From contig JBPCIX010000077.1 of assembly GCA_051005875.1 (NCBI GenBank), positions 9,537 through 73,536 on the forward strand: a DNA stretch of 64,000 nucleotides. The letters are read 5' to 3'. Of this stretch, positions 1 to 64,000 are shown piece by piece. The notes beneath the pieces were generated by a model that worked only from the letters and a program-made list of their open reading frames with translations, searched no databases and was not told where the DNA came from. The stretch's first letter is position 1, and the number at the start of each line of letters is the position of its first letter. The stretch is from Actinomycetota bacterium (GTDB lineage: Bacteria; Actinomycetota; CADDZG01; JAHWKV01). The translations under genes and the position numbers were made by a program.

Positions 1-121
1 GTCAGGCGGGGTTAGCCTTGGGCCTAAAAGCAGCATTTGCGGGAACCTATGGCCACTACGGCGCCGGGAAAGGGGCCACAACGCTGCTGCCCCCCGCTCA
101 AACCCTGCCCGCTTAGTGTCC

Positions 122-793
122 TTAGGAGCGACGCACTAGAGCCGGTAGGAACGCCTTGAGGACGTGATATCCCTGCCGGCCTCGGTGGAGGAAACCCGAC
201 ATTGTTCTGCCGGTGTGATCATGTGTCATCTCAACCGGAAGCTCAAGCAACCTAAAGCCTTTTCGCGCTGCCTTGGCGGTCAGCATTGCGTCGACGGCGA
301 ATCCCTCGCTTAAGGGCCGGCATGCCTCGAATACCTGCCGGTTAAGCGCCCTTTGTCCCGACATGGGCGCCACGCTTTCGAAGCCTGATACCGCCTTAAT
401 CAGCCAGGCTGCAGTCCCCTTAACCAAACCGAAGCCCCCTTGGCCTTCCGCCGAGGGCAGGATTCCTATGACCATGTCCGCCTTGCCCGCAGCCACCGGT
501 GCGACGAGGGCAATTGCCGCTTTAGCGCTTGAGCCGGTATCGGCATCAACCATCAACAAGACTGCCTCGCCCGCCTCAGTCATGCCCTTTTCAAGGACTA
601 CGTGCTTTCCTCGATTGACGCTTTGTCGAAGGACTCTCGCCCCCGCAGTCTCGGCCAGGGCGGCGGTTTGGTCTGCCGAGCCGTCATCGACAACAATAAC
701 TTCGTCGACGCGGTCGTCGTCGGCGAGGGCCCTTACGGTCTCGCTAATCGTTGACTGATTGTTGTATGCGGGAACTATCGCGACGCAACGCAT
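122..793 (-). CDS. Family 2 glycosyltransferase (polyprenol-phosphate sugar transferase-like)
   Basis: N-terminus MRCVAIVPAYNN...VDDGSxD...VDAD is the classic GT-A/GT2 signature. Start codon cat at 791-793. Confidence 0.8.
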   Translation of the reverse strand: MRCVAIVPAYNNQSTISETVRALADDDRVDEVIVVDDGSADQTAALAETAGARVLRQSVNRGKHVVLEKGMTEAGEAVLLMVDADTGSSAKAAIALVAPVAAGKADMVIGILPSAEGQGGFGLVKGTAAWLIKAVSGFESVAPMSGQRALNRQVFEACRPLSEGFAVDAMLTAKAARKGFRLLELPVEMTHDHTGRTMSGFLHRGRQGYHVLKAFLPALVRRS

Positions 794-815
794 CCAGGGA
801 GCCTATCCTGACGAC

Positions 816-3451
<2,636 letters not shown>

Positions 3452-3538
3452 AGCAAAGCTGGCATAGCCAACACCGGGTAGGATTCTAACGCCGGTCCGG
3501 AATGTCCGGCGCCGTACGATCCAAACGAGGGACCTGCC

Positions 3539-3916
3539 GTGCAACCAAACCCAGCCAAAAATGAATCGCCTATTACCCAAGAGATGGTCGAGAGCGCGCG
3601 CGTCAAAATCGGCGAGGAAATCTCGATCGTCGAAGCGGAACTGGCAGACCTCGGATTTGGCCAAGATGGCAGCGTAGCCGTCAGCTTTGACGAAGGCTTC
3701 GCCGACGCCGCCCACACCACAGCCGAGCGGGTAAAGGCGCTTTCCCTCGCAGAGGGGCTTCAGCAGCGCCTGGCCGAGGCCCGGGGTGCTCTGTTAAGAA
3801 TCGACCAGGGCACTTACGGCAAATGCGAAAACTGCGGACTCCCGATTGGTCTGGAGCGTCTTGAGGCGGTCCCCTCAACACGTCTTTGCATTTCCTGTAA
3901 ACAGGCCGGCGTCTAA
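3539..3916 (+). CDS. DksA/TraR-family C4-type zinc-finger protein
   Basis: C-terminal CENCGLPIGLERLEAVPSTRLCISCK four-cysteine zinc finger and a coiled-coil N-terminus. Confidence 0.75.
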   Translation: MQPNPAKNESPITQEMVESARVKIGEEISIVEAELADLGFGQDGSVAVSFDEGFADAAHTTAERVKALSLAEGLQQRLAEARGALLRIDQGTYGKCENCGLPIGLERLEAVPSTRLCISCKQAGV

Positions 3917-3940
3917 ACCTCCCCCCTAGGCCGCTCGAGC

Positions 3941-4576
3941 CTAAGCCGCTCCAGCCAGGCGGAGAAGCGCTGCAGTAACCCGCGCTAACGCCGGACCAAA
4001 AACGGGGCGGAACAATATCAGGCCCGTCACCAGCAAAATCAGAAATCCCCACCTTTCCAGAAAAAAGATGACTTCGCTCCTAGACGGCGGGAGCAGTTCA
4101 GCAAGGATCGGGAAACCGTCAAGGGGAGGGATCGGAAGCAGATTAAAGACGGCAAACACTACGTTCACAGCCACTGCAATCGCCAGGAATTCAACGACGA
4201 TACCGGCTGAGATTGAGGTCGTCTTCGCCAGACGGATCAGCAGCGCGGCTAGAATCGCCAACGCAGCGTTTGCAAGGGGTCCGGCTAAGGCGACCCAAAT
4301 TCTCCCGCCCCGCCTTGATCTGAGCCTATTGGGGGCGACAGGAACGGGCTTGCCCCAGCCGAAGCCCGCTATCAAGACCATAAAACTTCCGAACGGGTCG
4401 AGGTGGCGTTTTGGATTGAGAGTCATGCGGCCCGTAAGCCGCCCGGTCGGGTCGCCGAGCCACGCAGCTACGCGAGCGTGTGCAAATTCGTGGAAGGAAA
4501 TGGCGGCAGTTGCCGCTAGAGCGATGAAAACAAAGATGAGGAACTGTGGAGGTTTTGTTAACAGGTATTCGATCAT
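3941..4576 (-). CDS. Site-2 protease family (M50) membrane metalloprotease
   Basis: HEFAH zinc motif in TM1, multiple TM helices, and LLPIPPLDG. Confidence 0.8.
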   Translation of the reverse strand: MIEYLLTKPPQFLIFVFIALAATAAISFHEFAHARVAAWLGDPTGRLTGRMTLNPKRHLDPFGSFMVLIAGFGWGKPVPVAPNRLRSRRGGRIWVALAGPLANAALAILAALLIRLAKTTSISAGIVVEFLAIAVAVNVVFAVFNLLPIPPLDGFPILAELLPPSRSEVIFFLERWGFLILLVTGLILFRPVFGPALARVTAALLRLAGAA

Positions 4577-4669
4577 GAGTTTCTAGGGTAACGCTGGCCG
4601 CGTGAGGGGTCAGCGCCGGCCGGGTAAAAAGTCGATTACGATTGCGACTTATTCGAACAAAGGACCATA

Positions 4670-5662
4670 TTGGCGCGAGTATTTTCGGGGGTACAGCCCA
4701 CAGCCGAAGTGCCCCACCTCGGCAATTACATAGGAGCCTTCCGTAACTGGGTGGAGCTTCAAAAGGATCACGAGGCCTATTTCTCGGTCGTCGATCTGCA
4801 TTCAATGACTGTTCCTTGGGACCCAAATGTCCTTGCTCAGCGCACCCGCCAAACCGCGGCGAGCTTGATTGCTTGCGGAATCGACCCGGAGCGCTCGGTG
4901 CTCTTCGTCCAATCAGAGGTGCCCGAGCATACCGAGCTTGCCTGGATCTTGCTCTGTTTGTCCAAGATGGGGGAGCTTGGGAGGATGACTCAGTTTAAGG
5001 ATAAGGGCGCCGGGTCTGAGGCTCGCTCAATAGGCGCGGGGTTGTTTGTTTATCCGATCCTTATGGCGGCCGACGTGCTTGCGTACCGGGCAGAACTTGT
5101 GCCGGTGGGTGACGATCAGCGGCAGCACCTTGAGTTGATGCGTGATCTGGCCGAACGCTTCAACCGCACATTTGGCGACACTTTTCCGGTGCCCGAGCCC
5201 GTTGTGTCCGGACATGGCTCTCGGATCATGGCCCTTGACGACCCCAGTCGAAAAATGGACAAAAGCTCGGATCGCCCAAATAATCTGATCTGGATGAGCG
5301 ACCCACCCGATGTCGTTCGTAAAAAGATAGCGAGAGCGGTTACCGATTCCGGCCGCGAGATCGAATATTCAGCCGCCAAACCGGCCCTTTCGAATCTGAT
5401 CGAGATCTACTCAGCGGTCACGGGGACCGACATCGGCCTGGTGGGACAACACTTTGCGGAGAAGGGCTACGCCGAATTTAAGGGGGATCTCAGCGATGCG
5501 ATCACAGCCTTCCTGGCGCCTTTCCAGGTCCGATACGCGCAAATAATGGACGACCTGGGCGAGCTGGACAGAATTTTGGAGGCGGGGGCCAATAGAGCGC
5601 GGGAAGCAGCCTCCGAGACTCTGCACACAGTCCGTGAACGAATTGGTCTCAGAGTTACCTAA
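4670..5662 (+). CDS. trpS: Tryptophan--tRNA ligase
   Basis: RVFSGVQPT..HLGNYIGA (HIGH-like) and KMDKS (KMSKS) class I aaRS motifs. Confidence 0.95.
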   Translation: MARVFSGVQPTAEVPHLGNYIGAFRNWVELQKDHEAYFSVVDLHSMTVPWDPNVLAQRTRQTAASLIACGIDPERSVLFVQSEVPEHTELAWILLCLSKMGELGRMTQFKDKGAGSEARSIGAGLFVYPILMAADVLAYRAELVPVGDDQRQHLELMRDLAERFNRTFGDTFPVPEPVVSGHGSRIMALDDPSRKMDKSSDRPNNLIWMSDPPDVVRKKIARAVTDSGREIEYSAAKPALSNLIEIYSAVTGTDIGLVGQHFAEKGYAEFKGDLSDAITAFLAPFQVRYAQIMDDLGELDRILEAGANRAREAASETLHTVRERIGLRVT

Positions 5663-5721
5663 AGCGCGCCCAAATCCCTTCGACCGGGCGGCGCGGTGGC
5701 TATGCTTGGAATACTAGCCAT

Positions 5722-6468
5722 ATGACTTACGCCGTGAAAATAGAAAACTACGAAGGCCCTTTAGAGCTTCTGCTCGAACTCGTCTCGAAGGAGCGCATGG
5801 ACGTGGCCGATGTCTCGATTTCGGTGATTACGGGGGAGTACCTGAGAGTTGTTTCAGGGATGGGCGAACTCGATTTGGATGTGGCAACCAGTTTCTTGAT
5901 TCTCGCCGCAACTCTTTTGGAGCTGAAATCGTTCAAACTCCTTCCGTCCCGGCCCGCAGGCGATCCGGAGCTGGCCGCCCTTCTTGAGGAAAGAGATCAC
6001 CTGGTTCACCGGTTGATCGAATACTCAACGTTCAAGCAGGTCGCCCAATTGTTTAGAGACCGGCTGACCAAAAATGCCGGTTTTTTTATTAGAAAAGCGG
6101 ATCTGCCAAAAGAGCTTCTCGGTCCACCGCCGGACATGCTCGAGGGCTTGTCTATAGATATGTTGGGGCGGGCCGCCGCCCGGGCTCTGACGCCCAAGCC
6201 CGATCCAACGGTCGATGTCACTCACGTAACCCCGATAACGGTTTCGATCGGCGAGACCGTTGCCATGCTGGTGAGGCAAATCGAACAATCTGGGGTCGCC
6301 ACCTTCAAGGCTCTGTGCCGAAGCGCAACCGGGCGAATTCATGTGATCGTGAGGTTCCTCGCCTTGCTTGAAATGTTCAAGGATCAAAAGGTGGAGCTTG
6401 AACAGCGCAATCCGTTCGACGAAATTGTTGTCAGATGGCGTCAGCCCCTGCCGGAAGCCCAGCCATGA
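5722..6468 (+). CDS. scpA: Segregation and condensation protein A
   Basis: NYEGPLELLLELV N-terminus typical of ScpA. Stop overlaps the scpB start (ATGA). Confidence 0.9.
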   Translation: MTYAVKIENYEGPLELLLELVSKERMDVADVSISVITGEYLRVVSGMGELDLDVATSFLILAATLLELKSFKLLPSRPAGDPELAALLEERDHLVHRLIEYSTFKQVAQLFRDRLTKNAGFFIRKADLPKELLGPPPDMLEGLSIDMLGRAAARALTPKPDPTVDVTHVTPITVSIGETVAMLVRQIEQSGVATFKALCRSATGRIHVIVRFLALLEMFKDQKVELEQRNPFDEIVVRWRQPLPEAQP

Positions 6469-7034
6469 CCGATGCCCTCCGGGCCGAAAAAGTAATCGAG
6501 GCGGTCTTGTTTGTCGCCGATGATCCCGTGCCAACGGCCGACCTTGCCCTCTTGCTTGAGGTCCCTGCTCACGACGTGGTCGAAATTCTGTCGAATATGG
6601 CCGAGAGCTTCTACGCAGACGATCGCGGGATAGTGTTGCGCGAAGTAGCCGGTGGCTGGCGGTTGGCTACATCTGCGGATACGGCGCCTTATCTCGAGCG
6701 CTTTGTCAATGACCAGAAGTCTTTTCGTATAAGTCCAGCTGCTTTGGAAACTCTGGCGATAATTGCATACCGGCAACCGATTTCGCGTTCCCAACTGACC
6801 GAAATCAGGGGAGTGAATTGCGACAGGGTGGTGCGGTCGTTGATGATCCAGGGGGTCGTTGAACAGGCTTCTGAGGACACCGGGCCCGGCAGAGCGATCC
6901 TGTACGGAACGACTCCGGATTTTCTAGAGAAGGTGGGCCTTAACAGCCTGAGCGACTTGCCCGAGCTTAGTAATTTCATGCCCGACACGAAAGCGGTAGA
7001 GCGCATGGAAACGGGCCTGGGGCCCGGCCTTTAA
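6465..7034 (+). CDS. scpB: Segregation and condensation protein B
   Basis: KVIEAVLFVADDPV ScpB signature with winged-helix repeats. ATG at 6465 overlaps the scpA stop (ATGA). Confidence 0.9.
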   Translation: MTDALRAEKVIEAVLFVADDPVPTADLALLLEVPAHDVVEILSNMAESFYADDRGIVLREVAGGWRLATSADTAPYLERFVNDQKSFRISPAALETLAIIAYRQPISRSQLTEIRGVNCDRVVRSLMIQGVVEQASEDTGPGRAILYGTTPDFLEKVGLNSLSDLPELSNFMPDTKAVERMETGLGPGL

Positions 7035-7068
7035 CCCGCCCAAACCCCAACCGGGCGCCCCGAAGGGA

Positions 7069-7788
7069 ATCCGGGTCCAAAAGCTACTTGCCCAGGCCGG
7101 CATTGCGTCCCGGCGAGCAGCCGAGCAACTGATTTCCGAAGGCCGGGTAAGTGTCAACGGCAAAAAGGCTGTTCTCGGCGGGCGTGCGGAGTTGGATGAC
7201 AGGATTGAGGTTAACGGCCGAAGAATTCAGATCGATCTCGAAAAAAAATACTTTGCGATGAACAAGCCGGCGGGAGTCATCACCAGCTCGGTTGATCCCA
7301 AGGGCCGGACCACTGTGATGGACCTGGTGGGCGAGGAGTCAAGGCTCTATCCGGTCGGTAGGTTGGATATGTCAACAGAGGGGCTACTGATTTTGACTAA
7401 TGACGGAGAACTTGCTCATCGGATGACCCATCCCTCCTATGAGATGCCAAAAACCTACGTGGTTGAGGTGAAGGGAACATTCGGCCGCGCGGCCATCCAA
7501 AAACTCGTCAAGGGCGTTGAAATAGAAGAAGGCAAACCAGCAGTTGCAACCGAGGTAAAGGTCCTCGATTCGCTCAAGGGGGCGAATCCTGCCACGGTGG
7601 TCCAATTGAGCGTTCATGAGGGCCGCAATCACGTGGTCCGCCGGATGATGGAGGGCGCCGGTTACAGGGTGAAGCGGTTGACTAGGACCGCGGTCGGCCC
7701 TATTAAGCTCGGCAGACTAGCCGAGGGAAGTTATCGAAACCTGACCCGCGAGGAGGTGGAGGCTTTATACAACAAGGCCGGCCTTTAA
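7069..7788 (+). CDS. rluB: 23S rRNA pseudouridine synthase (RluB/RsuA family) with N-terminal S4 domain
   Basis: S4 domain (KLLAQAGIASRRAAEQLISEGRVSVNG) followed by the pseudouridine synthase core (RLDMSTEGLLILTNDGELAHRMTHP). The first canonical start is TTG at 7192, inside the S4 domain; the in-frame region 7000-7191 has no ATG/GTG/TTG. ATC at 7069 is the proposed start. Confidence 0.8.
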   Translation: MRVQKLLAQAGIASRRAAEQLISEGRVSVNGKKAVLGGRAELDDRIEVNGRRIQIDLEKKYFAMNKPAGVITSSVDPKGRTTVMDLVGEESRLYPVGRLDMSTEGLLILTNDGELAHRMTHPSYEMPKTYVVEVKGTFGRAAIQKLVKGVEIEEGKPAVATEVKVLDSLKGANPATVVQLSVHEGRNHVVRRMMEGAGYRVKRLTRTAVGPIKLGRLAEGSYRNLTREEVEALYNKAGL

Positions 7789-7809
7789 GGGGTCCACCGA
7801 GGTCCGCAG

Positions 7810-7851
7810 GTGGCACTGAGCCACTAGTGTGGCGTCCACTAGTATCGATGT
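7810..7851 (+). promoter_or_regulatory. Palindromic CACTAGTG motifs immediately upstream of aroH
   Basis: GCCAC-TAGT-GTGGC inverted repeat and two copies of CCACTAGT(G/A) within 40 bp of the aroH ATG. Confidence 0.25.
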
Positions 7852-8214
7852 ATGCAAATTAGAGGATTGCGAGGAGCAACTTCGGTTCCCTCGGATACCA
7901 AACAGAACATCGTCGAGGCTACGGCTGAACTGCTGAAGGAAATGATGGATCGTAACGAGCTTTCGCAAGACGATCTGGTCAGTATCATTTTCACAGCCAC
8001 CCGGGACCTTAGGTCGGAGTTCCCGGCTGCCGCGGCCAGGGAAATCGGCATCTCCGATATTCCTTTGCTCTGTGCATCAGAAATCGATGTGGAAGGCGCA
8101 ATCCCGAAGGTGATTCGCGTCTTAATGCACATCTCCACAACGAAGGATCGCTCGGCCCTGCACCACATCTACCTGCGAGAGGCAAAACCCCTGAGAGCAG
8201 ATCTTCCTCAATGA
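7852..8214 (+). CDS. aroH: Chorismate mutase, AroH class
   Basis: MQIRGLRGATSV N-terminus and length (120 aa) typical of monofunctional AroH chorismate mutase. Confidence 0.85.
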   Translation: MQIRGLRGATSVPSDTKQNIVEATAELLKEMMDRNELSQDDLVSIIFTATRDLRSEFPAAAAREIGISDIPLLCASEIDVEGAIPKVIRVLMHISTTKDRSALHHIYLREAKPLRADLPQ

Positions 8215-9419
8215 CCGAGCCAAGCTCTGACTCGGGCCACCTTGCGGCTGCCGATAGTGCCGGCGGGCACGCCGGTAACGACACCCACGCTAACGACACC
8301 CACGCTAACGACACCCACGGCGTCGAGACCTTGGCGATAATCGGTACTGGACTTATGGGTGGTTCTTTGGGGCTTGCCAGCCTTAAGAAGGGACTGGCCA
8401 AGCATGTTAGAGGGTTCGATCTCGAAGCTGAGCGCACCGCCTCTGCGTTAGAAAGGGGCGCCATAACTTTCGCCGCCGGGTCAATCGAAGAGGCGGTCGA
8501 TAACGCTCAAATAGTGATCATCGCTACGCCGGTTGGCGCAATCACCGAAGCCTTTGAGCAGGTTGCGAAATTCGCTGGTCACGGCCTGATTGTGTCCGAC
8601 GTTGGCAGCACCAAGGCCACGATAGTCGGACAGATCAGCGACGCTGTGCCTTCCGGGATTCACTTTGTCGGCGGACACCCGATCGCCGGGTCTGAAAAAG
8701 ATGGCATTGATGCTGCGACGCCTGACTTGTACGCAGGCTGTTTGTGGGTGCTCACGCCTACCCCGGAAACCGACCCCGCAGCCTACCGAACATTGATGAA
8801 TTTCATAACGGGCCTGGGCGCCCGAGTGATCTCGCTGGACCCCACGCGCCACGACGAGGCTATGGCTCTCACCAGCCATTTACCGCAGCTGATTTCCAGC
8901 ACCCTGATGGGATTTGCGGCAGATGTATCGGCGTCTCCGGATGGTTTGCCTCTGCTGGCAGCCGGAGGGTTTCTAGACATGACCAGAATCTCGGGCAGCT
9001 CCCCGAATTTATGGTTGGACATAGTTCGAGACAACCGACTTGCCTTGCTCAATGTTCTGCGTAGGTTTCGGACTGCACTGGCCACCGCCGAGGAAGAACT
9101 GGCGGCCGAGGACTGGGGCCGCCTGGGCGAAATGCTTAACTCGGCGCGGGAAGCAAGAAGGTCGCTTTCTGCGAAACCCGGCGTTCAACCCGAGGAGCTG
9201 GTCGAAATTCGAATTCCCGTTCCCGATCGCGCCGGCGTTCTGGCCGAGGTTACCAACACTGTTGGCGAGGCAGGAATCAATATCGAAGATATCGACATTG
9301 TGCATTCTCCCGAGGGAGGCAGAGGAGTTGTCCACCTGTCGGTCGCCGGGCGCCCCAATGCCGATGAGGCCCTTCGGGCCATCGCTCAAAAAGGGTTCAG
9401 CCCCGAATTGATTCGTTAG
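8211..9419 (+). CDS. tyrA: Prephenate dehydrogenase with C-terminal ACT domain
   Basis: IIGTGLMGGSLGLA Rossmann motif, TyrA core and a C-terminal ACT domain. ATG overlaps the aroH stop (ATGA). The N-terminus carries an NDTHA x3 repeat. Confidence 0.9.
   Translation: MTEPSSDSGHLAAADSAGGHAGNDTHANDTHANDTHGVETLAIIGTGLMGGSLGLASLKKGLAKHVRGFDLEAERTASALERGAITFAAGSIEEAVDNAQIVIIATPVGAITEAFEQVAKFAGHGLIVSDVGSTKATIVGQISDAVPSGIHFVGGHPIAGSEKDGIDAATPDLYAGCLWVLTPTPETDPAAYRTLMNFITGLGARVISLDPTRHDEAMALTSHLPQLISSTLMGFAADVSASPDGLPLLAAGGFLDMTRISGSSPNLWLDIVRDNRLALLNVLRRFRTALATAEEELAAEDWGRLGEMLNSAREARRSLSAKPGVQPEELVEIRIPVPDRAGVLAEVTNTVGEAGINIEDIDIVHSPEGGRGVVHLSVAGRPNADEALRAIAQKGFSPELIR
8277..8321. repeat. 15-bp x3 tandem repeat (aacgacacccacgct) in the tyrA 5' coding region
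   Basis: Three copies encoding NDTHA-NDTHA-NDTHG in the tyrA frame. Confidence 0.9.
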
Positions 9420-10703
9420 GTGAATCAAACCTTCGAACCCCTGGCGAGAATAGACGGAAAGCTCCGGGTGCCTGGAGACAAATCTATTTCACACCGCGCG
9501 CTCATCGCGGCCGCTTTCACCAATGGACCCTGCCGGATCAGGGGCGCGGCGACAGGGGAGGATGTCGCCTCGACGAGAAGATGCCTGGGGGCTCTTGGAT
9601 TTGAAAGTTCGAACCACGCCGACAATGAGATCGTCGTGACCGGGAACGGATGGAACCTCAGCGCCGAGGCGGATCTCGACGCCGGCAATTCAGGCACGAC
9701 GATGCGATTGCTCGCCGGCGCCGTTGCCGGAAGTATGGGCAGGTATCGCATTGGCGGCGATCAGTCGCTGGTCCGCCGGCCGATGGCAAGAATTGCGGCC
9801 CCGCTGAGGCTAATGGGTGCCACGCTTAATTTGTCGAAAGGCGACGTTGCCCCAATCGAAATTCAGGGAGGGCAATTACGGGGGATTGAATACCACCTGC
9901 CCGTGCCAAGCGCGCAGGTAAAAGGAGCGATTCTACTGGCCGGCATTCAAGCAGAAGGAATAACCACGATTGTCGAGTCCCAACCTTGCCGGGATCACAC
10001 TGAAAGAATGCTCGCCTGGCTGGGCGCAGACATCGCTGTGGGCGACGGGCAGACAGTTTTGTCCGGTCCAGGAGCTTTGCCTAAGAATGACGGCTTTGAG
10101 ATTGCCGTCCCAGGCGACTTTTCTTCAGCCGCTTATTTCTTAACTGCCGCCTGCCTGGCGAAAAAGAGTCGAGTGGAAGTAACCGGTGTCGGTCTGAACC
10201 CGGGCCGCACTGGATTACTGGACATACTAAGAGCCATGGGCGCCAACGTAGTTGAAGTAATCGACGAGACCGACCCCGAGCCAAGGGGCCGGTCTTATGC
10301 TGATTCAGCCGAGCTGCGTTCGACGGAGATCGGGGGTGATCTGATCCCGCGAAGCATCGACGAGCTTCCACTGGCGGCCTTGGCGGCAACCCAGGCCACC
10401 GGCACAACAGTAATAAGGGATGCCGCAGAATTGCGCCTTAAGGAATCGGATCGAATCGGTGTTCTGGCAAAGGGCCTAAGGACCCTGGGGGCCTCGGTTG
10501 AGGATGTGCCGGATGGTCTAATCATCGAGGGGCCGACACCTCTCACCGGAGGGTCCGTGGATTCCCACGGCGATCACAGAATCGCCCTTACCTTTGCAGT
10601 TGCGGCGACGGTTGCCGCCGGGCCAATCTCTATTCGAGGCTGGGAATGCACGTCTATTTCTTATCCCGGTTTCGAACAAGACCTACGAAAGGTCGCCCTT
10701 TGA
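9420..10703 (+). CDS. aroA: 3-phosphoshikimate 1-carboxyvinyltransferase (EPSP synthase)
   Basis: LRVPGDKSISHRALIAAAF and the overall EPSP synthase fold motifs. Confidence 0.95.
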   Translation: MNQTFEPLARIDGKLRVPGDKSISHRALIAAAFTNGPCRIRGAATGEDVASTRRCLGALGFESSNHADNEIVVTGNGWNLSAEADLDAGNSGTTMRLLAGAVAGSMGRYRIGGDQSLVRRPMARIAAPLRLMGATLNLSKGDVAPIEIQGGQLRGIEYHLPVPSAQVKGAILLAGIQAEGITTIVESQPCRDHTERMLAWLGADIAVGDGQTVLSGPGALPKNDGFEIAVPGDFSSAAYFLTAACLAKKSRVEVTGVGLNPGRTGLLDILRAMGANVVEVIDETDPEPRGRSYADSAELRSTEIGGDLIPRSIDELPLAALAATQATGTTVIRDAAELRLKESDRIGVLAKGLRTLGASVEDVPDGLIIEGPTPLTGGSVDSHGDHRIALTFAVAATVAAGPISIRGWECTSISYPGFEQDLRKVAL

Positions 10704-10742
10704 GCGACGCCCTCCAAGGTCGCCCTTTGAGCGACGCCCTAG
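10689..10742. repeat. 27-bp x2 tandem duplication spanning the aroA stop / cmk start junction
   Basis: aaggtcgccctttgagcgacgccct(cc) at 10689 and again at 10716. Each copy contains cctTTGAgc, i.e. the overlapped TTG/TGA. Confidence 0.9.
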
Positions 10743-11389
10743 ATGGCCGCAAGCCAATTCTGATTGCGATAGATGGTCCGGCCGGTTCGGGCAAAAGCAC
10801 GGTATCCCAGGCACTTTCGCTGAGGCTCGGCCTGGACCATGTCGATACCGGAGCAATGTACCGGGCGCTGGCATGGAAGGCGCTCTCAATCAATGTTCCG
10901 ACCCGAGACTCGGTATTGATAGCGGCCCTGTTGAAGTCAACGACCGTTGATCTAAAGGGCGAAGAGGTGATTCTTGACGGAAGAGACGTTTCCAGTGTTA
11001 TTCGCTCGCCGCAGGCCGGTGCCGCCGCTTCTAAGATGGCCAGGAATGCAGAGGTGCGCCGATGGCTGGTTGAGCGCCAGCGCGAGATCGCTCGCCGGAA
11101 TCCCGCCGGCGCCGTGGTTGAAGGGCGCGACATCGGGACGGTCGTCTTGCCCGACGCCGACCTCAAGATTTTTCTTACCGCAGCTCTGGATGAGCGTGCG
11201 CGGCGCAAAAACGATCCATCGGGATCGGGGACCGCGTGGCAGCTCGAAGATCTTGCCAGCCGGGACCTAAGAGACACCCAACGAAGCGCGTCGCCACTTG
11301 TGGCCGCCGAGGATGCCGTTGTTTTGGACACCACTGACCTGTCTGCGGAAGAAACTGTCGAAAAAATCCTGGAGATGGTGAATAGTTGA
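10700..11389 (+). CDS. cmk: Cytidylate kinase
   Basis: IAIDGPAGSGKST P-loop followed by GAMYRALAW. Start is ambiguous: ATG at 10646, TTG at 10700 (TTGA overlap with the aroA stop) or TTG at 10727 in the duplicated junction. Confidence 0.88.
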   Translation: MSDALQGRPLSDALDGRKPILIAIDGPAGSGKSTVSQALSLRLGLDHVDTGAMYRALAWKALSINVPTRDSVLIAALLKSTTVDLKGEEVILDGRDVSSVIRSPQAGAAASKMARNAEVRRWLVERQREIARRNPAGAVVEGRDIGTVVLPDADLKIFLTAALDERARRKNDPSGSGTAWQLEDLASRDLRDTQRSASPLVAAEDAVVLDTTDLSAEETVEKILEMVNS

Positions 11390-12747
11390 AAGTAGCTCGC
11401 ACCTATCCGAAGGTTGTTGTCATCGGCCGCCCGAATGTAGGGAAATCAACGCTCGTCAATCGGTTGTCCGCCAGAAGGAACTCGTTGGTGGGCCCCGCGG
11501 CGGGCCTGACTCGCGACAGGGTTGAAACGGAAGTCGAATGGCGCGGCCGCAAGTTCATCATTTCTGATACAGGTGGGCTAATTGAAACCCCGCGGGAATC
11601 GGCGGACGCCCCTCAGACAATCACCGGCAAAGTCTCTCAGACGGCCCTCAAGTCGGTCGACAGCGCCGATGTGGTCGTGTTTGTGGTTGACGCCCACTCC
11701 GGCACGACTTCAGAGGACTTACTGCTTGCGAAGCGTTTGAGGGGAGTGGAGATACCGGTGATCGTCGCTGTAAACAAGGTGGACGGGCAGGCAGCAGAGG
11801 CCTCTTCTTCGGAATTTTGGAGCCTGGGGCTTGGTGAGCCGATAGGTGTCTCGGCCCTGCACGGACGAAGCTCCGGCGAGCTGCTGGACAGAATAGACGA
11901 GGCCCTGCCCAGGCTCGATCCGGAAGTGCCGGTTGCCGACATTCCCTCGATAGCGATAGTCGGCCGGCCCAACGTGGGCAAGTCATCTTTGTTCAATAGA
12001 ATAATCGGCGAGAATCGAGCGATTGTGCACGACGAGCCCGGCACCACCCGAGATTCGATCGACAGCATTGTCGAGCTTGGCGGCAAGCATTACCGGTTTG
12101 TCGATACCGCCGGTCTTAGCCGCCGCTCCAAGACCAAAGGGGTCGCCGCGTGGAGCGCGGGCCGGACTCGTGCGGCATTAGAGCGAGCCGATCTTGCCAT
12201 CATCGTTCTCGATGCCAGCGAGGGCGCTACCGCTCAGGACCAGAAAATAGCCAGAGACGTTTCGGAGGCAGGGGTGGGGGCACTACTGGTATTGAACAAA
12301 TGGGATCTACTTGAAGACCCCGACGAGTCAAAGTTGATCGAAGCCACGGCCGCTGAGCGCCTGAAGTTCGTAGATTTTGCCCCGACCTTTCGAATATCCG
12401 CCCTCACGAAAAGAGGCATCCAAAAAATTCTGGCGCAACTCGAACCGGTCCTCGAAGCAAGACAAGTGCGGGTGGGAACGGGGAGCCTCAATCAATTGAT
12501 TCAGCAGGCTCACCAAAAGGCTCCGCCACCGAGGGACCGCAACCGCGCCGTAAGGGTGCTGTATGCCACGCAGGCCTCGACTGCTCCGCCTACATTCGTC
12601 CTGTTTTCGACCGGACCCCTGCCGGCGGCATGGCTGCGCTTTCTCGAACGGAGACTAAGAGAAGAGTACGGATTTTTCGGCAACCCGATTCGTATCGTAG
12701 TCAGAGAGCGAGAAAGACAAACCCGGCAAGCTAGTGGGCAGCACTAG
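11386..12747 (+). CDS. der: Ribosome-biogenesis GTPase Der (EngA)
   Basis: Two tandem GTPase domains (GRPNVGKST x2) and a KH-like C-terminus. TTG start overlaps the cmk stop (TTGA). Confidence 0.95.
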   Translation: MKVARTYPKVVVIGRPNVGKSTLVNRLSARRNSLVGPAAGLTRDRVETEVEWRGRKFIISDTGGLIETPRESADAPQTITGKVSQTALKSVDSADVVVFVVDAHSGTTSEDLLLAKRLRGVEIPVIVAVNKVDGQAAEASSSEFWSLGLGEPIGVSALHGRSSGELLDRIDEALPRLDPEVPVADIPSIAIVGRPNVGKSSLFNRIIGENRAIVHDEPGTTRDSIDSIVELGGKHYRFVDTAGLSRRSKTKGVAAWSAGRTRAALERADLAIIVLDASEGATAQDQKIARDVSEAGVGALLVLNKWDLLEDPDESKLIEATAAERLKFVDFAPTFRISALTKRGIQKILAQLEPVLEARQVRVGTGSLNQLIQQAHQKAPPPRDRNRAVRVLYATQASTAPPTFVLFSTGPLPAAWLRFLERRLREEYGFFGNPIRIVVRERERQTRQASGQH

Positions 12748-12766
12748 GCGGTAGACTCATAGAAAG

Positions 12767-12840
12767 CGGGCCGTAGCGCAGTTTGGTAGCGCACTCGGCT
12801 GGGGGCCGAGTGGTCGCAGGTTCAAATCCTGTCGGCCCGA
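12767..12840 (+). tRNA. tRNA-Pro (anticodon GGG)
   Basis: Cloverleaf read by hand: acceptor CGGGCCG/CGGCCCG, D-arm GCGC/GCGC, anticodon stem CTCGG/CCGAG with loop CTGGGGG, T-arm GCAGG-TTCAAAT-CCTGT. No encoded CCA. Confidence 0.85.
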
Positions 12841-12914
12841 CTAAAAATTTTCACGTGGTAGAAACGCCCCCGCTGGTATCCGACATATAAAAGCCGGTGG
12901 TGTATACTGCATGC

Positions 12915-13151
12915 ATGCTGAGGAAGCAGATCTATATCGATGAGGATCTTGACTCTCGACTCAAATCGATGGCCGTTGCCGAAGGCCGCTCAGCGGCGGC
13001 GATCGTCCGGGACGCGGTGCGGGCATACCTGGCGCGCCCAGACGGCTCGGACAGTGATGATCCCTTCTTACGCCTTGCCGGGAGTATCCGCGGGGGGCGG
13101 TCGGATTCTTCGGTCGACCATGATCGCTACCTGTATCGAGACGCCCGGTAG
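12915..13151 (+). CDS. vapB: Ribbon-helix-helix antitoxin (VapB/CopG-like)
   Basis: Small protein (MLRKQIYIDEDLDSRLKSMAVAEGRSAAAIVRDAVRAY) with RHH fold residues, immediately upstream of the PIN gene. TATACT -10 box lies ~7 nt before the ATG, suggesting a leaderless transcript. Confidence 0.7.
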   Translation: MLRKQIYIDEDLDSRLKSMAVAEGRSAAAIVRDAVRAYLARPDGSDSDDPFLRLAGSIRGGRSDSSVDHDRYLYRDAR

Positions 13152-13153
13152 GC

Positions 13154-13579
13154 GTGGGCCTGGCCTTCGTAGACTCGGGTGGCTGGATCGCCTTGTTGAA
13201 AGGCAACGACAAATTTCATCCGGCCGCTGTGAATTACTATCAGGCCCAAGCGGGGCGCGGCACTCGCTTCTTGACCACCAACTACGTCGTAGACGAGACG
13301 GCCACCAGGCTCATCTACGATGCCGGGCTGGATGCTGCAATGTCCTTCCGCAAAGCGCTCAAACAGTCCGTGAAGGGCCGCCGATTACGCGTGCTGTGGG
13401 TCCAGCCGCGCCATGAGGAGATGGGCTGGGATCTGTTGAGCGCAAACCCTGAGGTCGAGCTTTCCCTGACCGACGCCATCAGCGCGGCCATGGCCCGGCA
13501 GACAGGAATCTCGGAAGTCTTCGGATTCGACACAGACTTTAAAGCACTGGGATTCGATCTGAGGCCCGACGCCCCTTAA
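13154..13579 (+). CDS. vapC: PIN-domain ribonuclease toxin (VapC-like)
   Basis: FVDSGGWIALL...D...E...D acidic residues typical of the PIN fold. 141 aa, 2 nt after vapB. Confidence 0.72.
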   Translation: MGLAFVDSGGWIALLKGNDKFHPAAVNYYQAQAGRGTRFLTTNYVVDETATRLIYDAGLDAAMSFRKALKQSVKGRRLRVLWVQPRHEEMGWDLLSANPEVELSLTDAISAAMARQTGISEVFGFDTDFKALGFDLRPDAP

Positions 13580-13870
13580 ACAGTGATCGCCATCAGGGGG
13601 CGGACCTCGATAAAACCGGCCATCTGGTGCCGGGCATCCTCGAAGACAAGGAGGCAGTCCGCCTATCACGTCCTTGTCCAGACGGGCTGCCGCCCGCATT
13701 GCAGCGCGTACCTCGTCTTGCCGAGATGTTCACCGTTTAGCCTTTGTTGGCTGAAGTCTTTGCCCTTCGGGACCTGACTACAGGATTGAGCTTTCATCCG
13801 TCAAATCCTTTCGCTTAAAGGGCCAAAACCCAGGCAAGCAGGACTATTTTTGTGTCGGGCGTTCGTGACT

Positions 13871-15955
13871 TTATTGCGACGGTTGCCGCTGGCCCTTCCA
13901 TACTTGAGTAGGAATTCCTCGTAGGTACACCACTACCGCCAGCAGGGCGCCAACTGCGTTCACGAAAAGGATCGGGCCGGAGTCGTTGGAAAACGCTCCT
14001 GCGAGGCCGCCGGCCAGGCCTCCTATCAAGGCCGCATTGTATCCATCTCCTAGAACGGGCAGGAACGTAGATCTATTGCGGAAGACGAAAACCGCCACTA
14101 TGGCTGCCGACACCACAGCTACGTCGGCGCCGGCGTTACTCAGCACCCCAAGAGCCAGCTGGTAGCGCCGGGCAAACAGTTCCCAAATTTCTCGGAATCC
14201 ATTGGATCTCGTTAGGTTCAAGGCCAGATGACTCTTGCCTGCAAAAAGCAGATCCACTGCAATCAGCAGCCCCACCGCCACAACCGGCGCCAGAAGCAGC
14301 ATCAAAGTCCGCTTTCGGTTTAAGCGACCGGACATCGACGCCACGCAGGCCGTGGCGAATGCTGCTGCAACGGTTACAACTCCGCCCGCGTCGGCCCCCA
14401 AGCGCCCCCAGCCCACGATGAAAGCCAGAATAATTCCCCCGGCGGCAAAAGCCCCCGGCAGGATATTTTCACGGGTCCCCGCCACAGCGGCTATTCCGGT
14501 GAGCAACAGGACGGGGAGCATTGGTTCCAGCTCGTTTGAGATTCCATAAAACCGGCTTCCCGACGCGAGGCTCGGGCCTAGGACTGACGTCACCAACAAA
14601 CGTCCGCCAAAGGCCAGGTCTGCCGTTAGAAAAAGCAGACCCGACAAAACCGGAACAACCGGGCCTCTGGGCCATGGGAGCGCTCTGTCGGTCAAAGATC
14701 CCAGCGCGACCGAAAGCCCGCCTATCAGCAAAGACTCGATCATGGCGCCCTTGGGGGTGAGGACAGCGACGGCTAAAGATGTGACAGGCCACCACATCAA
14801 GGAGAGCCCCAAAGCACGCATGGTTACTTCCCCCAGGCGACGACTGACTCCTTTAACGGTTCCAACAATCAGGAACACGAGGCCGACCAGCAGAGCGATC
14901 ATCCTGATCGACCCGAGCTGGCGACCTGCACGCAGCTGTTCCCACCTGTGCCGCGTTAAGTCGAGTTGCTCTGCGGTGCGGGTCTCGCCCACCACAATCG
15001 TCTGGCCTCGCATCGGCTTAGGAGCAGCTATTTTTAGGTGACCCAGGATAGAGGGAGCAAGGTCAATTGTTGTAACAAGGCCGGGCTGCCGGGTAGAAGC
15101 CGAGGTCAGGGTTTTGGCGCCCAGGTCCGATGCCAGCCCCAGATCGCTTTGCCGGAGGTAACGCCGGGGGGCGAAACCCTCGATATTTGTTTCCGGTGGC
15201 GTGGGCGGCAGTTGAATGAAGATCAACATTTCGCTGTTGCCACGACCTGAAATCAATCGATCAAGAACGCTACGGCCGGCGGTTCCCGGCGGCAGACCCA
15301 TCACAACAAGAGACCTTCGGCCGAGCGCGCTTCGAGTCCGCTCTACCAGTGTCGCGGCAGTCCCTATCGATACTTCGGCCACCGACCCATTGCTATCGGC
15401 GGCCGCGAACGCAGCGTCGGTTCGCCCGCCCGTGTTGGAAACAAAGGCAGCCCCGCTTGGAATTGATTGCGCGAGGAGCCCGGGGCGCAGCGTCGCTGAA
15501 ACGTCTTGGGCACGCCGGACGGTGTCGGACCATCCACTAATCCGCCCGCCGCCGGGTGGGGTTTTGATCAGGGCGAGCGGCTTGGGGTCGGGAGCATAAA
15601 GAGACAGCGGCTGGCGAGCCCCTTGAGAGATATCGATGAGGGCTTTTTGCCGATCGTATTCGCCCTGGCTGGTGGATAAAAGCGCGATTGCAAGCTTTCG
15701 CTGTTCCAGCTCCCGAAGCAGCCTGTCGTGAGTGTCGCCCTCGGCATTGATTGAAACGGTTTCGCCCGGGCCATCGGCCGATACGGCAAGCAAGACGCGC
15801 TCGGGGCAAGAACCGATCCCGCATGCCTGCGAGCCGGCAGTGCCCGCCGGAGCGCCCACGGAACCAGCAGTCCAGGCCGCCAGGAATACGATGACCATCG
15901 CGGTCGCCGTCGCTACCTGCCGAACGGTGCTTGTCGAACCTGGTGACGCAGGCAT
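13871..15955 (-). CDS. Membrane protein: signal anchor + alkaline-phosphatase/type-I-phosphodiesterase-like ectodomain + C-terminal polytopic (about 8-9 TM) domain
   Basis: VLLAVSADGPGE (phosphodiesterase-like metal-site motif) and GLVTTIDLAPSILGHLKI (the DIAPTIL motif of the AlkP/sulfatase superfamily), then many hydrophobic helices. Probable start is ATG at 15955; the track extends to 16129. Confidence 0.6.
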   Translation of the reverse strand: MPASPGSTSTVRQVATATAMVIVFLAAWTAGSVGAPAGTAGSQACGIGSCPERVLLAVSADGPGETVSINAEGDTHDRLLRELEQRKLAIALLSTSQGEYDRQKALIDISQGARQPLSLYAPDPKPLALIKTPPGGGRISGWSDTVRRAQDVSATLRPGLLAQSIPSGAAFVSNTGGRTDAAFAAADSNGSVAEVSIGTAATLVERTRSALGRRSLVVMGLPPGTAGRSVLDRLISGRGNSEMLIFIQLPPTPPETNIEGFAPRRYLRQSDLGLASDLGAKTLTSASTRQPGLVTTIDLAPSILGHLKIAAPKPMRGQTIVVGETRTAEQLDLTRHRWEQLRAGRQLGSIRMIALLVGLVFLIVGTVKGVSRRLGEVTMRALGLSLMWWPVTSLAVAVLTPKGAMIESLLIGGLSVALGSLTDRALPWPRGPVVPVLSGLLFLTADLAFGGRLLVTSVLGPSLASGSRFYGISNELEPMLPVLLLTGIAAVAGTRENILPGAFAAGGIILAFIVGWGRLGADAGGVVTVAAAFATACVASMSGRLNRKRTLMLLLAPVVAVGLLIAVDLLFAGKSHLALNLTRSNGFREIWELFARRYQLALGVLSNAGADVAVVSAAIVAVFVFRNRSTFLPVLGDGYNAALIGGLAGGLAGAFSNDSGPILFVNAVGALLAVVVYLRGIPTQVWKGQRQPSQ

Positions 15956-15971
15956 ACGATGCAAAATGTAC

Positions 15972-16967
15972 TTAGTTCCTAACGCTATGGCTTCCAATGG
16001 GGCCGCCGGTCGAAGAACTATTCGCGCCGGGCGGGTCGGGGCGAAGTCTACTTGACACGCCCTCAAGTAAGGAGCGCACCAACCGGCAAAACGAGGGCCA
16101 GTTGACGAATACGATGACCACCGTGGCAATCCAGGCCGTGTAGTCCAAATGCATCGTCAGCCATATGCCTACATGTAACGCCACGGCCCCCGGCACGAAC
16201 AACCAGGCGGCTCGCGGACGCCACAACACCAACGGAAAGCCAAGCTCGAACGCCAAAGTCATCGTTGCAAAGACTCTGGCCAGCCAAACCCTTCCGGCGA
16301 TGAACAGGGCAAGTGCGTTTGGTTCTGGCTGCGAATCGCTTGACGCGTAAAGGATCCAGCGCATGTTGTCGCCAAAAGCCCAGGCCGGGCCGGAATTTCG
16401 AACCTTAGCAAGGCCGGCAAAAAAGTAGGCCCCTGCGACCACGATCATTGCCGTTCGAATAGGCCAACCGTACTTGACGCTTGCTTGGGGCGAAAGCATT
16501 CCCCGGCCCCGCCGCCGGGCGTCGATCGACCATGCATCTGCGCATGGGGCCAGCAAAAGGGGCGCCACACACAGGAGCAGCATGACGTCGTTATGCATGA
16601 CCTTGCCAATGCTTGTGTGCATGCCGTTGAGAAAAACCGCCGACGTCCAGGCGGTGGGAACACTCAATCTGGTGAAAAGCCCGGCAGCGGCCATCAAGGC
16701 CGAACCCACCCCAAGAATCTGGACCACGATAACAACCGGGCGCTGAGGCATCGAGGAAAACATGTTCATGAACGACAAGGGCCTAAAGAGCGCCGGCGGC
16801 TGTCCCGCCAGCTCCAAGTACAAACGCCTGGAAAGCCGGGCGGCAAGCACCAGGAACAGGCCAATCCGAAGAGCCGCAAGCCTTTCGGCGGATTCAACCG
16901 AAAATATCCAGGAATGGATACCGGCGGCCTTCCTTTTGGCCCAGGTCACCCTTTTAGCCCAGGTCAC
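15972..16967 (-). CDS. HTTM-domain (vitamin K-dependent gamma-carboxylase-like) membrane protein
   Basis: About 330 aa polytopic protein with LAALRIGLFLVLA, W/H-rich loops and architecture typical of bacterial HTTM proteins. GTG start overlaps the upstream stop (GTGA). N-terminal VTWAKR x2 repeat. Confidence 0.65.
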   Translation of the reverse strand: MTWAKRVTWAKRKAAGIHSWIFSVESAERLAALRIGLFLVLAARLSRRLYLELAGQPPALFRPLSFMNMFSSMPQRPVVIVVQILGVGSALMAAAGLFTRLSVPTAWTSAVFLNGMHTSIGKVMHNDVMLLLCVAPLLLAPCADAWSIDARRRGRGMLSPQASVKYGWPIRTAMIVVAGAYFFAGLAKVRNSGPAWAFGDNMRWILYASSDSQPEPNALALFIAGRVWLARVFATMTLAFELGFPLVLWRPRAAWLFVPGAVALHVGIWLTMHLDYTAWIATVVIVFVNWPSFCRLVRSLLEGVSSRLRPDPPGANSSSTGGPIGSHSVRN

Positions 16968-16975
16968 GCCCTTAA
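16934..16975. repeat. 18-bp x2 tandem duplication spanning the hypothetical-gene stop / HTTM start junction
   Basis: cttttggcccaggtcacc / cttttagcccaggtcacg. On the coding strand each copy carries GTGA; the product is VTWAKR-VTWAKR. Confidence 0.85.
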
Positions 16976-17458
16976 GCGCCTTACCGAGTTATCCCGGCAT
17001 TCAAATCGAAGGGTTGTGGTTGGGGGAGCGGCCCGCATTCCAGATCGCCTGGACAACCGCCACTCGGTGCTGTAGATGCGTACCGCCGGCAAGCCCCGCC
17101 CCGGCCCGCTTGCAGCCGCCGCCCAGGCTCGGCAGACAGCAACCTGTTCGGAGCGAGGCAGTCGTGAAAACTCTTTCAACACCTGGGGGAAACCGCGATA
17201 AGCGTAGGAAAGCCTGCCAAATGGTATGGGCAGCTCCGTTCCCGACAGATCGACTGCGGTTGCCTTCCAGGATGTCTGGCGATCGGTGCGTAGTTGGCTG
17301 AACAGTCTCCAACCGGTTAGGGGCCAAGCCTCCATCCCGAAATAGCCGCAGAACATGAACACCGTCAGGAAAACTGCGACGAACCATTGGGCGCTCCTGG
17401 GTACAACCCGGGTTACAACCTCGGGTCCAACGCCGGAGGGATTCGTCGAAGAACTCAT
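16964..17458 (-). CDS. Hypothetical protein with N-terminal TM helix, translationally coupled to the HTTM gene
   Basis: 164-aa ORF with one hydrophobic helix (WFVAVFLTVFMFCGYFG). 4-nt stop/start overlap with the HTTM gene. No recognisable domain. Confidence 0.5.
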   Translation of the reverse strand: MSSSTNPSGVGPEVVTRVVPRSAQWFVAVFLTVFMFCGYFGMEAWPLTGWRLFSQLRTDRQTSWKATAVDLSGTELPIPFGRLSYAYRGFPQVLKEFSRLPRSEQVAVCRAWAAAASGPGRGLPAVRIYSTEWRLSRRSGMRAAPPTTTLRFECRDNSVRRLRA

Positions 17459-17470
17459 TTCTTGTAGCCT

Positions 17471-18109
17471 ATGAGAAGCTTACGAATTCGAAAAGGAGCC
17501 CGAGACTTGTCCCTGCAGGCACCGCAAGAAATAGGCGTTCTGACTCGAAGATTCACGATCCCCAATCTCATCACGTCGTTGCGAATCGCACTAATTCCGG
17601 TCTTCGCATTCATTTTCCTATCGGGGCGTGCCGATCGTACGGCGTTTGTACTTCTTGCCGTTATCGGCGCCAGCGACTGGATCGATGGGTTTGTTGCCAG
17701 ACGAACCGGACAGGTGAGCGTCCTGGGTAAATTGCTTGACCCTGTAGCCGACCGGGCCGCCATCATGACCGTCTTGCTGGTACTTGCTTTCCGAGGTGCA
17801 ATCTGGTGGCCGCTGGCTGCGGCCATTTTGCTTCGCGACCTGTTGGTAACCATAGTATTTGTTGTGCTGGAATCAAAAGGCTTCCCGCGGTTGCCCGTAA
17901 ACCGGACCGGGAAGGCGGCCACGTTTGCGATTTTTGCGGGAATGGGGTTGGCTGTGTTCTCACTGGCATTTTCGACGCCTTTCGAAAAGCAGGTCGAAGC
18001 GGCGTCGTTGGCCTTGCTTGCGATGGGTGCAGCCATGTATTGGGTTGCGGGCGCATTATATTTAACCGAACTGAAGCGAACGGAGACGGTTAATGTCACA
18101 GATTCCTGA
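17471..18109 (+). CDS. CDP-alcohol phosphatidyltransferase family protein (PgsA-like)
   Basis: DWIDGFVARRTGQVSVLGKLLDPVADR matches the D(x)2DG(x)2AR...G(x)3D(x)3D signature. Multi-TM protein. Confidence 0.8.
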   Translation: MRSLRIRKGARDLSLQAPQEIGVLTRRFTIPNLITSLRIALIPVFAFIFLSGRADRTAFVLLAVIGASDWIDGFVARRTGQVSVLGKLLDPVADRAAIMTVLLVLAFRGAIWWPLAAAILLRDLLVTIVFVVLESKGFPRLPVNRTGKAATFAIFAGMGLAVFSLAFSTPFEKQVEAASLALLAMGAAMYWVAGALYLTELKRTETVNVTDS

Positions 18110-18497
18110 CGATCTGCAATATACCCGGGAGCACGAATGGGGCCGGCTGGATGTCGACGGCCGAATTACTGTGGGAATCACCGACTTTGCTCAAGAACAA
18201 ATGGGCGACGTTGTTTATCTTGACCTTCCTGCTGTTGGACAAGCCCTCGAAGGGGGCGAGCCGATGGGCGAAGTAGAGTCAACCAAATCTGTATCGGACA
18301 TATTTTCGCCTGTTACGGGGACCTGCGCCGAGGTAAATGTGGAAGCCAAGGACAATCCGGCCGCGCTAAACCAAGATCCATACGGCGAGGGCTGGCTGAT
18401 CGTCGTTGAGCCGTCGGACGCTACTGAGTTCGAAGGGTTGATGAGCGCAGAGGAGTACGAGAGTTTTTGCTCTGACGCACCCGCTCAGGAAGATTGA
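18093..18497 (+). CDS. gcvH: Glycine cleavage system H protein
   Basis: VESTKSVSDI lipoyl-lysine motif, 134 aa. Confidence 0.95.
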   Translation: MSQIPDDLQYTREHEWGRLDVDGRITVGITDFAQEQMGDVVYLDLPAVGQALEGGEPMGEVESTKSVSDIFSPVTGTCAEVNVEAKDNPAALNQDPYGEGWLIVVEPSDATEFEGLMSAEEYESFCSDAPAQED

Positions 18498-18547
18498 ATT
18501 GTCACCCCACTTGCTCAACCCTCTAGTTTCAGTTTAGAGTTACCTCT

Positions 18548-19042
18548 ATGTATTGTCACAATTGCGGTCATCGCAATCCTGCGGGCTCCAATTTTTGCAG
18601 CGCTTGTGGCACCACCCTTCAACCCGAGGATGCCGCCGACACCACGATCAACTTTCTGCCCGAACCCTCGGGCGAGGGCGCCGCCGAGGTCTCATTGCCC
18701 ATTCCCATCGAGGACCTCGAGGAAGGAAAGGCGATCGTGGTCATTAAAAAGGGCCCCGACGCCGGGACAAAGTTTGGGCTGGATAAGGACTGGATCGTCT
18801 GCGGCAGGGATTCGTCGAGCGACATATTTCTTGACGACGTGACCGTCTCTCGTAAGCACGCCGAAATCAAGAGAAGTGAAGCCGGATTTCAGATTTCAGA
18901 TTTGGGGAGCCTGAACGGAACCTTCTTGAACCGAGCCAGAGTGGATTCGGCGCCTCTTGGAAACGGCGACGAAATACAAATCGGAAAATTCAGGTTGATA
19001 TTCTTCACCGACGGTGCCGGCGGTGCCGACATGCCCGCCTGA
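18548..19042 (+). CDS. FHA-domain protein with N-terminal zinc ribbon (GarA/OdhI-position)
   Basis: CHNCGH...CSACG zinc ribbon, then FHA core (IVCGRDSSSDIFLDDVTVSRKHAEI...GSLNGTFLN). Located after gcvH, as in the mycobacterial gcvH-garA arrangement. Confidence 0.85.
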   Translation: MYCHNCGHRNPAGSNFCSACGTTLQPEDAADTTINFLPEPSGEGAAEVSLPIPIEDLEEGKAIVVIKKGPDAGTKFGLDKDWIVCGRDSSSDIFLDDVTVSRKHAEIKRSEAGFQISDLGSLNGTFLNRARVDSAPLGNGDEIQIGKFRLIFFTDGAGGADMPA

Positions 19043-19773
19043 TGGCTTCAACCAAGACGCAGCTGAGCATTGGGGAAGTCTTGAAGGCGCTGCGCCACGA
19101 ATTCTCGGACGTCTCGATTTCAAAGATTCGATTTCTGGAGACCGAGGGGCTGGTGGATCCGGAAAGGACCCCTTCGGGGTACCGAAAATTTAATGACTCC
19201 GACATAGCCAGGCTTCGCTACATACTTCGGCTCCAAAGGGATCACTTTATGCCGCTCAAGATAATCCGCAAGAGACTTCAGAACTTCGACCCGGCCGATC
19301 TGACGAACGGAACAGTGTCGGCGTCTGAAGGTCAGGTTGACGCTTCCTTGCCGAAATCGCCCTCAGATGAAGACGGGGGCTTGATCGAAGGAGGACTCAG
19401 CCTGAGTTGGGAGGAGTTCTTAAGCGCAAGCGGGCTGTCGAGTGACGAGATTGCGGAGCTCGAGGAGTTTGGTCTCGTCGAGGCGCGACTGCTTGATTCG
19501 GGAGAGATCTATTACAACGAAGACGACCTTCAGATGGCGAAAATTGCCAGGGAGTTCGCCAAGTTCGGGATCCATGCCCGGCATCTCAAGATGTACAAGA
19601 ATTTTGCAGAAAAAGAAGTCGGCTTGTTCGAACAGGTGATTCCGGCCGCCCGGACGAGTCCTGGCGAATCCACTCGAGGCCGAACACAGTCGTTGCTTGA
19701 ACTAGCAAAGCTCTCGCGGCGCATGAAACAGGTAATGCTGCGTTCCTGCCTGCGGGATTTCCTAAACGTCTAA
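19042..19773 (+). CDS. MerR-family transcriptional regulator (Rv1828-like)
   Basis: LSIGEVLKALRHEFSDVSISKIRFLE HTH_MerR N-terminus. Conserved position after the FHA gene. Confidence 0.8.
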   Translation: MASTKTQLSIGEVLKALRHEFSDVSISKIRFLETEGLVDPERTPSGYRKFNDSDIARLRYILRLQRDHFMPLKIIRKRLQNFDPADLTNGTVSASEGQVDASLPKSPSDEDGGLIEGGLSLSWEEFLSASGLSSDEIAELEEFGLVEARLLDSGEIYYNEDDLQMAKIAREFAKFGIHARHLKMYKNFAEKEVGLFEQVIPAARTSPGESTRGRTQSLLELAKLSRRMKQVMLRSCLRDFLNV

Positions 19774-19820
19774 TGGCCGCACAGACCAACTAACCCCCTA
19801 TCACTAACCAGGGCGCCTTC

Positions 19821-20972
19821 ATTCTTCGCGTAAGACTCCTTTGCTGCGCAATATTGTTGTCAGTCGCAATGCCGGCGAGCGCTGTTGCGGCTACGCCGCC
19901 CCCCCCGGCTGCCGCAACCTCGGACCGATCCGGGCCACAAGTAACTGCAATCAGCGGGATCCTGATCGACGGCCTGGATGGGAAAGTGCTTTGGGCAAAA
20001 GACCCGCGTCGTCGTAGCGCCATAGCAAGCACGACAAAAATTCTGACGGCCCTAATAGTCATAGAAAAGGCCCAGCCCTCCGATATCGTGACCAGTTCGG
20101 CCCGAGCGCAATCGGTGGGGGATAACGATCCCTCGGTTTCCGAGTTGGACCTTTCCGCCGGAGAAAAGTTGACAGTCGAGCAATTGTTATACGGGCTGCT
20201 GCTTCCTTCAGCCAATGACGCTGCTGTGGCTCTCGCCGAGCACACGGGCGGATCGATCGAAGGATTCGCCGAGCTGATGAACGCGAAGGCGAAAACTCTC
20301 GGCGCAGTCGATAGTCATTTTACGAATCCCAACGGCCTCGATGATCCGGGCCATTACTCCAGCGCATTTGACCTTGCTCTTTTCGCAAGGGCCGCCATGC
20401 GCATGCCGCTTTTTCGAAAGATGGTTGCAACTCGCGACCGCCAGATCCCATGGGAGGGTCACCCGGAAGGCAGGGCCCTTGTTAATCGAAACGAACTCCT
20501 CACAGGTTATTCCGGGGCCAACGGGGTTAAGACCGGGCAAACTAACAAGGCAGGCAAGACCCTGGTCGGCTCGGCCAAGCGGGGGAGCGAAGAACGAATC
20601 TCGGTAGTACTTGGCAGCGACCGGCCCGCGGCAGACTCGCAAGCCCTTCTCGAACACGGTTTCAGGTCTTTTCGAAGATTTCAACTTGCCAAGTTGAGCC
20701 AAGTCTGGGGCCAGGTCACCTACGGAGACGGAACCTCGGCCGAGCTGATTGCATTGAAGGATGCAACGGCGCTTCTAGATGCCCGAAGCACGGCCCCGAA
20801 GGTGTCGTTCAATTCTAAGAAATTGCTTTTAGAGGCCGACGCAGGCGGTTTGAAAGCGCCGGTAAGAATGACTTGCATTCCGAAGCCTTGCCGGCTGCCT
20901 CCCAAGCACGACTCAGGAATTTTCGCCGCCATGATGTCGCTTTTTGCGCCACTGCTTTCGCTGGCCCGGTAG
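19821..20972 (+). CDS. D-alanyl-D-alanine carboxypeptidase (S11, PBP5/DacB-like)
   Basis: STTK (SxxK), SANDAA (SxN) and VKTGQT (KTG) motifs. A classical signal peptide (LRVRLLCCAILLSVAMPASAVAA) is encoded upstream of the first canonical start (TTG at 19854); the start is proposed at ATT 19821 or ATC 19800. Confidence 0.82.
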   Translation: MLRVRLLCCAILLSVAMPASAVAATPPPPAAATSDRSGPQVTAISGILIDGLDGKVLWAKDPRRRSAIASTTKILTALIVIEKAQPSDIVTSSARAQSVGDNDPSVSELDLSAGEKLTVEQLLYGLLLPSANDAAVALAEHTGGSIEGFAELMNAKAKTLGAVDSHFTNPNGLDDPGHYSSAFDLALFARAAMRMPLFRKMVATRDRQIPWEGHPEGRALVNRNELLTGYSGANGVKTGQTNKAGKTLVGSAKRGSEERISVVLGSDRPAADSQALLEHGFRSFRRFQLAKLSQVWGQVTYGDGTSAELIALKDATALLDARSTAPKVSFNSKKLLLEADAGGLKAPVRMTCIPKPCRLPPKHDSGIFAAMMSLFAPLLSLAR

Positions 20973-21001
20973 CGGGGACACAGTCGCTTTAGAATCAGGC
21001 G

Positions 21002-21577
21002 GTGGCCCTTGCTGAGGTGGCATATACAAGCGAACAGATCGAAAGCCGCATTGCTGAGCTGGCGGAGACTATCCGCGATGAATTGGCCGGGCACCGCCCC
21101 CTGATAATTTCAGTGCTGAACGGCTCCGTCATGTTTTTGGCGGACCTGGTGCGGGCGCTGGAAATCGATTGCGACATTGATTTCCTATCGGTGTCCTCCT
21201 ACCCCGGGCAACTCAAGCCTTCAGGCGTCGTAAGGATAATCAAGGATATTGAGTTCTTACTCGAAGACCGCCATGTGCTGCTCATCGAGGACATAGTCGA
21301 CACCGGGCTCACTCTCGCTTTCTTGCTCCGCACCCTTGAAGCAAGAAATCCAGCATCGTTAAGTGTTTGCACCTTGGTTAACAAGACCGTCAGACGGATA
21401 GCCCAGCCTCCGATAAACCACTGCGGGTTCGAGACGGATGAATTCCTTGTGGGCTACGGATTGGATTTCAAGGGTAGGTATCGGAACCTCCCATACCTAC
21501 TGGGCGTAAACGACCTCCCCGCGCTGGCAGCCGCGCCCGATGCTCTGGAGACCTTTATGGCGGGTCCCGCGAGCTAG
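21002..21577 (+). CDS. hpt: Hypoxanthine phosphoribosyltransferase
   Basis: VLLIEDIVDTGLTL PRPP-binding motif. GTG start. Confidence 0.9.
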   Translation: MALAEVAYTSEQIESRIAELAETIRDELAGHRPLIISVLNGSVMFLADLVRALEIDCDIDFLSVSSYPGQLKPSGVVRIIKDIEFLLEDRHVLLIEDIVDTGLTLAFLLRTLEARNPASLSVCTLVNKTVRRIAQPPINHCGFETDEFLVGYGLDFKGRYRNLPYLLGVNDLPALAAAPDALETFMAGPAS

Positions 21578-21601
21578 CGTGCGCTTGCGGGGCGACGGGG
21601 A

Positions 21602-22141
21602 ATGCATATTTGGGGCTGTGCTACCCTGACCCTAAGTAAAGAGATTTTAGATTCGGGAGCCGCCGTGATCGAACTTAATCTGGTCGGAGTGAGAGTAGAA
21701 CTCCCGACAAATCAGCCGATCGTGCTACTCAAAGAGGCCGATGGTGAGCGGTACCTGCCGATCTGGATCGGGGCCGTTGAGGCCACAGCAATCGCATTTG
21801 CCCTGCAGGGCGTGGTAACCCAGCGTCCCATGACCCACGACCTGCTCAAAACCATCCTTGAAGAAGTCGGCGTCTCGGTTGAGGCCATTTCGATCACCGA
21901 CCTCAAGGAGGGGACCTTTTACTCCTCAATCCGCCTGAGCAGCAATGGTGACACCTATGAAGTCTCAAGCCGGCCATCAGACGCATTGGCCCTCGCCGTT
22001 CGAGCCAATGTTCGAATATTTGCCTCCGAAGAGGTCATCGAAGAGGCCAGCATCACCATCAAAGAAGATGACGACGAAGCGGAGGTGGAAAGGTTCAAAA
22101 CCTTCCTCGACGATGTAAAACCTGAGGATTTCTTAGGTTGA
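21602..22141 (+). CDS. Bifunctional nuclease family protein (DUF151/BFN, Rv1829-like)
   Basis: LPIWIGAVEATAIAFAL and GTFYSSIRL motifs of BFN-domain proteins. The true start may be an internal GTG (about 21665). Confidence 0.8.
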   Translation: MHIWGCATLTLSKEILDSGAAVIELNLVGVRVELPTNQPIVLLKEADGERYLPIWIGAVEATAIAFALQGVVTQRPMTHDLLKTILEEVGVSVEAISITDLKEGTFYSSIRLSSNGDTYEVSSRPSDALALAVRANVRIFASEEVIEEASITIKEDDDEAEVERFKTFLDDVKPEDFLG

Positions 22142-22210
22142 ACTCTTCGAACCACGTCGGTCAGGCACAACCCTAAAGATAAACCTAAGGATTACGGAGC
22201 CCCGGAGTCC

Positions 22211-22239
22211 TTGACACGGGAATTTCCCGGCCTTAACGT
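22211..22239 (+). promoter_or_regulatory. Candidate promoter with embedded palindrome upstream of the MerR (Rv1830-like) gene
   Basis: TTGACA (22211), then the 13-bp palindrome CGGGAAtTTCCCG, then TAACGT about 17 nt after the -35 hexamer; 47 nt upstream of the ATG. Confidence 0.3.
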
Positions 22240-22285
22240 GAGCCTGACGCAAACAATTTATCTGACGAGGGGTGTAAATTCACGC

Positions 22286-22801
22286 ATGGCTGAGAGCACG
22301 ACTGAGAGCACGGCTGAGAACGGGTTCCGAGGACCGCAGGTTTGCAAGGTAGTGGGCATCAGCTACCGGCAGTTGGATTACTGGGCTCGCACGGGCCTGG
22401 TTACCCCCAGTGTGCAGCCGGCGCAAGGGTCGGGCAGCCAAAGACTGTATTCGTTCGAGGATCTGGTGGATCTGAAGTTAATAAATAAACTGCTCCAGGC
22501 AGGGGTCAGTTTGCAGCGGGTCCGCGAAGCCATTAGTTATCTGCATTCCCTGGGGCAAAACCTAAAGGGAATTACCATCGCCAGCGATGGCGTTTCAGTC
22601 TATGCATGCAAGTCGGCTGAAGAGGTTTACGATGTACTAAGGCGCGGACAAGGAGTATTCGGAATTGCAATTGATCCTGTGATGAAGGAACTCGAAGGTT
22701 CGGTTTCACAACTCAAGCTGAAGGCCGAACCTCAGACTGCCCCAGTCGGCGCCCCGGTAGCGCCTGAAAAGCTGGGCGGCAAAACAGAGGTGGGGGAGTA
22801 G
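22286..22801 (+). CDS. MerR-family transcriptional regulator (Rv1830-like)
   Basis: VCKVVGISYRQLDYWARTGLV HTH_MerR. ATG at 22286; the track start at 22211 lies in the promoter. N-terminal ESTT/ESTA repeat. Confidence 0.75.
   Translation: MAESTTESTAENGFRGPQVCKVVGISYRQLDYWARTGLVTPSVQPAQGSGSQRLYSFEDLVDLKLINKLLQAGVSLQRVREAISYLHSLGQNLKGITIASDGVSVYACKSAEEVYDVLRRGQGVFGIAIDPVMKELEGSVSQLKLKAEPQTAPVGAPVAPEKLGGKTEVGE
22289..22324. repeat. 12-bp x3 tandem repeat in the MerR 5' coding region
   Basis: gctgagagcacg / actgagagcacg / gctgagaacggg encoding AEST-TEST-AENG. Confidence 0.8.
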
Positions 22802-22831
22802 TGTCCCCGGCAGGCCCCACCCGCTGCAACG

Positions 22832-23296
22832 ATGTTGCCCACGCAACAAACTAACCCGGAATTCATAGACCAGGGCGGGGATCAGGGCCTTGACACGCCG
22901 CCAAGCGAAAGCATCCAATTTGCTCACAATTCAGAGCGTCAGTTCGCCAAACTATTAGATTTCTACCAAATTGAATGGGAGTACGAACCCACTTCGTTTG
23001 TACTCGAATGGGACTCCAACGGCCTTCCCACCCAGAGGTTCAGACCAGACTTCTACCTGCCGGAGTACAAGACCTACATCGAGATCACAACCCTTAGTCA
23101 AAGACTGGTAACCAAGAAAAACAGGAAAGTGCGACGCCTCGCCGAGCTGCACCCCGACGTCAGCTGCAAAATCTTCTACCAACGAGACTATCTGCACCTA
23201 TTGATAAAATACGGGCTAGAGCAGCCCAGCCAGACCCAAACCGCGCCGAGAACCAAGGTGGCCCCGGCCGAACTACTCTCCTCGGTGGTCGAATAG
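22832..23296 (+). CDS. Hypothetical protein (possible PD-(D/E)xK-like motif)
   Basis: 154-aa ORF between the MerR gene and gcvT. RFRPDFYLPEYKTYIEI resembles nuclease-fold motifs but is not diagnostic. Confidence 0.45.
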   Translation: MLPTQQTNPEFIDQGGDQGLDTPPSESIQFAHNSERQFAKLLDFYQIEWEYEPTSFVLEWDSNGLPTQRFRPDFYLPEYKTYIEITTLSQRLVTKKNRKVRRLAELHPDVSCKIFYQRDYLHLLIKYGLEQPSQTQTAPRTKVAPAELLSSVVE

Positions 23297-24387
23297 CCCT
23301 TTCAAGGTCCCCCTTAAACGCGGTTCATCGGCGCCTCGGGGCGAAAATGGTGGAGTTCGGCGGATGGGAAATGCCTCTTCACTATTCCGGCGCTCTTGCA
23401 GAGTGCAACGCCGTGCGAACGCAAGCCGGTTTGTTCGATGTGTCCCACCTGGGCAAGATCTTGATTTTCGGGGAGGCCGCCGGCACGTCCCTCGACTACC
23501 TGCTGCCCGGCAAGGTCGCAAAGCTTGTTCCCGGCGCGGGCGCCTACAACCTTGTGCTTAATGCCGAGGGGGGAATCGTCGATGACGTTTTTGTTTATCG
23601 AATCTCCATAGGATTCATCATCGTGCCCAACGCTTCGAATGCCGACGCCGTGCTGGGCAGTTTGCAGTCCCTTGTTTCGGAAGACGTCCAGGTTATGGAC
23701 GCTCGGAAACGGTCGGCCATTCTGGCTCTTTCGGGTCCGAAGGCTCGCGATATTGTGCGAAATCAGTTTCCTCATGCCGCCGATTTATCCTTGCATCAGA
23801 TAATCGATGTTGACTTTCAAGGATCGAGGTGTTGGGTGGCTCGATCTGGTTACACCGGAGAAGTTACTTTCGAATTTTTCGTCGAGACCGACCGAGCTGA
23901 GGCCTTGTGGAGTGTATTCCTGGAGGTGGGCGCCTCTCAGGGATTAATGCCGGCAGGTTTAGGAGCGCGCGATCTTCTTCGGCTGGAAATGGGGTACCCG
24001 CTTCACGGACATGAAATAGACGAGACCACCAATCCCTTTGAAGCCGGCCTTGCTTGGGTGATCGATTGGGACAAGGAATTCGCCGGCCGTAGCGTGCTTG
24101 AGTCCCTTCGTTCGGCCGGACCCGATCGCCTGCTCACCGGAATGATTTGCACAGGCAAGCAAATCCCCCGGCAAGGTCAAGCTGTTCTCCAGGTCATCGG
24201 CGGTTCCGAGCCTGCTCAGGTTGGTGTTGTGACGAGCGGAAATTATTCTCCAACTTTGAAAACGCCAATTGCGTTGGGTTACGTCAAGCCTTCCCTGGCG
24301 GAACCCGGAACCCCGCTGGCCATCCAAGTGCGGGACAAGACGGCCGAGGTCAGGGTGATCCGACCGCCGTTCGTAAAAACGACTTAG
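23293..24387 (+). CDS. gcvT: Glycine cleavage system aminomethyltransferase T
   Basis: GAKMVEFGGWEMPLHY...AVRTQAGLFDVSHLGK. The conserved N-terminal segment SPLNAVHRRLGAK lies upstream of the first ATG (23347) with no canonical start in frame; ATA at 23293 overlaps the upstream TAG. Confidence 0.88.
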   Translation: MALSRSPLNAVHRRLGAKMVEFGGWEMPLHYSGALAECNAVRTQAGLFDVSHLGKILIFGEAAGTSLDYLLPGKVAKLVPGAGAYNLVLNAEGGIVDDVFVYRISIGFIIVPNASNADAVLGSLQSLVSEDVQVMDARKRSAILALSGPKARDIVRNQFPHAADLSLHQIIDVDFQGSRCWVARSGYTGEVTFEFFVETDRAEALWSVFLEVGASQGLMPAGLGARDLLRLEMGYPLHGHEIDETTNPFEAGLAWVIDWDKEFAGRSVLESLRSAGPDRLLTGMICTGKQIPRQGQAVLQVIGGSEPAQVGVVTSGNYSPTLKTPIALGYVKPSLAEPGTPLAIQVRDKTAEVRVIRPPFVKTT

Positions 24388-24412
24388 CACTCACGCTAGT
24401 CTGGTTCGGCTC

Positions 24413-25744
24413 ATGGACTACACACCACACACCGGCGCCGAGGTCGCTCAGATGCTTGATGACCTTGGAGTTGCAGCCGCCGACGACCTCTTTAAGTCAA
24501 TCCCGTCGTCGGTACGCCTCAGCCGCCCGCTGAACATTCCAGGACCCGTCAGTGAACTGAGCTTGGTGCGGGACATGGAGCAACTTGCCCGCCGCAACCT
24601 TGCTGCTGACGACCTGGTCTGTTTTGCCGGGGGAGGGGCTTATGACCACTTCATACCGGCGGTTGTAGACGCCCTGGCCGGTCGCTCAGAATTCGTCACT
24701 TCTTATACGCCGTACCAGCCAGAACTCTCGCAGGGAGTATTGGGCGCCCTTTTCGAATACCAAACAATGATTTGCGAGTTGACCGGCATGCAGGTGGCAA
24801 ATTCAAGTCTCTACGACGGGGCAAATTCTTTGGCTGAAGCCGTTAATCTGGCGGTCTCGGTAACGGGCCGCAACCGGGTCCTCGTGACGCAAGCCCTCAG
24901 CCCAAACTACCGGGCGGTGCTCGACACGCTGGGCGTGGGCCTTGATATACAAACTCTGCCGGCAACTTTGGGGGTGACCGAGCTTGGGGATACCTCCGAT
25001 GCTGCCTGCGTGGTCATAGCCCAGCCGAACTTTTTCGGATCGATCGAGGATATTGCGCCCCTTGCTCGCGCCGCTCAAGACGGCGGCGCACTGTTGGTGG
25101 TTCATTTCGATCCGCTTGCTGCAGGCATCCTGGAGGCCCCGGGGATCCAGGGCGCCGACGTAGTGACCGGCGAAGGCCAGGGCCTGGGGAATTACCTCAA
25201 CTATGGCGGCCCCTACCTTGGCCTGTTCGCGACCAAAACCGAGTACATGAGACGGCTGCCCGGCAGGGTTTGCGGGGCAACAACCGATTCCGAGGGCAAG
25301 CCCGGGTATGTTCTTACCCTTCAGACGCGAGAGCAGCATATTCGGCGCGACAAGGCCACCTCGAACATCTGCACCGACCAAACGTTGTTGGCGATAAGGG
25401 CCGCCGTGTACCTTTCGTGGCTCGGCCCCCAGGGCCTGAGGGAAGTGGGGGAGCGGTGTTTTGCCCTGGCGCACCTGGCGGCCGACGCCCTGTGCGCGAT
25501 CCCAGGATGCTCAATGCGCTTTGATGCTGCCTTCTTTAAGGAATTTACACTTCGGGTTCCGGGCGACGCCAGCGAAATTGTTTTCAACATGCTCTCAAAA
25601 GGCTATCTAGCGGGCCCGGCATTTTCGGGCCTGAAGGCCGGTGGCGAGGGGCTGGAGGACTGCCTGATGATCTGCGTAACCGAAAAAAGAACTGAGGGAC
25701 AGATCAAAGGCCTGGCCAAGGCGCTCTCCGAAGCTTTGTCTTGA
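24413..25744 (+). CDS. gcvPA: Glycine dehydrogenase (decarboxylating) subunit 1
   Basis: N-terminal half of the P-protein (SYTPYQPELSQG). Confidence 0.93.
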   Translation: MDYTPHTGAEVAQMLDDLGVAAADDLFKSIPSSVRLSRPLNIPGPVSELSLVRDMEQLARRNLAADDLVCFAGGGAYDHFIPAVVDALAGRSEFVTSYTPYQPELSQGVLGALFEYQTMICELTGMQVANSSLYDGANSLAEAVNLAVSVTGRNRVLVTQALSPNYRAVLDTLGVGLDIQTLPATLGVTELGDTSDAACVVIAQPNFFGSIEDIAPLARAAQDGGALLVVHFDPLAAGILEAPGIQGADVVTGEGQGLGNYLNYGGPYLGLFATKTEYMRRLPGRVCGATTDSEGKPGYVLTLQTREQHIRRDKATSNICTDQTLLAIRAAVYLSWLGPQGLREVGERCFALAHLAADALCAIPGCSMRFDAAFFKEFTLRVPGDASEIVFNMLSKGYLAGPAFSGLKAGGEGLEDCLMICVTEKRTEGQIKGLAKALSEALS

Positions 25745-27261
25745 GATCCTCTACCTCGCCCGCGTCAGACGGCTCACCAAGGCGTTGCCCCGTTACCTTG
25801 TTCGATGTGTCGGTACCGGGGCGACGAGCTTCTACATTCCCCACTTTATCCGACCGGCTGAAAAAACCCCAGGATGCCTTGCCCGCGCACTTTCTGAGGC
25901 GCCAGGCCCCGCTCCTGCCCGAGGTTTCCGAACTTGATCTGGTGCGCCATTACACAAACCTTTCGAGAAAAAACTGGGGCATCGATGTTGGGTCTTATCC
26001 GCTTGGCTCTTGCACTATGAAGTACAACCCCAAAGTCCACGAGCAAATCGCTGCATTGTCAGGATTCCAAACACTCCATCCATGGCAACCCCAAAGTCAA
26101 ACGCAGGGGGCTATGGCCCTTTTGTATGAGATGGAACGCCACCTTGCCGAGCTGACCGGAATGGCGAGAGTAACTTTTCAACCGTCGGCCGGAGCAGCGG
26201 GGGAGTTAGCCGGACTCCTAATCATTAAGGCGCATCACTCGGCAAACGGGAGCAGGCGAGACACCATCGTGATTCCCGACTCGGCCCACGGAACCAATCC
26301 AGCGACGGTTAACCGCGCCGGTTACAAGGTTCGCCAAATCTCCTCAGGTCCAGACGGGCTCGTCGACCTGACGGCTCTTGAGAAGGCCCTCGATGACGAC
26401 GTGGCTGGATTCATGCTGACCAACCCAAACACGCTCGGCAGATTCGAAACGGAGATCGAGACCATTGCCAAATTGGTTCACGGCGCCGGGGGCCTGCTTT
26501 ACTACGACGGGGCCAACCTAAACGCCATCATGGGCGTTACCAGGCCGGGCGATATGGGCTTCGACGTAGTCCACATGAATCTTCACAAGACCATGACGAC
26601 TCCCCACGGTGGCGGGGGGCCGGGTTCGGGCCCGGTTGCCGTGTCCGCGGAGCTTGAACAGTATCTCCCGGCGCCCCTGGTTGGATTCAACGAAGATTCA
26701 GCCCAGTACTTTTGGGACACTGAGCGGCCGGATTCTATCGGCCGAGTCCACGGCTTCAACGGGAACTTTGCCGTCGTGCTGCGGGCTTACGCATACGTCT
26801 GCTCAATCGGTGGAGAAGGGCTGCGAAGGGTCTCTGAAAGGGCGGTTCTAAACGCCAACTATCTTCTCAAAGGCCTTCAGCCGCACTTTCCCCCGGGGAT
26901 TAAGGGGACGAAAGCGGGGGACTACCTGCACGAGTTTGTGGTTACTTCCAAGCGGTATCGAGCCAATGGGGTCCGAGCCATGGACATAGCCAAGAGGCTC
27001 ATTGACCTCGGATTTCATCCCCCAACCGTTTATTTCCCCCAAATAGTGGAGGAGGCAATGATGTTTGAGCCGACCGAAACGGAGTCCAAATCGACCCTCG
27101 ACAGCCTTGCGGGGGCCCTCACCCAAATAGCACGTGAAGCTGAGGAAACCCCCGAGGTGCTGAAACGATCACCGCAACTAGCCGCCACAGGACGCCTCGA
27201 CGAAGCGGGAGCGGCGAGACTGCCGAGGTTGCGCTGGTGGCCAGCGGGGGAGAGGTCTTAG
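25741..27261 (+). CDS. gcvPB: Glycine dehydrogenase (decarboxylating) subunit 2
   Basis: PLGSCTMKYNP and a PLP-lysine region (NLHKT). TTG start overlaps the gcvPA stop (TTGA). Confidence 0.93.
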   Translation: MRSSTSPASDGSPRRCPVTLFDVSVPGRRASTFPTLSDRLKKPQDALPAHFLRRQAPLLPEVSELDLVRHYTNLSRKNWGIDVGSYPLGSCTMKYNPKVHEQIAALSGFQTLHPWQPQSQTQGAMALLYEMERHLAELTGMARVTFQPSAGAAGELAGLLIIKAHHSANGSRRDTIVIPDSAHGTNPATVNRAGYKVRQISSGPDGLVDLTALEKALDDDVAGFMLTNPNTLGRFETEIETIAKLVHGAGGLLYYDGANLNAIMGVTRPGDMGFDVVHMNLHKTMTTPHGGGGPGSGPVAVSAELEQYLPAPLVGFNEDSAQYFWDTERPDSIGRVHGFNGNFAVVLRAYAYVCSIGGEGLRRVSERAVLNANYLLKGLQPHFPPGIKGTKAGDYLHEFVVTSKRYRANGVRAMDIAKRLIDLGFHPPTVYFPQIVEEAMMFEPTETESKSTLDSLAGALTQIAREAEETPEVLKRSPQLAATGRLDEAGAARLPRLRWWPAGERS

Positions 27262-27725
27262 GTGGGGGCCATACTCCCGGCCGAACGCCTTTCGAGCTCT
27301 AGAAGAAACTCTTTTTTATCCAGCCCGCCCGAATATCCGCCCAGTCCGTTTGAGGCAACAACACGGTGACAAGGAACAATGATCGGCACGTGGTTGGATG
27401 ACATAGTGTTCCCCACCGCCCGGGCCGCACCGGGGCTGCCGACTGCGGTCGCCACCTCGGCGTAGGTCCTAACCTCGCCTCGGGGGATGGTCCGTATGAA
27501 ATCGAGCACGGTCGTTTGAAAAGGTCCGGCGGAGGACGAGACCGGCAAGTTATTCAAGCCTTTGCCACCGGCGAAATAATCATCGAACGCCCGGCTTAGA
27601 GCGTGTCGCTGGGGAAGTTCGTTCCTAGATTTGCCTTCAAAGCGAATTCCGACGACTGCGCCAGATTCATTGATAGAAATGTCCAGCGGGCCAATGGGGG
27701 AGCGATAAAGAAAAGTGTCCAGCAT
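27258..27725 (-). CDS. ogt: Methylated-DNA--protein-cysteine methyltransferase
   Basis: PCHRVV active-site motif. Convergent 4-nt overlap with the gcvPB end. Confidence 0.9.
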   Translation of the reverse strand: MLDTFLYRSPIGPLDISINESGAVVGIRFEGKSRNELPQRHALSRAFDDYFAGGKGLNNLPVSSSAGPFQTTVLDFIRTIPRGEVRTYAEVATAVGSPGAARAVGNTMSSNHVPIIVPCHRVVASNGLGGYSGGLDKKEFLLELERRSAGSMAPT

Positions 27726-27766
27726 CTAGGGACAATCCTACGACAAATTCTTCAAGAAGCAACGCA

Positions 27767-28786
27767 TTATCTCGCCAGGGGATGGGCACGGGTGGCGGCT
27801 ACGAGTTCGGCGTCGGAAACCTCGGTATAAACCTGAATAGTGGCCAGATTGGCATGACCCAGAGCAGCCTGGAGCTGGCGAAGATTGTAGGCGGGCATAC
27901 CGGTGGCAGGATCAGGGCGAAGTCCAAGAGTCGCAAAGGTGTGCCTCAGCACGTGGACGCGGCTGCCTGGGCGCCGGGCGCCGGCCTGTCGAAGGATTCT
28001 GTCGATAACATATGCGACGCCCGACTTGGTAGCCTCGACGCTCATGCGAGGTTGACCCTGAGCGTCCATCCCGACCCTTCGAGCGCGGCTGGACACAAAG
28101 AGGGTTCGGGCCTGTAGCCCGAGACTTTCGAGGCGTTGGGCCCTTGTCGGCAAATACCTAGCCAGACAGTCTTGCGCGACCGGCGCCAGCGGAAGCCGCC
28201 TCTCCTTGTCGCCCTTCCCGATGACCGTTATGTACTCAGGGGGATTGCCCGCCAGCGAGTCCAGTTTCAAGGTCGCCATTTCTTCAAGCCGAAGTCCGGT
28301 CGTTAGAGCAAGCACAACCATCAAAAGATCCCGCTCCGGCCATCTGGAAGGCCCATTGGCGCTCATAACAAGGCGAGCGGAGTCGGCTTCGAGGGCCTTG
28401 GGCAACCTCTTCGTCTTCCGAGGGGACTTAAGAAGAGCCGCCGGATCGCGCGAGAGCCTGCCGGTTGCGTAGCACCATTTAAAAAAAACCTTGATGGCAG
28501 CGACCCGCCGGGCCACTCTTGCGGGACTGCGTTCGTTGGGGGCCTGATCCGGATTCAAAGTGTATCGAGGGTCAGGGCCGACCCGGAAATCAGCGATCGA
28601 AGCAACCAGCAAGTCTCTTGTGACTGATTCGAGGTCAAAATCTTGAGGATCGACGCCCTTTTGCGCTGCCGTAAATTTCAAGGTAGTAAGGACCTCGGCC
28701 TCGTAAGCGTGAACAGTCCTGGGGGACCGGCCTTCATTGCCAAGCTCCATAAGCCAGATATTCATAGCCTCAAAAGCAGAACTCAT
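27767..28786 (-). CDS. Tyrosine-type site-specific recombinase (Xer/phage-integrase family)
   Basis: N-terminal SAM-like domain (TVHAYEAEVLTTLKF) and catalytic R...HVLRHTFAT...GHANLATIQVYTEV (R-H-R-Y). Ends like XerC/D, without an IntI extra domain. Confidence 0.85.
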   Translation of the reverse strand: MSSAFEAMNIWLMELGNEGRSPRTVHAYEAEVLTTLKFTAAQKGVDPQDFDLESVTRDLLVASIADFRVGPDPRYTLNPDQAPNERSPARVARRVAAIKVFFKWCYATGRLSRDPAALLKSPRKTKRLPKALEADSARLVMSANGPSRWPERDLLMVVLALTTGLRLEEMATLKLDSLAGNPPEYITVIGKGDKERRLPLAPVAQDCLARYLPTRAQRLESLGLQARTLFVSSRARRVGMDAQGQPRMSVEATKSGVAYVIDRILRQAGARRPGSRVHVLRHTFATLGLRPDPATGMPAYNLRQLQAALGHANLATIQVYTEVSDAELVAATRAHPLAR

Positions 28787-28795
28787 TCGTGCGAA

Positions 28796-28827
28796 TAACT
28801 CATAACTAAAGAATACTTTAGTTAGTA
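28796..28827. repeat. Left copy of directly repeated dif-like recombination core site
   Basis: aactcATAACTAAA-GAATAC-TTTAGTTAGtag has a 9-bp arm, 6-bp spacer, 9-bp inverted arm. It lies about 10 bp upstream of the recombinase start codon. Confidence 0.5.
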
Positions 28828-28882
28828 GTGATTTAGATTCTGAAGTCCTCCGAATCCTTCAGAACTATCTTCGAGTTGCGCA

Positions 28883-29069
28883 TTGGTTAAGTTCTCTTTC
28901 TCGCGGCAAGTCTCCACAAGAGCCCGGCAGCAGCAACGTTCACGACCCCCAGGACCAATCCGTAAATCCGCTGCAGATCGTGATAATCGCGGGTCAGCGC
29001 CCAAAACAATAAGACAAATCCACCCAGGAGAGTCATTCCGGCCAGTACCAATCGAGCGGGTCTGTACAT
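28883..29069 (-). CDS. Small two-TM membrane protein (hypothetical)
   Basis: MYRPARLVLAGMTLLGGFVLLFWAL...GLVLGVVNVAAAGLLW: two hydrophobic helices in 62 aa, immediately downstream of the secreted-protein gene. Confidence 0.4.
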
Positions 29070-29092
29070 CTCTCTCTCCGCCAGATTCGGAA

Positions 29093-30313
29093 CTAAATGC
29101 CGCCGCTGACCCACTGGGAGTCAATATCGAGAACCTTACCGCGGGTATCATGGTAGAGGTCAACTATGTCAGTTGGCCCACCGGCCGACCAGTCATCCAC
29201 GAGGATGTAGTACCAGCGATTATCGTTCGGTACCACGAAAGATCGTCGGTCCTTCGCCGGATCCCACCCGCTGCCGTTCCTCGGCTTAAGCCAAAGGTCG
29301 TAGACACAGTTGCTCGAATTGTAGCTGCTCGGACACCGGTGCATCCCCTCGTATTGAAAGCCAGTGGCACTTCCCGTCGTGAGTCGCGTGTAGCCCTGTT
29401 CTTCGTAAGCCACAGAGTTTGCCACGTACATGGACGTGTAAGCCCAGTTTGGGGAGGGACCTGTCGGGTGTACGCGAAGGTAACAGGCTCCTGCCCCCCC
29501 TGCCCCGCCGGAACAGAGCCACTCCTGGCTGGCCGCACCTGTGTACCAACCCGCTGTCCCGGTCTCAAAGTTAGCGTTATAGACAGTCCATGGCGCATAC
29601 ATGCCGGTCGACTTGTGCGTGCCATACTGAGGATTGAGATCTGGGAACCCCTTGGAGCCATGTTCTGCAGGCACGTAGTTCAACTGCCCATTCGAAAATG
29701 AAGTGGATGGATGTTCACCACCTCCCTGTTGTACGTTGAAGTAAGGACGCTGACTGGGCATGAAGGGCCCTGCACAATTCCACCAGGCTGAGTAGAGCTT
29801 GTTGGGGTTGGCTCGCTGGTCCGCCGCAACTACATCCATGTCTGCAACAAAAAGGACCGCATCATCGTTTGCCTCAGTGAAATCCACATAGGTCGAGACT
29901 GCAGCCGGGAATCCTGCGGTGCCGTTGAAAGGACCGCTACCAAAGAATGAAAAGAGCGTTCGGTTGCAGTCCGCACCCCCGGTTCTTTTCCAACCGACCT
30001 CCAAGGATTCCGCGTTTGATTGACTTTTGTTTTCCCAAGCCGTCAGCGAGTCGGGCATGACATCCAGCTTCCATTGGAAAAAGTAGGCGACGTTGCCCCA
30101 CGACTCGTAGCCCATTTGGGACTCAACATAAGTAGGTGCCCACAAACTGGGACGAGTCCAATAAGGATCATTCACGTTGATGGCACCCGCCGGACTCAGT
30201 GGGGCAAGTACGGCCAGGGTTCCAGTACATATGATTAAGGCCACGAGACGTAACGAGGACGCCCGACGACCAAGAGACGAGGACTTCCGATTAATGCAAG
30301 TCGGTGACGTCAA
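29093..30313 (-). CDS. Secreted hypothetical protein (Sec signal peptide; W/Y/N/G-rich)
   Basis: Signal peptide RRASSLRLVALIICTGTLAVLAPLSPAGA, then an aromatic- and glycine-rich 370-aa domain with no recognisable family. Confidence 0.6.
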   Translation of the reverse strand: MTSPTCINRKSSSLGRRASSLRLVALIICTGTLAVLAPLSPAGAINVNDPYWTRPSLWAPTYVESQMGYESWGNVAYFFQWKLDVMPDSLTAWENKSQSNAESLEVGWKRTGGADCNRTLFSFFGSGPFNGTAGFPAAVSTYVDFTEANDDAVLFVADMDVVAADQRANPNKLYSAWWNCAGPFMPSQRPYFNVQQGGGEHPSTSFSNGQLNYVPAEHGSKGFPDLNPQYGTHKSTGMYAPWTVYNANFETGTAGWYTGAASQEWLCSGGAGGAGACYLRVHPTGPSPNWAYTSMYVANSVAYEEQGYTRLTTGSATGFQYEGMHRCPSSYNSSNCVYDLWLKPRNGSGWDPAKDRRSFVVPNDNRWYYILVDDWSAGGPTDIVDLYHDTRGKVLDIDSQWVSGGI

Positions 30314-31176
30314 GAGCGGGTCCTGTAGCGGAGGCGAAATTCTTCCACTCGATTGGCATCGATCCTGTCTTCCGTCATCTTGAATGGGGACCCTCCGGCC
30401 GACATAATCTCGACAGCTCCGATATCGAAGTCCTTGTTCAGGCCATCGGATATGCGTTTGTAGTCATTTGGTGTCATTGTGAAACCCAGAATTACACCAA
30501 GACGAGGTAGGCTCGCTCTCCCGGCGTCTATTTGGTCCGCCAAGCGCTTTGCTGCGTCTGGATCTTTGCTGGATGCGGGGGTTCCATTTTGCTCCCCACC
30601 AATCGGAGGAGCACCAGCAGATGGAGTCGAGGGTCCGGACCGTTCATTTTTGGCCATAAATTCCATGAAAGAACTAAGCTTTCCTTCGAGATCTTCGTCT
30701 ACTTTGCCAAAGACCTTGAACGGATAGCCGTCGGCCAACTCCAAGTACAGCGTTACTGATGTAGCTTCCAGCGGAATCGATAAAGGCCGCTCATGGTAGA
30801 CATCCAGCGGCATTGGCACTGCCAGCGTGATGACAGCTGTTCCTGACTTAGAAACTTCGTCTGGACTTTTATTCGCAACAACAGCATACCGCGCCACTTG
30901 CTCGTCCAAGGGCAATTTCCCTCTGGCTATTCGCTTAGCTACCAACGCGGCATACAACGTACGGGCGCGTTCCCCGGGATTCTCAGCAGCGGGGGACCCG
31001 CTTAGAACCGGTCTTGGGTGTCGGATCACGCCGGGTGATACATTTGGAGGAAACAGGGTGGAGGAACTTGCAGCGGACGCCACTATGCCAGCCGCAAAAA
31101 CAAGAAACACCTTGACGGCCCACAAGCGACCACAGACGATCCTGGCGAGAAGTTTCCGCAATATCGTCACCGACAC
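30310..31176 (-). CDS. Membrane-anchored/secreted hypothetical protein
   Basis: N-terminal hydrophobic anchor (LWAVKVFLVFAAGIVASAASS). 4-nt overlap with the downstream secreted-protein gene. Confidence 0.55.
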   Translation of the reverse strand: MSVTILRKLLARIVCGRLWAVKVFLVFAAGIVASAASSSTLFPPNVSPGVIRHPRPVLSGSPAAENPGERARTLYAALVAKRIARGKLPLDEQVARYAVVANKSPDEVSKSGTAVITLAVPMPLDVYHERPLSIPLEATSVTLYLELADGYPFKVFGKVDEDLEGKLSSFMEFMAKNERSGPSTPSAGAPPIGGEQNGTPASSKDPDAAKRLADQIDAGRASLPRLGVILGFTMTPNDYKRISDGLNKDFDIGAVEIMSAGGSPFKMTEDRIDANRVEEFRLRYRTRS

Positions 31177-31332
31177 ATATTCCCCCTTAAAGAAGCAGTT
31201 TCCATTCTCCCACTTGCTGGGATGAACCCAGCTTCGCTATCGTATCAGTCCAGACAATTTGAGCAAGTCGCTACCTGACTGGGTAGCAGGGAAGTCCCCA
31301 CCGATCCATCACTGCAACTGAACCGCATCTTC

Positions 31333-31366
31333 AACTCATAATTAAATAATCCTTTAGTTATGAGTT
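31333..31366. repeat. Right copy of directly repeated dif-like recombination core site
   Basis: aactcATAATTAAA-TAATCC-TTTAGTTATgagtt: 9-bp arms (8/9 match to the left copy's consensus ATAACTAAA) around a 6-bp spacer. Confidence 0.5.
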
Positions 31367-31403
31367 AAGGGCAAGGATCTCCGATCAAGCTCATCCGCAC
31401 GCG

Positions 31404-32036
31404 TTATGTGCCTAGGCCCCTCCAGCGAGCGTCGGTTCCCATCAGGTTGCTCTCCTTCATCTCCTGCACGGCCCTGTACAGGCGGGATTCCAGCTTGGCC
31501 TGGCTGTTGCGGCGTCTGGTGTGACGAACAATGAGTACGCCGGTGCCCGCCAGCACCGCTAGAGCGAGCCCCCCAATCGCCCACAAAGCCCCCGTAAGGC
31601 TCACCGGGGACAATCCTCCGCCGAGGGGCTCGAACTTGGGTGGTGTCACTTTGGTCACCGAAGGCACTGAAGGACTCGGCTCGGGCAGGACCGGCTCGAC
31701 CGGCGGTGGCGCTTCGGTGGCTTCTGGACTCGGTGTCGCCGAAGGCTTCAGGGTCTTTTTGGGCGTGGGCTTAACGCTAGGCGAGGGAGCGGCCGGCGGC
31801 GGAGGCGGGGGCGGCTGAGACGCCTGCGTGGGCGAAGGCGAGGGAGAAGGCGAAGGCGAGGGAGAAGGCGATGGCGATGGCGATGGTGGGGGCGAAGGCG
31901 AGGGGGGACAGGGGGGGAACCCGAGAACGCCGCAGACGACCTGCGCTCTACCGGGACTCGGCGTCACGCAAAGAAACGCAACTGCAAGCATCAGGCCAAG
32001 CAGAACGGGGCGCCCACCGAAACCTCGCATGGTCAT
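31404..32036 (-). CDS. Pro/Ser-rich cell-surface protein with signal peptide and C-terminal TM anchor
   Basis: MTMRGFGGRPVLLGLMLAVAFL signal, (SP)n and P-rich low-complexity region, C-terminal LALAVLAGTGVLIV anchor then RHTRRR. ATG at 32036 overlaps the ppm1 stop (ATGA). Confidence 0.6.
   Translation of the reverse strand: MTMRGFGGRPVLLGLMLAVAFLCVTPSPGRAQVVCGVLGFPPCPPSPSPPPSPSPSPSPSPSPSPSPSPTQASQPPPPPPPAAPSPSVKPTPKKTLKPSATPSPEATEAPPPVEPVLPEPSPSVPSVTKVTPPKFEPLGGGLSPVSLTGALWAIGGLALAVLAGTGVLIVRHTRRRNSQAKLESRLYRAVQEMKESNLMGTDARWRGLGT
31831..31910. repeat. Low-complexity GGCGAAGGCGAGGGAGAA-type tandem repeat encoding (SP)n
   Basis: ggcgaaggcgagggagaa repeated with ggcgatggcgatggcgatgg variants; coding (minus strand) for SPSPSPSP. 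Confidence 0.7.
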
Positions 32037-32770
32037 CGGCGGCCCTTGTTCTTGAGGCGATCCCTGATGCCCCACCTTGTAATCGAAGTGATCGCTTCGA
32101 CCACTACGGCCTTTGACATCTTAGATTCTCCCGCCGTTCTCTCTCGAAATACTATGGGCACCTCTTTAATGCTATGGCCTAGCAGCCAGGTTTTGTAGGT
32201 CATTTCGATTTGAAATGCATAACCTTGCGACTGAACCCGGTCGAGTCCGATCGCTTTTAGCACCTCCGCTCGGTAGCATCGGAATCCACTGGTGGAATCT
32301 TGAACTTTGTAACCCAGCATCCGCCTCGCGTATAGATTCCCCGCTTGCGAAAGCAGATGGCGCCCCTTGGACCATCCCACGACCCGGCCCCCAGAAATAT
32401 AACGAGACCCGATTACCAATCCACAAGTGTGCGCCCCTTCGATCAGTTCGGGCAACGAAGCCGGGTCATGCGACAGGTCGGCATCCATCTCGATGAAGTG
32501 GGTGAATCCCCTCTCGAGTCCCCAGCCAAAACCATCCACATAGGCTTTTCCGAGGCCTCCCTTGACCTCGCGAGCCAGCAGATTAATCCTTGAACCCGTC
32601 ATTCGTCGCTGAGCGATTTCCAGCGTCCCATCGGTGGAACCGTCGTCGACCACGAGCACGGAAACGTTAGTCGCAATTCCCATCACAGCGTCGAGGAGAG
32701 AATCTAAATGCGCGGCCTCGTCGTAAGTTGGAATAACGACCAGGACGCGGCCCCCCGGCGCGTCGCTCAA
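32033..32770 (-). CDS. ppm1: Polyprenol-monophosphomannose synthase (GT2, Ppm1/DPM1-like)
   Basis: VVIPTYDEAAHL...VVDDGSTDGT...MDADLSHDP GT2 motifs with Ppm1-like length. Confidence 0.85.
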   Translation of the reverse strand: MSDAPGGRVLVVIPTYDEAAHLDSLLDAVMGIATNVSVLVVDDGSTDGTLEIAQRRMTGSRINLLAREVKGGLGKAYVDGFGWGLERGFTHFIEMDADLSHDPASLPELIEGAHTCGLVIGSRYISGGRVVGWSKGRHLLSQAGNLYARRMLGYKVQDSTSGFRCYRAEVLKAIGLDRVQSQGYAFQIEMTYKTWLLGHSIKEVPIVFRERTAGESKMSKAVVVEAITSITRWGIRDRLKNKGRR

Positions 32771-32800
32771 GTTATTTTCAAGGCTCGAAAAGTGTTCCGT

Positions 32801-33100
32801 TTATACGCAGTCCCTACACAGAGTGCGTTTACGGTCGGCAAGCTGGCTGTTGTTCTTTACCAAATGGCACGAAGCGCAAACAAATTCGTTTGCCTGCTTG
32901 GGTATAGCCCGTATCGAGAGCGACTCAAGGCGCTCCTCTCGGCTGAGATCAAGCATTGACTCATCATCGTCTTCAGCATCTACGATATCGGGAGTCTTGG
33001 CAACGATTTCGTCGAGACTTGTCTCGACTTCATCAGTCTCAACTGGGTCTTCGTCGTCTTCGGCACCCGCAGCTTCTTCGGGCTCTTCAAGCTCTTTCAA
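32801..33100 (-). CDS. DUF4193-family protein
   Basis: Acidic N-terminus plus C-terminal FVCASCHLVKN...LCRDCV zinc-ribbon, characteristic of the actinobacterial DUF4193. Confidence 0.72.
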   Translation of the reverse strand: MKELEEPEEAAGAEDDEDPVETDEVETSLDEIVAKTPDIVDAEDDDESMLDLSREERLESLSIRAIPKQANEFVCASCHLVKNNSQLADRKRTLCRDCV

Positions 33101-33274
33101 CGTTCACCCTTTCATCGCAATCAAATCCAAATCGAAAATGGGATTATGCGCCATTCGTGCAAATGTGCAAACGGAATCGCCAGAATTTTCTTGAAGGAGG
33201 CGTAAATCGATTGACTCTTCGCCTGGTTACGGTCAACATTGGGCATGGTCGCCGAAGCTACTCCCCTTCCACCG

Positions 33275-33874
33275 ATGAAGGATCGCATTGTCGAAGCAGC
33301 CTTCGAAACGCTCAAGGAGGAAGGGTTCGCTGGAACAAGCGCCAGGGCGATTGCCCGGCGCGGAAGCTTCAATCAGGCTCTCATTTTCTATCATTTCGGA
33401 ACTCTCAACGATCTTTTGCTGGCCGCCTTAGACAAGACCAGCGCCGACCGAATGGCCGGGTACCGCGAGGCCATCCAAAGCAGCAAGTCCATCGACGCCA
33501 GGATTGACGTTGCGACCCGGCTTTACCGAGAGGATCTGAGTTCGGGGCGAATCACGGTCATCTCGGAATTAGTGGCCGGCAGCCTTGCGAGACCGGATCT
33601 TGCTCCTGAAGTCGTCCAACGCATGGAACCCTGGATTGATTTCACTGAGGAAGTGCTCGAAGAAGTGCTGACTGGTTCGCCCTTTCAAGGGCTCATCCCT
33701 CCCCGCACCCTGGCCTTCGCGGTCGTGGCTCTTTACCTTGGAGTCGACCTGCTCTCGCACCTTGATCAAGACAACTCCAGAGCCGAGGCTTTGTTTCAAC
33801 TGGCGGCGGTTGTAGGACCCTTAATCGCTCCCATATTGACGCCGGATTATTCGAACGAAATGACTTCCGATTGA
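33275..33874 (+). CDS. TetR-family transcriptional regulator
   Basis: IVEAAFETLKEEGFAGTSARAIARRGSFNQALIFYHFG HTH_TetR. Confidence 0.8.
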   Translation: MKDRIVEAAFETLKEEGFAGTSARAIARRGSFNQALIFYHFGTLNDLLLAALDKTSADRMAGYREAIQSSKSIDARIDVATRLYREDLSSGRITVISELVAGSLARPDLAPEVVQRMEPWIDFTEEVLEEVLTGSPFQGLIPPRTLAFAVVALYLGVDLLSHLDQDNSRAEALFQLAAVVGPLIAPILTPDYSNEMTSD

Positions 33875-33917
33875 CTACCTACCCGATTGATATCCCCCTG
33901 CGTGGCAGAGTTGCTCA

Positions 33918-34214
33918 TCAGAAAAGCAGGCTTACGAAACCACGAGCCACGGTAAAAGCGCCGATGATAAGCAGGGCCAGCGCCAACAACAAAATTGGTC
34001 CCACCCACCAATCGCTCGCCCGCTCCAGGGGTTTTTTGCCGGCTGCATCCAAGTAGATAGCCATAGCGGAACCATGTTGATCCCGAAGGTAAACATGATC
34101 GGCCGTTCCCCCTTCGACGTCTGAAGCCGCTAGAAACAGTTCGGTAAGCTCTTTTCGAGTCAACCTAACCGTGATCTCGTCGATAACACGGTCGCGCGAG
34201 TCCTTTATTTCCAC
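33918..34214 (-). CDS. Hypothetical protein with C-terminal TM anchor
   Basis: 98-aa ORF with C-terminal WWVGPILLLALALLIIGAFTV hydrophobic segment. Confidence 0.45.
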   Translation of the reverse strand: MEIKDSRDRVIDEITVRLTRKELTELFLAASDVEGGTADHVYLRDQHGSAMAIYLDAAGKKPLERASDWWVGPILLLALALLIIGAFTVARGFVSLLF

Positions 34215-34248
34215 GACCCCAGCCTAGTGCACTACCAACTGGTGGGCC

Positions 34249-35163
34249 TTAAATCTTCAGACGAAAGGCGTTGGGTATTATCTCGAACTCGGCGGGGGTA
34301 AACCCGAGAAATTTTCCATCTGCTTGAATTTCCAATGGCGCCTCGGAGGAGACCTCAACCTTGGCAGCGAGATACTCCTTGATCGAACTCGTTGGAACGT
34401 GGCCTCCCTTTTGAGCTTTGCTGAGAGCCGCAACATAGTCGCGCTTGGTCCCTTTCATTATTAATGCGTCAAACCTTCCGTCGGCAGGATGGGCCCTTGG
34501 AGCCATCCTCATTCCGGTGCGAAAAAACTGCCCGTTGGCAACAATCAGATTGCAGAGTCTGCCTTCGTAAAGACGGTCATCCAAAGCTATTCGCGTGGGC
34601 CCCGGTCGAAACATCGTGAGAGTCGCCCAAAAACCCAGCAGCTCTGCCCCCCTGCCCATAAACCCGGGCAATCGCCCCGCTCGCCGCTGGGTGGCGCCCC
34701 CGAAGCCGATTTCGGCCAAATTCACAAAACAACATGTCTTGCGATCGCCATTGCCCGCGAAACTTATCCGCCCGGCATCGACTCCGAAGTAGGGTTCGCC
34801 TGCCAGGTGGGTCACAGCATCCGCCGGATCTGTCGGCAGTCCGAATGTTTTGGAGTAGTCACTGCCGGAGGCCCCTGGGATTATCGCAAGAAGAAAGTCG
34901 GAACCCGGCCTGGGATCGGCGCCCAGCATGCCATTGACGACCTCATGAATAAGTCGGTCATTGCCCGCGGCAACTAGATACCGGCCTTGTTGAGCGGCGT
35001 CGATTGCCAGACGAGCGGCGTGTTCTAGGTTCGAGGCGACATGCAGCTCGTAATCGATGCCGGTGGAGCTGAGCAGGTCAGTCAGTGTTTCACCGTTTGG
35101 ACCTCGCGGCTCATTTCGGCGCAGCGTGATCACGCTCGGGGTGCCGTAAGGCGACGACGCCAC
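34249..35163 (-). CDS. Diacylglycerol-kinase-family lipid kinase (DAGK_cat, YegS-like)
   Basis: VAAGNDRLIHEVVNGM (degenerate GGDGT...NG motif) and overall YegS-like length and organisation. Confidence 0.7.
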   Translation of the reverse strand: MASSPYGTPSVITLRRNEPRGPNGETLTDLLSSTGIDYELHVASNLEHAARLAIDAAQQGRYLVAAGNDRLIHEVVNGMLGADPRPGSDFLLAIIPGASGSDYSKTFGLPTDPADAVTHLAGEPYFGVDAGRISFAGNGDRKTCCFVNLAEIGFGGATQRRAGRLPGFMGRGAELLGFWATLTMFRPGPTRIALDDRLYEGRLCNLIVANGQFFRTGMRMAPRAHPADGRFDALIMKGTKRDYVAALSKAQKGGHVPTSSIKEYLAAKVEVSSEAPLEIQADGKFLGFTPAEFEIIPNAFRLKI

Positions 35164-37829
35164 TACAGAAGTCCTGTATAGGCCACTACGCCTCGGTTCA
35201 TTCCGTCGATTGCCAGGCCCAGATCCTTTGACAGATCCTGGTCTTCCTCCGCTCCTTTGATCTGTCGAAGCAGGTCGATAGTTTGCTTGCTTGACCGAAT
35301 GAAATCACCCGGCGGGGAGTCTTCGTCAACAAGATTTTCAAGCGGTTCGCCGCGGCACCATCGGTAGGCGTAATCAGCGAAACCAGCTTCGATCCCCCTG
35401 GTCATTTCAAGCCCTTCGGCGGCTTCGCTCGCCCTTACGCGCTCCCCCAGCCGGACAACCCTTCCGTAAACGCGCTTGCAGGCAGAGGTCGGCAGCGTGC
35501 CGACTACCTCAAAAGGGCCCCTGCTTTGAAACACAAAGGTCGAGGCCACCGCAGCAAGCTCTGCTGGGTTAAGCCCCGCCAGAAACCCCTTGTTCAAAAC
35601 CTCTGCAACCAGCAAATCGTTTTCGTTGTAGATCCTGGCCAGGCGCCACCCCTTGGAGGTCAGGTTGAAGTCATCGACGTACCCATACTCGGCAAGGACT
35701 CGAAGGATTTTTTCGAACCGGCGGGACAGAGTCTCAGTCCTGGCTCTCACCTTTTTCTTGAGTCCGGAGTTCTCGCGATCCAACCGGACCGCTCGCTCCG
35801 CCCACTGAGCGTGTCTTTCACGATCAGGGCAGGGGTGACAGGGGTGCCCCAGCACGGCTGCTCTTAAAGCCATCGCCTCGCTTTCCTGGGGGGACTGTTC
35901 AGAGGCGATTGAGTTGCCACCGAGATCCATCTGATCAAGAGCCTGCGCCAACCTGCGCCGGGACTGCCCGTCCAGTCTCGGCTTGCCGTGGCTTGCCAAT
36001 TCTTCAGCTTTGAGAGCGGACTCTAGGTTCCCGGCGATTGTTGGTGGTTGGGCGAAGTCATTCAAACCCAGCCTTGCGAACCTCCGATTGGCAGTCAATG
36101 CAAGAATGAGCGGATCTCCGCGCTTCGAGTGCTGGGCGCCTACCACGACGATGGGGCCCTGCAGTTTGCCGGAAGTAACCAACAGCACGTGGCCAGGTTT
36201 CACGCCAGATAGAACCTTGCGGGTCGTCTGACGATCCGCTACCGTGCCTGCAGCGAAAACACGCTTTTCGAAGTCGCGCGACTTGTCGTGGAGCTTCCAA
36301 TAAGCGCTGAAGTCCCCCATATCGCAATCCATTTTCTCGCGGTATGAGGCCACGTATGCGCTATTGCGCTCGATCAACTGCTCTAGGACAACAACGTCCT
36401 TGTCGGCACGGTATTGCGCAAAAGATGAATTCAACAGGTGATCGGCTTGCGCCCTCGAATAGTTCCTCACCAGGTTGGTGGCCATGTTGTAAGAGGGCTG
36501 AAAGGACGACATTAACGGATTTGTTCGCGCCCCGGCCAGGGCGGCAATCTGGCTGAACGGTATCTCGCGCTGTTCGGGGACCACCGCGTGGCCCCTCGAA
36601 TCGATGCCGCGGCGGCCGGCGCGCCCGGTAAGCTGGGTAAACTGGCCCGCCGTCAATATCTCATGCCGTTCGCCGTTGAACTTGTTCAGACTCTCGATCA
36701 CGACCGTCCTGGCTGGCATGTTGATGCCAAGAGAGAGAGTCTCGGTGGCAAAAGTAACCTTTACTAGACCGGCTTGAAACAATTCTTCGACAGCCTCCTT
36801 GAAGGCTGGTATGAGCCCGGCGTGATGAGCCGCAAAGCCGGCTGCCAGAGCCTCAATCCATTCCGAATATCCGAGAACCTCGAGGTCGGCAGGGTCCAGA
36901 TACTCGCACCTCAACCGGGCATGTTCCCGGATATGGGCGCGCTCCGCCCCGTCGGTCAACACCAGGCCTTCCCGCATGCACGAACCCACGGCGGCATTGC
37001 ACCCCTTCCGAGAAAAGATGAAGTAAATGGCAGGGAGCATTTGTTGTTCCGCCAATAGCTCGATGACATCGCTTCGGTGCGGGAATCGCGGCCTCTGGGG
37101 TTGCCTGCCCTGCTTGGAACGACCTCGCCGTGCCCGAGACCTGTAGCTATCGGATTCCAGGCGGGCTACCTGGGGATTTGGAGCCAGCGCAGACTCCTCG
37201 CCCACGAACATCGGGTACATGACTCCTGCGAGCAGATAATGAGGCTCAAGTTGAACGGGCCGGATCTGCTCAATGACGGCCGTCGTGGGACCTCTCAGGG
37301 TCTGGATCCAGTCTGAGAACTCATCCGCGTTTGAAACCGTTGCAGACAGAGACACAATCTTCACATCGAGCGGCAAGTGAATGATGACTTCCTCCCATAC
37401 GGCCCCTCGGTACTGGTCCTGAAGGTAATGGACTTCGTCAAGCACTACGTAGCCGAGATCCTTCAACAGATCGGATCGCTCATAAATCATGTTCCGCAAA
37501 ACCTCGGTGGTCATAACCACAATCGTTGCTTCCGGGTTTATTGAATTGTCGCCGGTCAAAAGACCCACGTTGTCTGGTCCGTGGAGCGCTGACAGGTCTG
37601 CGAATTTCTGGTTTGAAAGTGCCTTTAGCGGAGTCGTGTAAAAAGCCTTTTTGTCCTCCTCGAGCGCCATCCAAACCGCGAATTCCCCAATGACAGTCTT
37701 TCCGGAACCGGTGGGCGCCGCCACAAGCACCGATTCGCCCCGAACAAGAGCTTCCAGGGCCTCCACTTGAAATGGATCGAAAGCAAAGCTGTATCGGGAA
37801 GAAAACTCTTCGATCACATGTGCGCTCAT
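35163..37829 (-). CDS. helY: ATP-dependent RNA helicase HelY (Ski2-like DExH helicase)
   Basis: AAPTGSGKT (motif I), DEVH, SAT, QLTGRAGRRG, plus C-terminal arch and DSHCT-like region. ATG at 37829; the track extension to 38042 is spurious. Confidence 0.9.
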   Translation of the reverse strand: MSAHVIEEFSSRYSFAFDPFQVEALEALVRGESVLVAAPTGSGKTVIGEFAVWMALEEDKKAFYTTPLKALSNQKFADLSALHGPDNVGLLTGDNSINPEATIVVMTTEVLRNMIYERSDLLKDLGYVVLDEVHYLQDQYRGAVWEEVIIHLPLDVKIVSLSATVSNADEFSDWIQTLRGPTTAVIEQIRPVQLEPHYLLAGVMYPMFVGEESALAPNPQVARLESDSYRSRARRGRSKQGRQPQRPRFPHRSDVIELLAEQQMLPAIYFIFSRKGCNAAVGSCMREGLVLTDGAERAHIREHARLRCEYLDPADLEVLGYSEWIEALAAGFAAHHAGLIPAFKEAVEELFQAGLVKVTFATETLSLGINMPARTVVIESLNKFNGERHEILTAGQFTQLTGRAGRRGIDSRGHAVVPEQREIPFSQIAALAGARTNPLMSSFQPSYNMATNLVRNYSRAQADHLLNSSFAQYRADKDVVVLEQLIERNSAYVASYREKMDCDMGDFSAYWKLHDKSRDFEKRVFAAGTVADRQTTRKVLSGVKPGHVLLVTSGKLQGPIVVVGAQHSKRGDPLILALTANRRFARLGLNDFAQPPTIAGNLESALKAEELASHGKPRLDGQSRRRLAQALDQMDLGGNSIASEQSPQESEAMALRAAVLGHPCHPCPDRERHAQWAERAVRLDRENSGLKKKVRARTETLSRRFEKILRVLAEYGYVDDFNLTSKGWRLARIYNENDLLVAEVLNKGFLAGLNPAELAAVASTFVFQSRGPFEVVGTLPTSACKRVYGRVVRLGERVRASEAAEGLEMTRGIEAGFADYAYRWCRGEPLENLVDEDSPPGDFIRSSKQTIDLLRQIKGAEEDQDLSKDLGLAIDGMNRGVVAYTGLL

Positions 37830-37902
37830 GTCGCTTCCAATTGTGCCGTCAAAGCCTTGCCCCGATGGCGCGGGGCCACGAAATACTAGCGGCGACGAGC
37901 CA

Positions 37903-38700
37903 CTACGGTGCCGGCTGGACGGGCAGAGTTGTTGTGGCCTGGTCGGGAACTGCTCCGGCCTGCCCCGGCTGGCCGCCCGCCGGAGCGGTGGGGGCCTCTT
38001 CCGAAGGAAGTTGTATCGGCGCCGGGCTGCTTTCGGCCGCACCGTCCGGCGTTGCAGGCCGCTTCCCCACCCCGAATCGAACCTTTAGGGCCGTCAGTTT
38101 TGTCTCACCGCTGGTGACAAGGTTTTGACCATGGGCGGCGATATTCAGGCTCTGCTTCAAAGCCAAGTCCCTGGTGGCAGTATCCGGGGTGGTGGCGCCA
38201 AGTTGCAGGCTCTTCACCGAGTCGATGAGAACGATGTTGCCCTGAACCAGCAGTGCTCGAGTTTCGTCGAGTTCAGGCAAGCCCGGGGGGATATCGGTGC
38301 TTCTAAGCTGTGTATCCAACTTTCGGAATTCAGTCAGCCACAAGTCGGCTTGTTTTTTTAATTCTGGGGGGGGTAGTTTTCCCGATGTAACACCATCCGG
38401 CGCCGCGGCCATAGAAGACAATACCTCCCCAAGCGGAGACTTGGCGAGTTGGTATTTGCGATCAAACTTGCGAACGGCCTGAGTGTTGACTTTGGTCTCC
38501 TTACGAGTTCGCAGCCAGTCGCCGCCGACTTTAAGAACCGTCCCAATTAGCGCGATACCAACAGCGATGGCGATTAACTGGTACCCCGACCGGTGGTACC
38601 AGGCGGACCGGGATCGCGGAGGGGCCGTCTTTGGAACCGGTATGGCACCCCGGGCTCTCACCGGCTTGCGAGGGGGAGGCTTTTTCGCTGTCTTAGCCAT
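37903..38700 (-). CDS. Hypothetical membrane-anchored protein (basic N-terminus, single TM), in the position where tatC is usually found
   Basis: KKPPPRKPVRAR basic N-terminus, one TM (LIAIAVGIALIGTVL), then an about 200-aa low-complexity extracytoplasmic region. Confidence 0.5.
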   Translation of the reverse strand: MAKTAKKPPPRKPVRARGAIPVPKTAPPRSRSAWYHRSGYQLIAIAVGIALIGTVLKVGGDWLRTRKETKVNTQAVRKFDRKYQLAKSPLGEVLSSMAAAPDGVTSGKLPPPELKKQADLWLTEFRKLDTQLRSTDIPPGLPELDETRALLVQGNIVLIDSVKSLQLGATTPDTATRDLALKQSLNIAAHGQNLVTSGETKLTALKVRFGVGKRPATPDGAAESSPAPIQLPSEEAPTAPAGGQPGQAGAVPDQATTTLPVQPAP

Positions 38701-38721
38701 ATGCGTGAGAGTCTATCCGGC

Positions 38722-39090
38722 TCAAGGCTCTTTCCCGGGCGGGTACTCCCGGATGTCCGGATCCGCCATCTGGGGATCCTGTTGGTTTACTGCGACGTCC
38801 GCGGGCTCCGTGGCGCCCAGCTTTGTGGTCACGGACTCGCTTTCAATAGGCAATGCTTTTGTTTCAGGCACAGGCCAAGGGTGGAACGCTGGATCATCGG
38901 CCGCTGAATCGTGAAAAGCAGGGTCATCCAGGCCCGCCTTGAGATCTTCAGTAAGGTCCCCCGTAACCTTTTTAAACTCCCTTAGCGCCTTGCCGGCCTG
39001 CCGTGCCATATCCGGTAGCCGGCGGGGACCGAAGACCAGTAGCGCGACTACGGCAATAACCATCATTTCAGGAAAACCAATATTGCCCAT
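38722..39090 (-). CDS. tatA: Twin-arginine translocase subunit TatA/TatB
   Basis: MGNIGFPEMMVIAVVALLVFGPRRLPDMARQAGKALREFK is the canonical TatA N-terminus. The acidic tail carries a DDPAFH x2 repeat. Confidence 0.85.
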   Translation of the reverse strand: MGNIGFPEMMVIAVVALLVFGPRRLPDMARQAGKALREFKKVTGDLTEDLKAGLDDPAFHDSAADDPAFHPWPVPETKALPIESESVTTKLGATEPADVAVNQQDPQMADPDIREYPPGKEP

Positions 39091-39143
39091 TGTCCTAGAG
39101 TCTAAGGTCTGGCGTTGGCCTGCGCACCGAAATCTTTACTCAG

Positions 39144-40094
39144 TCACGATTCGTATCGAGCAGCGAGCCGGCAGGCCGACTGCCGGACTGCCTCGGCAAG
39201 CGATTTCGGTTCAATGACTCGGGCATACTTGCCGAGTCGGACCAACAGCCTCTCAAGCCAGATTGTCCCACCAGCAGTGAGCTGCACCCGGGTCCAGCCT
39301 CCCTTTCTGGGTGTTACTGAGATCGTCGGGTAGTACTCGGTGACCCAAGCCGCTTCAGGCCTTAGGTCGATTGTCACCGGCAAGGCGCCGGCAGACTGCA
39401 CATATATCTGCTCGTACTTAGACAGATCCACGTCCGCAGGGATGATGGCCCGCTCGTCGAGGGTTTGCAAACGCCGGACTCTGTCAAGCCTAAAAATCCG
39501 TTCGGCCTCGACCTTGTTGCACCAGCCGAGCAAATACCAACGTCCCGCAGCGAAGAACAATGCCCAGGGGTCGACGTCGCGCTCAGTGATTTCTTCTTTC
39601 GAATGAGACTGGTACCTCAGATGGACCCGGAGGCCGCTTTCAATGGCCCTTCGGATCTCGGTAAGCTCATCCGAGGCAGCCACACCCACAGCCACCCGCT
39701 CAAGGGCCTCGGAGCCGAGGGCGTCTTTCAACCTTTCTGTGGCTCTAAGGATCGCCGGGTTGGGCTCGCCACCGGCAGCGGCCAATGCCCTTGCGCCCGC
39801 GTAAAGAAGGAGCCCTTCGGCGGGCGTCAGCCGAAGCGGGCGCGAAAAGTATTCGGCTGTTTTGATCCAAACCTGGCCGGAGTCTATGTAGGCCTCGATT
39901 AGATCACCGGGCCCGTAACCGGGCAGCCCGCACATGAATAGAAGATTGAGGTCGGCGATGAGTTCCTTTTGAGTAAGGCCGAATCTGCCACACACTTCGT
40001 CGACCGAGATCCCAGAGTTGCGGAGCACAAAGGGCACCATGATCAAAAGACGAGCGAATCTAGCTTCTGTAGTTGTGACCGGTGTTGGGCTCAT
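39144..40094 (-). CDS. pafC: Proteasome accessory factor PafC (HTH-WYL regulator)
   Basis: HTH N-terminus and a WYL domain (GRWYLLGWC). Positioned after pafB. Confidence 0.85.
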   Translation of the reverse strand: MSPTPVTTTEARFARLLIMVPFVLRNSGISVDEVCGRFGLTQKELIADLNLLFMCGLPGYGPGDLIEAYIDSGQVWIKTAEYFSRPLRLTPAEGLLLYAGARALAAAGGEPNPAILRATERLKDALGSEALERVAVGVAASDELTEIRRAIESGLRVHLRYQSHSKEEITERDVDPWALFFAAGRWYLLGWCNKVEAERIFRLDRVRRLQTLDERAIIPADVDLSKYEQIYVQSAGALPVTIDLRPEAAWVTEYYPTISVTPRKGGWTRVQLTAGGTIWLERLLVRLGKYARVIEPKSLAEAVRQSACRLAARYES

Positions 40095-41065
40095 TTCTTT
40101 GGCTCACACATCTCGGCAAGCCGCTCATGCATGACCTCGCGGAGCTCAGGCGGAGCGGTAACCTCAGCCCCGTCGCCGAAACTAAGAACCCAACCGATGA
40201 ACCCATCTACGTCGGTAACTTCAACGAACGCAATCGCCCCTCCCCCGGATTGCGACTGAAGATTAAGCCATGGAGATGAGCGCTCAGCCCACCAGGCAAC
40301 GGAAGGAGCAAACACCACCTCGGCCTGCATTATTCGGATTCCCTGGACAAAGGGAGGAGTTTCAAGAGCCGCCTCGGCTCGAAAGTTCTCGGGAGCTTCA
40401 AAATCCGCTCCGGATTTCGTCGGGTCCGTCTGACGGATGACGCCCTGAACACGATCAAGTCGAAAGGAACGTACCTCGGTGCTGCCATGGTCCATTCCCA
40501 CCAGATACCAAACTCCTTTGCGATGAACCAGACCGTAGGGATCGAGGATACGAACTGCCTCGCCACTGCGACTCCTGTACGCAAAGGTCAATGTCTTCTT
40601 TTCCGTTACTGCCTCGAAAGCAATTGGAAGGCTTGGAGCGGTAAGACTGAGGTCGGCGCTCAGCCAATGTGGGTTAGTAGATTGTTCAACGGGTTTGTTG
40701 TGACCCAATTTCAACATGGCCGACCGGGCCGTGGCGTCATCGCGCATGCGAACAAGCCCCGCGGCCAGCCAAAGGGCCGCAAGTTCATCGGGTGCAAGTT
40801 CCAGCTCCGGCAAGTAGTAGCGATCTTTGGGGATTCGATAGCCTTCTTCTAATTCCCAAACATCCATCGGCGCCCGCTCAACGGGAATGCCCATCTCATG
40901 AAGTTCCTGCTTGTCGCGCTCGAACATGCGCTTGAAGGCATCCCACTGGTCCTGGCCATATCCGGGAATGGTTTGGTGAATCTCTTGAAGACTTATTGGT
41001 CGTGAAGTCTCGAGCAACATGACGATCAGGTTGAGCAGCCTTTCGGCCTTTGAAGCGTTAGTCAA
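40091..41065 (-). CDS. pafB: Proteasome accessory factor PafB (HTH-WYL regulator)
   Basis: AERLLNLIVMLLETSRPISLQEI HTH and a WYL domain (GVWYLVGMD). 4-nt overlap with pafC. Confidence 0.85.
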   Translation of the reverse strand: MTNASKAERLLNLIVMLLETSRPISLQEIHQTIPGYGQDQWDAFKRMFERDKQELHEMGIPVERAPMDVWELEEGYRIPKDRYYLPELELAPDELAALWLAAGLVRMRDDATARSAMLKLGHNKPVEQSTNPHWLSADLSLTAPSLPIAFEAVTEKKTLTFAYRSRSGEAVRILDPYGLVHRKGVWYLVGMDHGSTEVRSFRLDRVQGVIRQTDPTKSGADFEAPENFRAEAALETPPFVQGIRIMQAEVVFAPSVAWWAERSSPWLNLQSQSGGGAIAFVEVTDVDGFIGWVLSFGDGAEVTAPPELREVMHERLAEMCEPKK

Positions 41066-42140
41066 TTTCGTAGATGAGCTTGCCCGCTACCAGGCCTGCG
41101 GCCCCTGCAGCCATAAAAAATTCGGGATCGTCGACGACGGACCGGCCCATTGTCTCGGGGGTCAAGTCGAATTCCTTAAGCGCCGGTTCGGTCTCCCAGG
41201 CGTCGACGATTCGAATATCGTGCATGTCGCTGAGCCCCTGGCCGGCAAGAGCAGCCATTACCTGGTTCAGCTTGTCGAGTTCGAAGTCGGGTACGGCAAT
41301 GGTCCCCCTGGCTACAGCTCCAAATCTTAGTGCGGCTAAACAATGCCGGCTGACGCCGTGGTGGCGGGGCCTTTGGTCGGCGAACGAAATTCTGAGCGCC
41401 GCGATTGGGCGGCCTCCAAGAGCGGCTGCGGCCGATACCACCTGCCCTTGCTCCATGCCCGTGTGGCCCAATAACGTATTTGTTCCGACGACCCCGGGTC
41501 CCACCGAGACAACCGTCACGTCGGCCTTTAGCACTTCACTGGCCGCCATGAGCGAACTGAAAATGTTGATGGACTCAAGATCACCGCCGAAGGCGTGTCC
41601 GCATGTGATCGTAGCCTGAATTAAGTCCCGGTTTTTCAGCTCTGCAACCACCCTGCTGTGCGCGATCGGCAAAGCGCCACCGTCGGTCATGATGTAGGCG
41701 ATGGTGAGGTCAGGGTCCATGTGTTTCAACATGGCTACCGCCGGCGCCACTTGCGAGTGCAGGCCACAGGCAACGACGGGCATACCGGCCAGCGAGTCCG
41801 CCTCGGCCAAAAGTTCGTGGTGCTCGCTTTCGGGGGCCTCAGCCACCAACGTGTCCATTTGCCAGGGCGTGTATCTGAGCTTCATGATGTGTCCCGGCGA
41901 CCTAGATTCGACTTTGTCCAGCCCCAGGTTCCACAAAACGAAGTCATCGCCCCCGGTCCCGAGGGCAAGTTCCACCGCGGTAGTATTTATGACCACCCTG
42001 TCCCCCACGGTCAGCTTGCCGGTCATAACCGGAAAGCTGGTAGCCTGACGATTCCTTCGGCCGAGCTTGACCGTCACCCGCTCGATCCCCTCACTGGAAT
42101 CGAGGACCTTGGCGACGACGCCTGTGCTAAATCTGGCCAA
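41058..42140 (-). CDS. DUF3866-family protein
   Basis: 360-aa soluble protein matching the DUF3866 architecture, located between pafA and pafB. TTG start. Confidence 0.65.
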   Translation of the reverse strand: MARFSTGVVAKVLDSSEGIERVTVKLGRRNRQATSFPVMTGKLTVGDRVVINTTAVELALGTGGDDFVLWNLGLDKVESRSPGHIMKLRYTPWQMDTLVAEAPESEHHELLAEADSLAGMPVVACGLHSQVAPAVAMLKHMDPDLTIAYIMTDGGALPIAHSRVVAELKNRDLIQATITCGHAFGGDLESINIFSSLMAASEVLKADVTVVSVGPGVVGTNTLLGHTGMEQGQVVSAAAALGGRPIAALRISFADQRPRHHGVSRHCLAALRFGAVARGTIAVPDFELDKLNQVMAALAGQGLSDMHDIRIVDAWETEPALKEFDLTPETMGRSVVDDPEFFMAAGAAGLVAGKLIYEID

Positions 42141-42150
42141 GCAGGTCCCT

Positions 42151-42195
42151 CCCGATCTTCATTCGCCCGATCTTCATTCGCCCGATCTTCATTCG
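42151..42195. repeat. 15-bp x3 tandem repeat (cccgatcttcattcg) between pafA stop and DUF3866 start
   Basis: Three perfect copies. On the coding (minus) strand each unit reads CGAATGAAGATCGGG and carries a TGA in frame with pafA. Confidence 0.9.
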
Positions 42196-42200
42196 ATTGG

Positions 42201-43553
42201 TCACAACGCTGAAATCAATCTTGCGACCCGCTCGTCGGTGTGCTTAAACGGATCCTTACAAAGAACCGTCCTTTGGGCCTGGTCATTCAATTTCAAGTGG
42301 ACCCAGTCAACGGTGAAATCTCGGCGTCTCTTCTTAGCCGCCCTGATGAACTCACCCCGCAATTTAGCCCGGGTGGTTTGCGGCGGGTTCAGCTTTGCCT
42401 CATCGATCTCCTGGTCGGTCACGTAGCGCTCGGCAAGGCCATTTCTCTCGAGTAAGTAATAAAGACTTCGGCGCCGTGACACATCATGGTAAGCAAGGTC
42501 CATCAGCGCGAGCTTAGGATGACCGAGCCCAATTTCATGCCTTGCCTGGAAGGCTTCCAGCAACTTGTACTTCATTACCCAATCGATCTTCGAATCAAGC
42601 TGCATAAAGTCATCCTCCAAAGCGACAAGGCACCCCTCCCAATCCTTAACTATTTGCTTCATTTCCGGATCGTCTCGACGATCAACGTACTTAGCTGCAC
42701 GGCTAAGGTACTCCCATTGCAACTCGATGGCCGAAGTCTCGCGGCCATTGGCGAGGCGCACTTTACGGCGGCAGGTTATATCGTGCGAAATCTCTCGTAT
42801 GGCCTTGATGGGATTCTCGAGGGTTAAGTCACGCATCACCACTCCTTCTTCAAGCATTCGAAGGAGCACCGACGTGGTGGCGACCTTGATCCAGCCGGAA
42901 TATTCGCTCATGTTCGAGTCACCGACGATGACATGAAGCCGGCGAAATTTCTCAGCATCTGCATGTGGCTCATCTCTGGTGTTAATAATTGGCCTGGAAC
43001 GGGTGGTGGCTGAAGAAACTCCTTCCCAGATATGTTCTGCCCTCTGGGAAATGCAGTACAGGGCGCCCCTGGCGGTCTGTAGAACTTTGCCCGCTCCGGA
43101 AAAGATTTGCCTGGAAACAAAAAACGGGATCATGACTTCGGCAAGTTTGCCGAACTCGCCGTAGCGGCTTACCAGGTAGTTCTCGTGACATCCGTAAGAG
43201 TTGCCCGCTGAGTCAGTATTGTTCTTAAAGAGGTAAACCTGCCCGGAAATACCTTCTTCCCTAAGGCGCATTTCAGCCGCGTTGACGAGCGATTCGAGTA
43301 TGCGCTCCCCCGCTTTATCATGGACAATAAGCTCACGAATGTCGTCACATTCGGGAGTTGCATATTCTGGATGCGATCCTACGTCGAGATAAAGCCTGGC
43401 CCCATTTTCCAGAAAGACATTAGACGATCGCCCCCACGACACAACCCGGCGGAACAGGTAACGGGCAACTTCATCGGGCGATAAACGACGCTGTCCGCGA
43501 AAAGTACAGGTAACCCCATATTCATTTTCCAGCCCGTAAATTCGTCTTTCCAA
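42201..43553 (-). CDS. pafA: Pup--protein ligase
   Basis: [17 protein letters not shown]-terminus and carboxylate-amine ligase fold motifs; paralogous to dop at 45413. Confidence 0.95.
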
Positions 43554-43572
43554 ATCACCGCCTCACCCCGAT

Positions 43573-44256
43573 TTAGGCAAGAAGCGCACTAACCTCTTTG
43601 TCTAGCAAACGGCGGAACTTGCGGCGCTCGCGGGTGCGATCAAGTACTGCCACTTCAAGGTTCCCGGTAGCGGGAATGTCGCGGCTTTCGACCTCGGCCA
43701 GGGCGGCAAGCCCAAGTTTCACGCCGGCCGCCACCGCCATATCGGCCTTGTAGTGGGTGGTGAGATACCCGGCGAGATCCTCCGAGTTGCCCCCCATAGC
43801 GACAAAGTCTTCCTCGTCGGTGACCGAGCCGTCGTACAAGATTCTGTAAAGCTCATTCGATTGAGCGTCAATGCCTACCTGGGCCACGAGAATTTCCACC
43901 TCGAAAGGCTTCATAGCTTCGGTGAAAATCTGACCGAGAATTTGCGAATAGGAGTTGGCAAGTCCTCGCGCCGTAACATCATCGCGTGAGTAAGAGTACC
44001 CCCGAATATCCGCCTGGCGAATGCCGTGCATGCGAAGACTTTCGAACTCGTTGAATTTTCCAACTGCGCCAAAGGCCATCCTGTCGTAAATCTCCGAAAT
44101 CTTATGGAGAGTGGCAGAAGGATTCTCGGCCACAAACAAGATCCCGTCCTTATAGGCCAAGGCGATAACAGACTTACCGCGAGTAATGCCCTTTCGCGCG
44201 TAGTCGGACTTGTCCTTCATCAGTTGTTCTGGTGAGACGTAAAAAGGCATCGACAT
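43573..44256 (-). CDS. prcA: Proteasome subunit alpha
   Basis: YDRMAFGAVGKFNEFE and typical 20S alpha-subunit length. Confidence 0.95.
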   Translation of the reverse strand: MSMPFYVSPEQLMKDKSDYARKGITRGKSVIALAYKDGILFVAENPSATLHKISEIYDRMAFGAVGKFNEFESLRMHGIRQADIRGYSYSRDDVTARGLANSYSQILGQIFTEAMKPFEVEILVAQVGIDAQSNELYRILYDGSVTDEEDFVAMGGNSEDLAGYLTTHYKADMAVAAGVKLGLAALAEVESRDIPATGNLEVAVLDRTRERRKFRRLLDKEVSALLA

Positions 44257-44264
44257 GGGAGGTC

Positions 44265-45128
44265 CTACTCGACTTGCTCAGAGGCGCCGGGGATCCGCTC
44301 ATCGGATTGAACGGCGCCGGCGGATCGGCGCTCCTGCAGCAAGGCTTCGAACAGAGCGGCTATTTCGTCGTCGGGGATTTTGGCGAAACCTTCGGCAGAA
44401 ATCGAGGCGATGTTGGGATAAATGTTACGAAGCACGTCGGGGCCGCCGGTGCCGACATCTTCCTCTGAAGCGTCGAACAGGGCCTCGAGCGCAACCTTTA
44501 CCGCCTCGTCTCTTGTGATGTCGGGCCGGTACCGTTTCTTAATGGTGGCTCGGGCGTCGCGGCCCCCCGAACCGGTTGCCCAATAGTCGCTTTCTTCATA
44601 GCGTCCGCCGGTAAGGTCGTATTTGAAGATCCGGCCAACCTCTGCCCCCAGGTCGAAGCCGGCGAATAGCGGGACAACCGCCAGTCCTTGCATCGCCATG
44701 GGAAGGTTCGCTCGGATCATCTGCGACAACTTGTTGGCCTGGCCTTCAAGGCTGAGACGTTCGCCCTCGATCTTCTCGTAATGCTCAAGCTCGGTCTGGA
44801 ACAAGCGGGTCATTTCAATGGCAGGCCCTGCTGTGCCCGCGATCGCCACGGCCGACCAGTTGTCTGTTGCGAAAACCTTTTCGATAGACCGATGGGCAAT
44901 TGAATAGCCTTCGGTGGCACGGCGGTCTCCCGCTATGACCACGCCTCCCCTGTGCCGAAGCGCAAGGATCGTAGTCGCATGAGCAAACTGAGGCTCAGCG
45001 CCGGAGATCTGTGTCGCGCCGGGCATTCTGCCCTCCGCATTTGCGCCGCGGTTCATCAGATCACTAAATGACGAGGGGCCGAGTTCGGCAGAGGGCGATC
45101 GTGAAAAGGGCAAGTTGGGAAAATCCAT
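44265..45128 (-). CDS. prcB: Proteasome subunit beta (with propeptide)
   Basis: Propeptide followed by the active-site TTILAL (Thr1). ATG at 45128. Confidence 0.9.
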   Translation of the reverse strand: MDFPNLPFSRSPSAELGPSSFSDLMNRGANAEGRMPGATQISGAEPQFAHATTILALRHRGGVVIAGDRRATEGYSIAHRSIEKVFATDNWSAVAIAGTAGPAIEMTRLFQTELEHYEKIEGERLSLEGQANKLSQMIRANLPMAMQGLAVVPLFAGFDLGAEVGRIFKYDLTGGRYEESDYWATGSGGRDARATIKKRYRPDITRDEAVKVALEALFDASEEDVGTGGPDVLRNIYPNIASISAEGFAKIPDDEIAALFEALLQERRSAGAVQSDERIPGASEQVE

Positions 45129-45180
45129 AGTTGTGGCCAGTCTATTAGAGACGAAGGAGATTCGAAGATGGACGAGCGGC

Positions 45181-45372
45181 TTATTGGCCGCCTTTTTGTA
45201 CATACGAGCGCACGAATTCTTCGGCGTTTTCCTCAAGGACTTCGTCGATCTCGTCGATGAGGCTGTCTATTTGCTCGGTGTTCTTGCGCTCTCGGGCGGC
45301 GGGCGCGGCTGGCTGAGGCTCGTCTTCCGCTGCCTTTTTCTTCGCACGCTTTACTTCTTCGCCTGCCGGCAT
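45181..45372 (-). CDS. pup: Prokaryotic ubiquitin-like protein Pup
   Basis: 63-aa acidic disordered protein ending in GGQ. Confidence 0.9.
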   Translation of the reverse strand: MPAGEEVKRAKKKAAEDEPQPAAPAARERKNTEQIDSLIDEIDEVLEENAEEFVRSYVQKGGQ

Positions 45373-45412
45373 ACCTCACCCTCCATTAACTTATATGTCC
45401 ATTGTAAAGCCG

Positions 45413-46909
45413 CTACGCGTCTAGTGCCTCCAGTAGGTCTGCCGCCGTTTTTGATGAATTGATCAAACTCTCGGTGGCTTGCCTGTTGCCCCTTAGCGGC
45501 TCCATCATTGAAATTTTCTTTAAGGTCTCGGCACCGGTGTCGAACATCATTCCATCCCACGATGCCGCGGTCACATCGGACGAGAACTTACTGAGAACAG
45601 TTCCCCGGAAGTAGGCCCTGGTGTCGAACGGAGGCTGTGACACGGCGCTCGCAATTTCAGCCTCGGTGACCATGGTTTCAAAGTGACCCTGTTCGACCAA
45701 TTTGTAATAAATTCCTTTTCCAACGCGGACGTCGTGATACTGCAAATCCACCAACGAAAGTCTTGGATCCGGCCAGTCGAGCTTGTGCCGCTCCTGGTAA
45801 GCCTTGAGCGTCTTGAATTTGGCGACCCAGTCGAGTTGACGGTCAAGCGTCATCGGGTCGGTCTCAAGTCCCATTAAGACCTGCTCCCACCGAGTGGTTA
45901 CCTCTGCCAGAACCTCGTTGTCGTCCTGTTCGACCAGGTACTTTTTCGCCCAGTCTAAGAACTCCCACTGCAGATCCACGGCGGTGATCGTGCGGCCATC
46001 AGCAAGAGCTACTTTGGCGCGGCAAGTCGGATCGCGCGAGATCGCCCTAAGGGCGGAGATCGGTTCCGCCAAGGTTAGGTCCGCGGCAATAAAGTCGTCC
46101 TCGACCATTTGAAGCAGTAGGGCCGTGGTGCCGGTCTTGAGAAAAGTCGCTATTTCGCTCATGTTGGCATCGCCGATAATCACGTGCAGCCGCCTGTATT
46201 TGTCGGGGTCGGCGTGGGGCTCGTCTCTGGTGTTGATGATGGGCCGCTTGAAGGTGGTCTCGAGGCCCACCTCGACTTCGAAGAAGTCGGCCCTTTGTGA
46301 GATTTGATACTTAACAAGCTCGGTGCCGGGTTGGCCCTCTGTGCCGATCTTTCCAGCGCCGGTAAATACCTGACGGGAAACCAAAAAAGGAGTGAGCATT
46401 TTCACAATACTTGGGAACGGAGTGGACCGCGAGACCAGGTAGTTTTCGTGACAACCGTAAGAATTGCCCTTGCCGTCCGAATTGTTCTTATACACGAGGA
46501 TTCGCTGTCCCTCAGGCAGCGCTGTGGACGCCGAATGCAGGCTGGCCGCCAGCACGCGCTCCCCCGCCTTGTCGTGAATGACGAGATCCCGGGCATTCGT
46601 GCATTCAGGCGTGCAGTACTCTGGATGAGCATGGTCAACGTAGTAGCGAGCGCCGTTTTCGAGGATCACCGAGACCAAAGACCCTTCATCTTCCGCCGGC
46701 TCCAGCCCCGGCCGCTCGAAACCCCTGGCGTCTCGCAACGGGCTTTCTTCTTCATAATCCCAACGGACTCTTTTAAGTCGAGGCGAGGCGTAGGAGTTAA
46801 TCAGAATCGAGGAAGCAAGAATCGGGTTGGAATCCTCCGTCCCTTTGGCGATGATCCCGTATTCAGTTTCAATTCCCATTACCTTGAGGATTGCCACGTC
46901 TGCCTCCAC
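45413..46909 (-). CDS. dop: Pup deamidase/depupylase
   Basis: MGIETEYGII...RWDYEEESPLRDARGFE is the Dop-specific N-terminal region. Confidence 0.95.
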   Translation of the reverse strand: MEADVAILKVMGIETEYGIIAKGTEDSNPILASSILINSYASPRLKRVRWDYEEESPLRDARGFERPGLEPAEDEGSLVSVILENGARYYVDHAHPEYCTPECTNARDLVIHDKAGERVLAASLHSASTALPEGQRILVYKNNSDGKGNSYGCHENYLVSRSTPFPSIVKMLTPFLVSRQVFTGAGKIGTEGQPGTELVKYQISQRADFFEVEVGLETTFKRPIINTRDEPHADPDKYRRLHVIIGDANMSEIATFLKTGTTALLLQMVEDDFIAADLTLAEPISALRAISRDPTCRAKVALADGRTITAVDLQWEFLDWAKKYLVEQDDNEVLAEVTTRWEQVLMGLETDPMTLDRQLDWVAKFKTLKAYQERHKLDWPDPRLSLVDLQYHDVRVGKGIYYKLVEQGHFETMVTEAEIASAVSQPPFDTRAYFRGTVLSKFSSDVTAASWDGMMFDTGAETLKKISMMEPLRGNRQATESLINSSKTAADLLEALDA

Positions 46910-47034
46910 AACTAGGACACGAGCTGAGCCCGGTCAGGCAAGAGCCCTCAACCCATCATACGGGTCATTGAAAGCAACAATTGCTCCCGGAAAGTCGCAA
47001 CCGGTAGTAACGCCAACCGTTTAAGATACCTGAT

Positions 47035-48321
47035 ATGTCATTAATGCCCCCTCCGGTAAGAAACGTGCCGGCGCCAAAGCACCGCCCCGACCGGCCTTCC
47101 AGGTTAAGGCCTTCCAGGTTAAGGCCACCCAGGTTAAGGCCAGGCGGAGTGGGACGAGGCCCCGGGAAGCACTCTTACCGCCCGCCTGCCAAGCGGCCCG
47201 GCCATGGGCGCTGGTGGCTCAGCCGCGCTAGACATTTTCTCGGCCGTCTGGATCTTGAAAGGGCTAGACGATCCTTCGCCCGGGCAAACGAAGGGCCTGC
47301 TTGGATTCGAATAGCTCGTGTGGCCATCGTCACTTCCGTTCCTGTTGGGTTGGCCGCGTTGCCCACGGCGACTTATGACCCTAAACCTCCAACGACAGTT
47401 TCAGTTTCCGGGAAGTTGGTTTTGCTGCCGCCTCAAGTAACGCTGTCATCGGCCTTCAAGCAATTGGGTGGCGGCCCGCAACCAGGCCGAATCATGAGCG
47501 TGCTCGGAAACCCCCTGGGTCCGGCCGACACATCGCCGATCGTAAGGCTGAACGGCAACCCAACATTGCCTTCAATTCAACTTCGAAACGGTGACCGCCT
47601 GGAATTCCAAAATGGCGCAGATAAACCAGAGCCGGCCGTTCAGGAAACCTATGCGCAAGCAGAAGGAAATCCTCAGTTCTTAATCGGCAGCGGGAGTGTG
47701 ACTGTGCTGAGAGGCACCTTGTCGGGTCAAATCCAAACGCTCGCATCCACCCCGGGGACCGGCGCCCCCCAGGTGGCATTGACCTTCGATGATGGTCCAA
47801 GCCCCCTGTACACGCCTGCGATCCTAGACATCTTGCGAAATGCTGGAGTAAAGGCGACTTTCTTTCCATTGGGAAGAACGGCTTCGCGAAACCCAGACCT
47901 TGTTCGGCGCCTAGTCGCCGAAGGCATGCACATCGGCAATCACAGCTGGGACCATCCCGTACTGACCAACAAGCCGGCCAAATTCGTAATCGATCAGCTA
48001 AAAAGGTCCGAAGATACGCTCAGCGCGCTCGGGGCTTCGGTAAGTGTTTTTCGACCCCCCTTCGGTAGCTTTCAGCCTTCCACCCTCAAAACCGCGGAAT
48101 CCCTCCACCTGAAGACGGTGATTTGGAGCGTGGACTCACTCGATTGGAAAAAGACCGGAACGGAGCAAATCGTTGACCGCGTTCTTTCATTGGTGCGACC
48201 GGGTTCGATAATTCTCCTTCACGACGGTGGCGGAAACAGAAGTCAGACAGTAGCTGCCCTCCCACAAATAATCTCAACCCTTAAAGCGCGCGGCTACCAA
48301 TTCGCCCTCTTGGGAGGCTAA
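47035..48321 (+). CDS. Polysaccharide deacetylase (CE4/NodB-homology) with N-terminal membrane anchor
   Basis: LTFDDGP, HSWDHP and LLHDGG NodB motifs; TM helix (VAIVTSVPVGLAAL). The basic N-terminal tail carries an RPSRL x3 repeat. Confidence 0.8.
   Translation: MSLMPPPVRNVPAPKHRPDRPSRLRPSRLRPPRLRPGGVGRGPGKHSYRPPAKRPGHGRWWLSRARHFLGRLDLERARRSFARANEGPAWIRIARVAIVTSVPVGLAALPTATYDPKPPTTVSVSGKLVLLPPQVTLSSAFKQLGGGPQPGRIMSVLGNPLGPADTSPIVRLNGNPTLPSIQLRNGDRLEFQNGADKPEPAVQETYAQAEGNPQFLIGSGSVTVLRGTLSGQIQTLASTPGTGAPQVALTFDDGPSPLYTPAILDILRNAGVKATFFPLGRTASRNPDLVRRLVAEGMHIGNHSWDHPVLTNKPAKFVIDQLKRSEDTLSALGASVSVFRPPFGSFQPSTLKTAESLHLKTVIWSVDSLDWKKTGTEQIVDRVLSLVRPGSIILLHDGGGNRSQTVAALPQIISTLKARGYQFALLGG
47095..47139. 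repeat. 15-bp x3 tandem repeat (ccttccaggttaagg) in the deacetylase 5' coding region
   Basis: Three copies (the third is ccacccaggttaagg) encoding RPSRL-RPSRL-RPPRL. Confidence 0.85.
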
Positions 48322-48353
48322 AGCTTGGGAGGCTAAAGCTTGGGACGCTAAAA
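48309..48353. repeat. 15-bp x3 tandem repeat (cttgggaggctaaag) spanning the deacetylase stop codon
   Basis: Copy 1 contains the TAA stop; copies 2 and 3 add in-frame TAAs at 48334 and 48349. Confidence 0.85.
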
Positions 48354-48382
48354 CCGAAGAACCCAAAAGGGACGGGCCGTAC

Positions 48383-50164
48383 TTACAGATACTGCCCCGT
48401 CTTGACCTGCTCAATCGAGCGGGGGTCGCCCTTCTTGTGTTCCCCAACCAGGGTTCTCACATAGACGATTCGCTCCCCCTTCTTACCTGAAATTCGAGCC
48501 CAATCATCGGGGTTGGTTGTGTTGGGCAAATCCTCATTCTCGTGGTACTCCTGATGAATCGACTCGATGAGGTCCTCGGCCACTATTCCACGGCTGCCGT
48601 CTGCGATTGAGCGCTTAATCGCCATTTTCTTCGCCCTTCGAACTATGTTCTCGATCATTGCCCCGGACGCGAAGTCTTTGAAGTACAGAACTTCTTTGTC
48701 GCCGTTGGCGTAGGTGACTTCGAGGAATCGGTTCTGGTCATTCACCGAGTACATCTCTTCAACCGTCAACCCGATCATGTAGTCGATAGTCTGGCGAAGA
48801 TCGCCGTCGCCGTTTGCCAGCTGCGATTCATTTATTGGAGTTTCAACAGTTAGGTACTTCGAGAAAATGGCCTTGGCGGACTCATAATCAGGGCGTTCGA
48901 CCTTGATCTTGACGTCAAGCCTGCCGGGGCGAAGGATGGCCGGGTCGATGAGGTCCTCGCGGTTCGAGGCGCCGATCACCATGACATTTTTCAACGACTC
49001 CACCCCGTCGAGTTCTGACAAAAGCTGCGGCACGATGGTCGTTTCCACATCACTTGAAATGCCGGAGCCCCTGGTGCGAAAAAGCGACTCCATTTCATCG
49101 AAAAACACAATCACCGGAACCCCTTCGGTCGACTTTTCCTTGGCCCGCTGAAAAATCATGCGGATTTGCCGTTCGGTTTCGCCGACGTATTTGTTGAGCA
49201 GTTCCGGACCTTTGACGTTGAGGAAATAGGCGCGAATGTCATCGCGCCCGGTCAATTCTTGCGTGCGCTTGGCCAGCGAGTTGGCCACAGCCTTTGCGAT
49301 CAAGGTCTTGCCGCACCCCGGCGGACCGTAAAGCAAAACACCCTTGGTGGGAGGCAATTGGTACTCGTGAAAAAGATCGGCGTGCAGGAAGGGAAGCTCC
49401 ACAGCGTCTCTGAGGGCCTCGATTTGAGCATCCAATCCCCCGATGGCTGTGTAGTCAATGTCGGGGACCTCTTCCAGAATCAGTTCCTCAACCTCGGGCT
49501 TGGGAAGCTTCTCCAACAGGTACCCGGATTTAGCATCCAGTAGAACGCTGTCGCCTGCGTGAAGCACCTCGTCCATGATTTGAGCAGAAAGGTGGACCAC
49601 CTTTTCTTCGTCGGCGTGATTAACCACCAAGGCGCGATCGCTGTCAAGCAACTCCTTCAAAAGCGCCACTTCCCCCTGCTTTTCGTAGTCCAGCGACTCG
49701 ACGACGTTCAGGGCCTCGTTCAGCATAACTTCTTGACCCTTGAACATATCGGCGGTATCAACCTCCGGCGAGACATTCACACGGAGCTTACGACCACCGG
49801 TGAATACATTCACGGTGCCGTCTTCATTCAAGTTCAAGAAGACCCCGTAGCCAGACGGAGGCATGGATAGTTTTTCAACTTCCTCGCGCAGGCTCACCAG
49901 CTGCTCGCGCGCTTCCTTCAAAAGCGAGGTCATCCGCTCGCCCTGGTCATGCGAGCGTGACGATTCGTGGCGAGCCTGAAGAAGTTGGTCCTCCAGTTTG
50001 CGAATCTTAAGCGGAGTGTCGGCCAGGCGGCTTCTAAGAAGGGCCGATTCCTGCTCGAGCTCTTTGATTTGCATCTGCAGCTCGCCGACCTCTTGTTCAA
50101 AATCGGCGATTCTGCGCTCGAATTCAGCTGATCCGCGCATTTTCGGTGCCTCCCACTGAGTCAA
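48383..50164 (-). CDS. arc: Proteasome-associated AAA ATPase (ARC/Mpa)
   Basis: N-terminal coiled coil, AAA+ GPPGCGKT, and C-terminal ...GQYL tail. Confidence 0.95.
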
Positions 50165-50218
50165 GTCTCCAAGTATAAGTTCGTTACGCCCGCTTGCCTG
50201 TCTTTCTTTTCGGCGAAT

Positions 50219-51073
50219 TTATTCTCCAGGCGTACTATCGGCGGTTGCTTCTGCTTGCATAAGCCTTGCCGAAGTGAGGAAACCAGTATGAGCCACCATC
50301 CGATGGTCCGGCCTTACAGATTGGCCCTCGACATGCCAGGTTCTGGTGAGATTTTCAAGAGTCAGGATGCAGGTCCACGGGCGTAGCTTCAAGTGTTCCA
50401 CAAGCTTGCTCACCTGCAGAATCGTAGGCAGGTAAAAAAGAGCGATCCCGCCCGGGCTGAGGGCGACCTCCACCTGCGGGAGAGCCCTCCAGGGCTCCGG
50501 AAGGTCCAGGACCACCCTGTCAACCTCCATCTGGTCGATAGGCTCATAGAGACTGCCAACTCGGACATCGAAATTCTCCGCCTTGCCCATGAAGCTGTGA
50601 ATATTGGCCAGGGCCGTCTCGATGAAGTCTTCTCTTAGATCGAAGGCGCAAACACTCCCCTGCTCCCCGACGGCTCTGAGCAATGCGATAGTCAAAGCGC
50701 CCGACCCCACGCCGGCCTCAAGGACTCTCGCTCCCGGATAGATGTCCGCATGCATCAGGATCATGGCGGCGTCTTTTGGATATATGACCTGGGCGCCCCT
50801 GGGCATCTTTAAGACGAAGTCCGCGTAGGTTGGCCGAAAAACCTGCACGGGCTCATGGCCGGTCGAATTGATCGTTCGCCCCTCAGGCAAGCCGATGATT
50901 GCCTCGTGCTCGATGATACCGCGGTGAAAGTGAAAGGATCCGCCGGTTTGTAGGGTTATGAGGTACCTTCGTCCCTTTGAATCCGTAAGAAGGGCTTTGT
51001 CGCCCGCCTGAAATTCCCCTGCCCGGAACACCATTGCCTGAGCATAGCCTCGCGCCGGGAGTACGGCGCACAA
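50219..51073 (-). CDS. trmI: tRNA (adenine58-N1)-methyltransferase
   Basis: [26 protein letters not shown]...[15 protein letters not shown]-MTase motifs. Classic neighbour of arc/mpa. Confidence 0.85.
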
Positions 51074-51084
51074 TTAACCGACTC

Positions 51085-51111
51085 GTAACAGTCTTGAGAC
51101 GACCCCGAAAC
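51085..51111 (+). promoter_or_regulatory. Candidate GlnR-type box upstream of glnA
   Basis: GTAAC-n6-GAGAC-n6-GAAAC about 90 bp upstream of the glnA ATG resembles the actinobacterial GlnR motif gTnAc-n6-GaAAc. Confidence 0.3.
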
Positions 51112-51201
51112 ATCCACAAATTACCGTTCCGTCTGCACGCGAGAGCGCAGAAGTCTTTACAATTCCAAAAAACCGATAAATTCCCTTACAGGAGGACAAC
51201 G

Positions 51202-52632
51202 ATGGCCGAGCCCCTAAGCACCCCGAAACAGGTAGTCGATCTGGTAGCCAAAGAAGGCGTCGAGATGGTCGACCTCAGATTCTGCGATCTTCCGGGGCTA
51301 ATGCAGCACTTCACGATGACCCCGGAACAGTTCACGGTCAAAGGGTTCAAGGAGGGCTACGGGTTCGACGGGTCTTCAATCCGGGGGTTCCAGAAAATCC
51401 ATGAGTCCGACATGCTGCTGTTTCCCGACCCGGCCACCGCCTTCATAGACCCCTTCCGAACCCACAAGACGCTTGTAATCAATTGCTTCATCGGCGACCC
51501 GGTCACCGGCGAGTCCTATTCACGTGACCCGCGCCACATTGCGAAAAAGGCTGAAGATTTTCTTGCTTCGAGCGGTGTCGCGACCCATTCTTTCTGGGGA
51601 CCTGAGGCCGAGTTCTACATTTTTGACGACGTCCGCTTTGACCAAACGCACAACTCCGGCTACTACTACGTAGATTCCGACGAAGGCATTTGGAACTCCG
51701 GCCGCGTCGAAGAAGGCGGCAACAAGGGCTACAAGCCCAGGTACAAAGAAGGCTACTTCCCGATTCCCCCGATGGACAGCCACCAGGACCTACGAAGCGA
51801 AATGGTGATCAACCTGCGCAAGGTGGGTATCGACGTTGAAGTGCATCACCACGAGGTAGGCACCGCGGGCCAGGCCGAAATCGATATGGGTTTCGGGCCG
51901 CTGATGAAGATGGCCGATGCCATCATGAAATACAAGTACGTGGTGAAGTCCACGGCGCTTCAGGCAGGCAAAACGGTCACATTCATGCCCAAACCCATCT
52001 TCGAAGACAACGGCTCGGGCATGCACGTTCACCAGAGCCTGTGGAACGACGACAAGCCCCTATTTTTTGGTGAGGGCTATGCCGGACTTTCTGATATGGC
52101 TCGTTGGTACATCGGCGGCTTGCTCGAGCATGCCCCGGCGCTTTTGGCTCTGTGTGCTCCGACAACTAACTCGTACCGGCGGCTGGTGCCCGGCTTCGAG
52201 GCCCCGGTTAATCTGGTTTACTCGCAGCGGAACCGCTCGGCTGCAGTTCGCATCCCGCTCTACTCGAATTCCCCCAAAGCAAAGCGGATCGAATTCAGGT
52301 GCCCCGACCCATCGTGCAATCCGTACCTGGCGTTCTCGGCAATGCTGATGGCTGGTCTAGACGGCATCAAGCGCAACATCGAACCCCGCGAGCCCGTAAG
52401 CCGGGACATGTACGAGTTGGGCACCGACGAAGCAGCCCAGGTGCCACAGGTGCCCGCTGATCTCGGAGAAGCCCTGGATGCGTTGGAGAAGGATCACGAT
52501 TTCCTACTGCAAGGCGGAGTCTTCACCAGCGACTTAATTGAGACCTGGATTGACTTCAAAAGGGACAGCGAAATCACAGAAGTAAATCTGCGTCCCCACC
52601 CATGGGAATTTCACCTATATTACGATATTTAG
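51202..52632 (+). CDS. glnA: Glutamine synthetase type I
   Basis: GS-I N-terminus ([13 protein letters not shown]) and catalytic-region motifs ([16 protein letters not shown]). aggagga RBS 5 nt before the ATG at 51202. Confidence 0.95.
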
Positions 52633-52640
52633 GGTCGGGG

Positions 52641-52670
52641 CCGAACCTAAACACTCCGAACCTAAACACA
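52641..52670. repeat. 15-bp x2 tandem repeat (ccgaacctaaacact) downstream of the glnA stop
   Basis: Two copies, each with a TAA in frame with glnA (52648, 52663). Confidence 0.8.
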
Positions 52671-52678
52671 CTGGTGGG

Positions 52679-54361
52679 TTAATACTGCTTGTAGTGATTG
52701 GTTATCGGTAGGCGGCGGTCTTTGCCGAAGGCTCTTTGAGTGATCTTTATTCCGGGAGCGGCCTGACGACGCTTATATTCGGCTTTGTCGACCATCTCTA
52801 TTACGCGGCCTACTGTTTCGGGATCGAATCCTAAGGCCACGATCTGTTTGCCTGACAGGTCTTGCTCTACGTAGGCTTCGAGAATCGGGTCGAGGACGTC
52901 GTAGGGCGGCAGCGAGTCGGTGTCGAGCTGATCGGGCCGCAGTTCCGCCGTCGGGGGGCGATCAATTATTGATTCCGGAATAGCGCGCCCATGTTGGTTT
53001 CGGAAGCGGGCCAGTTTGTAAACGAGGGTTTTCGGGACATCCTTCAGCACCGCAAAGCCCCCCGCCATATCTCCGTACAATGTGGCGTACCCCACTGACA
53101 GCTCCGACTTGTTTCCCGTCGAAAGCACCATCCGGCCGGTCTTGTTTGAGACGGCCATCCATAGCAGCCCTCTGATGCGAGCCTGAACGTTCTCTTCTGC
53201 AAGGCCAATTTCCGTCTTGCGGAACATCCTCGCCAGGGTCTCGGTTATCACCTCGAAGGCAAGCTTGATAGGCAAGGTCTCGAGCCGGATCCCGAGGTTG
53301 TCTGCAAGCTTGGTCGCATCACGCATGCTTTGACCGGATGTGAATTCGCTCGGGTTCGAGATACCCAGGACACTTCGCGGACCAAGAGCGTCGACCGCGA
53401 TTGCTGCAGTGAGGGCCGAATCTATTCCCCCGGATAGACCGATGAGGACCTTATCGAATCCATTCTTGCCGATGTAGTCACGGACACCCAGAACCAGCGC
53501 TTGATACACCTCGGCGTCTTCGTCCAACTCTGCCGCAATCGCTGCCCTGACACTTGAGCGCTCGGGATCTTTAGAAACTCCCAGGTCGGCGATCCGGCCT
53601 TCGGGGGGCGCCTTGTCTTTCGGAGCATCCTCAGGCAGCTCAATATCCAAAACCAACAGTTCTTCTTGAAACTGAGCGGCCCTGGCAAGAAGCTCTCCGC
53701 GATGATCGCAGACGAAAGAGCTCCCATCAAAAACCAACTCATCCTGGCCCCCAACAAGGTTTACGTAGGCGATAGTGATGTCATTTTCCATGGCCCTCTC
53801 GCGAACCAGTTCCTGGCGCTTACGGCCCTTGCCGACGTGGTAGGGGGATGCATTCAAATTGATTACCAACGAAGCGCCTGCTTTGGCGCAGTCGGAATGG
53901 GGACCATCAGCAGACCAGATGTCCTCGCAAATCGTTACACCGAACAGGCCTCGGTTGAATTCGGCCAGAAGGATTGACTTTCCCGGTTTGAAGTACCTTT
54001 CCTCGTCAAAGACTCCGTAGTTGGGCAGAATCTGCTTGCGATAAATACCCCTTACCTGTTGGTCGGCAACAATTGCGGCGGCGTTGAAGATGCTCATGGG
54101 GCCGTCGGAATCAACGAAACCAACAATCGCCACGATCCCCTCGATCTCAGCAGCCAAGGCGTTCAAAGCCCGTTGGTTGTCCTCGATGAACCCCCGCTTC
54201 AGCAGAAGGTCCTCCGGCGGGTACCCGGTCAGGGCAAGCTCAGGAAAGCACACAACGTCCGCACCTGCATCTTTAGCAGCGGCCAAGGACTTTAGGATTA
54301 CGTCCCGATTTTCGTCGAGACCGCCAACCACGGAGTTGATTTGAGCAAGAGCTAACCGCAT
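52679..54361 (-). CDS. nadE: Glutamine-dependent NAD+ synthetase
   Basis: N-terminal CN-hydrolase domain (VCFPELALTGY) plus C-terminal NAD synthetase domain (GLSGGIDS). Confidence 0.95.
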   Translation of the reverse strand: MRLALAQINSVVGGLDENRDVILKSLAAAKDAGADVVCFPELALTGYPPEDLLLKRGFIEDNQRALNALAAEIEGIVAIVGFVDSDGPMSIFNAAAIVADQQVRGIYRKQILPNYGVFDEERYFKPGKSILLAEFNRGLFGVTICEDIWSADGPHSDCAKAGASLVINLNASPYHVGKGRKRQELVRERAMENDITIAYVNLVGGQDELVFDGSSFVCDHRGELLARAAQFQEELLVLDIELPEDAPKDKAPPEGRIADLGVSKDPERSSVRAAIAAELDEDAEVYQALVLGVRDYIGKNGFDKVLIGLSGGIDSALTAAIAVDALGPRSVLGISNPSEFTSGQSMRDATKLADNLGIRLETLPIKLAFEVITETLARMFRKTEIGLAEENVQARIRGLLWMAVSNKTGRMVLSTGNKSELSVGYATLYGDMAGGFAVLKDVPKTLVYKLARFRNQHGRAIPESIIDRPPTAELRPDQLDTDSLPPYDVLDPILEAYVEQDLSGKQIVALGFDPETVGRVIEMVDKAEYKRRQAAPGIKITQRAFGKDRRLPITNHYKQY

Positions 54362-54588
54362 AACGCACCAAGCCTAGCCGGAGTTTCTTGGACCTGAGCC
54401 CTCTTCACTGTGTTTGCTCATTGGTGACCGCTCACCATCGCAAGCTTTTGCGGTGCCACTGGAGGTCATCGATGAGGCGGTAAACCTGATTGAAACCGGC
54501 GCAATCACGAATCATGAGTACGACCTAGACTGGCCGGCGGTCACGGCGAGCTGGCACCTCTATAATCGACCATTGCCTCAAGCATTCG

Positions 54589-54674
54589 GTCGGAGTGGCG
54601 GAACTTGGTAGACGCGCTAGGTTGAGGGCCTAGTGGGCGCATAGCCCATAGGGGTTCAAATCCCCTCTCCGACA
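54589..54674 (+). tRNA. tRNA-Leu (anticodon GAG)
   Basis: Acceptor GTCGGAG/CTCCGAC, anticodon stem CTAGG/CCTAG with loop TTGAGGG, long variable arm, T-arm AGGGG-TTCAAAT-CCCCT. Confidence 0.85.
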
Positions 54675-54705
54675 CTCTCCCCTCTCCGACACTCCCCTCT
54701 CCGAC
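54662..54705. repeat. Triplication of the tRNA-Leu 3' end (cccctctccgac) in tandem
   Basis: cccctctccgac occurs at 54662 (inside the tRNA), 54679 and 54694, with periods of 17 and 15 bp. Confidence 0.85.
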
Positions 54706-54735
54706 GCCATCCGGGCACTTGGTCGCTGCCTAAAA

Positions 54736-56304
54736 TCAGGGCTCAATCTCGAACCGGCTCACTTGAAAACCGCCGAGCCTGTCTACGTAGAAGTTTTTCA
54801 CTTTCGCGGATGCCGCATAGTGGTTGCGAAAGTGGCCGATAGGGATCATCGACAGATCCTCCAGGTTCTTTTTCTCGAGCTGTTGATATAGCTGCAGCCT
54901 CGTCTTGGGATTTGGCTCGGATCGAGCCTTCACTATTAGCTCGTCTACGTCCGGCCTGGAGAACCCGGTGTAGTTATCTTGCGAGCCCGTCCGAAACATC
55001 GGAGCGACGAACCAATCGGCGCGCGGATAATCGGCGGCCCAACCCAGTCGAAAGATGTCGTGGCCTTTTTCGTCGAGCTTGCGGTAAAGGCCGGGCAGAT
55101 CAGCCGGTTGGGGCACAATCGACAAACCTGCCTCAGCCAGATCAGTTTGAATCGCCTTTACGAACTCGTCCTGAGGCCCCCCCGCCTGATAGTCAAAGCC
55201 TGCCGGGAGCACTCCCCCGGCAGGGTAGACCTGAGCAATCAACGCCTTGGCCCCGCCGGGATCGTATCGGCAGTAGTCGCCGCATGCGCTGGGCGCCCCG
55301 TGGAGCCCCGGTGGCGTCAGCCCCGTCGCCGGCACAAGCACGTTGTCATAAATTTCGTGAGCAATTGAAGGCCGGTTGATAGCCAGGCTCACGGCTCGCC
55401 TTATCCTGATATCGGGAAATTTGGCGACGTTGAATCCGATATAGATGCCCGCCGCGACCGGCGAAAACCCCGCTTTTCCGTATTTGGCCTCGGCTGAGGC
55501 GATGCTACCGGGCGGCGCTTCCGCTATGTCAATAAGGCCCGACTCAAAATCTCGCCAGGCCGAGGACGCCTGGTCGTAAACAAGAAAAGCAATTGACGCT
55601 ATCGAGGGTTTCTTGCCACGGTAGCCGTCGAATCGTCCCAACACAAAATCTCCGCCGGCGGGATTTGCCGCTTTTACTTTGTACGGCCCCAGGCCGATGG
55701 GGGTCCTTCGGAATGTCTCAGGATTGGCCAAAAATTCGGCTTGTGGGACAGGCGTCGTAGCCGGATTTGTGAGCACATAAGGAAACTCGAACCACGGAGC
55801 GATCAGTCGGAACTCGACCGCGTCGTCGCCGATTGTCCTTATCCCCTCTAACTCTGCTGCTGTTCCGGCTTTGTTGACCGCTTCGTAGCCGGCTACCTGA
55901 TCTAGAAGATAAGCGACCTCGGAACCTGTGTCGCGCTGCGCTAGACGGTTTAACGAAAACCGAACATCTTCTGCCAATAGGGCCCGGCCATTGTGGAACT
56001 TAACGCCCGGCCTCAGATGAAAAATGAATCGCGAGCCGTTGTCGAGAGTCTCCCAACGGTCCGCCAACGCCGGGGCCAATGCGAGCGTTTTGGGATCGAA
56101 CGTGACCAGGGTTTCGAAGACTTGGCGGGCTACAAGAATTGCCGCCGGATCATTCAGATGGGCCGGATCCAATGAAGATGGCTGCTTGACGGCTATACGG
56201 ATCTGCGCATCGGAGGACGGCTCTGGCGCCCTTCGCCCCGCCACGGCGCATGAAGAAACTAAAACCAAAACTGCGGCAAGCGCAGCCGGTGATGAGTGAC
56301 GCAC
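54736..56304 (-). CDS. ABC-transporter solute-binding protein, family 5 (peptide/nickel/opine-type), lipoprotein
   Basis: Lipobox-like signal (VLVSSCAV) and SBP_bac_5 core; paralog 1 of 3. Confidence 0.85.
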   Translation of the reverse strand: MRHSSPAALAAVLVLVSSCAVAGRRAPEPSSDAQIRIAVKQPSSLDPAHLNDPAAILVARQVFETLVTFDPKTLALAPALADRWETLDNGSRFIFHLRPGVKFHNGRALLAEDVRFSLNRLAQRDTGSEVAYLLDQVAGYEAVNKAGTAAELEGIRTIGDDAVEFRLIAPWFEFPYVLTNPATTPVPQAEFLANPETFRRTPIGLGPYKVKAANPAGGDFVLGRFDGYRGKKPSIASIAFLVYDQASSAWRDFESGLIDIAEAPPGSIASAEAKYGKAGFSPVAAGIYIGFNVAKFPDIRIRRAVSLAINRPSIAHEIYDNVLVPATGLTPPGLHGAPSACGDYCRYDPGGAKALIAQVYPAGGVLPAGFDYQAGGPQDEFVKAIQTDLAEAGLSIVPQPADLPGLYRKLDEKGHDIFRLGWAADYPRADWFVAPMFRTGSQDNYTGFSRPDVDELIVKARSEPNPKTRLQLYQQLEKKNLEDLSMIPIGHFRNHYAASAKVKNFYVDRLGGFQVSRFEIEP

Positions 56305-57953
56305 TAGCCGGGCATCAGATCTCGGAGATTCGGGTCCCCGTACACGTCCACGCGCTGGAGCGGCCTAGGCCCTGCGGAGCGGACTCCATGAGCGAACGCG
56401 AACTGATTCTGGCCAAACCACATTGGAATGACGGGCATTTGTTCACACAGAGTCTGCGCCGCGGCAGCGTAGGCCTGTCGCCTTTCAGAATCGTTGACCG
56501 TCGACCGGGCCTTTTTCAGCAAACCATCAAACTGGGGGTCAGAAAACTTCGTGAAGTTGTCGAGGCTGCCGGTTTCAAAAAGGGGTTGGAAAATAGCCTC
56601 GGGAGAAGGATACTTAACCGCCCAGGCCAACCTGAACGGGCCGTCAGCGCCTGGACCTGCGAGATAATCCAGGTAACTCTTCCATTCCATGGGCCTCAAC
56701 TCGCTGCTTATCCCAATGTTTTTGCGCCACTGATCGGATACCTTCTGAAGCCACTTCTCATGTCCGCCGTCGGAGTTTAAATAGATAGGAAGCGTCTTAC
56801 CCGTAGGGCTCGGCCCCGAACCCGCAAGCTCTTGTTTGGCCTTGCCCTGCTCGGCTGTTGGTCCTACCGATTTGCTACAACCAGCAGCGGCGCCGTCGAG
56901 GCCTGCGCTCGGAGGCAGAAATCCCGTCGCAGGAATTCGAGACTCTGCAAGCAGGCCCTTGATAATGGACCTGCGATCAATTGATGCCGATAGAGCTCTT
57001 CTTACTCCGGGCTGGTCGAACGGAGCTTGAGTTACGGGCAGACCCACATAGGCGAAATAGCCTGTCGGCCCTGCAGAAACCCTGTTTCGTACCAGCCGAG
57101 TTCCGGACAAGGACTCAAGAGGGACCGGTGCGACATCTGCCTGGGCTTGGTCGAGCAGTTTTGCAGCCGCTTTTTCGTCGGCTGCAACCTTCAAAACAAC
57201 CTTCCCAAACTTCCCGGCGCCACCGCCTGCGTAGGATTTATTGGCGCCGTAGTAGTCATTGAACCGAACCAGGCGAAGGTCCTGACCCTTGGTCCAGGGT
57301 GATTCAACCAAGTAAGGTCCCGTACAAATTGGCTTCGCGGCAAACGCTTCGGGAGCGCCGGCAACCGCTTCTCGCGGAATCGCAGCGCCTGCCGAGGGAT
57401 TCGCCAGCACGGCGGGAAGCTCCGCGTTGGCTTCTACCAGCGATATTTCGAGGAGGTGCGGATCAGGCGCTTTGACGCCCGCCAGAGACGTAGCTTGGCC
57501 GGCTCGAACTTCGGGATATCCGACCACCTTCTCGAAAAGGAAGTGCTGCGGTGAGCCGTTTGCAGGACTGACAAACCGAGAAAGGGACCACACGTAATCC
57601 TCGGCAGTAACCTCGCGCCCGTTGTGAAATTTGACGCCCGGTCGAAGCTTGAAAGTTATGGTTTTAGCGTCATCCGAAATCGTCCAGGACTCGGCTATAG
57701 CCGGCCTCAGGGTGGCGGTCTGAGAATCCGAGCCGACCAGGGAGTCGCATATTTGCTTGATCACAAATGTTCCCCATCGACTCGAAGCCTGAGTAGGATC
57801 GATTGATTCCGGATCTGTAATGGCAACCCGGAGCGTCTGGTCCCTAGCCGGCGGGCCGGGGATGTCCGGGCGCTCGGTGACAGAATTTGTTCCGCCACAG
57901 GCGACGCCGGCAAGGCCCAGCGCAGAAATTAAGATCCAGCGTCTGAAATTCAT
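56304..57953 (-). CDS. ABC-transporter solute-binding protein, family 5
   Basis: MNFRRWILISALGLAGVACGG lipoprotein signal and SBP_bac_5 core. ATG at 57953; the track start at 58124 is spurious. Confidence 0.85.
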   Translation of the reverse strand: MNFRRWILISALGLAGVACGGTNSVTERPDIPGPPARDQTLRVAITDPESIDPTQASSRWGTFVIKQICDSLVGSDSQTATLRPAIAESWTISDDAKTITFKLRPGVKFHNGREVTAEDYVWSLSRFVSPANGSPQHFLFEKVVGYPEVRAGQATSLAGVKAPDPHLLEISLVEANAELPAVLANPSAGAAIPREAVAGAPEAFAAKPICTGPYLVESPWTKGQDLRLVRFNDYYGANKSYAGGGAGKFGKVVLKVAADEKAAAKLLDQAQADVAPVPLESLSGTRLVRNRVSAGPTGYFAYVGLPVTQAPFDQPGVRRALSASIDRRSIIKGLLAESRIPATGFLPPSAGLDGAAAGCSKSVGPTAEQGKAKQELAGSGPSPTGKTLPIYLNSDGGHEKWLQKVSDQWRKNIGISSELRPMEWKSYLDYLAGPGADGPFRLAWAVKYPSPEAIFQPLFETGSLDNFTKFSDPQFDGLLKKARSTVNDSERRQAYAAAAQTLCEQMPVIPMWFGQNQFAFAHGVRSAGPRPLQRVDVYGDPNLRDLMPG

Positions 57954-59575
57954 GCTCGCGAGGCCCCAGGAATCAGTTGTCTCAAAATGGGACCACCAAA
58001 TAGGTCCAACATCGAATCGCCCCCCACGGAAGCCTTTTGAGTGTTGCGAACCCACTGTCCCGGCGCCCTCCACATCGGAATGACCGGCATCTGTTCGCAG
58101 ACGGCATTCTCGGCCTCGGTCCACAGCTTTGATCGGTCCGAAGGTGCAACAGCCTTTCGAGCCCGGTCAATTCGGGCGTCGACCTCGGGGTCCGAAAATC
58201 CAACAATATTGCCGGGAGATCCCGACCTAAAAAGTCCCCCTACGAGCTCGTCCGGTATTGGCAAATCGACGTCGGTGATCGTCATCCAAAGCGCAGCCGA
58301 TGACCGGGCCTTCAGCGACACCGCGAAATCCTCTGCGTTCAAGGGCTCCGGCTCAACCTGGATCCCAAGCGCATCCTTTAGTTGCACCTGGATGGCCTGC
58401 GCGACGAGCCTGCCGAACTGGCCCGGATCAAAAATCAGGGGGAGCTTTATTGATCCCGGATCGACCCCGCTTTGAGCCAGCAGGTCCTTGGCCCGGGCGG
58501 GGTCTGCGATTTTGCGGGCAAACCCTTCGCACGACGACGCTGAACTGGCTTCGAAAGTCTCCGGAAGCCACCCGAGCGCAGGCTGGCGCTGGTCTCCAAA
58601 CGCTGCATCGATTATCACCAGCCTGTCTATTGCCAAGGAAATGGCCTGCCTTACCTTGGCGTTGTTGGTGGGTGCCTTTGAGGGATCGAGGGCAAGCAGA
58701 GTCAACTGCGGACCGGCAGCCCTTTCAAAACCCTTTTGATCCCGGACGTCGCTGATTTGCCCCTCCGGAACCGGCGTCAAATCCACCTGTCCGGCCTTGA
58801 AAGCCTGGAAAGCGTCCTCGGGGGAATCGAATCCCGTGACGATTATTGTGGCGGCAAGACCGTCTGCCCCACCGTACGCGGATTTGGGCCCAGCCCGGAC
58901 CGGGCCGCGAATCAGCCTGTAGGCCTTTTCTTTGGCGCCTGCCTTGATTTGGTAGGGTCCGGAACATACGGGCGGATCTGGTCCACCAGGTTGGGCCGCA
59001 AGCGACTTGAGGGAAACCGGAACAAGGGCTGGGTGAGCCAAAACGGTCGGAAGTTCGGCAAATGGCTGAGTGAGGTCAATTTCCAGTTGAGAAGGACTTA
59101 CCAACCTGACTCCGCTGAGATGCGTCGCTGCCCCTGATTGAACCTCGGGAAAGCCAACGACATTCGACACTAGGCGTGACCATGGCGACGACGTGGCAGG
59201 CCGGGCTACTCTCGAAAGACTTTCGCGAATAGCCTCGGCGGTTACCGGGGTGCCATCCTGAAATAACACCTTGGATCTCAAACGCAGCGTGAGCCTCTGG
59301 GCCCCCTGGCTAAGCGTCCACGACGCAGCTAGAGCGGGGCGCGGCAAACCGGTTTGGGGATTAAGCGCGATTAGGCCGTCGCATGCCGTTCGAAGCAGAG
59401 TCAGGCTGGAAAGGCCATCGGCCCTCGGCGGATCCAACTGCCCCAACTGCGCCAGCCCCGCCCTAATTGTGCCGCGCGGCCGAAGGGATTCGGCAGTATC
59501 GCGGTCCGCCCCCGAACCGACACATGCGGTCATAAAGACGAGCACGAAGCAGAGCAGGGCTCTGCCCTGCCTCAA
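57950..59575 (-). CDS. ABC-transporter solute-binding protein, family 5
   Basis: Signal FVLVFMTACVGSG and SBP_bac_5 core. 4-nt overlaps with secG upstream and the next SBP downstream. Confidence 0.85.
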   Translation of the reverse strand: MRQGRALLCFVLVFMTACVGSGADRDTAESLRPRGTIRAGLAQLGQLDPPRADGLSSLTLLRTACDGLIALNPQTGLPRPALAASWTLSQGAQRLTLRLRSKVLFQDGTPVTAEAIRESLSRVARPATSSPWSRLVSNVVGFPEVQSGAATHLSGVRLVSPSQLEIDLTQPFAELPTVLAHPALVPVSLKSLAAQPGGPDPPVCSGPYQIKAGAKEKAYRLIRGPVRAGPKSAYGGADGLAATIIVTGFDSPEDAFQAFKAGQVDLTPVPEGQISDVRDQKGFERAAGPQLTLLALDPSKAPTNNAKVRQAISLAIDRLVIIDAAFGDQRQPALGWLPETFEASSASSCEGFARKIADPARAKDLLAQSGVDPGSIKLPLIFDPGQFGRLVAQAIQVQLKDALGIQVEPEPLNAEDFAVSLKARSSAALWMTITDVDLPIPDELVGGLFRSGSPGNIVGFSDPEVDARIDRARKAVAPSDRSKLWTEAENAVCEQMPVIPMWRAPGQWVRNTQKASVGGDSMLDLFGGPILRQLIPGASRA

Positions 59576-59778
59576 TTCAGAGTAAAAACGAGAGTCAAAG
59601 TGGTTGCCGTAAAGACTAGGGCCACGACAATAGTGAGCCGGTCCAAGTTCTTCTCAACCGCACTTGAGCCGCTCAGACCGCCACCCATGCCGCCGCCGAA
59701 CATCTCTGACAGGCCACCACCCCGGCCCGCGTGCAGCAAAATCAGAGTGATCAGAATGAATGAGGCAATAACGTGCAA
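59572..59778 (-). CDS. secG: Preprotein translocase subunit SecG
   Basis: About 68 aa, two TM helices flanking a glycine-rich loop (HAGRGGGLSEMFGGGMGGGLSGS), downstream of tpiA as usual. Confidence 0.8.
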   Translation of the reverse strand: MHVIASFILITLILLHAGRGGGLSEMFGGGMGGGLSGSSAVEKNLDRLTIVVALVFTATTLTLVFTLN

Positions 59779-59871
59779 TATAACGAATACAGCGGTAATA
59801 GCAGCTCCTAGGGTGGGTCGTGTTTATCGTGTGTTTTTGCCAGCAAAGTCTAGCGCACCAGCGCCAGATTA

Positions 59872-60654
59872 CTACTTGGGCGCCGAGGGTTTCTCAAATT
59901 GAACGATTCGGGCGAACTCTTCTGCATCAAGACTCGCTCCACCCACCAGGCCCCCGTCGATATTGGGCTTGCTCATTAACTCCGCCATGTTCCCTGCCTT
60001 AACGCTGCCTCCGTACTGAATCCGCACCTCGTCGGCGGCGTCGCCTGCAACTTCGCGAACCGTGTTTCGGATGAGAAGAATGGTCTGCTCAGCATCGTCT
60101 GCCGACGCCGTACGACCGGTGCCGATTGCCCAGATTGGCTCATAAGCGATAACCATTCCCGCCACCTGTTCCACCGACAGCCCCTCGAGTCCCTCGCGTA
60201 CCTGCCCGGTCACTTTCGTTTCCGTCCCACCTGACTCGCGTTCGGTGAGGGTCTCGCCGACGCACATGATTGGTATGAGGCCGGAGCTGAGGGCGGCCTT
60301 TACCTTGCGGTTCACATCGGCGCTGGTTTCACCGAAATACTCTCGCCGCTCGCTGTGTCCCACAATTACATAGGCCGCCCCGAGCTTCAGAAGCATCTCG
60401 GCTGAAATCTCGCCGGTGTAAGCGCCGGAGGATTCCCAATACATGTTCTGGGCGCCCACTGCGAACGGAAGGTCATCGCCATCAATGGCCGTCTGGACAG
60501 ATCGGATGGCTGTAAAGGGCGGACAAATGACGATGTCAACCTTGCCGGAGGCCGCGGGGTCCAGTCTGTTGCGAAGAGACTCGACAAAATGGATTCCGTC
60601 GAGATGGGTCTTGTTCATTTTCCAATTGGCGGCAATGATGGGCTTTCGGGTCAT
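59872..60654 (-). CDS. tpiA: Triosephosphate isomerase
   Basis: PIIAANWKMNKT and the active-site region (IAYEPIWAIGTG). Confidence 0.95.
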   Translation of the reverse strand: MTRKPIIAANWKMNKTHLDGIHFVESLRNRLDPAASGKVDIVICPPFTAIRSVQTAIDGDDLPFAVGAQNMYWESSGAYTGEISAEMLLKLGAAYVIVGHSERREYFGETSADVNRKVKAALSSGLIPIMCVGETLTERESGGTETKVTGQVREGLEGLSVEQVAGMVIAYEPIWAIGTGRTASADDAEQTILLIRNTVREVAGDAADEVRIQYGGSVKAGNMAELMSKPNIDGGLVGGASLDAEEFARIVQFEKPSAPK

Positions 60655-61832
60655 CAGTCCGCGCTCTGCAAAGGGGCCAGGCCGGGTAAGGGCTTGCCTT
60701 CGAGAAATTCGAGCGATGCACCCCCGCCGGTGGACAGATGGTCTATTTTTTGGGTTAGGCCGAACTTAGCCAGCGCTGCTGCAGAGTCACCTCCGCCGAC
60801 TACCGTGAACGCGCTGGATGCGCCGACCGCCTCGGCAACGGTTTTGGTTCCCTCGGAAAAGGATTCCCATTCAAATACACCCATCGGACCGTTCCAAAGC
60901 ACGGTCGCAGCTTCGCTCACGGCTTTTGCAAAAAGCTTTGCTGTTTCCGGTCCAATGTCGAGGGCCATCGCGGAATCCCCAATGTCGGATGCATCCACCG
61001 TATTCGACGGAGATTTTTCATCAAAAGCTTCGGCAACTTTCACATCGATTGGTAAAAGCAGGTTGACGCCCGCAGCTTTAGCTTGCCTTATGGTCTCAGC
61101 CACTTCGGCAACACGATCGGCCTCAATCTTTGACCCACCCGTACTGATCCCCGAAGCGGCCAAGAACGTATTTGCCATGGCCCCCCCGATCAGGATCGAA
61201 TCGGCTTTGTCGAGTAGATTGCCGACAACTCCGAGCTTGTCCGACACCTTGGAGCCACCCAACACGACCACGAACGGCCTGGTAGGACTCTCGAGCACGC
61301 GGGAAAGCACTTCGATTTCGCGATGCAAGAGAAGGCCCGCCGCACTTGGCAGCAACGCCGAAACGCCAGTCACCGAAGCATGGGCTCTGTGTACGGCGCC
61401 AAAAGCGTCGTTGACAAAAACATCCGCAAGACTTGCAAGTTCTTGGGCCAGTGCCGGGTCATTTGCTTCTTCACGGGCGTCGAAGCGCAAGTTTTCAAGC
61501 AGGGCGACGCCGGTAGAGCCCATGCTCTCAAGGTCCTCGGCGGGACCGTTCGGATGCTCGGTAACTCTGACTCGCGCATTCAGCAGGGTCGCGAGGGCCT
61601 GGCCCACTGCAACCATCGACAGCTCCGGGACCACCCTGCCTTTGGGTCGCCCCAGGTGGGAGCAACACACGACTCGGGCCCCCGCTTGCTGTAGCGCCTT
61701 AATTGTGGGGATAGCGGCACGGATTCGTTGATCGTCGGCCACTTCGCCGCCGGCGAGTGGAACGTTGAAGTCGACCCTTAGCAGGACTGTCTTGTTTTTG
61801 ACCTCTAAGTCGGCAAGTGATCGCAGTCTCAC
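60654..61832 (-). CDS. pgk: Phosphoglycerate kinase
   Basis: VLLRVDFNVPL N-terminus and GGGA...FLEGK motifs. GTG at 61832 fits homolog N-termini; the track start at 61889 would overlap gap. Confidence 0.93.
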   Translation of the reverse strand: MRLRSLADLEVKNKTVLLRVDFNVPLAGGEVADDQRIRAAIPTIKALQQAGARVVCCSHLGRPKGRVVPELSMVAVGQALATLLNARVRVTEHPNGPAEDLESMGSTGVALLENLRFDAREEANDPALAQELASLADVFVNDAFGAVHRAHASVTGVSALLPSAAGLLLHREIEVLSRVLESPTRPFVVVLGGSKVSDKLGVVGNLLDKADSILIGGAMANTFLAASGISTGGSKIEADRVAEVAETIRQAKAAGVNLLLPIDVKVAEAFDEKSPSNTVDASDIGDSAMALDIGPETAKLFAKAVSEAATVLWNGPMGVFEWESFSEGTKTVAEAVGASSAFTVVGGGDSAAALAKFGLTQKIDHLSTGGGASLEFLEGKPLPGLAPLQSAD

Positions 61833-61857
61833 GTTTTGATCACTGGGCTGGGTCGGC

Positions 61858-62880
61858 TCAAGATCCCACCAATACCGCGAGATCCACAAGCCTGTTCGAG
61901 TAGCCCCACTCGTTGTCGTACCAACCGATGACCTTTACCTGGTTACCGTTCACCATCGTCGAAAGCCCATCGATGACGCACGACGAAGAATTGCCTACAA
62001 CGTCGGAAGAAACAATCGGGTCCTCCGTGTACGTAAGAATTCCCTTCCAGTTGTCCGACGCGGCGGCTTCCTTGTACGAATTGTTGACCTCATCGACCGT
62101 GGCGGGCTTGCTGAGAACGCAAACAAGATCGGTCACGGAGCCGTCGGGAACGGGGACCCGCATAGCCATTCCATCAAGTTTGCCCTTCAGCTCGGGGATG
62201 ACCAACGCAATGGCCTTGGCCGCTCCGGTTGAGGCCGGAACGATATTCGAAGCAGCCGAGCGCATGCGGCGCATGTCCGGCTTGCCCTTGCGCGTTAGTG
62301 CGATCTGGTCGTGCAGCTGCTGTTCGGTTGTAAAGGCGTGGATGGTTGTCATGAAGCCTGACTCAATACCGAAGTTGTCAAGCAGAATCTTGGCCATCGG
62401 CCCGACTGAGTTGGTCGTGCAAGAGGCGTTGGAAATTACGCTGTGAGCGGCGGCGTCGTATTCGCCCTCATTGACACCCATGACGATTGTGACATCGGGA
62501 TCGGTGGCCGGGGCAGAAATGATTACTTTTCGGGCGCCGGCGTCCAGGTGTTTCGAGGCCCCTTCGCGGTCTGTAAACAGACCGGTTGACTCAATGACGA
62601 CGTCAACGCCGAGGTCCTTCCACCCAAGAGCCGCGGGATCGCGCTCCGAAAGTACCTGAAACGACATTCCGTTCACCTGAATGCCGCCCTCGGTCACTTT
62701 GATGTCCTTGTCTAAGACTCCGTGCGTAGTGTCGTATTTCAGCATGTGGGCGAGAATCTCCGGCGCCGCCAAATCGTTCACGGCGACCAATTCAACCTGC
62801 CCGTCGTTTCGCTTCAGAATTGCCCTCAGGAAATTTCGACCGATTCTCCCGAAGCCGTTTACCCCAACTTTTACGCCCAT
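61858..62880 (-). CDS. gap: Glyceraldehyde-3-phosphate dehydrogenase
   Basis: VKVGVNGFGRIGR and SCTTN active-site cysteine motif. Confidence 0.95.
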   Translation of the reverse strand: MGVKVGVNGFGRIGRNFLRAILKRNDGQVELVAVNDLAAPEILAHMLKYDTTHGVLDKDIKVTEGGIQVNGMSFQVLSERDPAALGWKDLGVDVVIESTGLFTDREGASKHLDAGARKVIISAPATDPDVTIVMGVNEGEYDAAAHSVISNASCTTNSVGPMAKILLDNFGIESGFMTTIHAFTTEQQLHDQIALTRKGKPDMRRMRSAASNIVPASTGAAKAIALVIPELKGKLDGMAMRVPVPDGSVTDLVCVLSKPATVDEVNNSYKEAAASDNWKGILTYTEDPIVSSDVVGNSSSCVIDGLSTMVNGNQVKVIGWYDNEWGYSNRLVDLAVLVGS

Positions 62881-62953
62881 TCTTTTAGACCCATTTCTTT
62901 CACGCCCATTTACTTACCTCCAGATAGGATTTCAGGTGAATACTATCGCGAGG

Positions 62954-63856
62954 TTATTCCCGTTCGAGATCTCGGTGCACGACAGTGGCGGAAAATCCCT
63001 TTTCCTGTAGATAACGAGTGATCTCGTCGGAAACAACAACGGATCGATGCTTGCCACCCGTGCAACCGACCGCAATCGTCAGATAATGCCGCCCCTCTTT
63101 CACGAATCCGGGGAGCAAAAAGCTAAGCAGGTCACGAAGCTTGCCCAAAAACTGCCCTGTCGCCTCTGCGCCGAGAACGTAGCCTCGCACTTTGCGGCTC
63201 GTTCCCGGGAGGGACCGGAGATCCTCGACCCAGTGCGGATTTGGCAAGAAGCGGCAATCGAAAACCATGTCGGCGTCCAGAGGGAGGCCATGCTTGAACC
63301 CGAAAGAGATCACGCTGACCGCTATCTTGCGCTGTCCGTCCATTTCCGAAAACAAGGAAAGCAACTTGCTCCGGAGTTCATGAACATTTAGCTCGGTGGT
63401 GTCAACTATCACATCAGCTCGATCCCTCAGCCTGCGCATGATCTGTCGATCTTGAAATATGCCCTCGATGACTCGCTCGTTGTCGGCAAGTGGGTGAGGC
63501 CTGCGGCTTTCGTTGAATCTTCGCACCAGGGCATGGTCCGATGCCTCGAGGAACAAGATTCGGTGCTCGATGCCCCGCTCTTCGAGCAGTGCCAAGGACT
63601 TTTCGAGCTGGGGAAAAGATTCTCCACTTCGGGCGTCCACCACCAGAGCGATTCTCTTAACCTTGCTGCCGGGGACTAAGGCAAGCTCCGCCATTTTTTC
63701 AATCAAAGCTGAGGGCAAATTATCGACGACAAAGTACCCCAGGTCCTCGAAACTCTTGGCAGCCTCAGAGCGCCCCGCCCCCGAAAGGCCGGTGATGATG
63801 GTGAACCTGGGCAGCGATTCGATCTCAGGTGGCGGTGCTGGGGCCTCGGGGGTCAA
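62954..63856 (-). CDS. rapZ: RNase adapter protein RapZ (YvcJ-like P-loop NTPase)
   Basis: IITGLSGAGRS Walker A and a C-terminal conserved domain. Confidence 0.9.
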   Translation of the reverse strand: MTPEAPAPPPEIESLPRFTIITGLSGAGRSEAAKSFEDLGYFVVDNLPSALIEKMAELALVPGSKVKRIALVVDARSGESFPQLEKSLALLEERGIEHRILFLEASDHALVRRFNESRRPHPLADNERVIEGIFQDRQIMRRLRDRADVIVDTTELNVHELRSKLLSLFSEMDGQRKIAVSVISFGFKHGLPLDADMVFDCRFLPNPHWVEDLRSLPGTSRKVRGYVLGAEATGQFLGKLRDLLSFLLPGFVKEGRHYLTIAVGCTGGKHRSVVVSDEITRYLQEKGFSATVVHRDLERE

Positions 63857-63860
63857 TTTC

Positions 63861-64000
63861 TCATGTCCTGATGTAATCGTAAATCCTCACGGCCAAACCG
63901 CGCCCGATGCCATCAACGGCCTGTATTTCTTGCAGACTCGCTTTGCTGACTCCAGTAGCCGATCCGAAATGCCGGAACAACGCTTGGCGCCTAACCGGCC
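63861..64000 (-). CDS. uvrC: Excinuclease ABC subunit C, C-terminal fragment (runs off window)
   Basis: Terminal (HhH)2-like segment ...AVDGIGRGLAVRIYDYIRT* ending at TGA 63861-63863; position upstream of rapZ as in other actinobacteria. Partial, so the identity is tentative. Confidence 0.5.
   Translation of the reverse strand, partial: PVRRQALFRHFGSATGVSKASLQEIQAVDGIGRGLAVRIYDYIRT

Follow-up and report, generated by a model that had tools for sequence, protein, structure and literature searches.

The 64-kb window analysed here (the whole stretch of DNA examined, from the MAG of an uncultured actinobacterium) carries 10 near-perfect short tandem arrays, compared with 2.5 per 64 kb expected from controls (Poisson p=2.7e-4). 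Taken as a whole, these are best explained, with a probability of about 60%, as independent, local and recent duplications confined to one lineage, which would have arisen neutrally, been filtered by selection and been expanded by slippage. Arrays were detected with TRF and an exact-run scan, and the control set comprised 80 Actinomycetota loci totaling 1.46 Mb. Array density in the window is about four-fold that of the phylum background and greatly exceeds that of sister species, in which ~61 kb of orthologous DNA contained a single near-perfect array, whatever the period, and none of 15 bp. A first-pass annotation had reported tandem repeats in this DNA, and they are real: both searches detect them, and shuffled sequence yielded zero exact two-copy repeats with a period ≥10. 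Identity between copies is 80-100% across 11 loci. The units are unrelated to one another (best circular identity 0.78; random maximum 0.73) and are found nowhere else in the window, in agreement with the earlier view that they do not form a dispersed family. One repeat on the original list, DDPAFH twice in TatA, is not tandem, as its copies lie four residues apart and have no common exact DNA run of at least 12 nt.

A 15-bp step occurs at 8 of the 11 loci; steps of 12, 18 and 27 bp account for the remaining loci, and the tRNA-Leu locus mixes 17 and 15 bp. Judged against the period spectrum of the controls, a 15-bp period in 6 of 10 arrays gives p=0.0035, and exact two-copy repeats at periods of 8-14, 16 and 19-26 are absent from the window. 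It had been suggested that every unit length is divisible by three, even between genes, as though selection had preserved the frame. The non-coding duplication steps, however, are 15, 15, 15, 15, 15, 15 and 17 bp, and the regularity is thus a sharp mode at 15 bp rather than a preference for multiples of three. Such a mode counts against a generic error process, which does not predict it.

A copy identity of 94-100% stands against a difference of 22-26% between the window and sister DNA. Wherever a site can be compared, the sisters have a single copy or lack the unit. This state was seen at six loci (the CE4 stop, the CE4 N-terminus, the MerR N-terminus, aroA/cmk, hyp/HTTM and TyrA), and the duplications are therefore lineage-specific and recent, as the first-pass annotation had proposed for the former property. 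They are of differing ages, judging from the spread of copy identity from 80% to 100%. Pfam confirmed the original names of the genes concerned, which are TyrA, AroA, Cmk, MerR, PafA, the CE4 deacetylase and GlnA.

Two arrays lie at operon junctions. A perfect 27-bp array of 1.93 copies (10689..10740, + strand, X25-CC-X25; TRF, exact-run scan) spans the overlap of the aroA stop with the cmk start, and TTGA is therefore present twice, at 10700 and 10727. Both TTG codons are in the cmk frame, with NCBI placing the start of cmk at the second and Logan at the first, and the sisters have a single TTGA at this junction. An 18-bp array of 2.0 copies with one mismatch (16932..16967, - strand, 94%; TRF) spans the overlap between the stop of a hypothetical gene and the start of an HTTM-like gene, which doubles both GTGA and the peptide VTWAKR at the HTTM-like N-terminus. 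The corresponding junction in sister contig L165 has one ATGA.

Three further arrays extend N-terminal regions of proteins. TyrA codons 22-36 consist of a perfect 44-nt array with a 15-bp step and 2.93 copies (8276..8319, + strand, X14-C-X14-C-X14; TRF, exact-run scan) that encodes NDTHA three times, a unit missing from the sister TyrA proteins. Immediately 3' of the start of the MerR-family gene (ATG at 22286) is a 12-bp array of 2.5 copies (22290..22319, + strand; TRF), and the product begins M-AEST-TEST-AENG. Since the sister proteins begin MAENG and the sister DNA reads ATGGCTGAGAACGGG, the window has a 24-nt insertion at this array, and the inserted units include GC bases not found in the single-copy state. 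The N-terminal tail of the CE4 deacetylase contains a 15-bp array of 3.3 copies (47093..47141, + strand; TRF, exact-run scan) encoding RPSRL, RPSRL and RPPRL; the sisters have a single QPSRL and are exactly 10 codons shorter.

The other arrays lie at gene ends, in short spacers or at a gene start. The spacer between pafA and DUF3866 holds a perfect 15-bp array of 3.0 copies (42151..42195, - strand; TRF, exact-run scan) that begins 5 nt past the pafA stop (42201-42203), and ATGA in every unit places a TGA in the pafA frame, giving three in total. Unit 1 of a 15-bp array of 2.9 copies (48309..48352, + strand; TRF) closes the CE4 gene (TAA at 48319-48321), and the other two units occupy the convergent spacer ahead of the Mpa stop. 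Sister contigs L081 and L082 have one unit at this stop and a spacer of 5-16 nt, compared with 61 nt in the window; the distal copy of the array is the most diverged and the gene-proximal copy is ancestral. In the 46-nt convergent spacer of glnA and nadE, a perfect array of 1.93 copies with a 15-bp step (52641..52669, + strand, X14-T-X14; TRF, exact-run scan) begins 9 nt past the glnA stop, and two TAAs follow that stop in the glnA frame. The last 14 nt of tRNA-Leu(GAG) are present three times (54661..54705, + strand; ARAGORN, Rfam, exact-run scan), with steps of 17 and then 15 bp, in a convergent spacer in the order gene end, CTC, copy 2, C, copy 3, and the sister locus has no repeat.

Two decayed arrays were absent from the first-pass list. 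One of these, a 15-bp array of 2.1 copies with 88% matches (3925..3956, no strand assigned; TRF), lies in the convergent spacer of dksA and an M50-like ORF (Pfam; 3941-4576, minus strand). The TAG stop of this ORF (3941-3943) falls within the proximal unit, and the distal unit has a second TAG in the same frame. A 760-bp segment absent from both sister contigs has this array at its left edge. The other is a 14/15-bp array of three copies (62868..62911, - strand; TRF, Pfam) in which the start region of gap (GAPDH) is triplicated. The upstream copies form a 12-codon uORF with its ATG at 62909, preceded by GGAGG at 62921, and its end at 62873 overlaps the gap ATG at 62880.

One question is whether sequencing, amplification or assembly could have produced the arrays artefactually. 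The source genome is a MAG, and assembly tools often use a k-mer or minimizer size of 15. Read-level evidence came from Logan contigs, which are built with a k=31 de Bruijn assembler, all from the single run SRR33880242. Three independently built Logan contigs match the window at 100% identity over 10.9 kb and cover both 27-bp and 15-bp arrays: L164 includes the aroA/cmk array and L169 the glnA array, each at 100% identity, and L167 stops after exactly two units of the pafA array. This graph break, at 42180, is what a k=31 graph is expected to give for at least three perfect copies. As three arrays are thus reproduced by three contigs from raw reads, they did not originate in the MAG assembler. 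L164 starts inside the TyrA array, at a point not accounted for by copy number. An artefact would also ignore reading frames and protein domains, yet the coding arrays are all in frame and leave domains undisturbed; moreover, the arrays differ in age, and each of seven window proteins that were looked up is held under two NCBI accessions. On balance, an artefactual origin is very improbable.

Another possibility is that the arrays are kept for a function, with the extra in-frame stops acting as a safeguard if termination is leaky and the duplicated overlaps serving to maintain or adjust translational coupling. Extra stops had been noted at five gene ends (aroA/cmk, hyp/HTTM, pafA, CE4 and glnA), and these are borne out; at six arrays, additional stops follow a gene in its own frame, a few codons beyond the genuine one. 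In addition, the first copy retains the 4-nt overlap at both operon-junction arrays, and the decayed gap array yields a uORF overlapping the start codon of gap. The extra stops, however, are automatic where the unit holds the genuine stop and has a period divisible by three, and for the pafA and glnA arrays, which lie past the stop, the in-frame outcome is a 1-in-3 chance each. The proposal that backup stops were selected therefore fares poorly, the more so as array-free genes of the window have no significant excess of them: a stop occurs within 15 codons in frame in 29/57 genes, compared with 20/57 in each other frame (p=0.13). Stop-codon usage is ordinary, and there were no Rfam matches at the arrays. 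Similar arrays occur at sites to which stops have no relevance, namely the end of a tRNA gene and N-terminal tails; one step is 17 bp, and the sister species manage without any array. Retention for function thus seems scarcely credible, and the in-frame stops, the doubled TTGA and GTGA junctions and the repeated peptides are probably by-products.

The arrays may instead be hypervariable VNTRs or contingency loci that tune expression or protein tails. Perfect 15-bp copies are good substrates for slippage, copy number is unlike that in the sisters, and the k=31 graph at 42151 is compatible with any copy number. Nevertheless, a collection of 15 billion proteins, with one sample of the species, held no second allele of the array-bearing proteins; the TyrA and HTTM clusters are single-member, and the MerR cluster contains sister-species forms only. 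The genes are housekeeping genes rather than surface or phase-variable ones, and copy numbers are merely 2-3. We therefore consider hypervariability improbable.

We favor instead neutral duplication, and the positions of the arrays are best read as the product of a selective filter, with arrays apparently sitting where extra DNA is tolerated. Arrays are present at 4/7 convergent, 0/7 divergent and 5/50 co-directional junctions (Fisher p=0.0056). They are found across stops, across stop/start overlaps, in N-terminal tails and in short spacers; those in coding sequence are all in frame, and none in the window lies inside a conserved-domain interior. Among the control Actinomycetota loci, 5/11 intergenic arrays likewise lie 1-21 nt after a stop. 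A mutational mechanism that favors steps of ~15 bp would duplicate short stretches at many places, and purifying selection would then purge those duplications in which 15-30 extra bases are harmful. Survivors would be expected in low-function spacers, above all convergent ones; over a stop, a stop/start overlap or the 3' end of a tRNA, positions at which copy 1 preserves the end of the gene; and, in frame, in disordered N-terminal tails. Slipped-strand mispairing between 14-15-nt copies may then add a third copy, and we infer that the three-copy arrays grew from two copies in this way. The enrichment at convergent junctions could instead mark where lesions arise.

What the originating event was is a separate question. 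Flanking microhomology is absent in 8/10 arrays, whose length remainder beyond whole units is 0 or negative in the exact-run scan. Only the array at 47093-47141 has clear flanking homology (GGCC). Two arrays are longer than whole units, at 47093 (+4 nt) and 22290 (+6), and the latter is no simple duplication. At four places (8276, 10689, 52641 and the 15-bp step at 54677), 1-2 junction bases match neither flank, a pattern that classical slippage does not yield and that, together with the missing microhomology, hints at end-joining or fill-in. The earlier suggestion of slippage combined with selection is thus upheld for the positional filter and weakened for the origin, since most arrays lack the flanking microhomology that would favor classical slippage. 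A homology-independent event, such as fill-in or end-joining of a staggered break, is a tentative choice, and microhomology-primed slippage is doubtful but possible; we lean slightly toward the former.

A stronger form of this idea is that the arrays as a class are repair scars, left when staggered breaks with 5' overhangs of ~14-18 nt (once 25), made by an enzyme or by closely opposed nicks, were filled in and joined without homology by a Ku/LigD pathway of the Actinobacteria type, sometimes with 1-2 untemplated bases, to give X-X or X-n-X. The polymerase domain of LigD has gap-filling and terminal-transferase activities (PMC8656161). Such scars would account for the sharp 15-bp length mode with no continuum of shorter duplications, for the lack of flanking microhomology, for X14-n-X14 at three loci and X25-nn-X25 at one, and for a tRNA-Leu end struck twice with different junctions (17 bp and 15 bp). 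Of the window arrays, 5/10 have a length of n*p-1 or n*p-2, compared with 9/56 in controls (p=0.013), but this junction-filler statistic weakens to p=0.06 without 48309, a case explained by the divergence of the distal copy there. Moreover, all scanned or synteny-matched ORFs in the window are ordinary core genes, with no transposase, Cas1, Ku or LigD gene among them. No bacterial source of 5' overhangs of 15 nt is known, the MerR array is no simple X-n-X, and three-copy arrays would need a further step. Repair scarring is therefore unlikely.

In its specific version, the cuts would have been made by an enzyme resembling a transposase or integrase, with its stagger fixed at 15 bp as in casposases, and the arrays would be target-site-duplication footprints. 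Insertion by the A. boonei casposase duplicates 15 bp of target site beside a tRNA 3' end, and off-target insertions by this enzyme have 15-, 16- and 22-bp duplications (PMC5137440). The window resembles this in the 15-bp length, the occasional variants and the tRNA 3' site. Unlike casposon insertions, however, the arrays have nothing inserted between copies, the window has no casposase gene, the targets are unrelated in sequence, and three-copy arrays are unexpected. Excision of the M. mazei casposon also leaves a single clean site (PMC10359463), in contrast to the persistent duplications here. That the lineage has or had a homology-free process with a fixed 14-15-bp step, for example a cut with a 15-nt 5' stagger and casposase-like geometry, is a long shot. 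If it were true, cuts with a 15-nt stagger, followed by fill-in and Ku/LigD-type joining, would leave scars resembling target-site duplications, at times with 1-2 untemplated bases, and such fixed-step scars would prefer the 3' ends of genes and tRNAs. The sole recombinase in the window is a phage-type integrase (27767-28786), 14-26 kb from the nearest arrays. Duplication of an integrase att site at tRNA-Leu was considered and rejected, as the three copies there are adjacent, 3 nt and 1 nt apart, and this is the only integrase.

Among replication-borne events, duplications of the yeast rad27 type, caused by flap-endonuclease deficiency, and slipped-strand duplications are tens of bases long, have broad length distributions and are bounded by direct repeats of 3-12 bp. 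They resemble the arrays as short tandem duplications that can grow by slippage, and differ in that 8/10 arrays lack microhomology and lengths cluster at 15 bp. Tandem (backup) stop codons are likewise extra in-frame stops a few codons past the real stop, as at six genes here, where they result from duplication of a block in which a stop triplet is included or present by chance.

MIRU-VNTRs had been offered as a parallel, which holds for position. They occupy operon junctions and keep 4-nt stop/start overlaps, as the overlaps duplicated at aroA/cmk and hyp/HTTM do, and MIRU insertion at start codons couples an internal ORF at -4 nt (PMC12548453), much as the gap array is predicted from its sequence to create a coupled uORF. 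The parallel fails for family and size, as MIRUs are a dispersed family of related, apparently mobile 40-100-bp elements, whereas units here are 12-27 bp, unrelated, locally copied and undispersed. Most arrays also lie away from operon junctions: two of the 11 duplicate a 4-nt overlap, one makes a start-overlapping uORF, and eight do neither. Bacterial VNTRs or minisatellites share with the arrays head-to-tail units of 12-27 bp in 2-3 near-identical copies, a location in spacers and gene termini (as in the control loci) and a copy number that varies between related genomes, here between the window and sister species. The arrays of the window are set apart by their density, by the dominance of a single 15-bp period and by their mostly missing flanking microhomology.

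Short tandem duplications in the window were located with TRF and an exact-run scan. Perfect arrays with 15-bp units lie in the N-terminal tail of TyrA (8276-8319, 2.93 copies), after pafA (42151-42195, 3.0 copies) and after glnA (52641-52669, 1.93 copies), and a perfect 27-bp array of 1.93 copies spans the aroA/cmk junction (10689-10740). Additional arrays are found at the junction of a hypothetical gene with the HTTM gene (16932-16967; 18 bp, two copies), at the MerR gene (22290-22319; 12 bp, 2.5 copies), and at the N-terminus (47093-47141; 15 bp, 3.3 copies) and stop (48309-48352; 15 bp, 2.9 copies) of the CE4 deacetylase gene, while the 3' end of tRNA-Leu is present in three copies (54661-54705). 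Two older 15-bp arrays, at 3925-3956 (88% matches) and 62868-62911 (80% matches), were missing from the list in the first-pass annotation. The gene names assigned there were borne out by Pfam, and re-examination placed the repeats at stops, starts and the tRNA end as stated. Its repeat in TatA (38722-39090) is not a DNA-level repeat. The peptide DDPAFH occurs there twice with DSAA in between, and since at the DNA level the copies have no exact match as long as 12 nt, the repeat is old or coincidental and not a tandem array. No non-tandem, spacer-separated local copies were found in the window besides the arrays, and the TatA case was therefore removed.

The arrays are genuine and well above chance. 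Dinucleotide and triplet shuffles yielded no exact two-copy repeats at periods of 10 or more. With one density criterion for window and controls (at least 93% matches, period at least 10), array density is 10 per 64 kb in the window versus 2.5 per 64 kb in 80 Actinomycetota Mpa loci totaling 1.46 Mb (p=2.7e-4). These results, together with the sister-species controls described below, rule out a chance origin. Nor do the arrays belong to a surplus of short duplications across all sizes, as periods 4-11 match the shuffles and the sisters. An artefact of the MAG assembler is largely ruled out by three Logan contigs from an independent assembly of run SRR33880242, which are 100% identical to the window over 4514, 2942 and 3440 bp. 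Two of them contain the 27-bp array at aroA/cmk and the array after glnA intact, and the third breaks off exactly two units into the perfect three-copy array after pafA, where branching of a k=31 de Bruijn graph is unavoidable if the reads hold at least three perfect copies. The Logan contig L164 begins at window position 8300, inside the TyrA array, a start that is not predicted by the k=31 branch points of one-, two- or four-copy alleles; low coverage or a nearby variant may account for it. Neither PafA nor the NCBI Mpa protein had an exact match on any indexed contig.

The events that formed the arrays were local, recent and lineage-specific. The window (57% G+C) encodes an Mpa that matches an NCBI MAG protein from a 114-kb contig at 100% but has only 77-81% identity to the closest genomes in the species-level collection, and the sharpest control came from sister species on contigs of JGI sample 3300015209 (Mpa 95% and 85%, AroA 71%, DNA 70-79% over the main aligned blocks). 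A metagenome scan anchored on Der returned relatives at 46% identity or less only, and the left half of the window was covered through AroA homologues instead. The ~61 kb of orthologous sister sequence contains no 15-bp arrays, and its only repeats are a two-copy 21-bp repeat and a seven-copy 12-bp array. Wherever sister sequence could be aligned to an array, the site was unduplicated. The sister TyrA lacks the NDTHA unit, no repeat follows the sister tRNA-Leu, and single units occupy the aroA/cmk junction (TTGA), the hypothetical/HTTM junction in the sister (ATGA) and the CE4 stop, where the spacer is 5-16 nt versus 61 nt in the window. The sister CE4 N-terminus has a single QPSRL and is exactly ten codons shorter, and MerR starts with MAENG versus MAESTTESTAENG in the window. 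The units are mutually unrelated and found nowhere else in the window, which upholds the earlier view of them as local duplications and rules out a dispersed repeat family. Copies within an array are 94-100% identical while about a quarter of bases differ between the window and sister genomes, so the arrays are either young or kept homogeneous. As for the sister repeats themselves, the 21-bp repeat is common to sister contigs L081 and L082 (49-90) and lies in the Mpa N-terminus, and the 12-bp array (7.3 copies, 98%) lies in the gene after tatA on sister contig L083 (20739-20826).

The true regularity among the arrays is a 15-bp mode and not, as first proposed, a restriction of all units to multiples of three. 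The 17-bp step in the tRNA-Leu array contradicts that rule, which is in any case needless. A 15-bp step occurs at 8 of 11 loci, and two-copy repeats, exact or near-exact, are missing from the window at periods 8-11, 13, 14, 16 or 19-26. Non-coding events, which are free of any frame constraint, have steps of 15, 15, 15, 15, 15, 15 and 17 bp, and the 12-, 18- and 27-bp arrays are explained by coding arrays surviving only in frame. In the control set 10 of 56 arrays have a 15-bp period, a rate at which at least 6 of 10 would be expected with p=0.0035. Keyword searches of the literature for a 15-bp duplication phenomenon in bacteria found nothing relevant.

The sites that carry arrays are places where an extra 15-30 bp is probably harmless. 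On a hand-curated gene map of the window, arrays occur at 4/7 convergent, 0/7 divergent and 5/50 co-directional junctions (Fisher p=0.0056), and those in TyrA and the CE4 N-terminus lie in N-terminal tails, off any junction. A 3' end is involved in 7/11 arrays (four hold the real stop, two begin 5-9 nt past a stop and one holds the tRNA end), the other 4/11 are at the start region of a gene or no further in than codon 36, and conserved domains are free of arrays. In the control genomes, 5/11 intergenic arrays are within 21 nt of a stop. With a stop or the end of the tRNA inside the unit, the product is left unchanged by the first copy; a unit with a 4-nt stop/start overlap, provided its period is divisible by three, lets the downstream gene start at either copy. 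The cmk start is called at different TTG codons by NCBI and in the Logan contig. Selection would act as a filter on which duplications survive at which site.

An alternative put forward earlier is that in-frame backup stops were themselves selected. The extra stops, however, need no selection: four follow automatically from the duplication, and the other two are each a 1-in-3 coincidence. Genes without arrays have no significant excess of in-frame stops (29/57 versus 20/57 and 20/57 in the other frames; p=0.13), which, along with ordinary stop usage (TGA 26, TAA 20, TAG 17), argues against stop-codon reassignment or leaky termination. Rfam identified no RNA element at the arrays, its matches being two tRNAs only. 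Terminator-like sites are not above shuffle level, which rejects intrinsic terminators at the arrays; the search found one weak hairpin only, beside the array at the CE4 stop. A C-over-G richness of plus-strand units (~8/10, counted by eye) is not significant. The adaptive parts of the earlier interpretation are not supported. If the plain reading is right, the window is a clean natural case of selection sieving one mutation class, with the same type of duplication seen only across stops, stop/start overlaps, a tRNA end, convergent spacers and disordered N-termini, and both "backup stops" and duplicated coupling junctions are able to arise without function.

What is the mechanism by which the arrays arose? 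Replication slippage had been suggested, but judging from the junctions the first duplication event does not look like classical slippage. Flanking microhomology is absent at 8/10 arrays in the exact-run scan. Copies are parted by one or two bases unlike either flank at four steps, namely those of the 8276, 10689 and 52641 arrays and the 15-bp one at 54677. Arrays that fall one or two bases short of a whole number of units (n×p-1 or n×p-2) make up 5/10 in the window versus 9/56 among controls (p=0.013), an excess that weakens to p=0.06 without the array at 48309, which was left out because the sister alignment explains it by divergence of the distal copy. The MerR array is more complex than a simple duplication. 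Slippage between existing copies would expand arrays after the first event; the TyrA array has the form X14-C-X14-C-X14, the product expected from a single slippage in an X14-n-X14 state (two 14-nt copies parted by a junction base) such as that after glnA. One possibility for the first event is fill-in and end-joining of 5'-staggered breaks, which would yield exact or +1/+2 joins without homology; gap-filling and terminal-transferase activities belong to the LigD polymerase domain (PMC8656161). Casposase-type staggered cutting is the only enzymatic activity we found with a matching 14-18-nt stagger geometry, and casposase produces a 15-bp target-site duplication beside a tRNA 3' end (PMC5137440). 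However, the window has no casposase gene, and published casposon excision restores a single site (PMC10359463), which speaks against excision footprints of this type. What the window shows is a burst of short local duplications confined to one lineage and probably sieved by selection. Only its homology-free 15-bp signature might lead to something new. A step sharply set at 15 bp, the lack of microhomology and the filler at some junctions, present in this lineage and not in its sisters, point to a specific repair or cutting activity. The arrays would also be good strain markers for this uncultured actinobacterium.

Several other features were observed along the window. The start region of gap (GAPDH; 62868-62921, minus strand) is triplicated and decayed. 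Its sole Shine-Dalgarno-like GGAGG is now 5' of an upstream copy, which opens a 12-codon uORF (MGVKEMGLKEWA). The stop of this uORF lies over codons 2-3 of gap, whose translation may therefore rely on termination-reinitiation. Between dksA and a class-Ib tRNA synthetase gene is a 760-bp segment (3911-4669) with an M50-peptidase-like ORF (3941-4576, minus strand) and the 3925 array at its left edge; both sister contigs have a ~30-nt spacer there instead, and no direct repeats were seen flanking the segment. A phage-type integrase gene (27767-28786, minus strand) adjoins Ogt and two ORFs without Pfam matches (29093-31176) in the region 27258-31176. The integrase gene marks the place, at ~28-32 kb, at which gene orientation switches from plus to minus and cumulative GC skew turns over, and the region could be an integrated element or a replication terminus region. 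The 15-mer CCTAGGCCGCTCCAG, or a variant with one or two mismatches, occurs on the minus strand at four places (3925/3940, 31411 and 56355). A 14/15 match among these by chance is unlikely; two of the four are at C-terminal ends of minus-strand genes, and no pattern emerged. Arrays at 31826-31904 lie in a Pro/Ser-rich low-complexity membrane protein (31404-32075) whose (SP)n sequence gives 6-, 12- and 18-bp periodicity, a different kind of repeat from the tandem arrays.

Among known systems, the window arrays can be classed as VNTR-like tandem duplications of short units. Att-site repeats are ruled out, since the copies have no element in between, and their identity as a backup-stop system is rejected. 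The earlier comparison with MIRU-VNTRs stands for position only. MIRUs make up a family that is dispersed and apparently mobile, with an internal ORF coupled to the downstream start (PMC12548453). Belonging to such a family defines a MIRU, whereas the window units are unrelated and unique. Dense perfect arrays also appear sporadically in other Actinomycetota MAGs. A control locus from the Acidimicrobiaceae MAG MFD09495 (L038, 3048-13449) carries eight near-perfect arrays within 21.7 kb, reaching 5.8 copies, and several of these adjoin stops; their periods of 10, 14, 15, 18, 18, 22, 23 and 27 bp include non-multiples of three. Short arrays are thus denser still in a second actinobacterial lineage, though with no single preferred period.

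Follow-up and report, generated by a model that had tools for sequence, protein, structure and literature searches.

A tandem duplication of the overlapped aroA-cmk stop/start junction in an actinobacterial operon

The boundary between aroA and cmk in the 64-kb stretch of Actinomycetota DNA analysed here (the window, meaning that stretch at its full length) carries a real head-to-tail duplication, with the overlap of the aroA stop and the cmk start contained inside the repeated unit. We consider it likely that this is a recent, lineage-specific and in-frame tandem duplication of an ancestral TTGA overlap, slippage-like in origin and near-neutral in effect, with coupled restart of translation at the first of the two TTG codons. 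Co-directional gene pairs with a 4-base overlap (ATGA, GTGA or TTGA) are known to be linked by termination-reinitiation coupling (Huber et al. 2019, PMC6728339; Huber et al. 2023, PMC10666635). By analogy, the aroA-cmk pair appears to resemble these systems in its NTGA overlap, which is conserved in eight relatives, and in its place within a tightly packed gene chain. It differs from them in that the site is present twice, leaving one stop and two identical starts, one overlapping that stop and the other 23 nt downstream.

The duplicated unit and its operon

The AroA product gives a full-length match to the EPSP synthase domain above the curated cut-off (PF00275; E 1e-104; 351 bits against a cut-off of 22.8; residues 7-422 aligned with profile positions 3-417 of 417). 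The Cmk product similarly gives a full-length cytidylate kinase match above the curated cut-off (PF02224; E 6e-64; 216 bits against 26; residues 22-228, profile positions 1-210 of 211), and its P-loop, GPAGSGKST, is encoded at 10775-10801. The 5' end of aroA is uncertain, the first available start being GTG 9420 while Prodigal called 9468 on the Logan contig described below. The two genes are co-directional neighbours in which the upstream stop overlaps the downstream start (TTGA, 10700-10703). Within the same operon, chorismate mutase and tyrA share a 4-base overlap, tyrA and aroA adjoin without a gap, and cmk in turn overlaps der, the gene on its 3' side, by 4 bases.

Across positions 10680-10760 the local order is ...gacctacga, AAGGTCGCCCTTTGAGCGACGCCCTCC, AAGGTCGCCCTTTGAGCGACGCCCTAG, atggccgcaag..., with CCCTCCAAGG at the copy-to-copy junction (Table 1). 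The two copies are equal at 25 of 27 bases: the first 25 all match, and the sole differences are the last two (CC at 10714-10715, AG at 10741-10742). The initial annotation had described a 27-bp unit occurring twice in tandem. The tandem arrangement is confirmed, but not a perfect 27 + 27, since 25 identical bases are followed by a 2-base difference. Tandem Repeats Finder reports positions 10689-10740 as an array of period 27 with 1.9 copies, 100% matches and a score of 104. When up to three mismatches are allowed, the 25-mer occurs in the 64-kb window at 10689 and 10716 only, and a 25-mer repeat is expected zero times by chance (100 shuffles).

Table 1. Positions of the features discussed, numbered from the first base of the window.
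Feature	Position	Strand	Description
aroA (EPSP synthase) CDS	9420..10703	+	From the ORF list; PF00275 match
ATG, cmk frame, inside aroA	10646..10648	+	Rejected as start; homologous ATG closed by in-frame TGA in relatives
Repeat copy 1	10689-10715	+	AAGGTCGCCCTTTGAGCGACGCCCTCC; last four aroA codons, working aroA stop and first cmk-frame TTG
AAGG, weak Shine-Dalgarno-like motif	10689..10692	+	7 nt before TTG 10700; repeated at 10716-10719 before TTG 10727
First candidate cmk start, TTG	10700..10702	+	4-base overlap with aroA stop; 229-aa Cmk
cmk (cytidylate kinase) CDS from first TTG	10700..11389	+	PF02224 match
Working aroA stop, TGA	10701..10703	+	Overlapped by TTG 10700-10702 to give TTGA
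Repeat copy 2	10716-10742	+	AAGGTCGCCCTTTGAGCGACGCCCTAG; 10716-10740 as in copy 1, last two bases differ
Second candidate cmk start, TTG	10727..10729	+	23 nt after aroA stop; 220-aa Cmk
Copied TGA, aroA frame	10728..10730	+	Relic stop
cmk stop/der start overlap, TTGA	11386..11389	+	Next junction of the tightly packed operon
Second duplicated junction	16932..16967	-	GTGAcctgggctaaaagg GTGAcctgggccaaaagg, 17/18 identical

Each copy consists of AAGG, a 7-nt spacer and TTGA, and also holds a short inverted repeat (GTCGC-N7-GCGAC) whose loop contains the TTG. Within each TTGA, TTG reads in frame with cmk and TGA in frame with aroA, exactly as had been read from the sequence at the outset for TTG 10700, TGA 10701, TTG 10727 and TGA 10728. 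AroA is unchanged by the duplication because its translation ends with the first TGA; ribosomes on aroA do not get as far as the second, which is for that reason a relic stop.

The repeat is also present in a separately built assembly. L082, a Logan contig of run SRR33880242, matches window positions 8300-12813 (4514 bp) at 100% identity, repeat included. Provided that the Logan assembly word is k = 31, longer than the 25-base repeat, the copy-to-copy junction would be unambiguous in this contig. An artefact of assembly or sequencing, or several strains collapsed into one sequence, is extremely unlikely to account for the repeat. Such an origin could be suspected from the facts that the window derives from a metagenome-assembled genome, that only one sample carries the repeat, and that the Logan contig breaks within another array at 8300, a hint of sample heterogeneity. 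Against this, two different assemblies are identical over 4.5 kb, a sequencing read greatly exceeds the 25-mer in length, as would a Logan word of k = 31, and the repeat keeps the frame and makes biological sense, with similar arrays throughout the window.

Exact look-ups of the AroA and Cmk sequences gave no closer relative, the Logan contig of SRR33880242 being the sole match and that run the only sample carrying the sequence. A scan of species-representative genomes returned no Cmk match above 55% identity, and a protein-based metagenome scan none above 48% identity across the full Cmk length. A 32-base conserved DNA pattern found no match in a metagenome collection that is a subset and missed the own sample of L001, one of the relatives considered next.

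Ancestral junction and origin of the repeat

The closest relatives are two contigs, L001 and L095, from one JGI sample (3300015209). L001 shares with the window the gene order scpB-rluB-CM-tyrA-aroA-cmk-der, and is 78% identical in Cmk, 71% in AroA and 74% at the DNA level over 6.2 kb; the AroA of L095 is likewise 71% identical to that of the window. In both contigs the junction is present as one copy, cgaaaggttgc(g/a)tcTTGAgcgg, with Cmk beginning at that TTG, and it is with this single junction that the 5' half of copy 1 aligns. No canonical in-frame start other than the overlapped TTG precedes the P-loop in L001. The AroA C-terminus reads RKVAS* in the two relatives against RKVAL* in the window, and the working aroA stop occupies the same position as in L001. 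Protein lengths fit a 9-codon insertion, at 427 aa for AroA against 426 aa in L001, and 220 or 229 aa for Cmk against 221 aa.

More distant genomes hold a single overlap at the homologous junction. It is ATGA in L096 (in frame with Cmk), L002 and L068, all of the same phylum, and GTGA in L013 and L079 of the same phylum and in L059, a Bacillota genome. A single NTGA overlap of aroA and cmk is thus kept in eight relatives (L001, L095, L096, L002, L013, L068, L079 and L059). Because the relatives hold this single overlap at the homologous place, the comparison identifies the 4-base overlap as ancestral and the doubling as specific to this lineage, and the duplication is presumably recent.

These comparisons bear directly on the initial annotation, which had anticipated single-copy ancestors among the aroA-cmk junctions of relatives. 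That state was found, with one TTGA in each of L001 and L095, whereas a conserved, unrepeated linker with the stop and start elsewhere was not seen, the single NTGA of the relatives lying at the homologous place. The proposal that the whole coupling site had been copied with both frames preserved also holds: the complete stop/start overlap is duplicated in frame together with its weak ribosome-binding motif, where relatives are single-copy.

Replication slippage or a related copying error most likely gave rise to the period-27 tandem duplication, in a host genome that contains unusually many short tandem duplications. Short tandem duplications and minisatellites are said, following Levinson and Gutman in 1987, to arise by slipped-strand mispairing. 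The aroA-cmk repeat is like such minisatellites in its near-identical head-to-tail copies, its length in multiples of three, its absence in relatives and its array-rich genome. It is unlike them in the 2-base difference at the copy boundary, and in the period of 15 and the preference for gene 3' ends seen among the arrays of the window. The CC/AG difference fits clean slippage poorly, and may reflect a different kind of repair, junctional filler or a template switch; if two substitutions fell at random among 27 positions, they would be neighbours in about 8% of cases (27 of 351 pairs). A simple origin by microhomology slippage was considered and rejected: the flanks AAGGTCGC and ATGGCCGC agree in 6 of their 8 bases, yet the observed CC junction is not reproduced. 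As a separate observation, a length divisible by three would occur by chance in 1 of 3 cases without selection.

Start codon choice and consequences for the two proteins

From the upstream stop (10499) as far as the P-loop, the cmk frame offers only three canonical starts, namely ATG 10646, TTG 10700 and TTG 10727. Depending on which is used, Cmk had been suggested to gain zero, one or two copies of GRPLSDALx before its P-loop, and this is roughly correct. The 220-aa product of TTG 10727 begins MSDALDGRKP..., the 229-aa product of TTG 10700 begins MSDALQGRPLSDALDGRKP... (expected N-terminal peptide (M)SDALQGRPLSDALDGR...), and the 247-aa product of ATG 10646 would begin MHVYFLSRFRTRPTKGRPLSDALQGRPLSDALDGRKP... 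(peptide MHVYFLSR...).

The ATG had been listed among the possible starts, and this part of the initial annotation did not survive comparison with relatives. Initiation there would entail a 58-nt overlap with aroA and two full GRPLSDALx repeats. ATG is the strongest start codon, the frame is open, and a GAGG 6 nt upstream has a duplex energy of -6.6 kcal/mol. However, the homologous ATG in both L001 and L095 runs into an in-frame TGA after nine codons, and both the ATG and the GAGG arise incidentally from the conserved AroA codons EGWEC. None of the gene callers selected this start, and an overlap of that length occurs in no relative. On the strength of these alignments, ATG 10646 is very unlikely to be the start of cmk.

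Between the two TTG codons, annotation pipelines disagree. NCBI/PGAP places the start at TTG 10727 (P0001, 220 aa, two accessions), whereas Prodigal on the Logan contig calls TTG 10700 (P0121, 229 aa); the two proteins are members of one protein cluster. The disagreement arises because the start ambiguity is real. The AAGG motif has the same energy of duplex formation with the anti-Shine-Dalgarno sequence at both TTGs (-3.8 kcal/mol, compared to a window background mean of -3.0), and both motif and energy are the same at the junction of L001. Choosing between the TTGs by Shine-Dalgarno strength was uninformative, the two sites being identical by construction and near background. So weak a motif points to coupling, and not to a strong ribosome-binding site belonging to cmk itself, as the basis of cmk translation.

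In six native gene pairs, reinitiation was found to be very strongly distance-dependent (Huber et al. 2023, PMC10666635). Coupling was almost abolished at about 20 nt, and a shift of +38 nt led to an 80-100% loss in E. coli (PMC10666635); a 2025 review agrees on the distance dependence of coupling (PMC12548453). These measurements were made in E. coli and Haloferax, and the host of the window belongs to the Actinomycetota. Translation from the first TTG would keep the exact ancestral overlap with the real stop and yield 229 aa, nine extra residues being placed in a floppy tail, while translation from the second would restore the ancestral length of 220 aa at the cost of a position 23 nt past the stop. 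As termination-reinitiation coupling falls steeply with distance in the published work, ribosomes finishing aroA would, by analogy, restart for the most part at the first TTG, and some 220-aa product could also be made. With a repeat length that is a multiple of three, reinitiating ribosomes would stay in the cmk frame, and the coupling of cmk to der would thereby be kept.

The same duplication could instead have left Cmk to be made from TTG 10727 only, turning the part of copy 1 past the aroA stop into a new 23-nt spacer and uncoupling cmk from aroA. We regard this as possible, if rather doubtful. The 220-aa product does have the ancestral length and type of N-terminus (the homologue P0002 from a relative has 221 aa), the AAGG motif and its spacing equal those at the first TTG, and PGAP selected this start. 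A Shine-Dalgarno-like motif no better than background implies, on the other hand, that independent initiation should be weak, and reinitiation drops steeply by about 20 nt (PMC10666635). The exact ancestral geometry conserved in eight relatives remains at the first TTG, which is homologous to the sole possible canonical start in L001; this codon is in frame, and nothing blocks initiation there.

With restart mainly at TTG 10700, as we favour, Cmk would acquire nine residues, SDALQGRPL. These lie outside PF02224, which begins at residue 22 of the 229-aa form, and ahead of the first beta strand. An AlphaFold model of Cmk (mean pLDDT 87.5, pTM 0.83) places that strand at residues 20-25 and gives residues 1-19 low confidence, and Cmk homologues carry N-terminal tails of 0 to about 66 residues. 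The insertion is probably tolerated, given that the added residues precede the Pfam domain, fall in a tail modelled with low confidence, and belong to a region of variable length among homologues. The duplication as a whole is probably near-neutral and harmless, and would persist as such.

Alternative N-terminal proteoforms arise from pairs of in-frame start codons. In a similar manner, the two cmk starts, 27 nt apart, could give both a 229-aa and a 220-aa Cmk that differ by a disordered 9-residue tail.

Tandem arrays at gene ends and known analogues

The aroA-cmk repeat is located in an array-rich region. Tandem Repeats Finder (score at least 50) detects 12 arrays in the 64-kb window compared to 3.4 per 64 kb in control loci (473 kb), about 3.5 times as many. 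A period of 15, in about three copies, is seen in 8 of the 12; the 25 control arrays lack this period altogether. A gene 3' end is found within 10 nt of 7 of the 12, against a random mean of 0.81, and none of 20,000 random placements reached seven. The arrays of the window include a triplicated 3' end of tRNA-Leu and a triplicated stop-codon region. All three arrays that were compared with relatives (8276, 10689 and 16932) are absent there.

One of these three is a second duplicated junction, on the minus strand, where the order is ...cttaagggc GTGAcctgggctaaaagg GTGAcctgggccaaaagg aaggcc.... Its first GTGA is the stop of a 164-aa gene (16964..17458) overlapping the start of an HTTM-like gene (15972..16967). 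In the relative L097 the homologous junction is a single ATGA, and the N-terminus of the protein is 6 aa shorter. A database look-up of the 164-aa protein gave no record. Two of about ten overlapped junctions lie inside arrays, with 0.08 expected (P about 0.003).

The plainest explanation for the clustering of arrays at gene ends is a selection filter, in which boundary-spanning duplications survive because both proteins stay makeable. The preference for a period of 15 and the array at the tRNA 3' end are unaccounted for by such a filter. Conceivably, this lineage has a process biased towards short tandem copying of gene 3' ends and of stop/start junctions, as suggested by the two duplicated junctions, the triplications in tRNA-Leu and the stop-codon region, the mostly 15-bp period and the 7 of 12 arrays at 3' ends; we hold it to be unlikely, something of a long shot. 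What underlies such a bias could be a mutational or repair mechanism not yet described, or else selection acting to uncouple and retune the translation of operons.

Among described systems, the MIRU-VNTR loci of mycobacteria consist of tandem 40-100 bp units in operon junctions, with small ORFs overlapping the flanking stop and start (PMC12548453). The aroA-cmk repeat is like them in having tandem units at an actinobacterial operon junction, with the frame and the 4-base coupling geometry preserved. It is unlike them in that MIRUs are dispersed and apparently mobile, whereas the 27-mer is shorter, has no further copy in the window and stems from the local junction. The unit of the aroA-cmk repeat reproduces the TTGA, in frame with cmk itself and without a separate small ORF. 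On these points of likeness, MIRUs appear to be the nearest described analogue.

The analogy raises the question of whether the repeat is a selected element, be it a MIRU-like mobile unit, a binding site for protein or RNA, a hairpin regulator or a device for making two forms of Cmk. MIRUs are themselves intergenic tandem units with ORFs coupled at a 4-base overlap (PMC12548453), the arrays of the window cluster at gene ends, and the inverted repeat in each unit would present the TTG in a loop. Even so, an element of this kind is improbable, with only a small chance of being right, as no further copy of the unit with up to three mismatches exists in 64 kb, the unit derives from local sequence homologous to the junction of the relatives, and the relatives lack the duplication. 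The predicted RNA fold of the repeat is no better than that of shuffled sequences (z = -1.6), an Rfam scan matched two tRNAs in the window and nothing in the repeat, and no promoter or terminator pattern was found within it. The mobile-element reading in particular was rejected, the unit being unique in the window and locally derived.

A literature search found no described duplication of an overlapped stop/start junction. The aroA-cmk case adds one more instance to a known class of events, that of short in-frame tandem duplications at translationally coupled junctions. By itself the duplication changes little, AroA being untouched and Cmk longer by at most nine floppy residues, and it accounts for the differing cmk starts of two annotation pipelines. 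It also shows how N-terminal tails and intergenic spacers can originate at overlapped junctions. Furthermore, it constitutes a natural experiment, in which a single stop is followed by two sequence-identical initiation sites that differ only in their position relative to that stop. The in vivo ratio of 229-aa to 220-aa Cmk would gauge reinitiation at the overlap against downstream or fresh initiation, in an actinobacterium and with no engineered construct. What could open something new is the way in which arrays concentrate at gene ends in this genome.

Array load and period in the window

Tandem Repeats Finder (score 50 or more) returned 12 arrays in the window and 25 in 473 kb of control loci, array density in the window being ~3.5 times that of the controls. 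A period of 15 was found for eight of the window arrays, compared to 0/25 in the control loci. Copy number is ~3 in most of the eight. For 7/12 window arrays, the distance to a gene 3' end is no more than 10 nt.

Tandem arrays and associated features (window positions unless a locus is named)
Feature	Coordinates	Strand	Unit and copies	Placement
Duplicated overlap junction	16932-16967	minus	18 bp, GTGACCTGGGCYAAAAGG, two copies	HTTM-like gene start
tRNA-Leu(gag)	54589-54675			overlapped by array 54661-54705
Array	48309-48352		CTTGGGAGGCTAAAG, three copies	3' end of polysaccharide deacetylase gene 47035..48321
Array	47093-47141		15 bp, three copies	near 5' end of gene 47035..48321
Array	42151-42195	minus	CGAATGAAGATCGGG, three copies	between genes 42201..43553 and 41058..42140
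Array	22290-22319		CTGAGAGCACGA, 12 bp, 2.5 copies	starts one base past ATG (cgcATGG...)
Array	8276-8319		15 bp, 2.9 copies, perfect	tyrA
Period-15 arrays (eight, mutually unrelated)	starts 3925, 8276, 42151, 47093, 48309, 52641, 54661, 62868
Period-7 or period-14 arrays	L004 3190-3221; L005 2462-2494, 3145-3175; L029 4501-4623

Arrays at gene boundaries

A second duplicated stop/start junction is located at the HTTM-like gene 15972..16967, the start of which overlaps the stop of gene 16964..17458 at the first GTGA. The homologous junction of a relative (L097) contains one ATGA only, and the protein encoded there has an N-terminus shorter by 6 aa. Start calls for Cmk at the aroA-cmk junction disagree between databases; in a more distant relative from the same phylum (L096, 3787-3805), an in-frame ATGA overlaps the aroA stop, and the start chosen by the gene caller is a TTG lying 18 nt further downstream.

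The final ~15 nt of tRNA-Leu(gag), TCCCCTCTCCGAC, which form the 3' strands of the T and acceptor stems, are present in three tandem copies. Both ARAGORN and Rfam place the tRNA end in the first copy, and the encoded CCA end (GCCA) follows the third copy only.

The polysaccharide deacetylase gene ends at a TAA (48319-48321) located within the first CTTGGGAGGCTAAAG copy, so that the final codons and stop of this gene are repeated into its 3' region. The second array of the same gene directly precedes a possible AGGCGGA-GTG start. The CGAATGAAGATCGGG array occupies the 60-nt gap that separates the 42201..43553 stop from the TTG start (42140) of 41058..42140 and its strong ribosome-binding motif, GGGAGGG. 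ORF 22211..22801 may in reality begin at the ATG preceding the CTGAGAGCACGA array, in which case this would be a further gene-boundary array.

The tyrA array and a possible lineage dependence of periods

The tyrA array encodes a five-residue motif three times in the N-terminal tail (N-terminus ...HAGNDTHANDTHANDTHG...), a repetition absent from tyrA of L001, one of the two closest relatives. The Logan contig L082 (SRR33880242) begins at window 8300 and is broken within this array, which may be a sign of copy-number heterogeneity in the sample.

The loci L004, L005 and L029, retrieved as controls, are from Acidobacteriota (two labelled Vicinamibacterales). Their arrays have a period of 7 or 14, several directly adjoining cmk, which suggests that preferred tandem-array periods vary from lineage to lineage.

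Follow-up and report, generated by a model that had tools for sequence, protein, structure and literature searches.

The window, meaning the whole 64-kb stretch of DNA that was analyzed, carries a gene for a Xer-family tyrosine recombinase and, upstream of it, three cargo genes bracketed by a pair of similar, nearly palindromic sites. Chromosomal genes flank this arrangement on both sides. In order along the stretch, the features are:

27258-27725, minus strand: O6-methylguanine-DNA methyltransferase-type gene, chromosomal flank (Pfam PF01035, 2e-31)
27767-28786, minus strand: Xer-family tyrosine recombinase, 339 aa (Pfam PF00589, 3.2e-16)
28797-28830, no strand: site 1, AACTCATAACTAAAGAATACTTTAGTTAGTAGTG, adjacent to the recombinase; hybrid "attR"
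28817-31352, no strand: inferred inserted element, 2,536 bp, placed by the partition of the hybrid sites and the restored L088 site
28887-29114, minus strand: cargo gene 3, small protein with two hydrophobic (TM-like) stretches
29093-30313, minus strand: cargo gene 2, 406 aa from a TTG start, N-terminal signal-peptide-like sequence
30310-31176, minus strand: cargo gene 1, 288 aa, N-terminal hydrophobic anchor
31333-31366, no strand: site 2, AACTCATAATTAAATAATCCTTTAGTTATGAGTT, distal to the recombinase; hybrid "attL"
31404-32075, minus strand: Pro/Ser-rich membrane protein, 223 aa, chromosomal flank, with orthologues in the related loci L090 and L088

Both sites are intergenic, AT-rich dyads of 33-34 bp with arms of 12-14 bp around a 6-bp centre, the type of layout (9-6-9) that the first-pass annotation of this DNA had described. 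In the orientation of the recombinase gene, site 1 is CTACTAACTAAA-GTATTC-TTTAGTTATGAG and site 2 is CTCATAACTAAA-GGATTA-TTTAATTATGAG. They are 85% identical over 33 nt, and their starts lie 2536 bp apart. When all 64 kb were searched with the degenerate pattern AACTCATAAYTAAA-N6-TTTAGTTA, allowing up to three mismatches, only these two sites matched, and 100 shuffles gave a value of 0.00. The two cores claimed in the annotation are thus present where none is expected by chance, although the left one had been placed one base off; the gap of 10 bp between the end of site 1 and the start codon of the recombinase (28786) is as it was given. Inverted arms, a short centre, low GC, an intergenic position, and a length of about 28-34 bp all fit a Xer-type target. 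The direct orientation that had been assigned to the pair cannot be read from the two sites alone because each is nearly palindromic: the direct alignment scores 25/30 and the inverted one 24/30 (spacer 4/6 versus 3/6), and the inverted alignment reaches 45 nt, at 76%, when extended. Direct orientation follows only from the comparison with relatives described below.

The bracketed 2.57-kb segment has a GC content of 0.536 compared to a window mean of 0.572 (sd 0.015, equal-length segments). This is the lowest value among all segments of that length in the window, so the drop in GC reported earlier is real, and the segment is supported as a compositionally foreign insert between two recombination-type cores. 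Its three cargo ORFs are co-directional and run in the same direction as the recombinase gene, genes 1 and 2 overlap by 4 bp, and the operon has its own 156-bp upstream region. The gene content also stands as first described, apart from the length of the small ORF, which is 60 aa from the ATG at 29069 or 75 aa from the GTG at 29114. The start of cargo gene 2 varies as well, with other gene callers giving 383 or 340 aa. A recognizable family had been found for none of these genes, and searches with the cargo proteins and all of their family members likewise returned nothing significant in Pfam, NCBIfam, PADLOC, or PHROGs. No recombinase is present within the element, whose three ORFs have no Pfam, NCBIfam, or PHROG matches. 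Phage genes and genes for replication or transfer are likewise absent, and the element was not encountered as a free form or in a second copy. Scans of viral contigs for the site returned only palindromes in phage contigs of 19-39% GC, which were judged to be chance matches.

The recombinase next to the segment is of the simple, arm-less type of the Xer subgroup, with a full catalytic set and no arm-binding domain. It has 941 homologues, and residues R166, K191/K194, H278, R281, H311, and Y320 are invariant in the 52 that were compared. Its best NCBIfam models are XerC (154 bits, cut-off 335) and XerD (125 bits, cut-off 330), followed by XerA (101 bits, cut-off 220) and XerS (64 bits, cut-off 267). 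Because it falls below all of these equivalog cut-offs, the protein is not filed as XerC, XerD, XerS, or XerA; its best relatives among solved structures are XerD (1a0p), XerA, and XerH. The gene is syntenic in L082-L084, L090, L097, and L098 at 52-85% identity, in a shared neighbourhood of helY, dagK, DUF4193, and ppm1 on one side and ogt, gcvT/P, and merR on the other, and there are no mobile-element genes around it. Judged by sequence and gene order, it belongs to the conserved core genes of a broad Actinomycetota/Acidimicrobiia clade, within which its synteny is kept, and it is most likely the housekeeping Xer of the lineage. A second integrase-like gene was not found in the 64-kb window. 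Scanning metagenome contigs with the N-terminal part of the recombinase alignment gave three loci, including L085 and L086; a contig scan with the full alignment gave 80 distant XerC/D loci, mostly from Clostridia, with the universal catalytic motifs driving the matches.

The loci of the relatives show what this region looks like with a single site. A position-weight scan of loci spanning 3-21 kb each found exactly one related site per locus in nine relatives and two only in the window. Related sites are present in L082-L086, L088, L090, and L098, always upstream of the recombinase at a distance of 37 bp to 3.7 kb, and often just beyond the stop codon of the preceding gene. There was no site in L089 and L097, where 2.1 kb and 1.1 kb of upstream DNA were scanned. 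The empty locus with a single core that had been proposed as a check is found in L090, L088, and L086, each of which has one site and no cassette. In L090 the order is a ppm1-type GT2 gene, a 225-aa orthologue of the flanking 223-aa protein (BLASTP E 2e-12), the single site, and the recombinase, while L086 has the GT2 gene, the site, 59 bp, and the recombinase. In L088 the site is a perfect palindrome with 21-bp arms, 37 bp from the recombinase; the orthologue of the 223-aa protein lies 2.5 kb upstream of it, and the DNA of the 223-aa gene matches positions 93-222 of L088.

Compared to the L088 single site, each site of the window is part chromosomal and part foreign, a hybrid make-up that is the decisive observation here. 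Site 1 differs only in the outer part of its left, cassette-side arm, its spacer and recombinase-side arm being chromosomal; its spacer, GTATTC, is identical in the L088 and L090 sites. In site 2 the differences begin at the centre and are confined to the right-hand, cassette-facing part. Its outer arm and outer flank are chromosomal, its spacer and cassette-side arm are element-derived, and outer flank and site together align to L088 at 89% over 47 nt. The outer arms of both sites are identical to those of L088, and relative to a single crossover point every substitution falls towards the cassette. When excision was simulated by joining 28816 to 31353, the junction AACTCATAACTAAAGTATTCTTTAGTTATGAGTT was identical to the L088 site at 34/34 positions, and the flanks aligned too; recombination between the cores does restore a single site, as had been predicted. 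The site taken as ancestral comes from another species, with a recombinase 85% identical to the one in the window. The circularized element would be closed by an attP that reads CTCATAATTAAA-TAATCC-TTTAGTTAGTAG on the plus strand. The centres of sites 1 and 2 differ at two of six positions and agree at the position beside the inferred crossover.

The position of the site resembles that of a replication terminus. In a crude count of ORFs, the plus strand holds 25 of the 29 to the left of 27.26 kb and the minus strand 24 of the 31 to the right, and the switch coincides with the 3' end of the O6-methylguanine-DNA methyltransferase-type gene. GC skew changes from +0.018 left of the switch to -0.040 right of it, with a cumulative skew that plateaus at about 22.8-32 kb and then falls, but skew in the window tracks the coding strand and so is no separate line of evidence from gene orientation. 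The strand switch coincides with the site itself in L082 and L083, as does the reversal in the sign of the skew; among the short loci, L086 agrees, the sign is opposite in L084, and neither L088 nor L090 shows any skew. Since gene orientation and GC skew converge there, the site looks like a dif at an apparent replication terminus. No canonical actinobacterial dif was found in the 64-kb window. A test of KOPS-like oligomer polarity around the site returned many polar 7-mers, none of them outstanding and all confounded by gene-strand bias.

The explanation we favor, with a probability of roughly two in three (0.65), is that an element without a recombinase was inserted, in the manner of an IMEX, at the dif-like site of a resident Xer module. 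The gene of the resident recombinase and the enzyme's own target would be neighbours at the point where the replichores meet, the target being a quasi-palindrome some 30-34 bp long around a 6-bp centre. A circular element of 2,536 bp would have carried a mimic of that target, attP (CTACTAACTAAA-GGATTA-TTTAATTATGAG in the orientation of the recombinase), and attP would have recombined with the chromosomal attB (CTCATAACTAAA-GTATTC-TTTAGTTATGAG) through a crossover where the left arm meets the centre. This would have produced the order chromosome, attL (site 2), three cargo genes, attR (site 1), and recombinase gene, from which excision would leave the single site again. The adjacent recombinase would have catalyzed the insertion, the site would normally serve in the resolution of chromosome dimers, and the element may still be able to excise. 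The mismatched centres would fit, by conjecture, the exchange of a single strand pair resolved by replication, as in CTX-phi. The dyad symmetry, with perfect 21-bp arms in L088, suggests that one recombinase is sufficient, and the Xer module is probably of the single-recombinase type; a partner Xer is presumably absent, the search for one having covered the 64-kb window.

Several ideas raised when the locus was first read can be placed against this explanation. The comparison with IMEXs holds, given the hybrid sites, the lack of a recombinase within the element, and the empty-site relatives; bounding copies that are hybrids of attB and attP are an IMEX feature on the premise, itself inferred, that the site is the host's dif. 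The proposal of a recombinase-serviced cassette does not, as the recombinase is conserved in sequence and position as part of the core gene set, with a single cognate site close by. A housekeeping Xer acting at a distant dif had been named as a finding that would speak against the whole reading. The Xer does look housekeeping, but its dif-like site is adjacent rather than distant, which is the very situation that an IMEX exploits.

The genes beside the site differ in almost every relative: there are toxin-antitoxin pairs in L088, a DUF222 (13E12-type) gene in L085, an RHS fragment in L084, and a pterin-4a/glyoxalase gene in L083. One could consider, as a tentative and rather doubtful extension, that a housekeeping Xer and its dif double as a standing site of gene acquisition at the terminus, where small multi-gene circles with palindromic dif mimics, carrying neither recombinase nor replication genes, would be repeatedly captured and lost. 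Such a site would explain the varied neighbours as well as the possible decayed second site copies (half-sites) that adjoin the recombinase in L083 and L084. The same observations, together with a site immediately upstream of the recombinase and a cargo that varies across the window, L082, L083, L084, L085, and L088, could also be claimed for an integron-like platform, in which the recombinase exists to acquire and express cassettes at the adjacent site. This is improbable. The integron-integrase models score far below their cut-offs (TIGR02249, 43.7 bits versus 265; NF011946, 33.9 versus 435) and cover only the C-terminal catalytic motif, and there are no attC-type sites and no array, just one cassette here and one site elsewhere. 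The three cargo genes run in the direction of the recombinase as an operon behind an upstream region of their own. What lies between the site and the recombinase in L082 and L083 resembles normal chromosomal genes, carried on the converging strand. The integron reading, a stronger form of the likeness drawn in the first-pass annotation, was rejected on integrase and site criteria.

An unlikely alternative retains the insertion but changes the resident system, making it an accessory one: a domesticated integrase and its att landing pad near the terminus, with the true XerC, XerD, and dif elsewhere. The scores below the XerC and XerD cut-offs, the variable genes beside the site, and a partner search limited to the window are compatible with it. 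However, an accessory integrase would hardly be expected to be this conserved and syntenic with one site per locus, to lack both an arm-binding domain and surrounding element genes, and to have XerD, XerA, and XerH as its nearest solved relatives, and the site falls at a strand and skew switch in a terminus-like window that holds no canonical dif. The near-ambiguous orientation of the two sites and the adjacent recombinase gene, reminiscent of fim-type switches, could also point to an invertible, phase-variable 2.5-kb segment between inverted repeats. The probability of this is very low, and it was rejected because relatives lack the segment, having a single site, and because the substitutions partition as attL and attR, with simulated deletion restoring the L088 site exactly. 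Moreover, the segment is foreign in composition, and it has the same orientation in L001, the sole independent assembly of the locus, although the assemblies may share data. It is just as hard to credit that the palindromes are transcription-factor operators or transcript hairpins, even though intergenic AT-rich dyads upstream of an operon and of the recombinase gene would suit such a role. The site keeps no fixed promoter geometry because its distance to the recombinase varies among the relatives, and for that varying position the operator or terminator reading was rejected. A promoter and terminator scan of the window called nothing at either site, no T-run follows them, and the hybrid pattern with its exact restoration of the L088 site would be left unexplained.

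IMEX-type insertion at the site of a resident Xer has close parallels in known systems. The XerL recombinase of Legionella uses a perfectly symmetric dif, and the element LME-1 is flanked by one intact and one modified copy of it (PMC9765430). The two cases share a recombinase of Xer type that belongs to neither the XerC nor the XerD equivalogs; a low-GC site near the terminus (here an apparent one), about 30 bp long and with perfect or near-perfect dyad symmetry; and an element with a dif mimic but no dedicated recombinase, whose insertion reveals the system. The present case differs in phylum, in its unrelated site sequence, in the linkage of recombinase gene and site, in the size of the element (2.5 kb, three genes), and in that no episomal form of the element is known; both flanking copies are hybrid here, and the system is known from sequence alone. 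Linkage of recombinase gene and site is described for XerS and XerH, as a suggestion in the case of XerH/difH (PMC5357621). In streptococci and lactococci, xerS adjoins an atypical dif, difSL, as one terminus module (PMC1914069, PMC5357621). The module described here is similarly linked, and its imperfectly symmetric arms would likewise bind one protein. However, difSL is 31 bp long with an 11-bp centre and unrelated arms, XerS is about 356 aa, and the XerS model gives the recombinase only the low score listed above.

In the IMEXs of Vibrio (CTX-phi, VGJ-phi, and TLC-phi) and in the gonococcal genetic island, integration relies on XerC and XerD acting at the canonical dif of 28 bp; these elements are phages or satellites or, in the last case, a large island, and they bring genes for replication or transfer with them. 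The element described here would share with them the use of a host Xer at its dif, and it shares the lack of an integrase, the dif or dif-like direct repeats at both ends, and a partly mismatched centre compatible with the exchange of a single strand pair; the absence of genes for replication or transfer sets it apart. The pdif/dif modules of Acinetobacter are likewise small, holding between one and a few genes, none of them for mobility, within Xer-type bounds; they are mostly plasmid-borne and typically carry resistance genes (PMC7399989, PMC11705084, PMC12907356). Those are set apart, by description, through their XerC/D-type bounds, whereas the target here would be the chromosomal dif-like site itself. 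Integrons share a tyrosine recombinase with an adjacent primary site and cargo bounded by recombination sites. Their cassettes are promoterless, attC-bounded, oriented away from intI, and arranged in arrays, in contrast to the multi-gene unit described here, which has its own upstream region, the opposite gene orientation, and neither an IntI-type integrase, nor attC, nor an array.

IMEX-type insertion as an event is already known, and a literature search found no published description of the dif-like site or the recombinase of this lineage. The prediction of actinobacterial dif has so far been built on the canonical 28-bp site of XerC/XerD (PMC3025954). If the proposed insertion is true, it points to the dif-like site and recombinase of this clade, as LME-1 did for Legionella, and provides a further example of linkage between a recombinase gene and a site of strong symmetry. 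It would also supply a defined sequence of 30-34 bp for locating termini in these MAGs and extend IMEX-type hijacking to small non-viral modules in soil actinobacteria. The site and its recombinase would be a candidate tool for marker excision of the Xer-cise type.

The three-gene cargo operon is rare. A word-index search with cargo gene 1 gave two matches only, and its structure prediction was unusable (pLDDT 36). Homologous operons were found as a unit at unrelated loci on actinobacterial contigs of 60-71% GC, with no dif-like sites at those in L091-L096 and L225. The gene in front of the 406-aa homologue in L091-L096 shares 30-36% identity with cargo gene 1, and cargo gene 3 aligns weakly with small downstream ORFs in L091, L092, and L225. 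Cargo gene 2 is probably secreted because of its signal-peptide-like N terminus, and about 135 residues of its C-terminal part form a CBM4/CBM22-like beta-sandwich. On these sequence features, the operon probably encodes a secreted protein that is rare and has a CBM-like domain, along with two partners in the membrane. The toxin/immunity or surface-modification role suggested earlier found no support, and the CBM4/22-like domain is the only functional clue in the cargo.

The low-GC three-gene cassette lies between two dif-like sites beside a tyrosine recombinase gene. The reading adopted here is that the recombinase is probably the Xer protein of its clade, the palindrome its dif-like site, and the cassette an insertion of the type known as an integrative mobile element that exploits Xer (IMEX).

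Features of the recombinase locus and cassette (window positions)
27767-28786, minus strand: tyrosine recombinase, 339 aa, integrase catalytic domain
28797-28830: site 1 (proximal), AACTCATAACTAAAGAATACTTTAGTTAGTAGTG
31333-31366: site 2 (distal), AACTCATAATTAAATAATCCTTTAGTTATGAGTT
29093-30313, minus strand: cargo protein, 406 aa, Sec-type signal; overlaps the 288-aa ORF by 4 bp
Inside the segment, co-directional: cargo protein, 288 aa, N-terminal hydrophobic anchor
Inside the segment, co-directional: small cargo ORF, 60-75 aa, two hydrophobic (TM-like) stretches

The two sites form a two-copy direct-repeat family, with 85% identity over 33 nt and a spacing of 2,536 bp. Each is a near-palindrome with a 6-bp centre and arms of 12-14 bp, and the recombinase start codon is 10 bp from the end of site 1. 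A degenerate core pattern, with up to three mismatches allowed, matched only these two sites in the 64 kb and nothing in 100 shuffles. The enclosed DNA has a GC content of 0.536, the lowest of all equal-length segments, compared to a window mean of 0.572 (sd 0.015). The first-pass annotation had described two dif-like cores bracketing a low-GC segment with three co-directional ORFs, and the sites, the pattern scan, the GC content and the ORFs all confirm this. Aligned with each other, the sites match at 25/30 positions directly and 24/30 when inverted. Since each resembles its own reverse complement, the orientation of the pair needs other evidence.

Such evidence is found in L088, a relative's locus with a recombinase 85% identical to that of the window. 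Here, one site, CTCATAACTAAA-GTATTC-TTTAGTTATGAG, lies 37 bp upstream of the gene, within a perfect inverted repeat with arms of 21 bp. Read in the orientation of the recombinase, site 2 is CTCATAACTAAA-GGATTA-TTTAATTATGAG and site 1 is CTACTAACTAAA-GTATTC-TTTAGTTATGAG. The left arm of site 2 is identical to that of L088, with the alignment extending into the left flank (89% over 47 nt), the differences occurring solely from the centre rightwards, towards the cassette. Site 1 is identical to L088 from its centre through the right arm and into the first bases of the flank, and the differences are solely in the outer left arm, on the cassette side. Every substitution in the two sites is thus cassette-ward of a single crossover point, whose position would be anywhere from the left arm's end to the inner portion of the right arm. 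Joining window position 28816 to 31353 gives AACTCATAACTAAAGTATTCTTTAGTTATGAGTT, which has 34/34 identity to the L088 site, and the inserted element would then be 28817-31352 (2,536 bp). Because the simulated join restores the L088 site, the orientation of the sites is direct, which bears out an earlier proposal that the ambiguous pair alone could not settle. This restored site is the strongest evidence for site-specific insertion.

In the proposed mechanism, a circle with the attP CTACTAACTAAA-GGATTA-TTTAATTATGAG would recombine with an attB corresponding to the L088-type dif, and the products would be attL (B-O_P-P'), seen as site 2, and attR (P-O_B-B'), seen as site 1. Excision would be predicted to leave the deletion junction GCCCTTAACTCATAACTAAAGTATTCTTTAGTTATGAGTTATTCGCACG (recombinase orientation) and the circle junction CATCTTCAACTCATAATTAAATAATCCTTTAGTTAGTAGTGATTTAG (window plus strand). 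Compared base by base, the attB centre and that of the inferred attP share positions 1 and 3-5 and differ at 2 and 6, matching beside the presumed crossover and mismatching at the opposite end. One might conjecture that a single strand pair was exchanged and that replication followed, in the manner of CTX-phi, which this pattern would fit. The strong dyad symmetry of the site, perfect in L088, argues for one protein binding both arms, an argument made likewise for the Legionella XerL (PMC9765430). The linkage of gene and site has been described as a possible hallmark of single-recombinase systems (PMC5357621), with which the one-protein argument is in keeping. We infer that the recombinase is the catalyst, that it resolves dimers under the control of FtsK, that it acts as a single recombinase and that excision still takes place today. 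The arrangement is comparable to Legionella XerL/dif with its integrated element LME-1 and to XerS/difSL, and the literature searched gave no account of a similar system from Acidimicrobiia or from other Actinomycetota. Events of this type are well known; the lineage, the site and an element that is both small and non-viral are new.

A position-weight scan of nine relatives' loci found exactly one site in each, placed in every case upstream of the recombinase by between 37 bp and 3.7 kb, and two sites at the window locus only. No site was found in the upstream DNA scanned at L089 and L097, which amounted to just 2.1 kb and 1.1 kb, respectively. In L090 (recombinase 79% identical), the site CTCCTTACTAAA-GTATTC-TTTAGTCACTAG lies about 90 bp upstream of the recombinase. 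The more distant L083, L085 and L086 carry a less symmetric site, GCTTACAGAA-N6-TTTAGTTAT, with variants of it in L082 and L084, and the site in L098 is GGACTCCCTACAGAA-TCAACG-TTTTGTAGGGAGTCC. The single-core locus without cargo that the first-pass annotation suggested looking for is present in three of the relatives: L090 lacks the cassette and has a GT2 gene, a 225-aa orthologue, the single site and the recombinase; L086 has the GT2 gene, the site, 59 bp and the recombinase; and L088 has the site beside the recombinase, while its orthologue of the window's 223-aa protein is separated from the site by 2.5 kb of other DNA. The 225-aa orthologue, which directly precedes the site in L090, corresponds to the window's 223-aa Pro/Ser-rich protein (33% identity, E 2e-12). 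In the window, this protein (31404-32075, minus strand) has a TM segment at its C-terminus as well as (Ser-Pro)n repeats, and its gene is a local GC peak (0.66-0.68) adjoining the low-GC cassette.

Other DNA near the sites varies. In that stretch of L088 (300-2640), a PemK-family toxin gene comes after a 75-aa ORF, the two possibly forming a toxin-antitoxin pair; also present are a glyoxalase gene, a second pair of small adjacent ORFs on the minus strand (92 aa and 109 aa; perhaps also toxin-antitoxin-like) and some stretches with no called gene. This cargo differs from the window's cassette and is on the opposite side of the site, and no second site was detected within it. L085 encodes a 400-aa DUF222 protein (8671-9873) in the interval that separates its single site (8247-8276) from the recombinase; this domain is of the 13E12-repeat type, often tied to mobile DNA in actinobacteria. 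In L084, a full site (9106-9141) follows the GT2 gene, and an RHS-repeat fragment and unannotated DNA come before the recombinase; directly before its start, TACTAATGGG (9955-9972) resembles the right arm of the site. In L083, the DNA preceding the conserved recombinase leader (9915-9955) aligns weakly to the L086 site. These remnants in L083 and L084 may be decayed second copies from older insertions.

The recombinase is, from its conservation and context, a core gene. In all, 941 homologues were detected, with identities of 61-85% for dozens of them and of about 50% for a large group, the source labels being Actinomycetota, Acidimicrobiia or Acidimicrobiales MAGs. The six catalytic residues (Arg, Lys, His, Arg, His and Tyr) do not vary among the 52 homologues compared. 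The neighbourhood is kept at 65-80% identity (L082-L084, L090 and L097), with helY, diacylglycerol kinase, DUF4193 and ppm1-type glycosyltransferase genes on one side and ogt, gcvT/gcvP, merR and a D-Ala-D-Ala carboxypeptidase gene on the other. Even in L098 (9570-11098; recombinase 52% identical), the neighbours are unchanged, with gcv genes on one side and helY on the other, and the palindrome and recombinase are inverted as one unit relative to the flanks. Among family models, XerC (154 bits), XerD (125) and archaeal XerA (101) scored best, each falling well short of its equivalog cut-off. By score, the recombinase is not an equivalog of XerC, XerD, XerS or XerA. The closest solved structures by sequence are E. 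coli XerD, XerA and XerH.

Converging genes and a positive-to-negative change in GC skew are the signature of a replication terminus. In the window, the strand switches at 27.26 kb (27258-27261), with 25/29 crude ORFs on the plus strand to the left and 24/31 on the minus strand to the right. The skew is +0.018 left of the sites and -0.040 right, and the cumulative curve rises, levels off at about 22.8-32 kb and declines steadily thereafter. Genes reverse orientation and the skew changes sign exactly at the site in L082 and L083. The site is likely at the terminus, which the window seems to span; this is short of proven because the skew sign is opposite in L084, L088 and L090 are too short to tell, and the window's skew follows the coding strand.

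Alternatively, the recombinase could be an accessory landing pad, with the true XerCD/dif elsewhere in the genome, which we consider unlikely. The 64-kb window contains neither a second integrase-like gene nor the canonical dif of actinobacteria (Frankia type, CACGCCGATAATGCACATTATGTCAAGT; PMC3025954). One could also consider a dedicated gene-capture platform, since different genes adjoin the site in nearly every relative and possible decayed half-sites lie next to the recombinase in L083 and L084. However, there is no array and several site-adjoining genes resemble ordinary chromosomal genes, making this somewhat less probable still. Hybrid sites and single-site relatives are poorly compatible with a switch by inversion and with a regulatory palindrome alike, and we consider both very improbable. 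The segment had at first been called a recombinase-serviced cassette, IMEX- or integron-cassette-like but an exact fit to neither, and the comparison with an IMEX holds. An integron was tried as a candidate and rejected on both its integrase and its site; integron-integrase models gave the recombinase only 44 and 34 bits.

To return to the cassette, none of its three ORFs has a match in Pfam, NCBIfam, PADLOC or PHROG, and a structure model of the 288-aa protein failed. A toxin/immunity role, once suggested for the cargo, finds no support. The start of the secreted-protein gene is uncertain, giving 406 aa (a TTG overlapping the upstream stop), 383 aa (Logan) or 340 aa (NCBI, P0121), and the signal peptide is retained in the longer forms only. 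In seven loci elsewhere (L091-L096 and L225), a homologue of the 288-aa protein (259-275 aa, 30-36% identity) comes before that of the 406-aa protein, and in three of them (L091, L092 and L225) a small ORF follows that aligns weakly to the window's. This association indicates that the three cargo genes form a unit. The loci are at unrelated positions on actinobacterial contigs of 60-71% GC, with no dif-like sites, and the operon appears to spread horizontally through routes that do not involve the dif-like site. The closest homologue of the operon (L225 900-3300; secreted protein 57% identical) lies in a stretch of 53-57% GC, against 65-72% for the rest of its contig. A further copy, L091 9219-11453, is on a 71% GC contig with flagellar genes.
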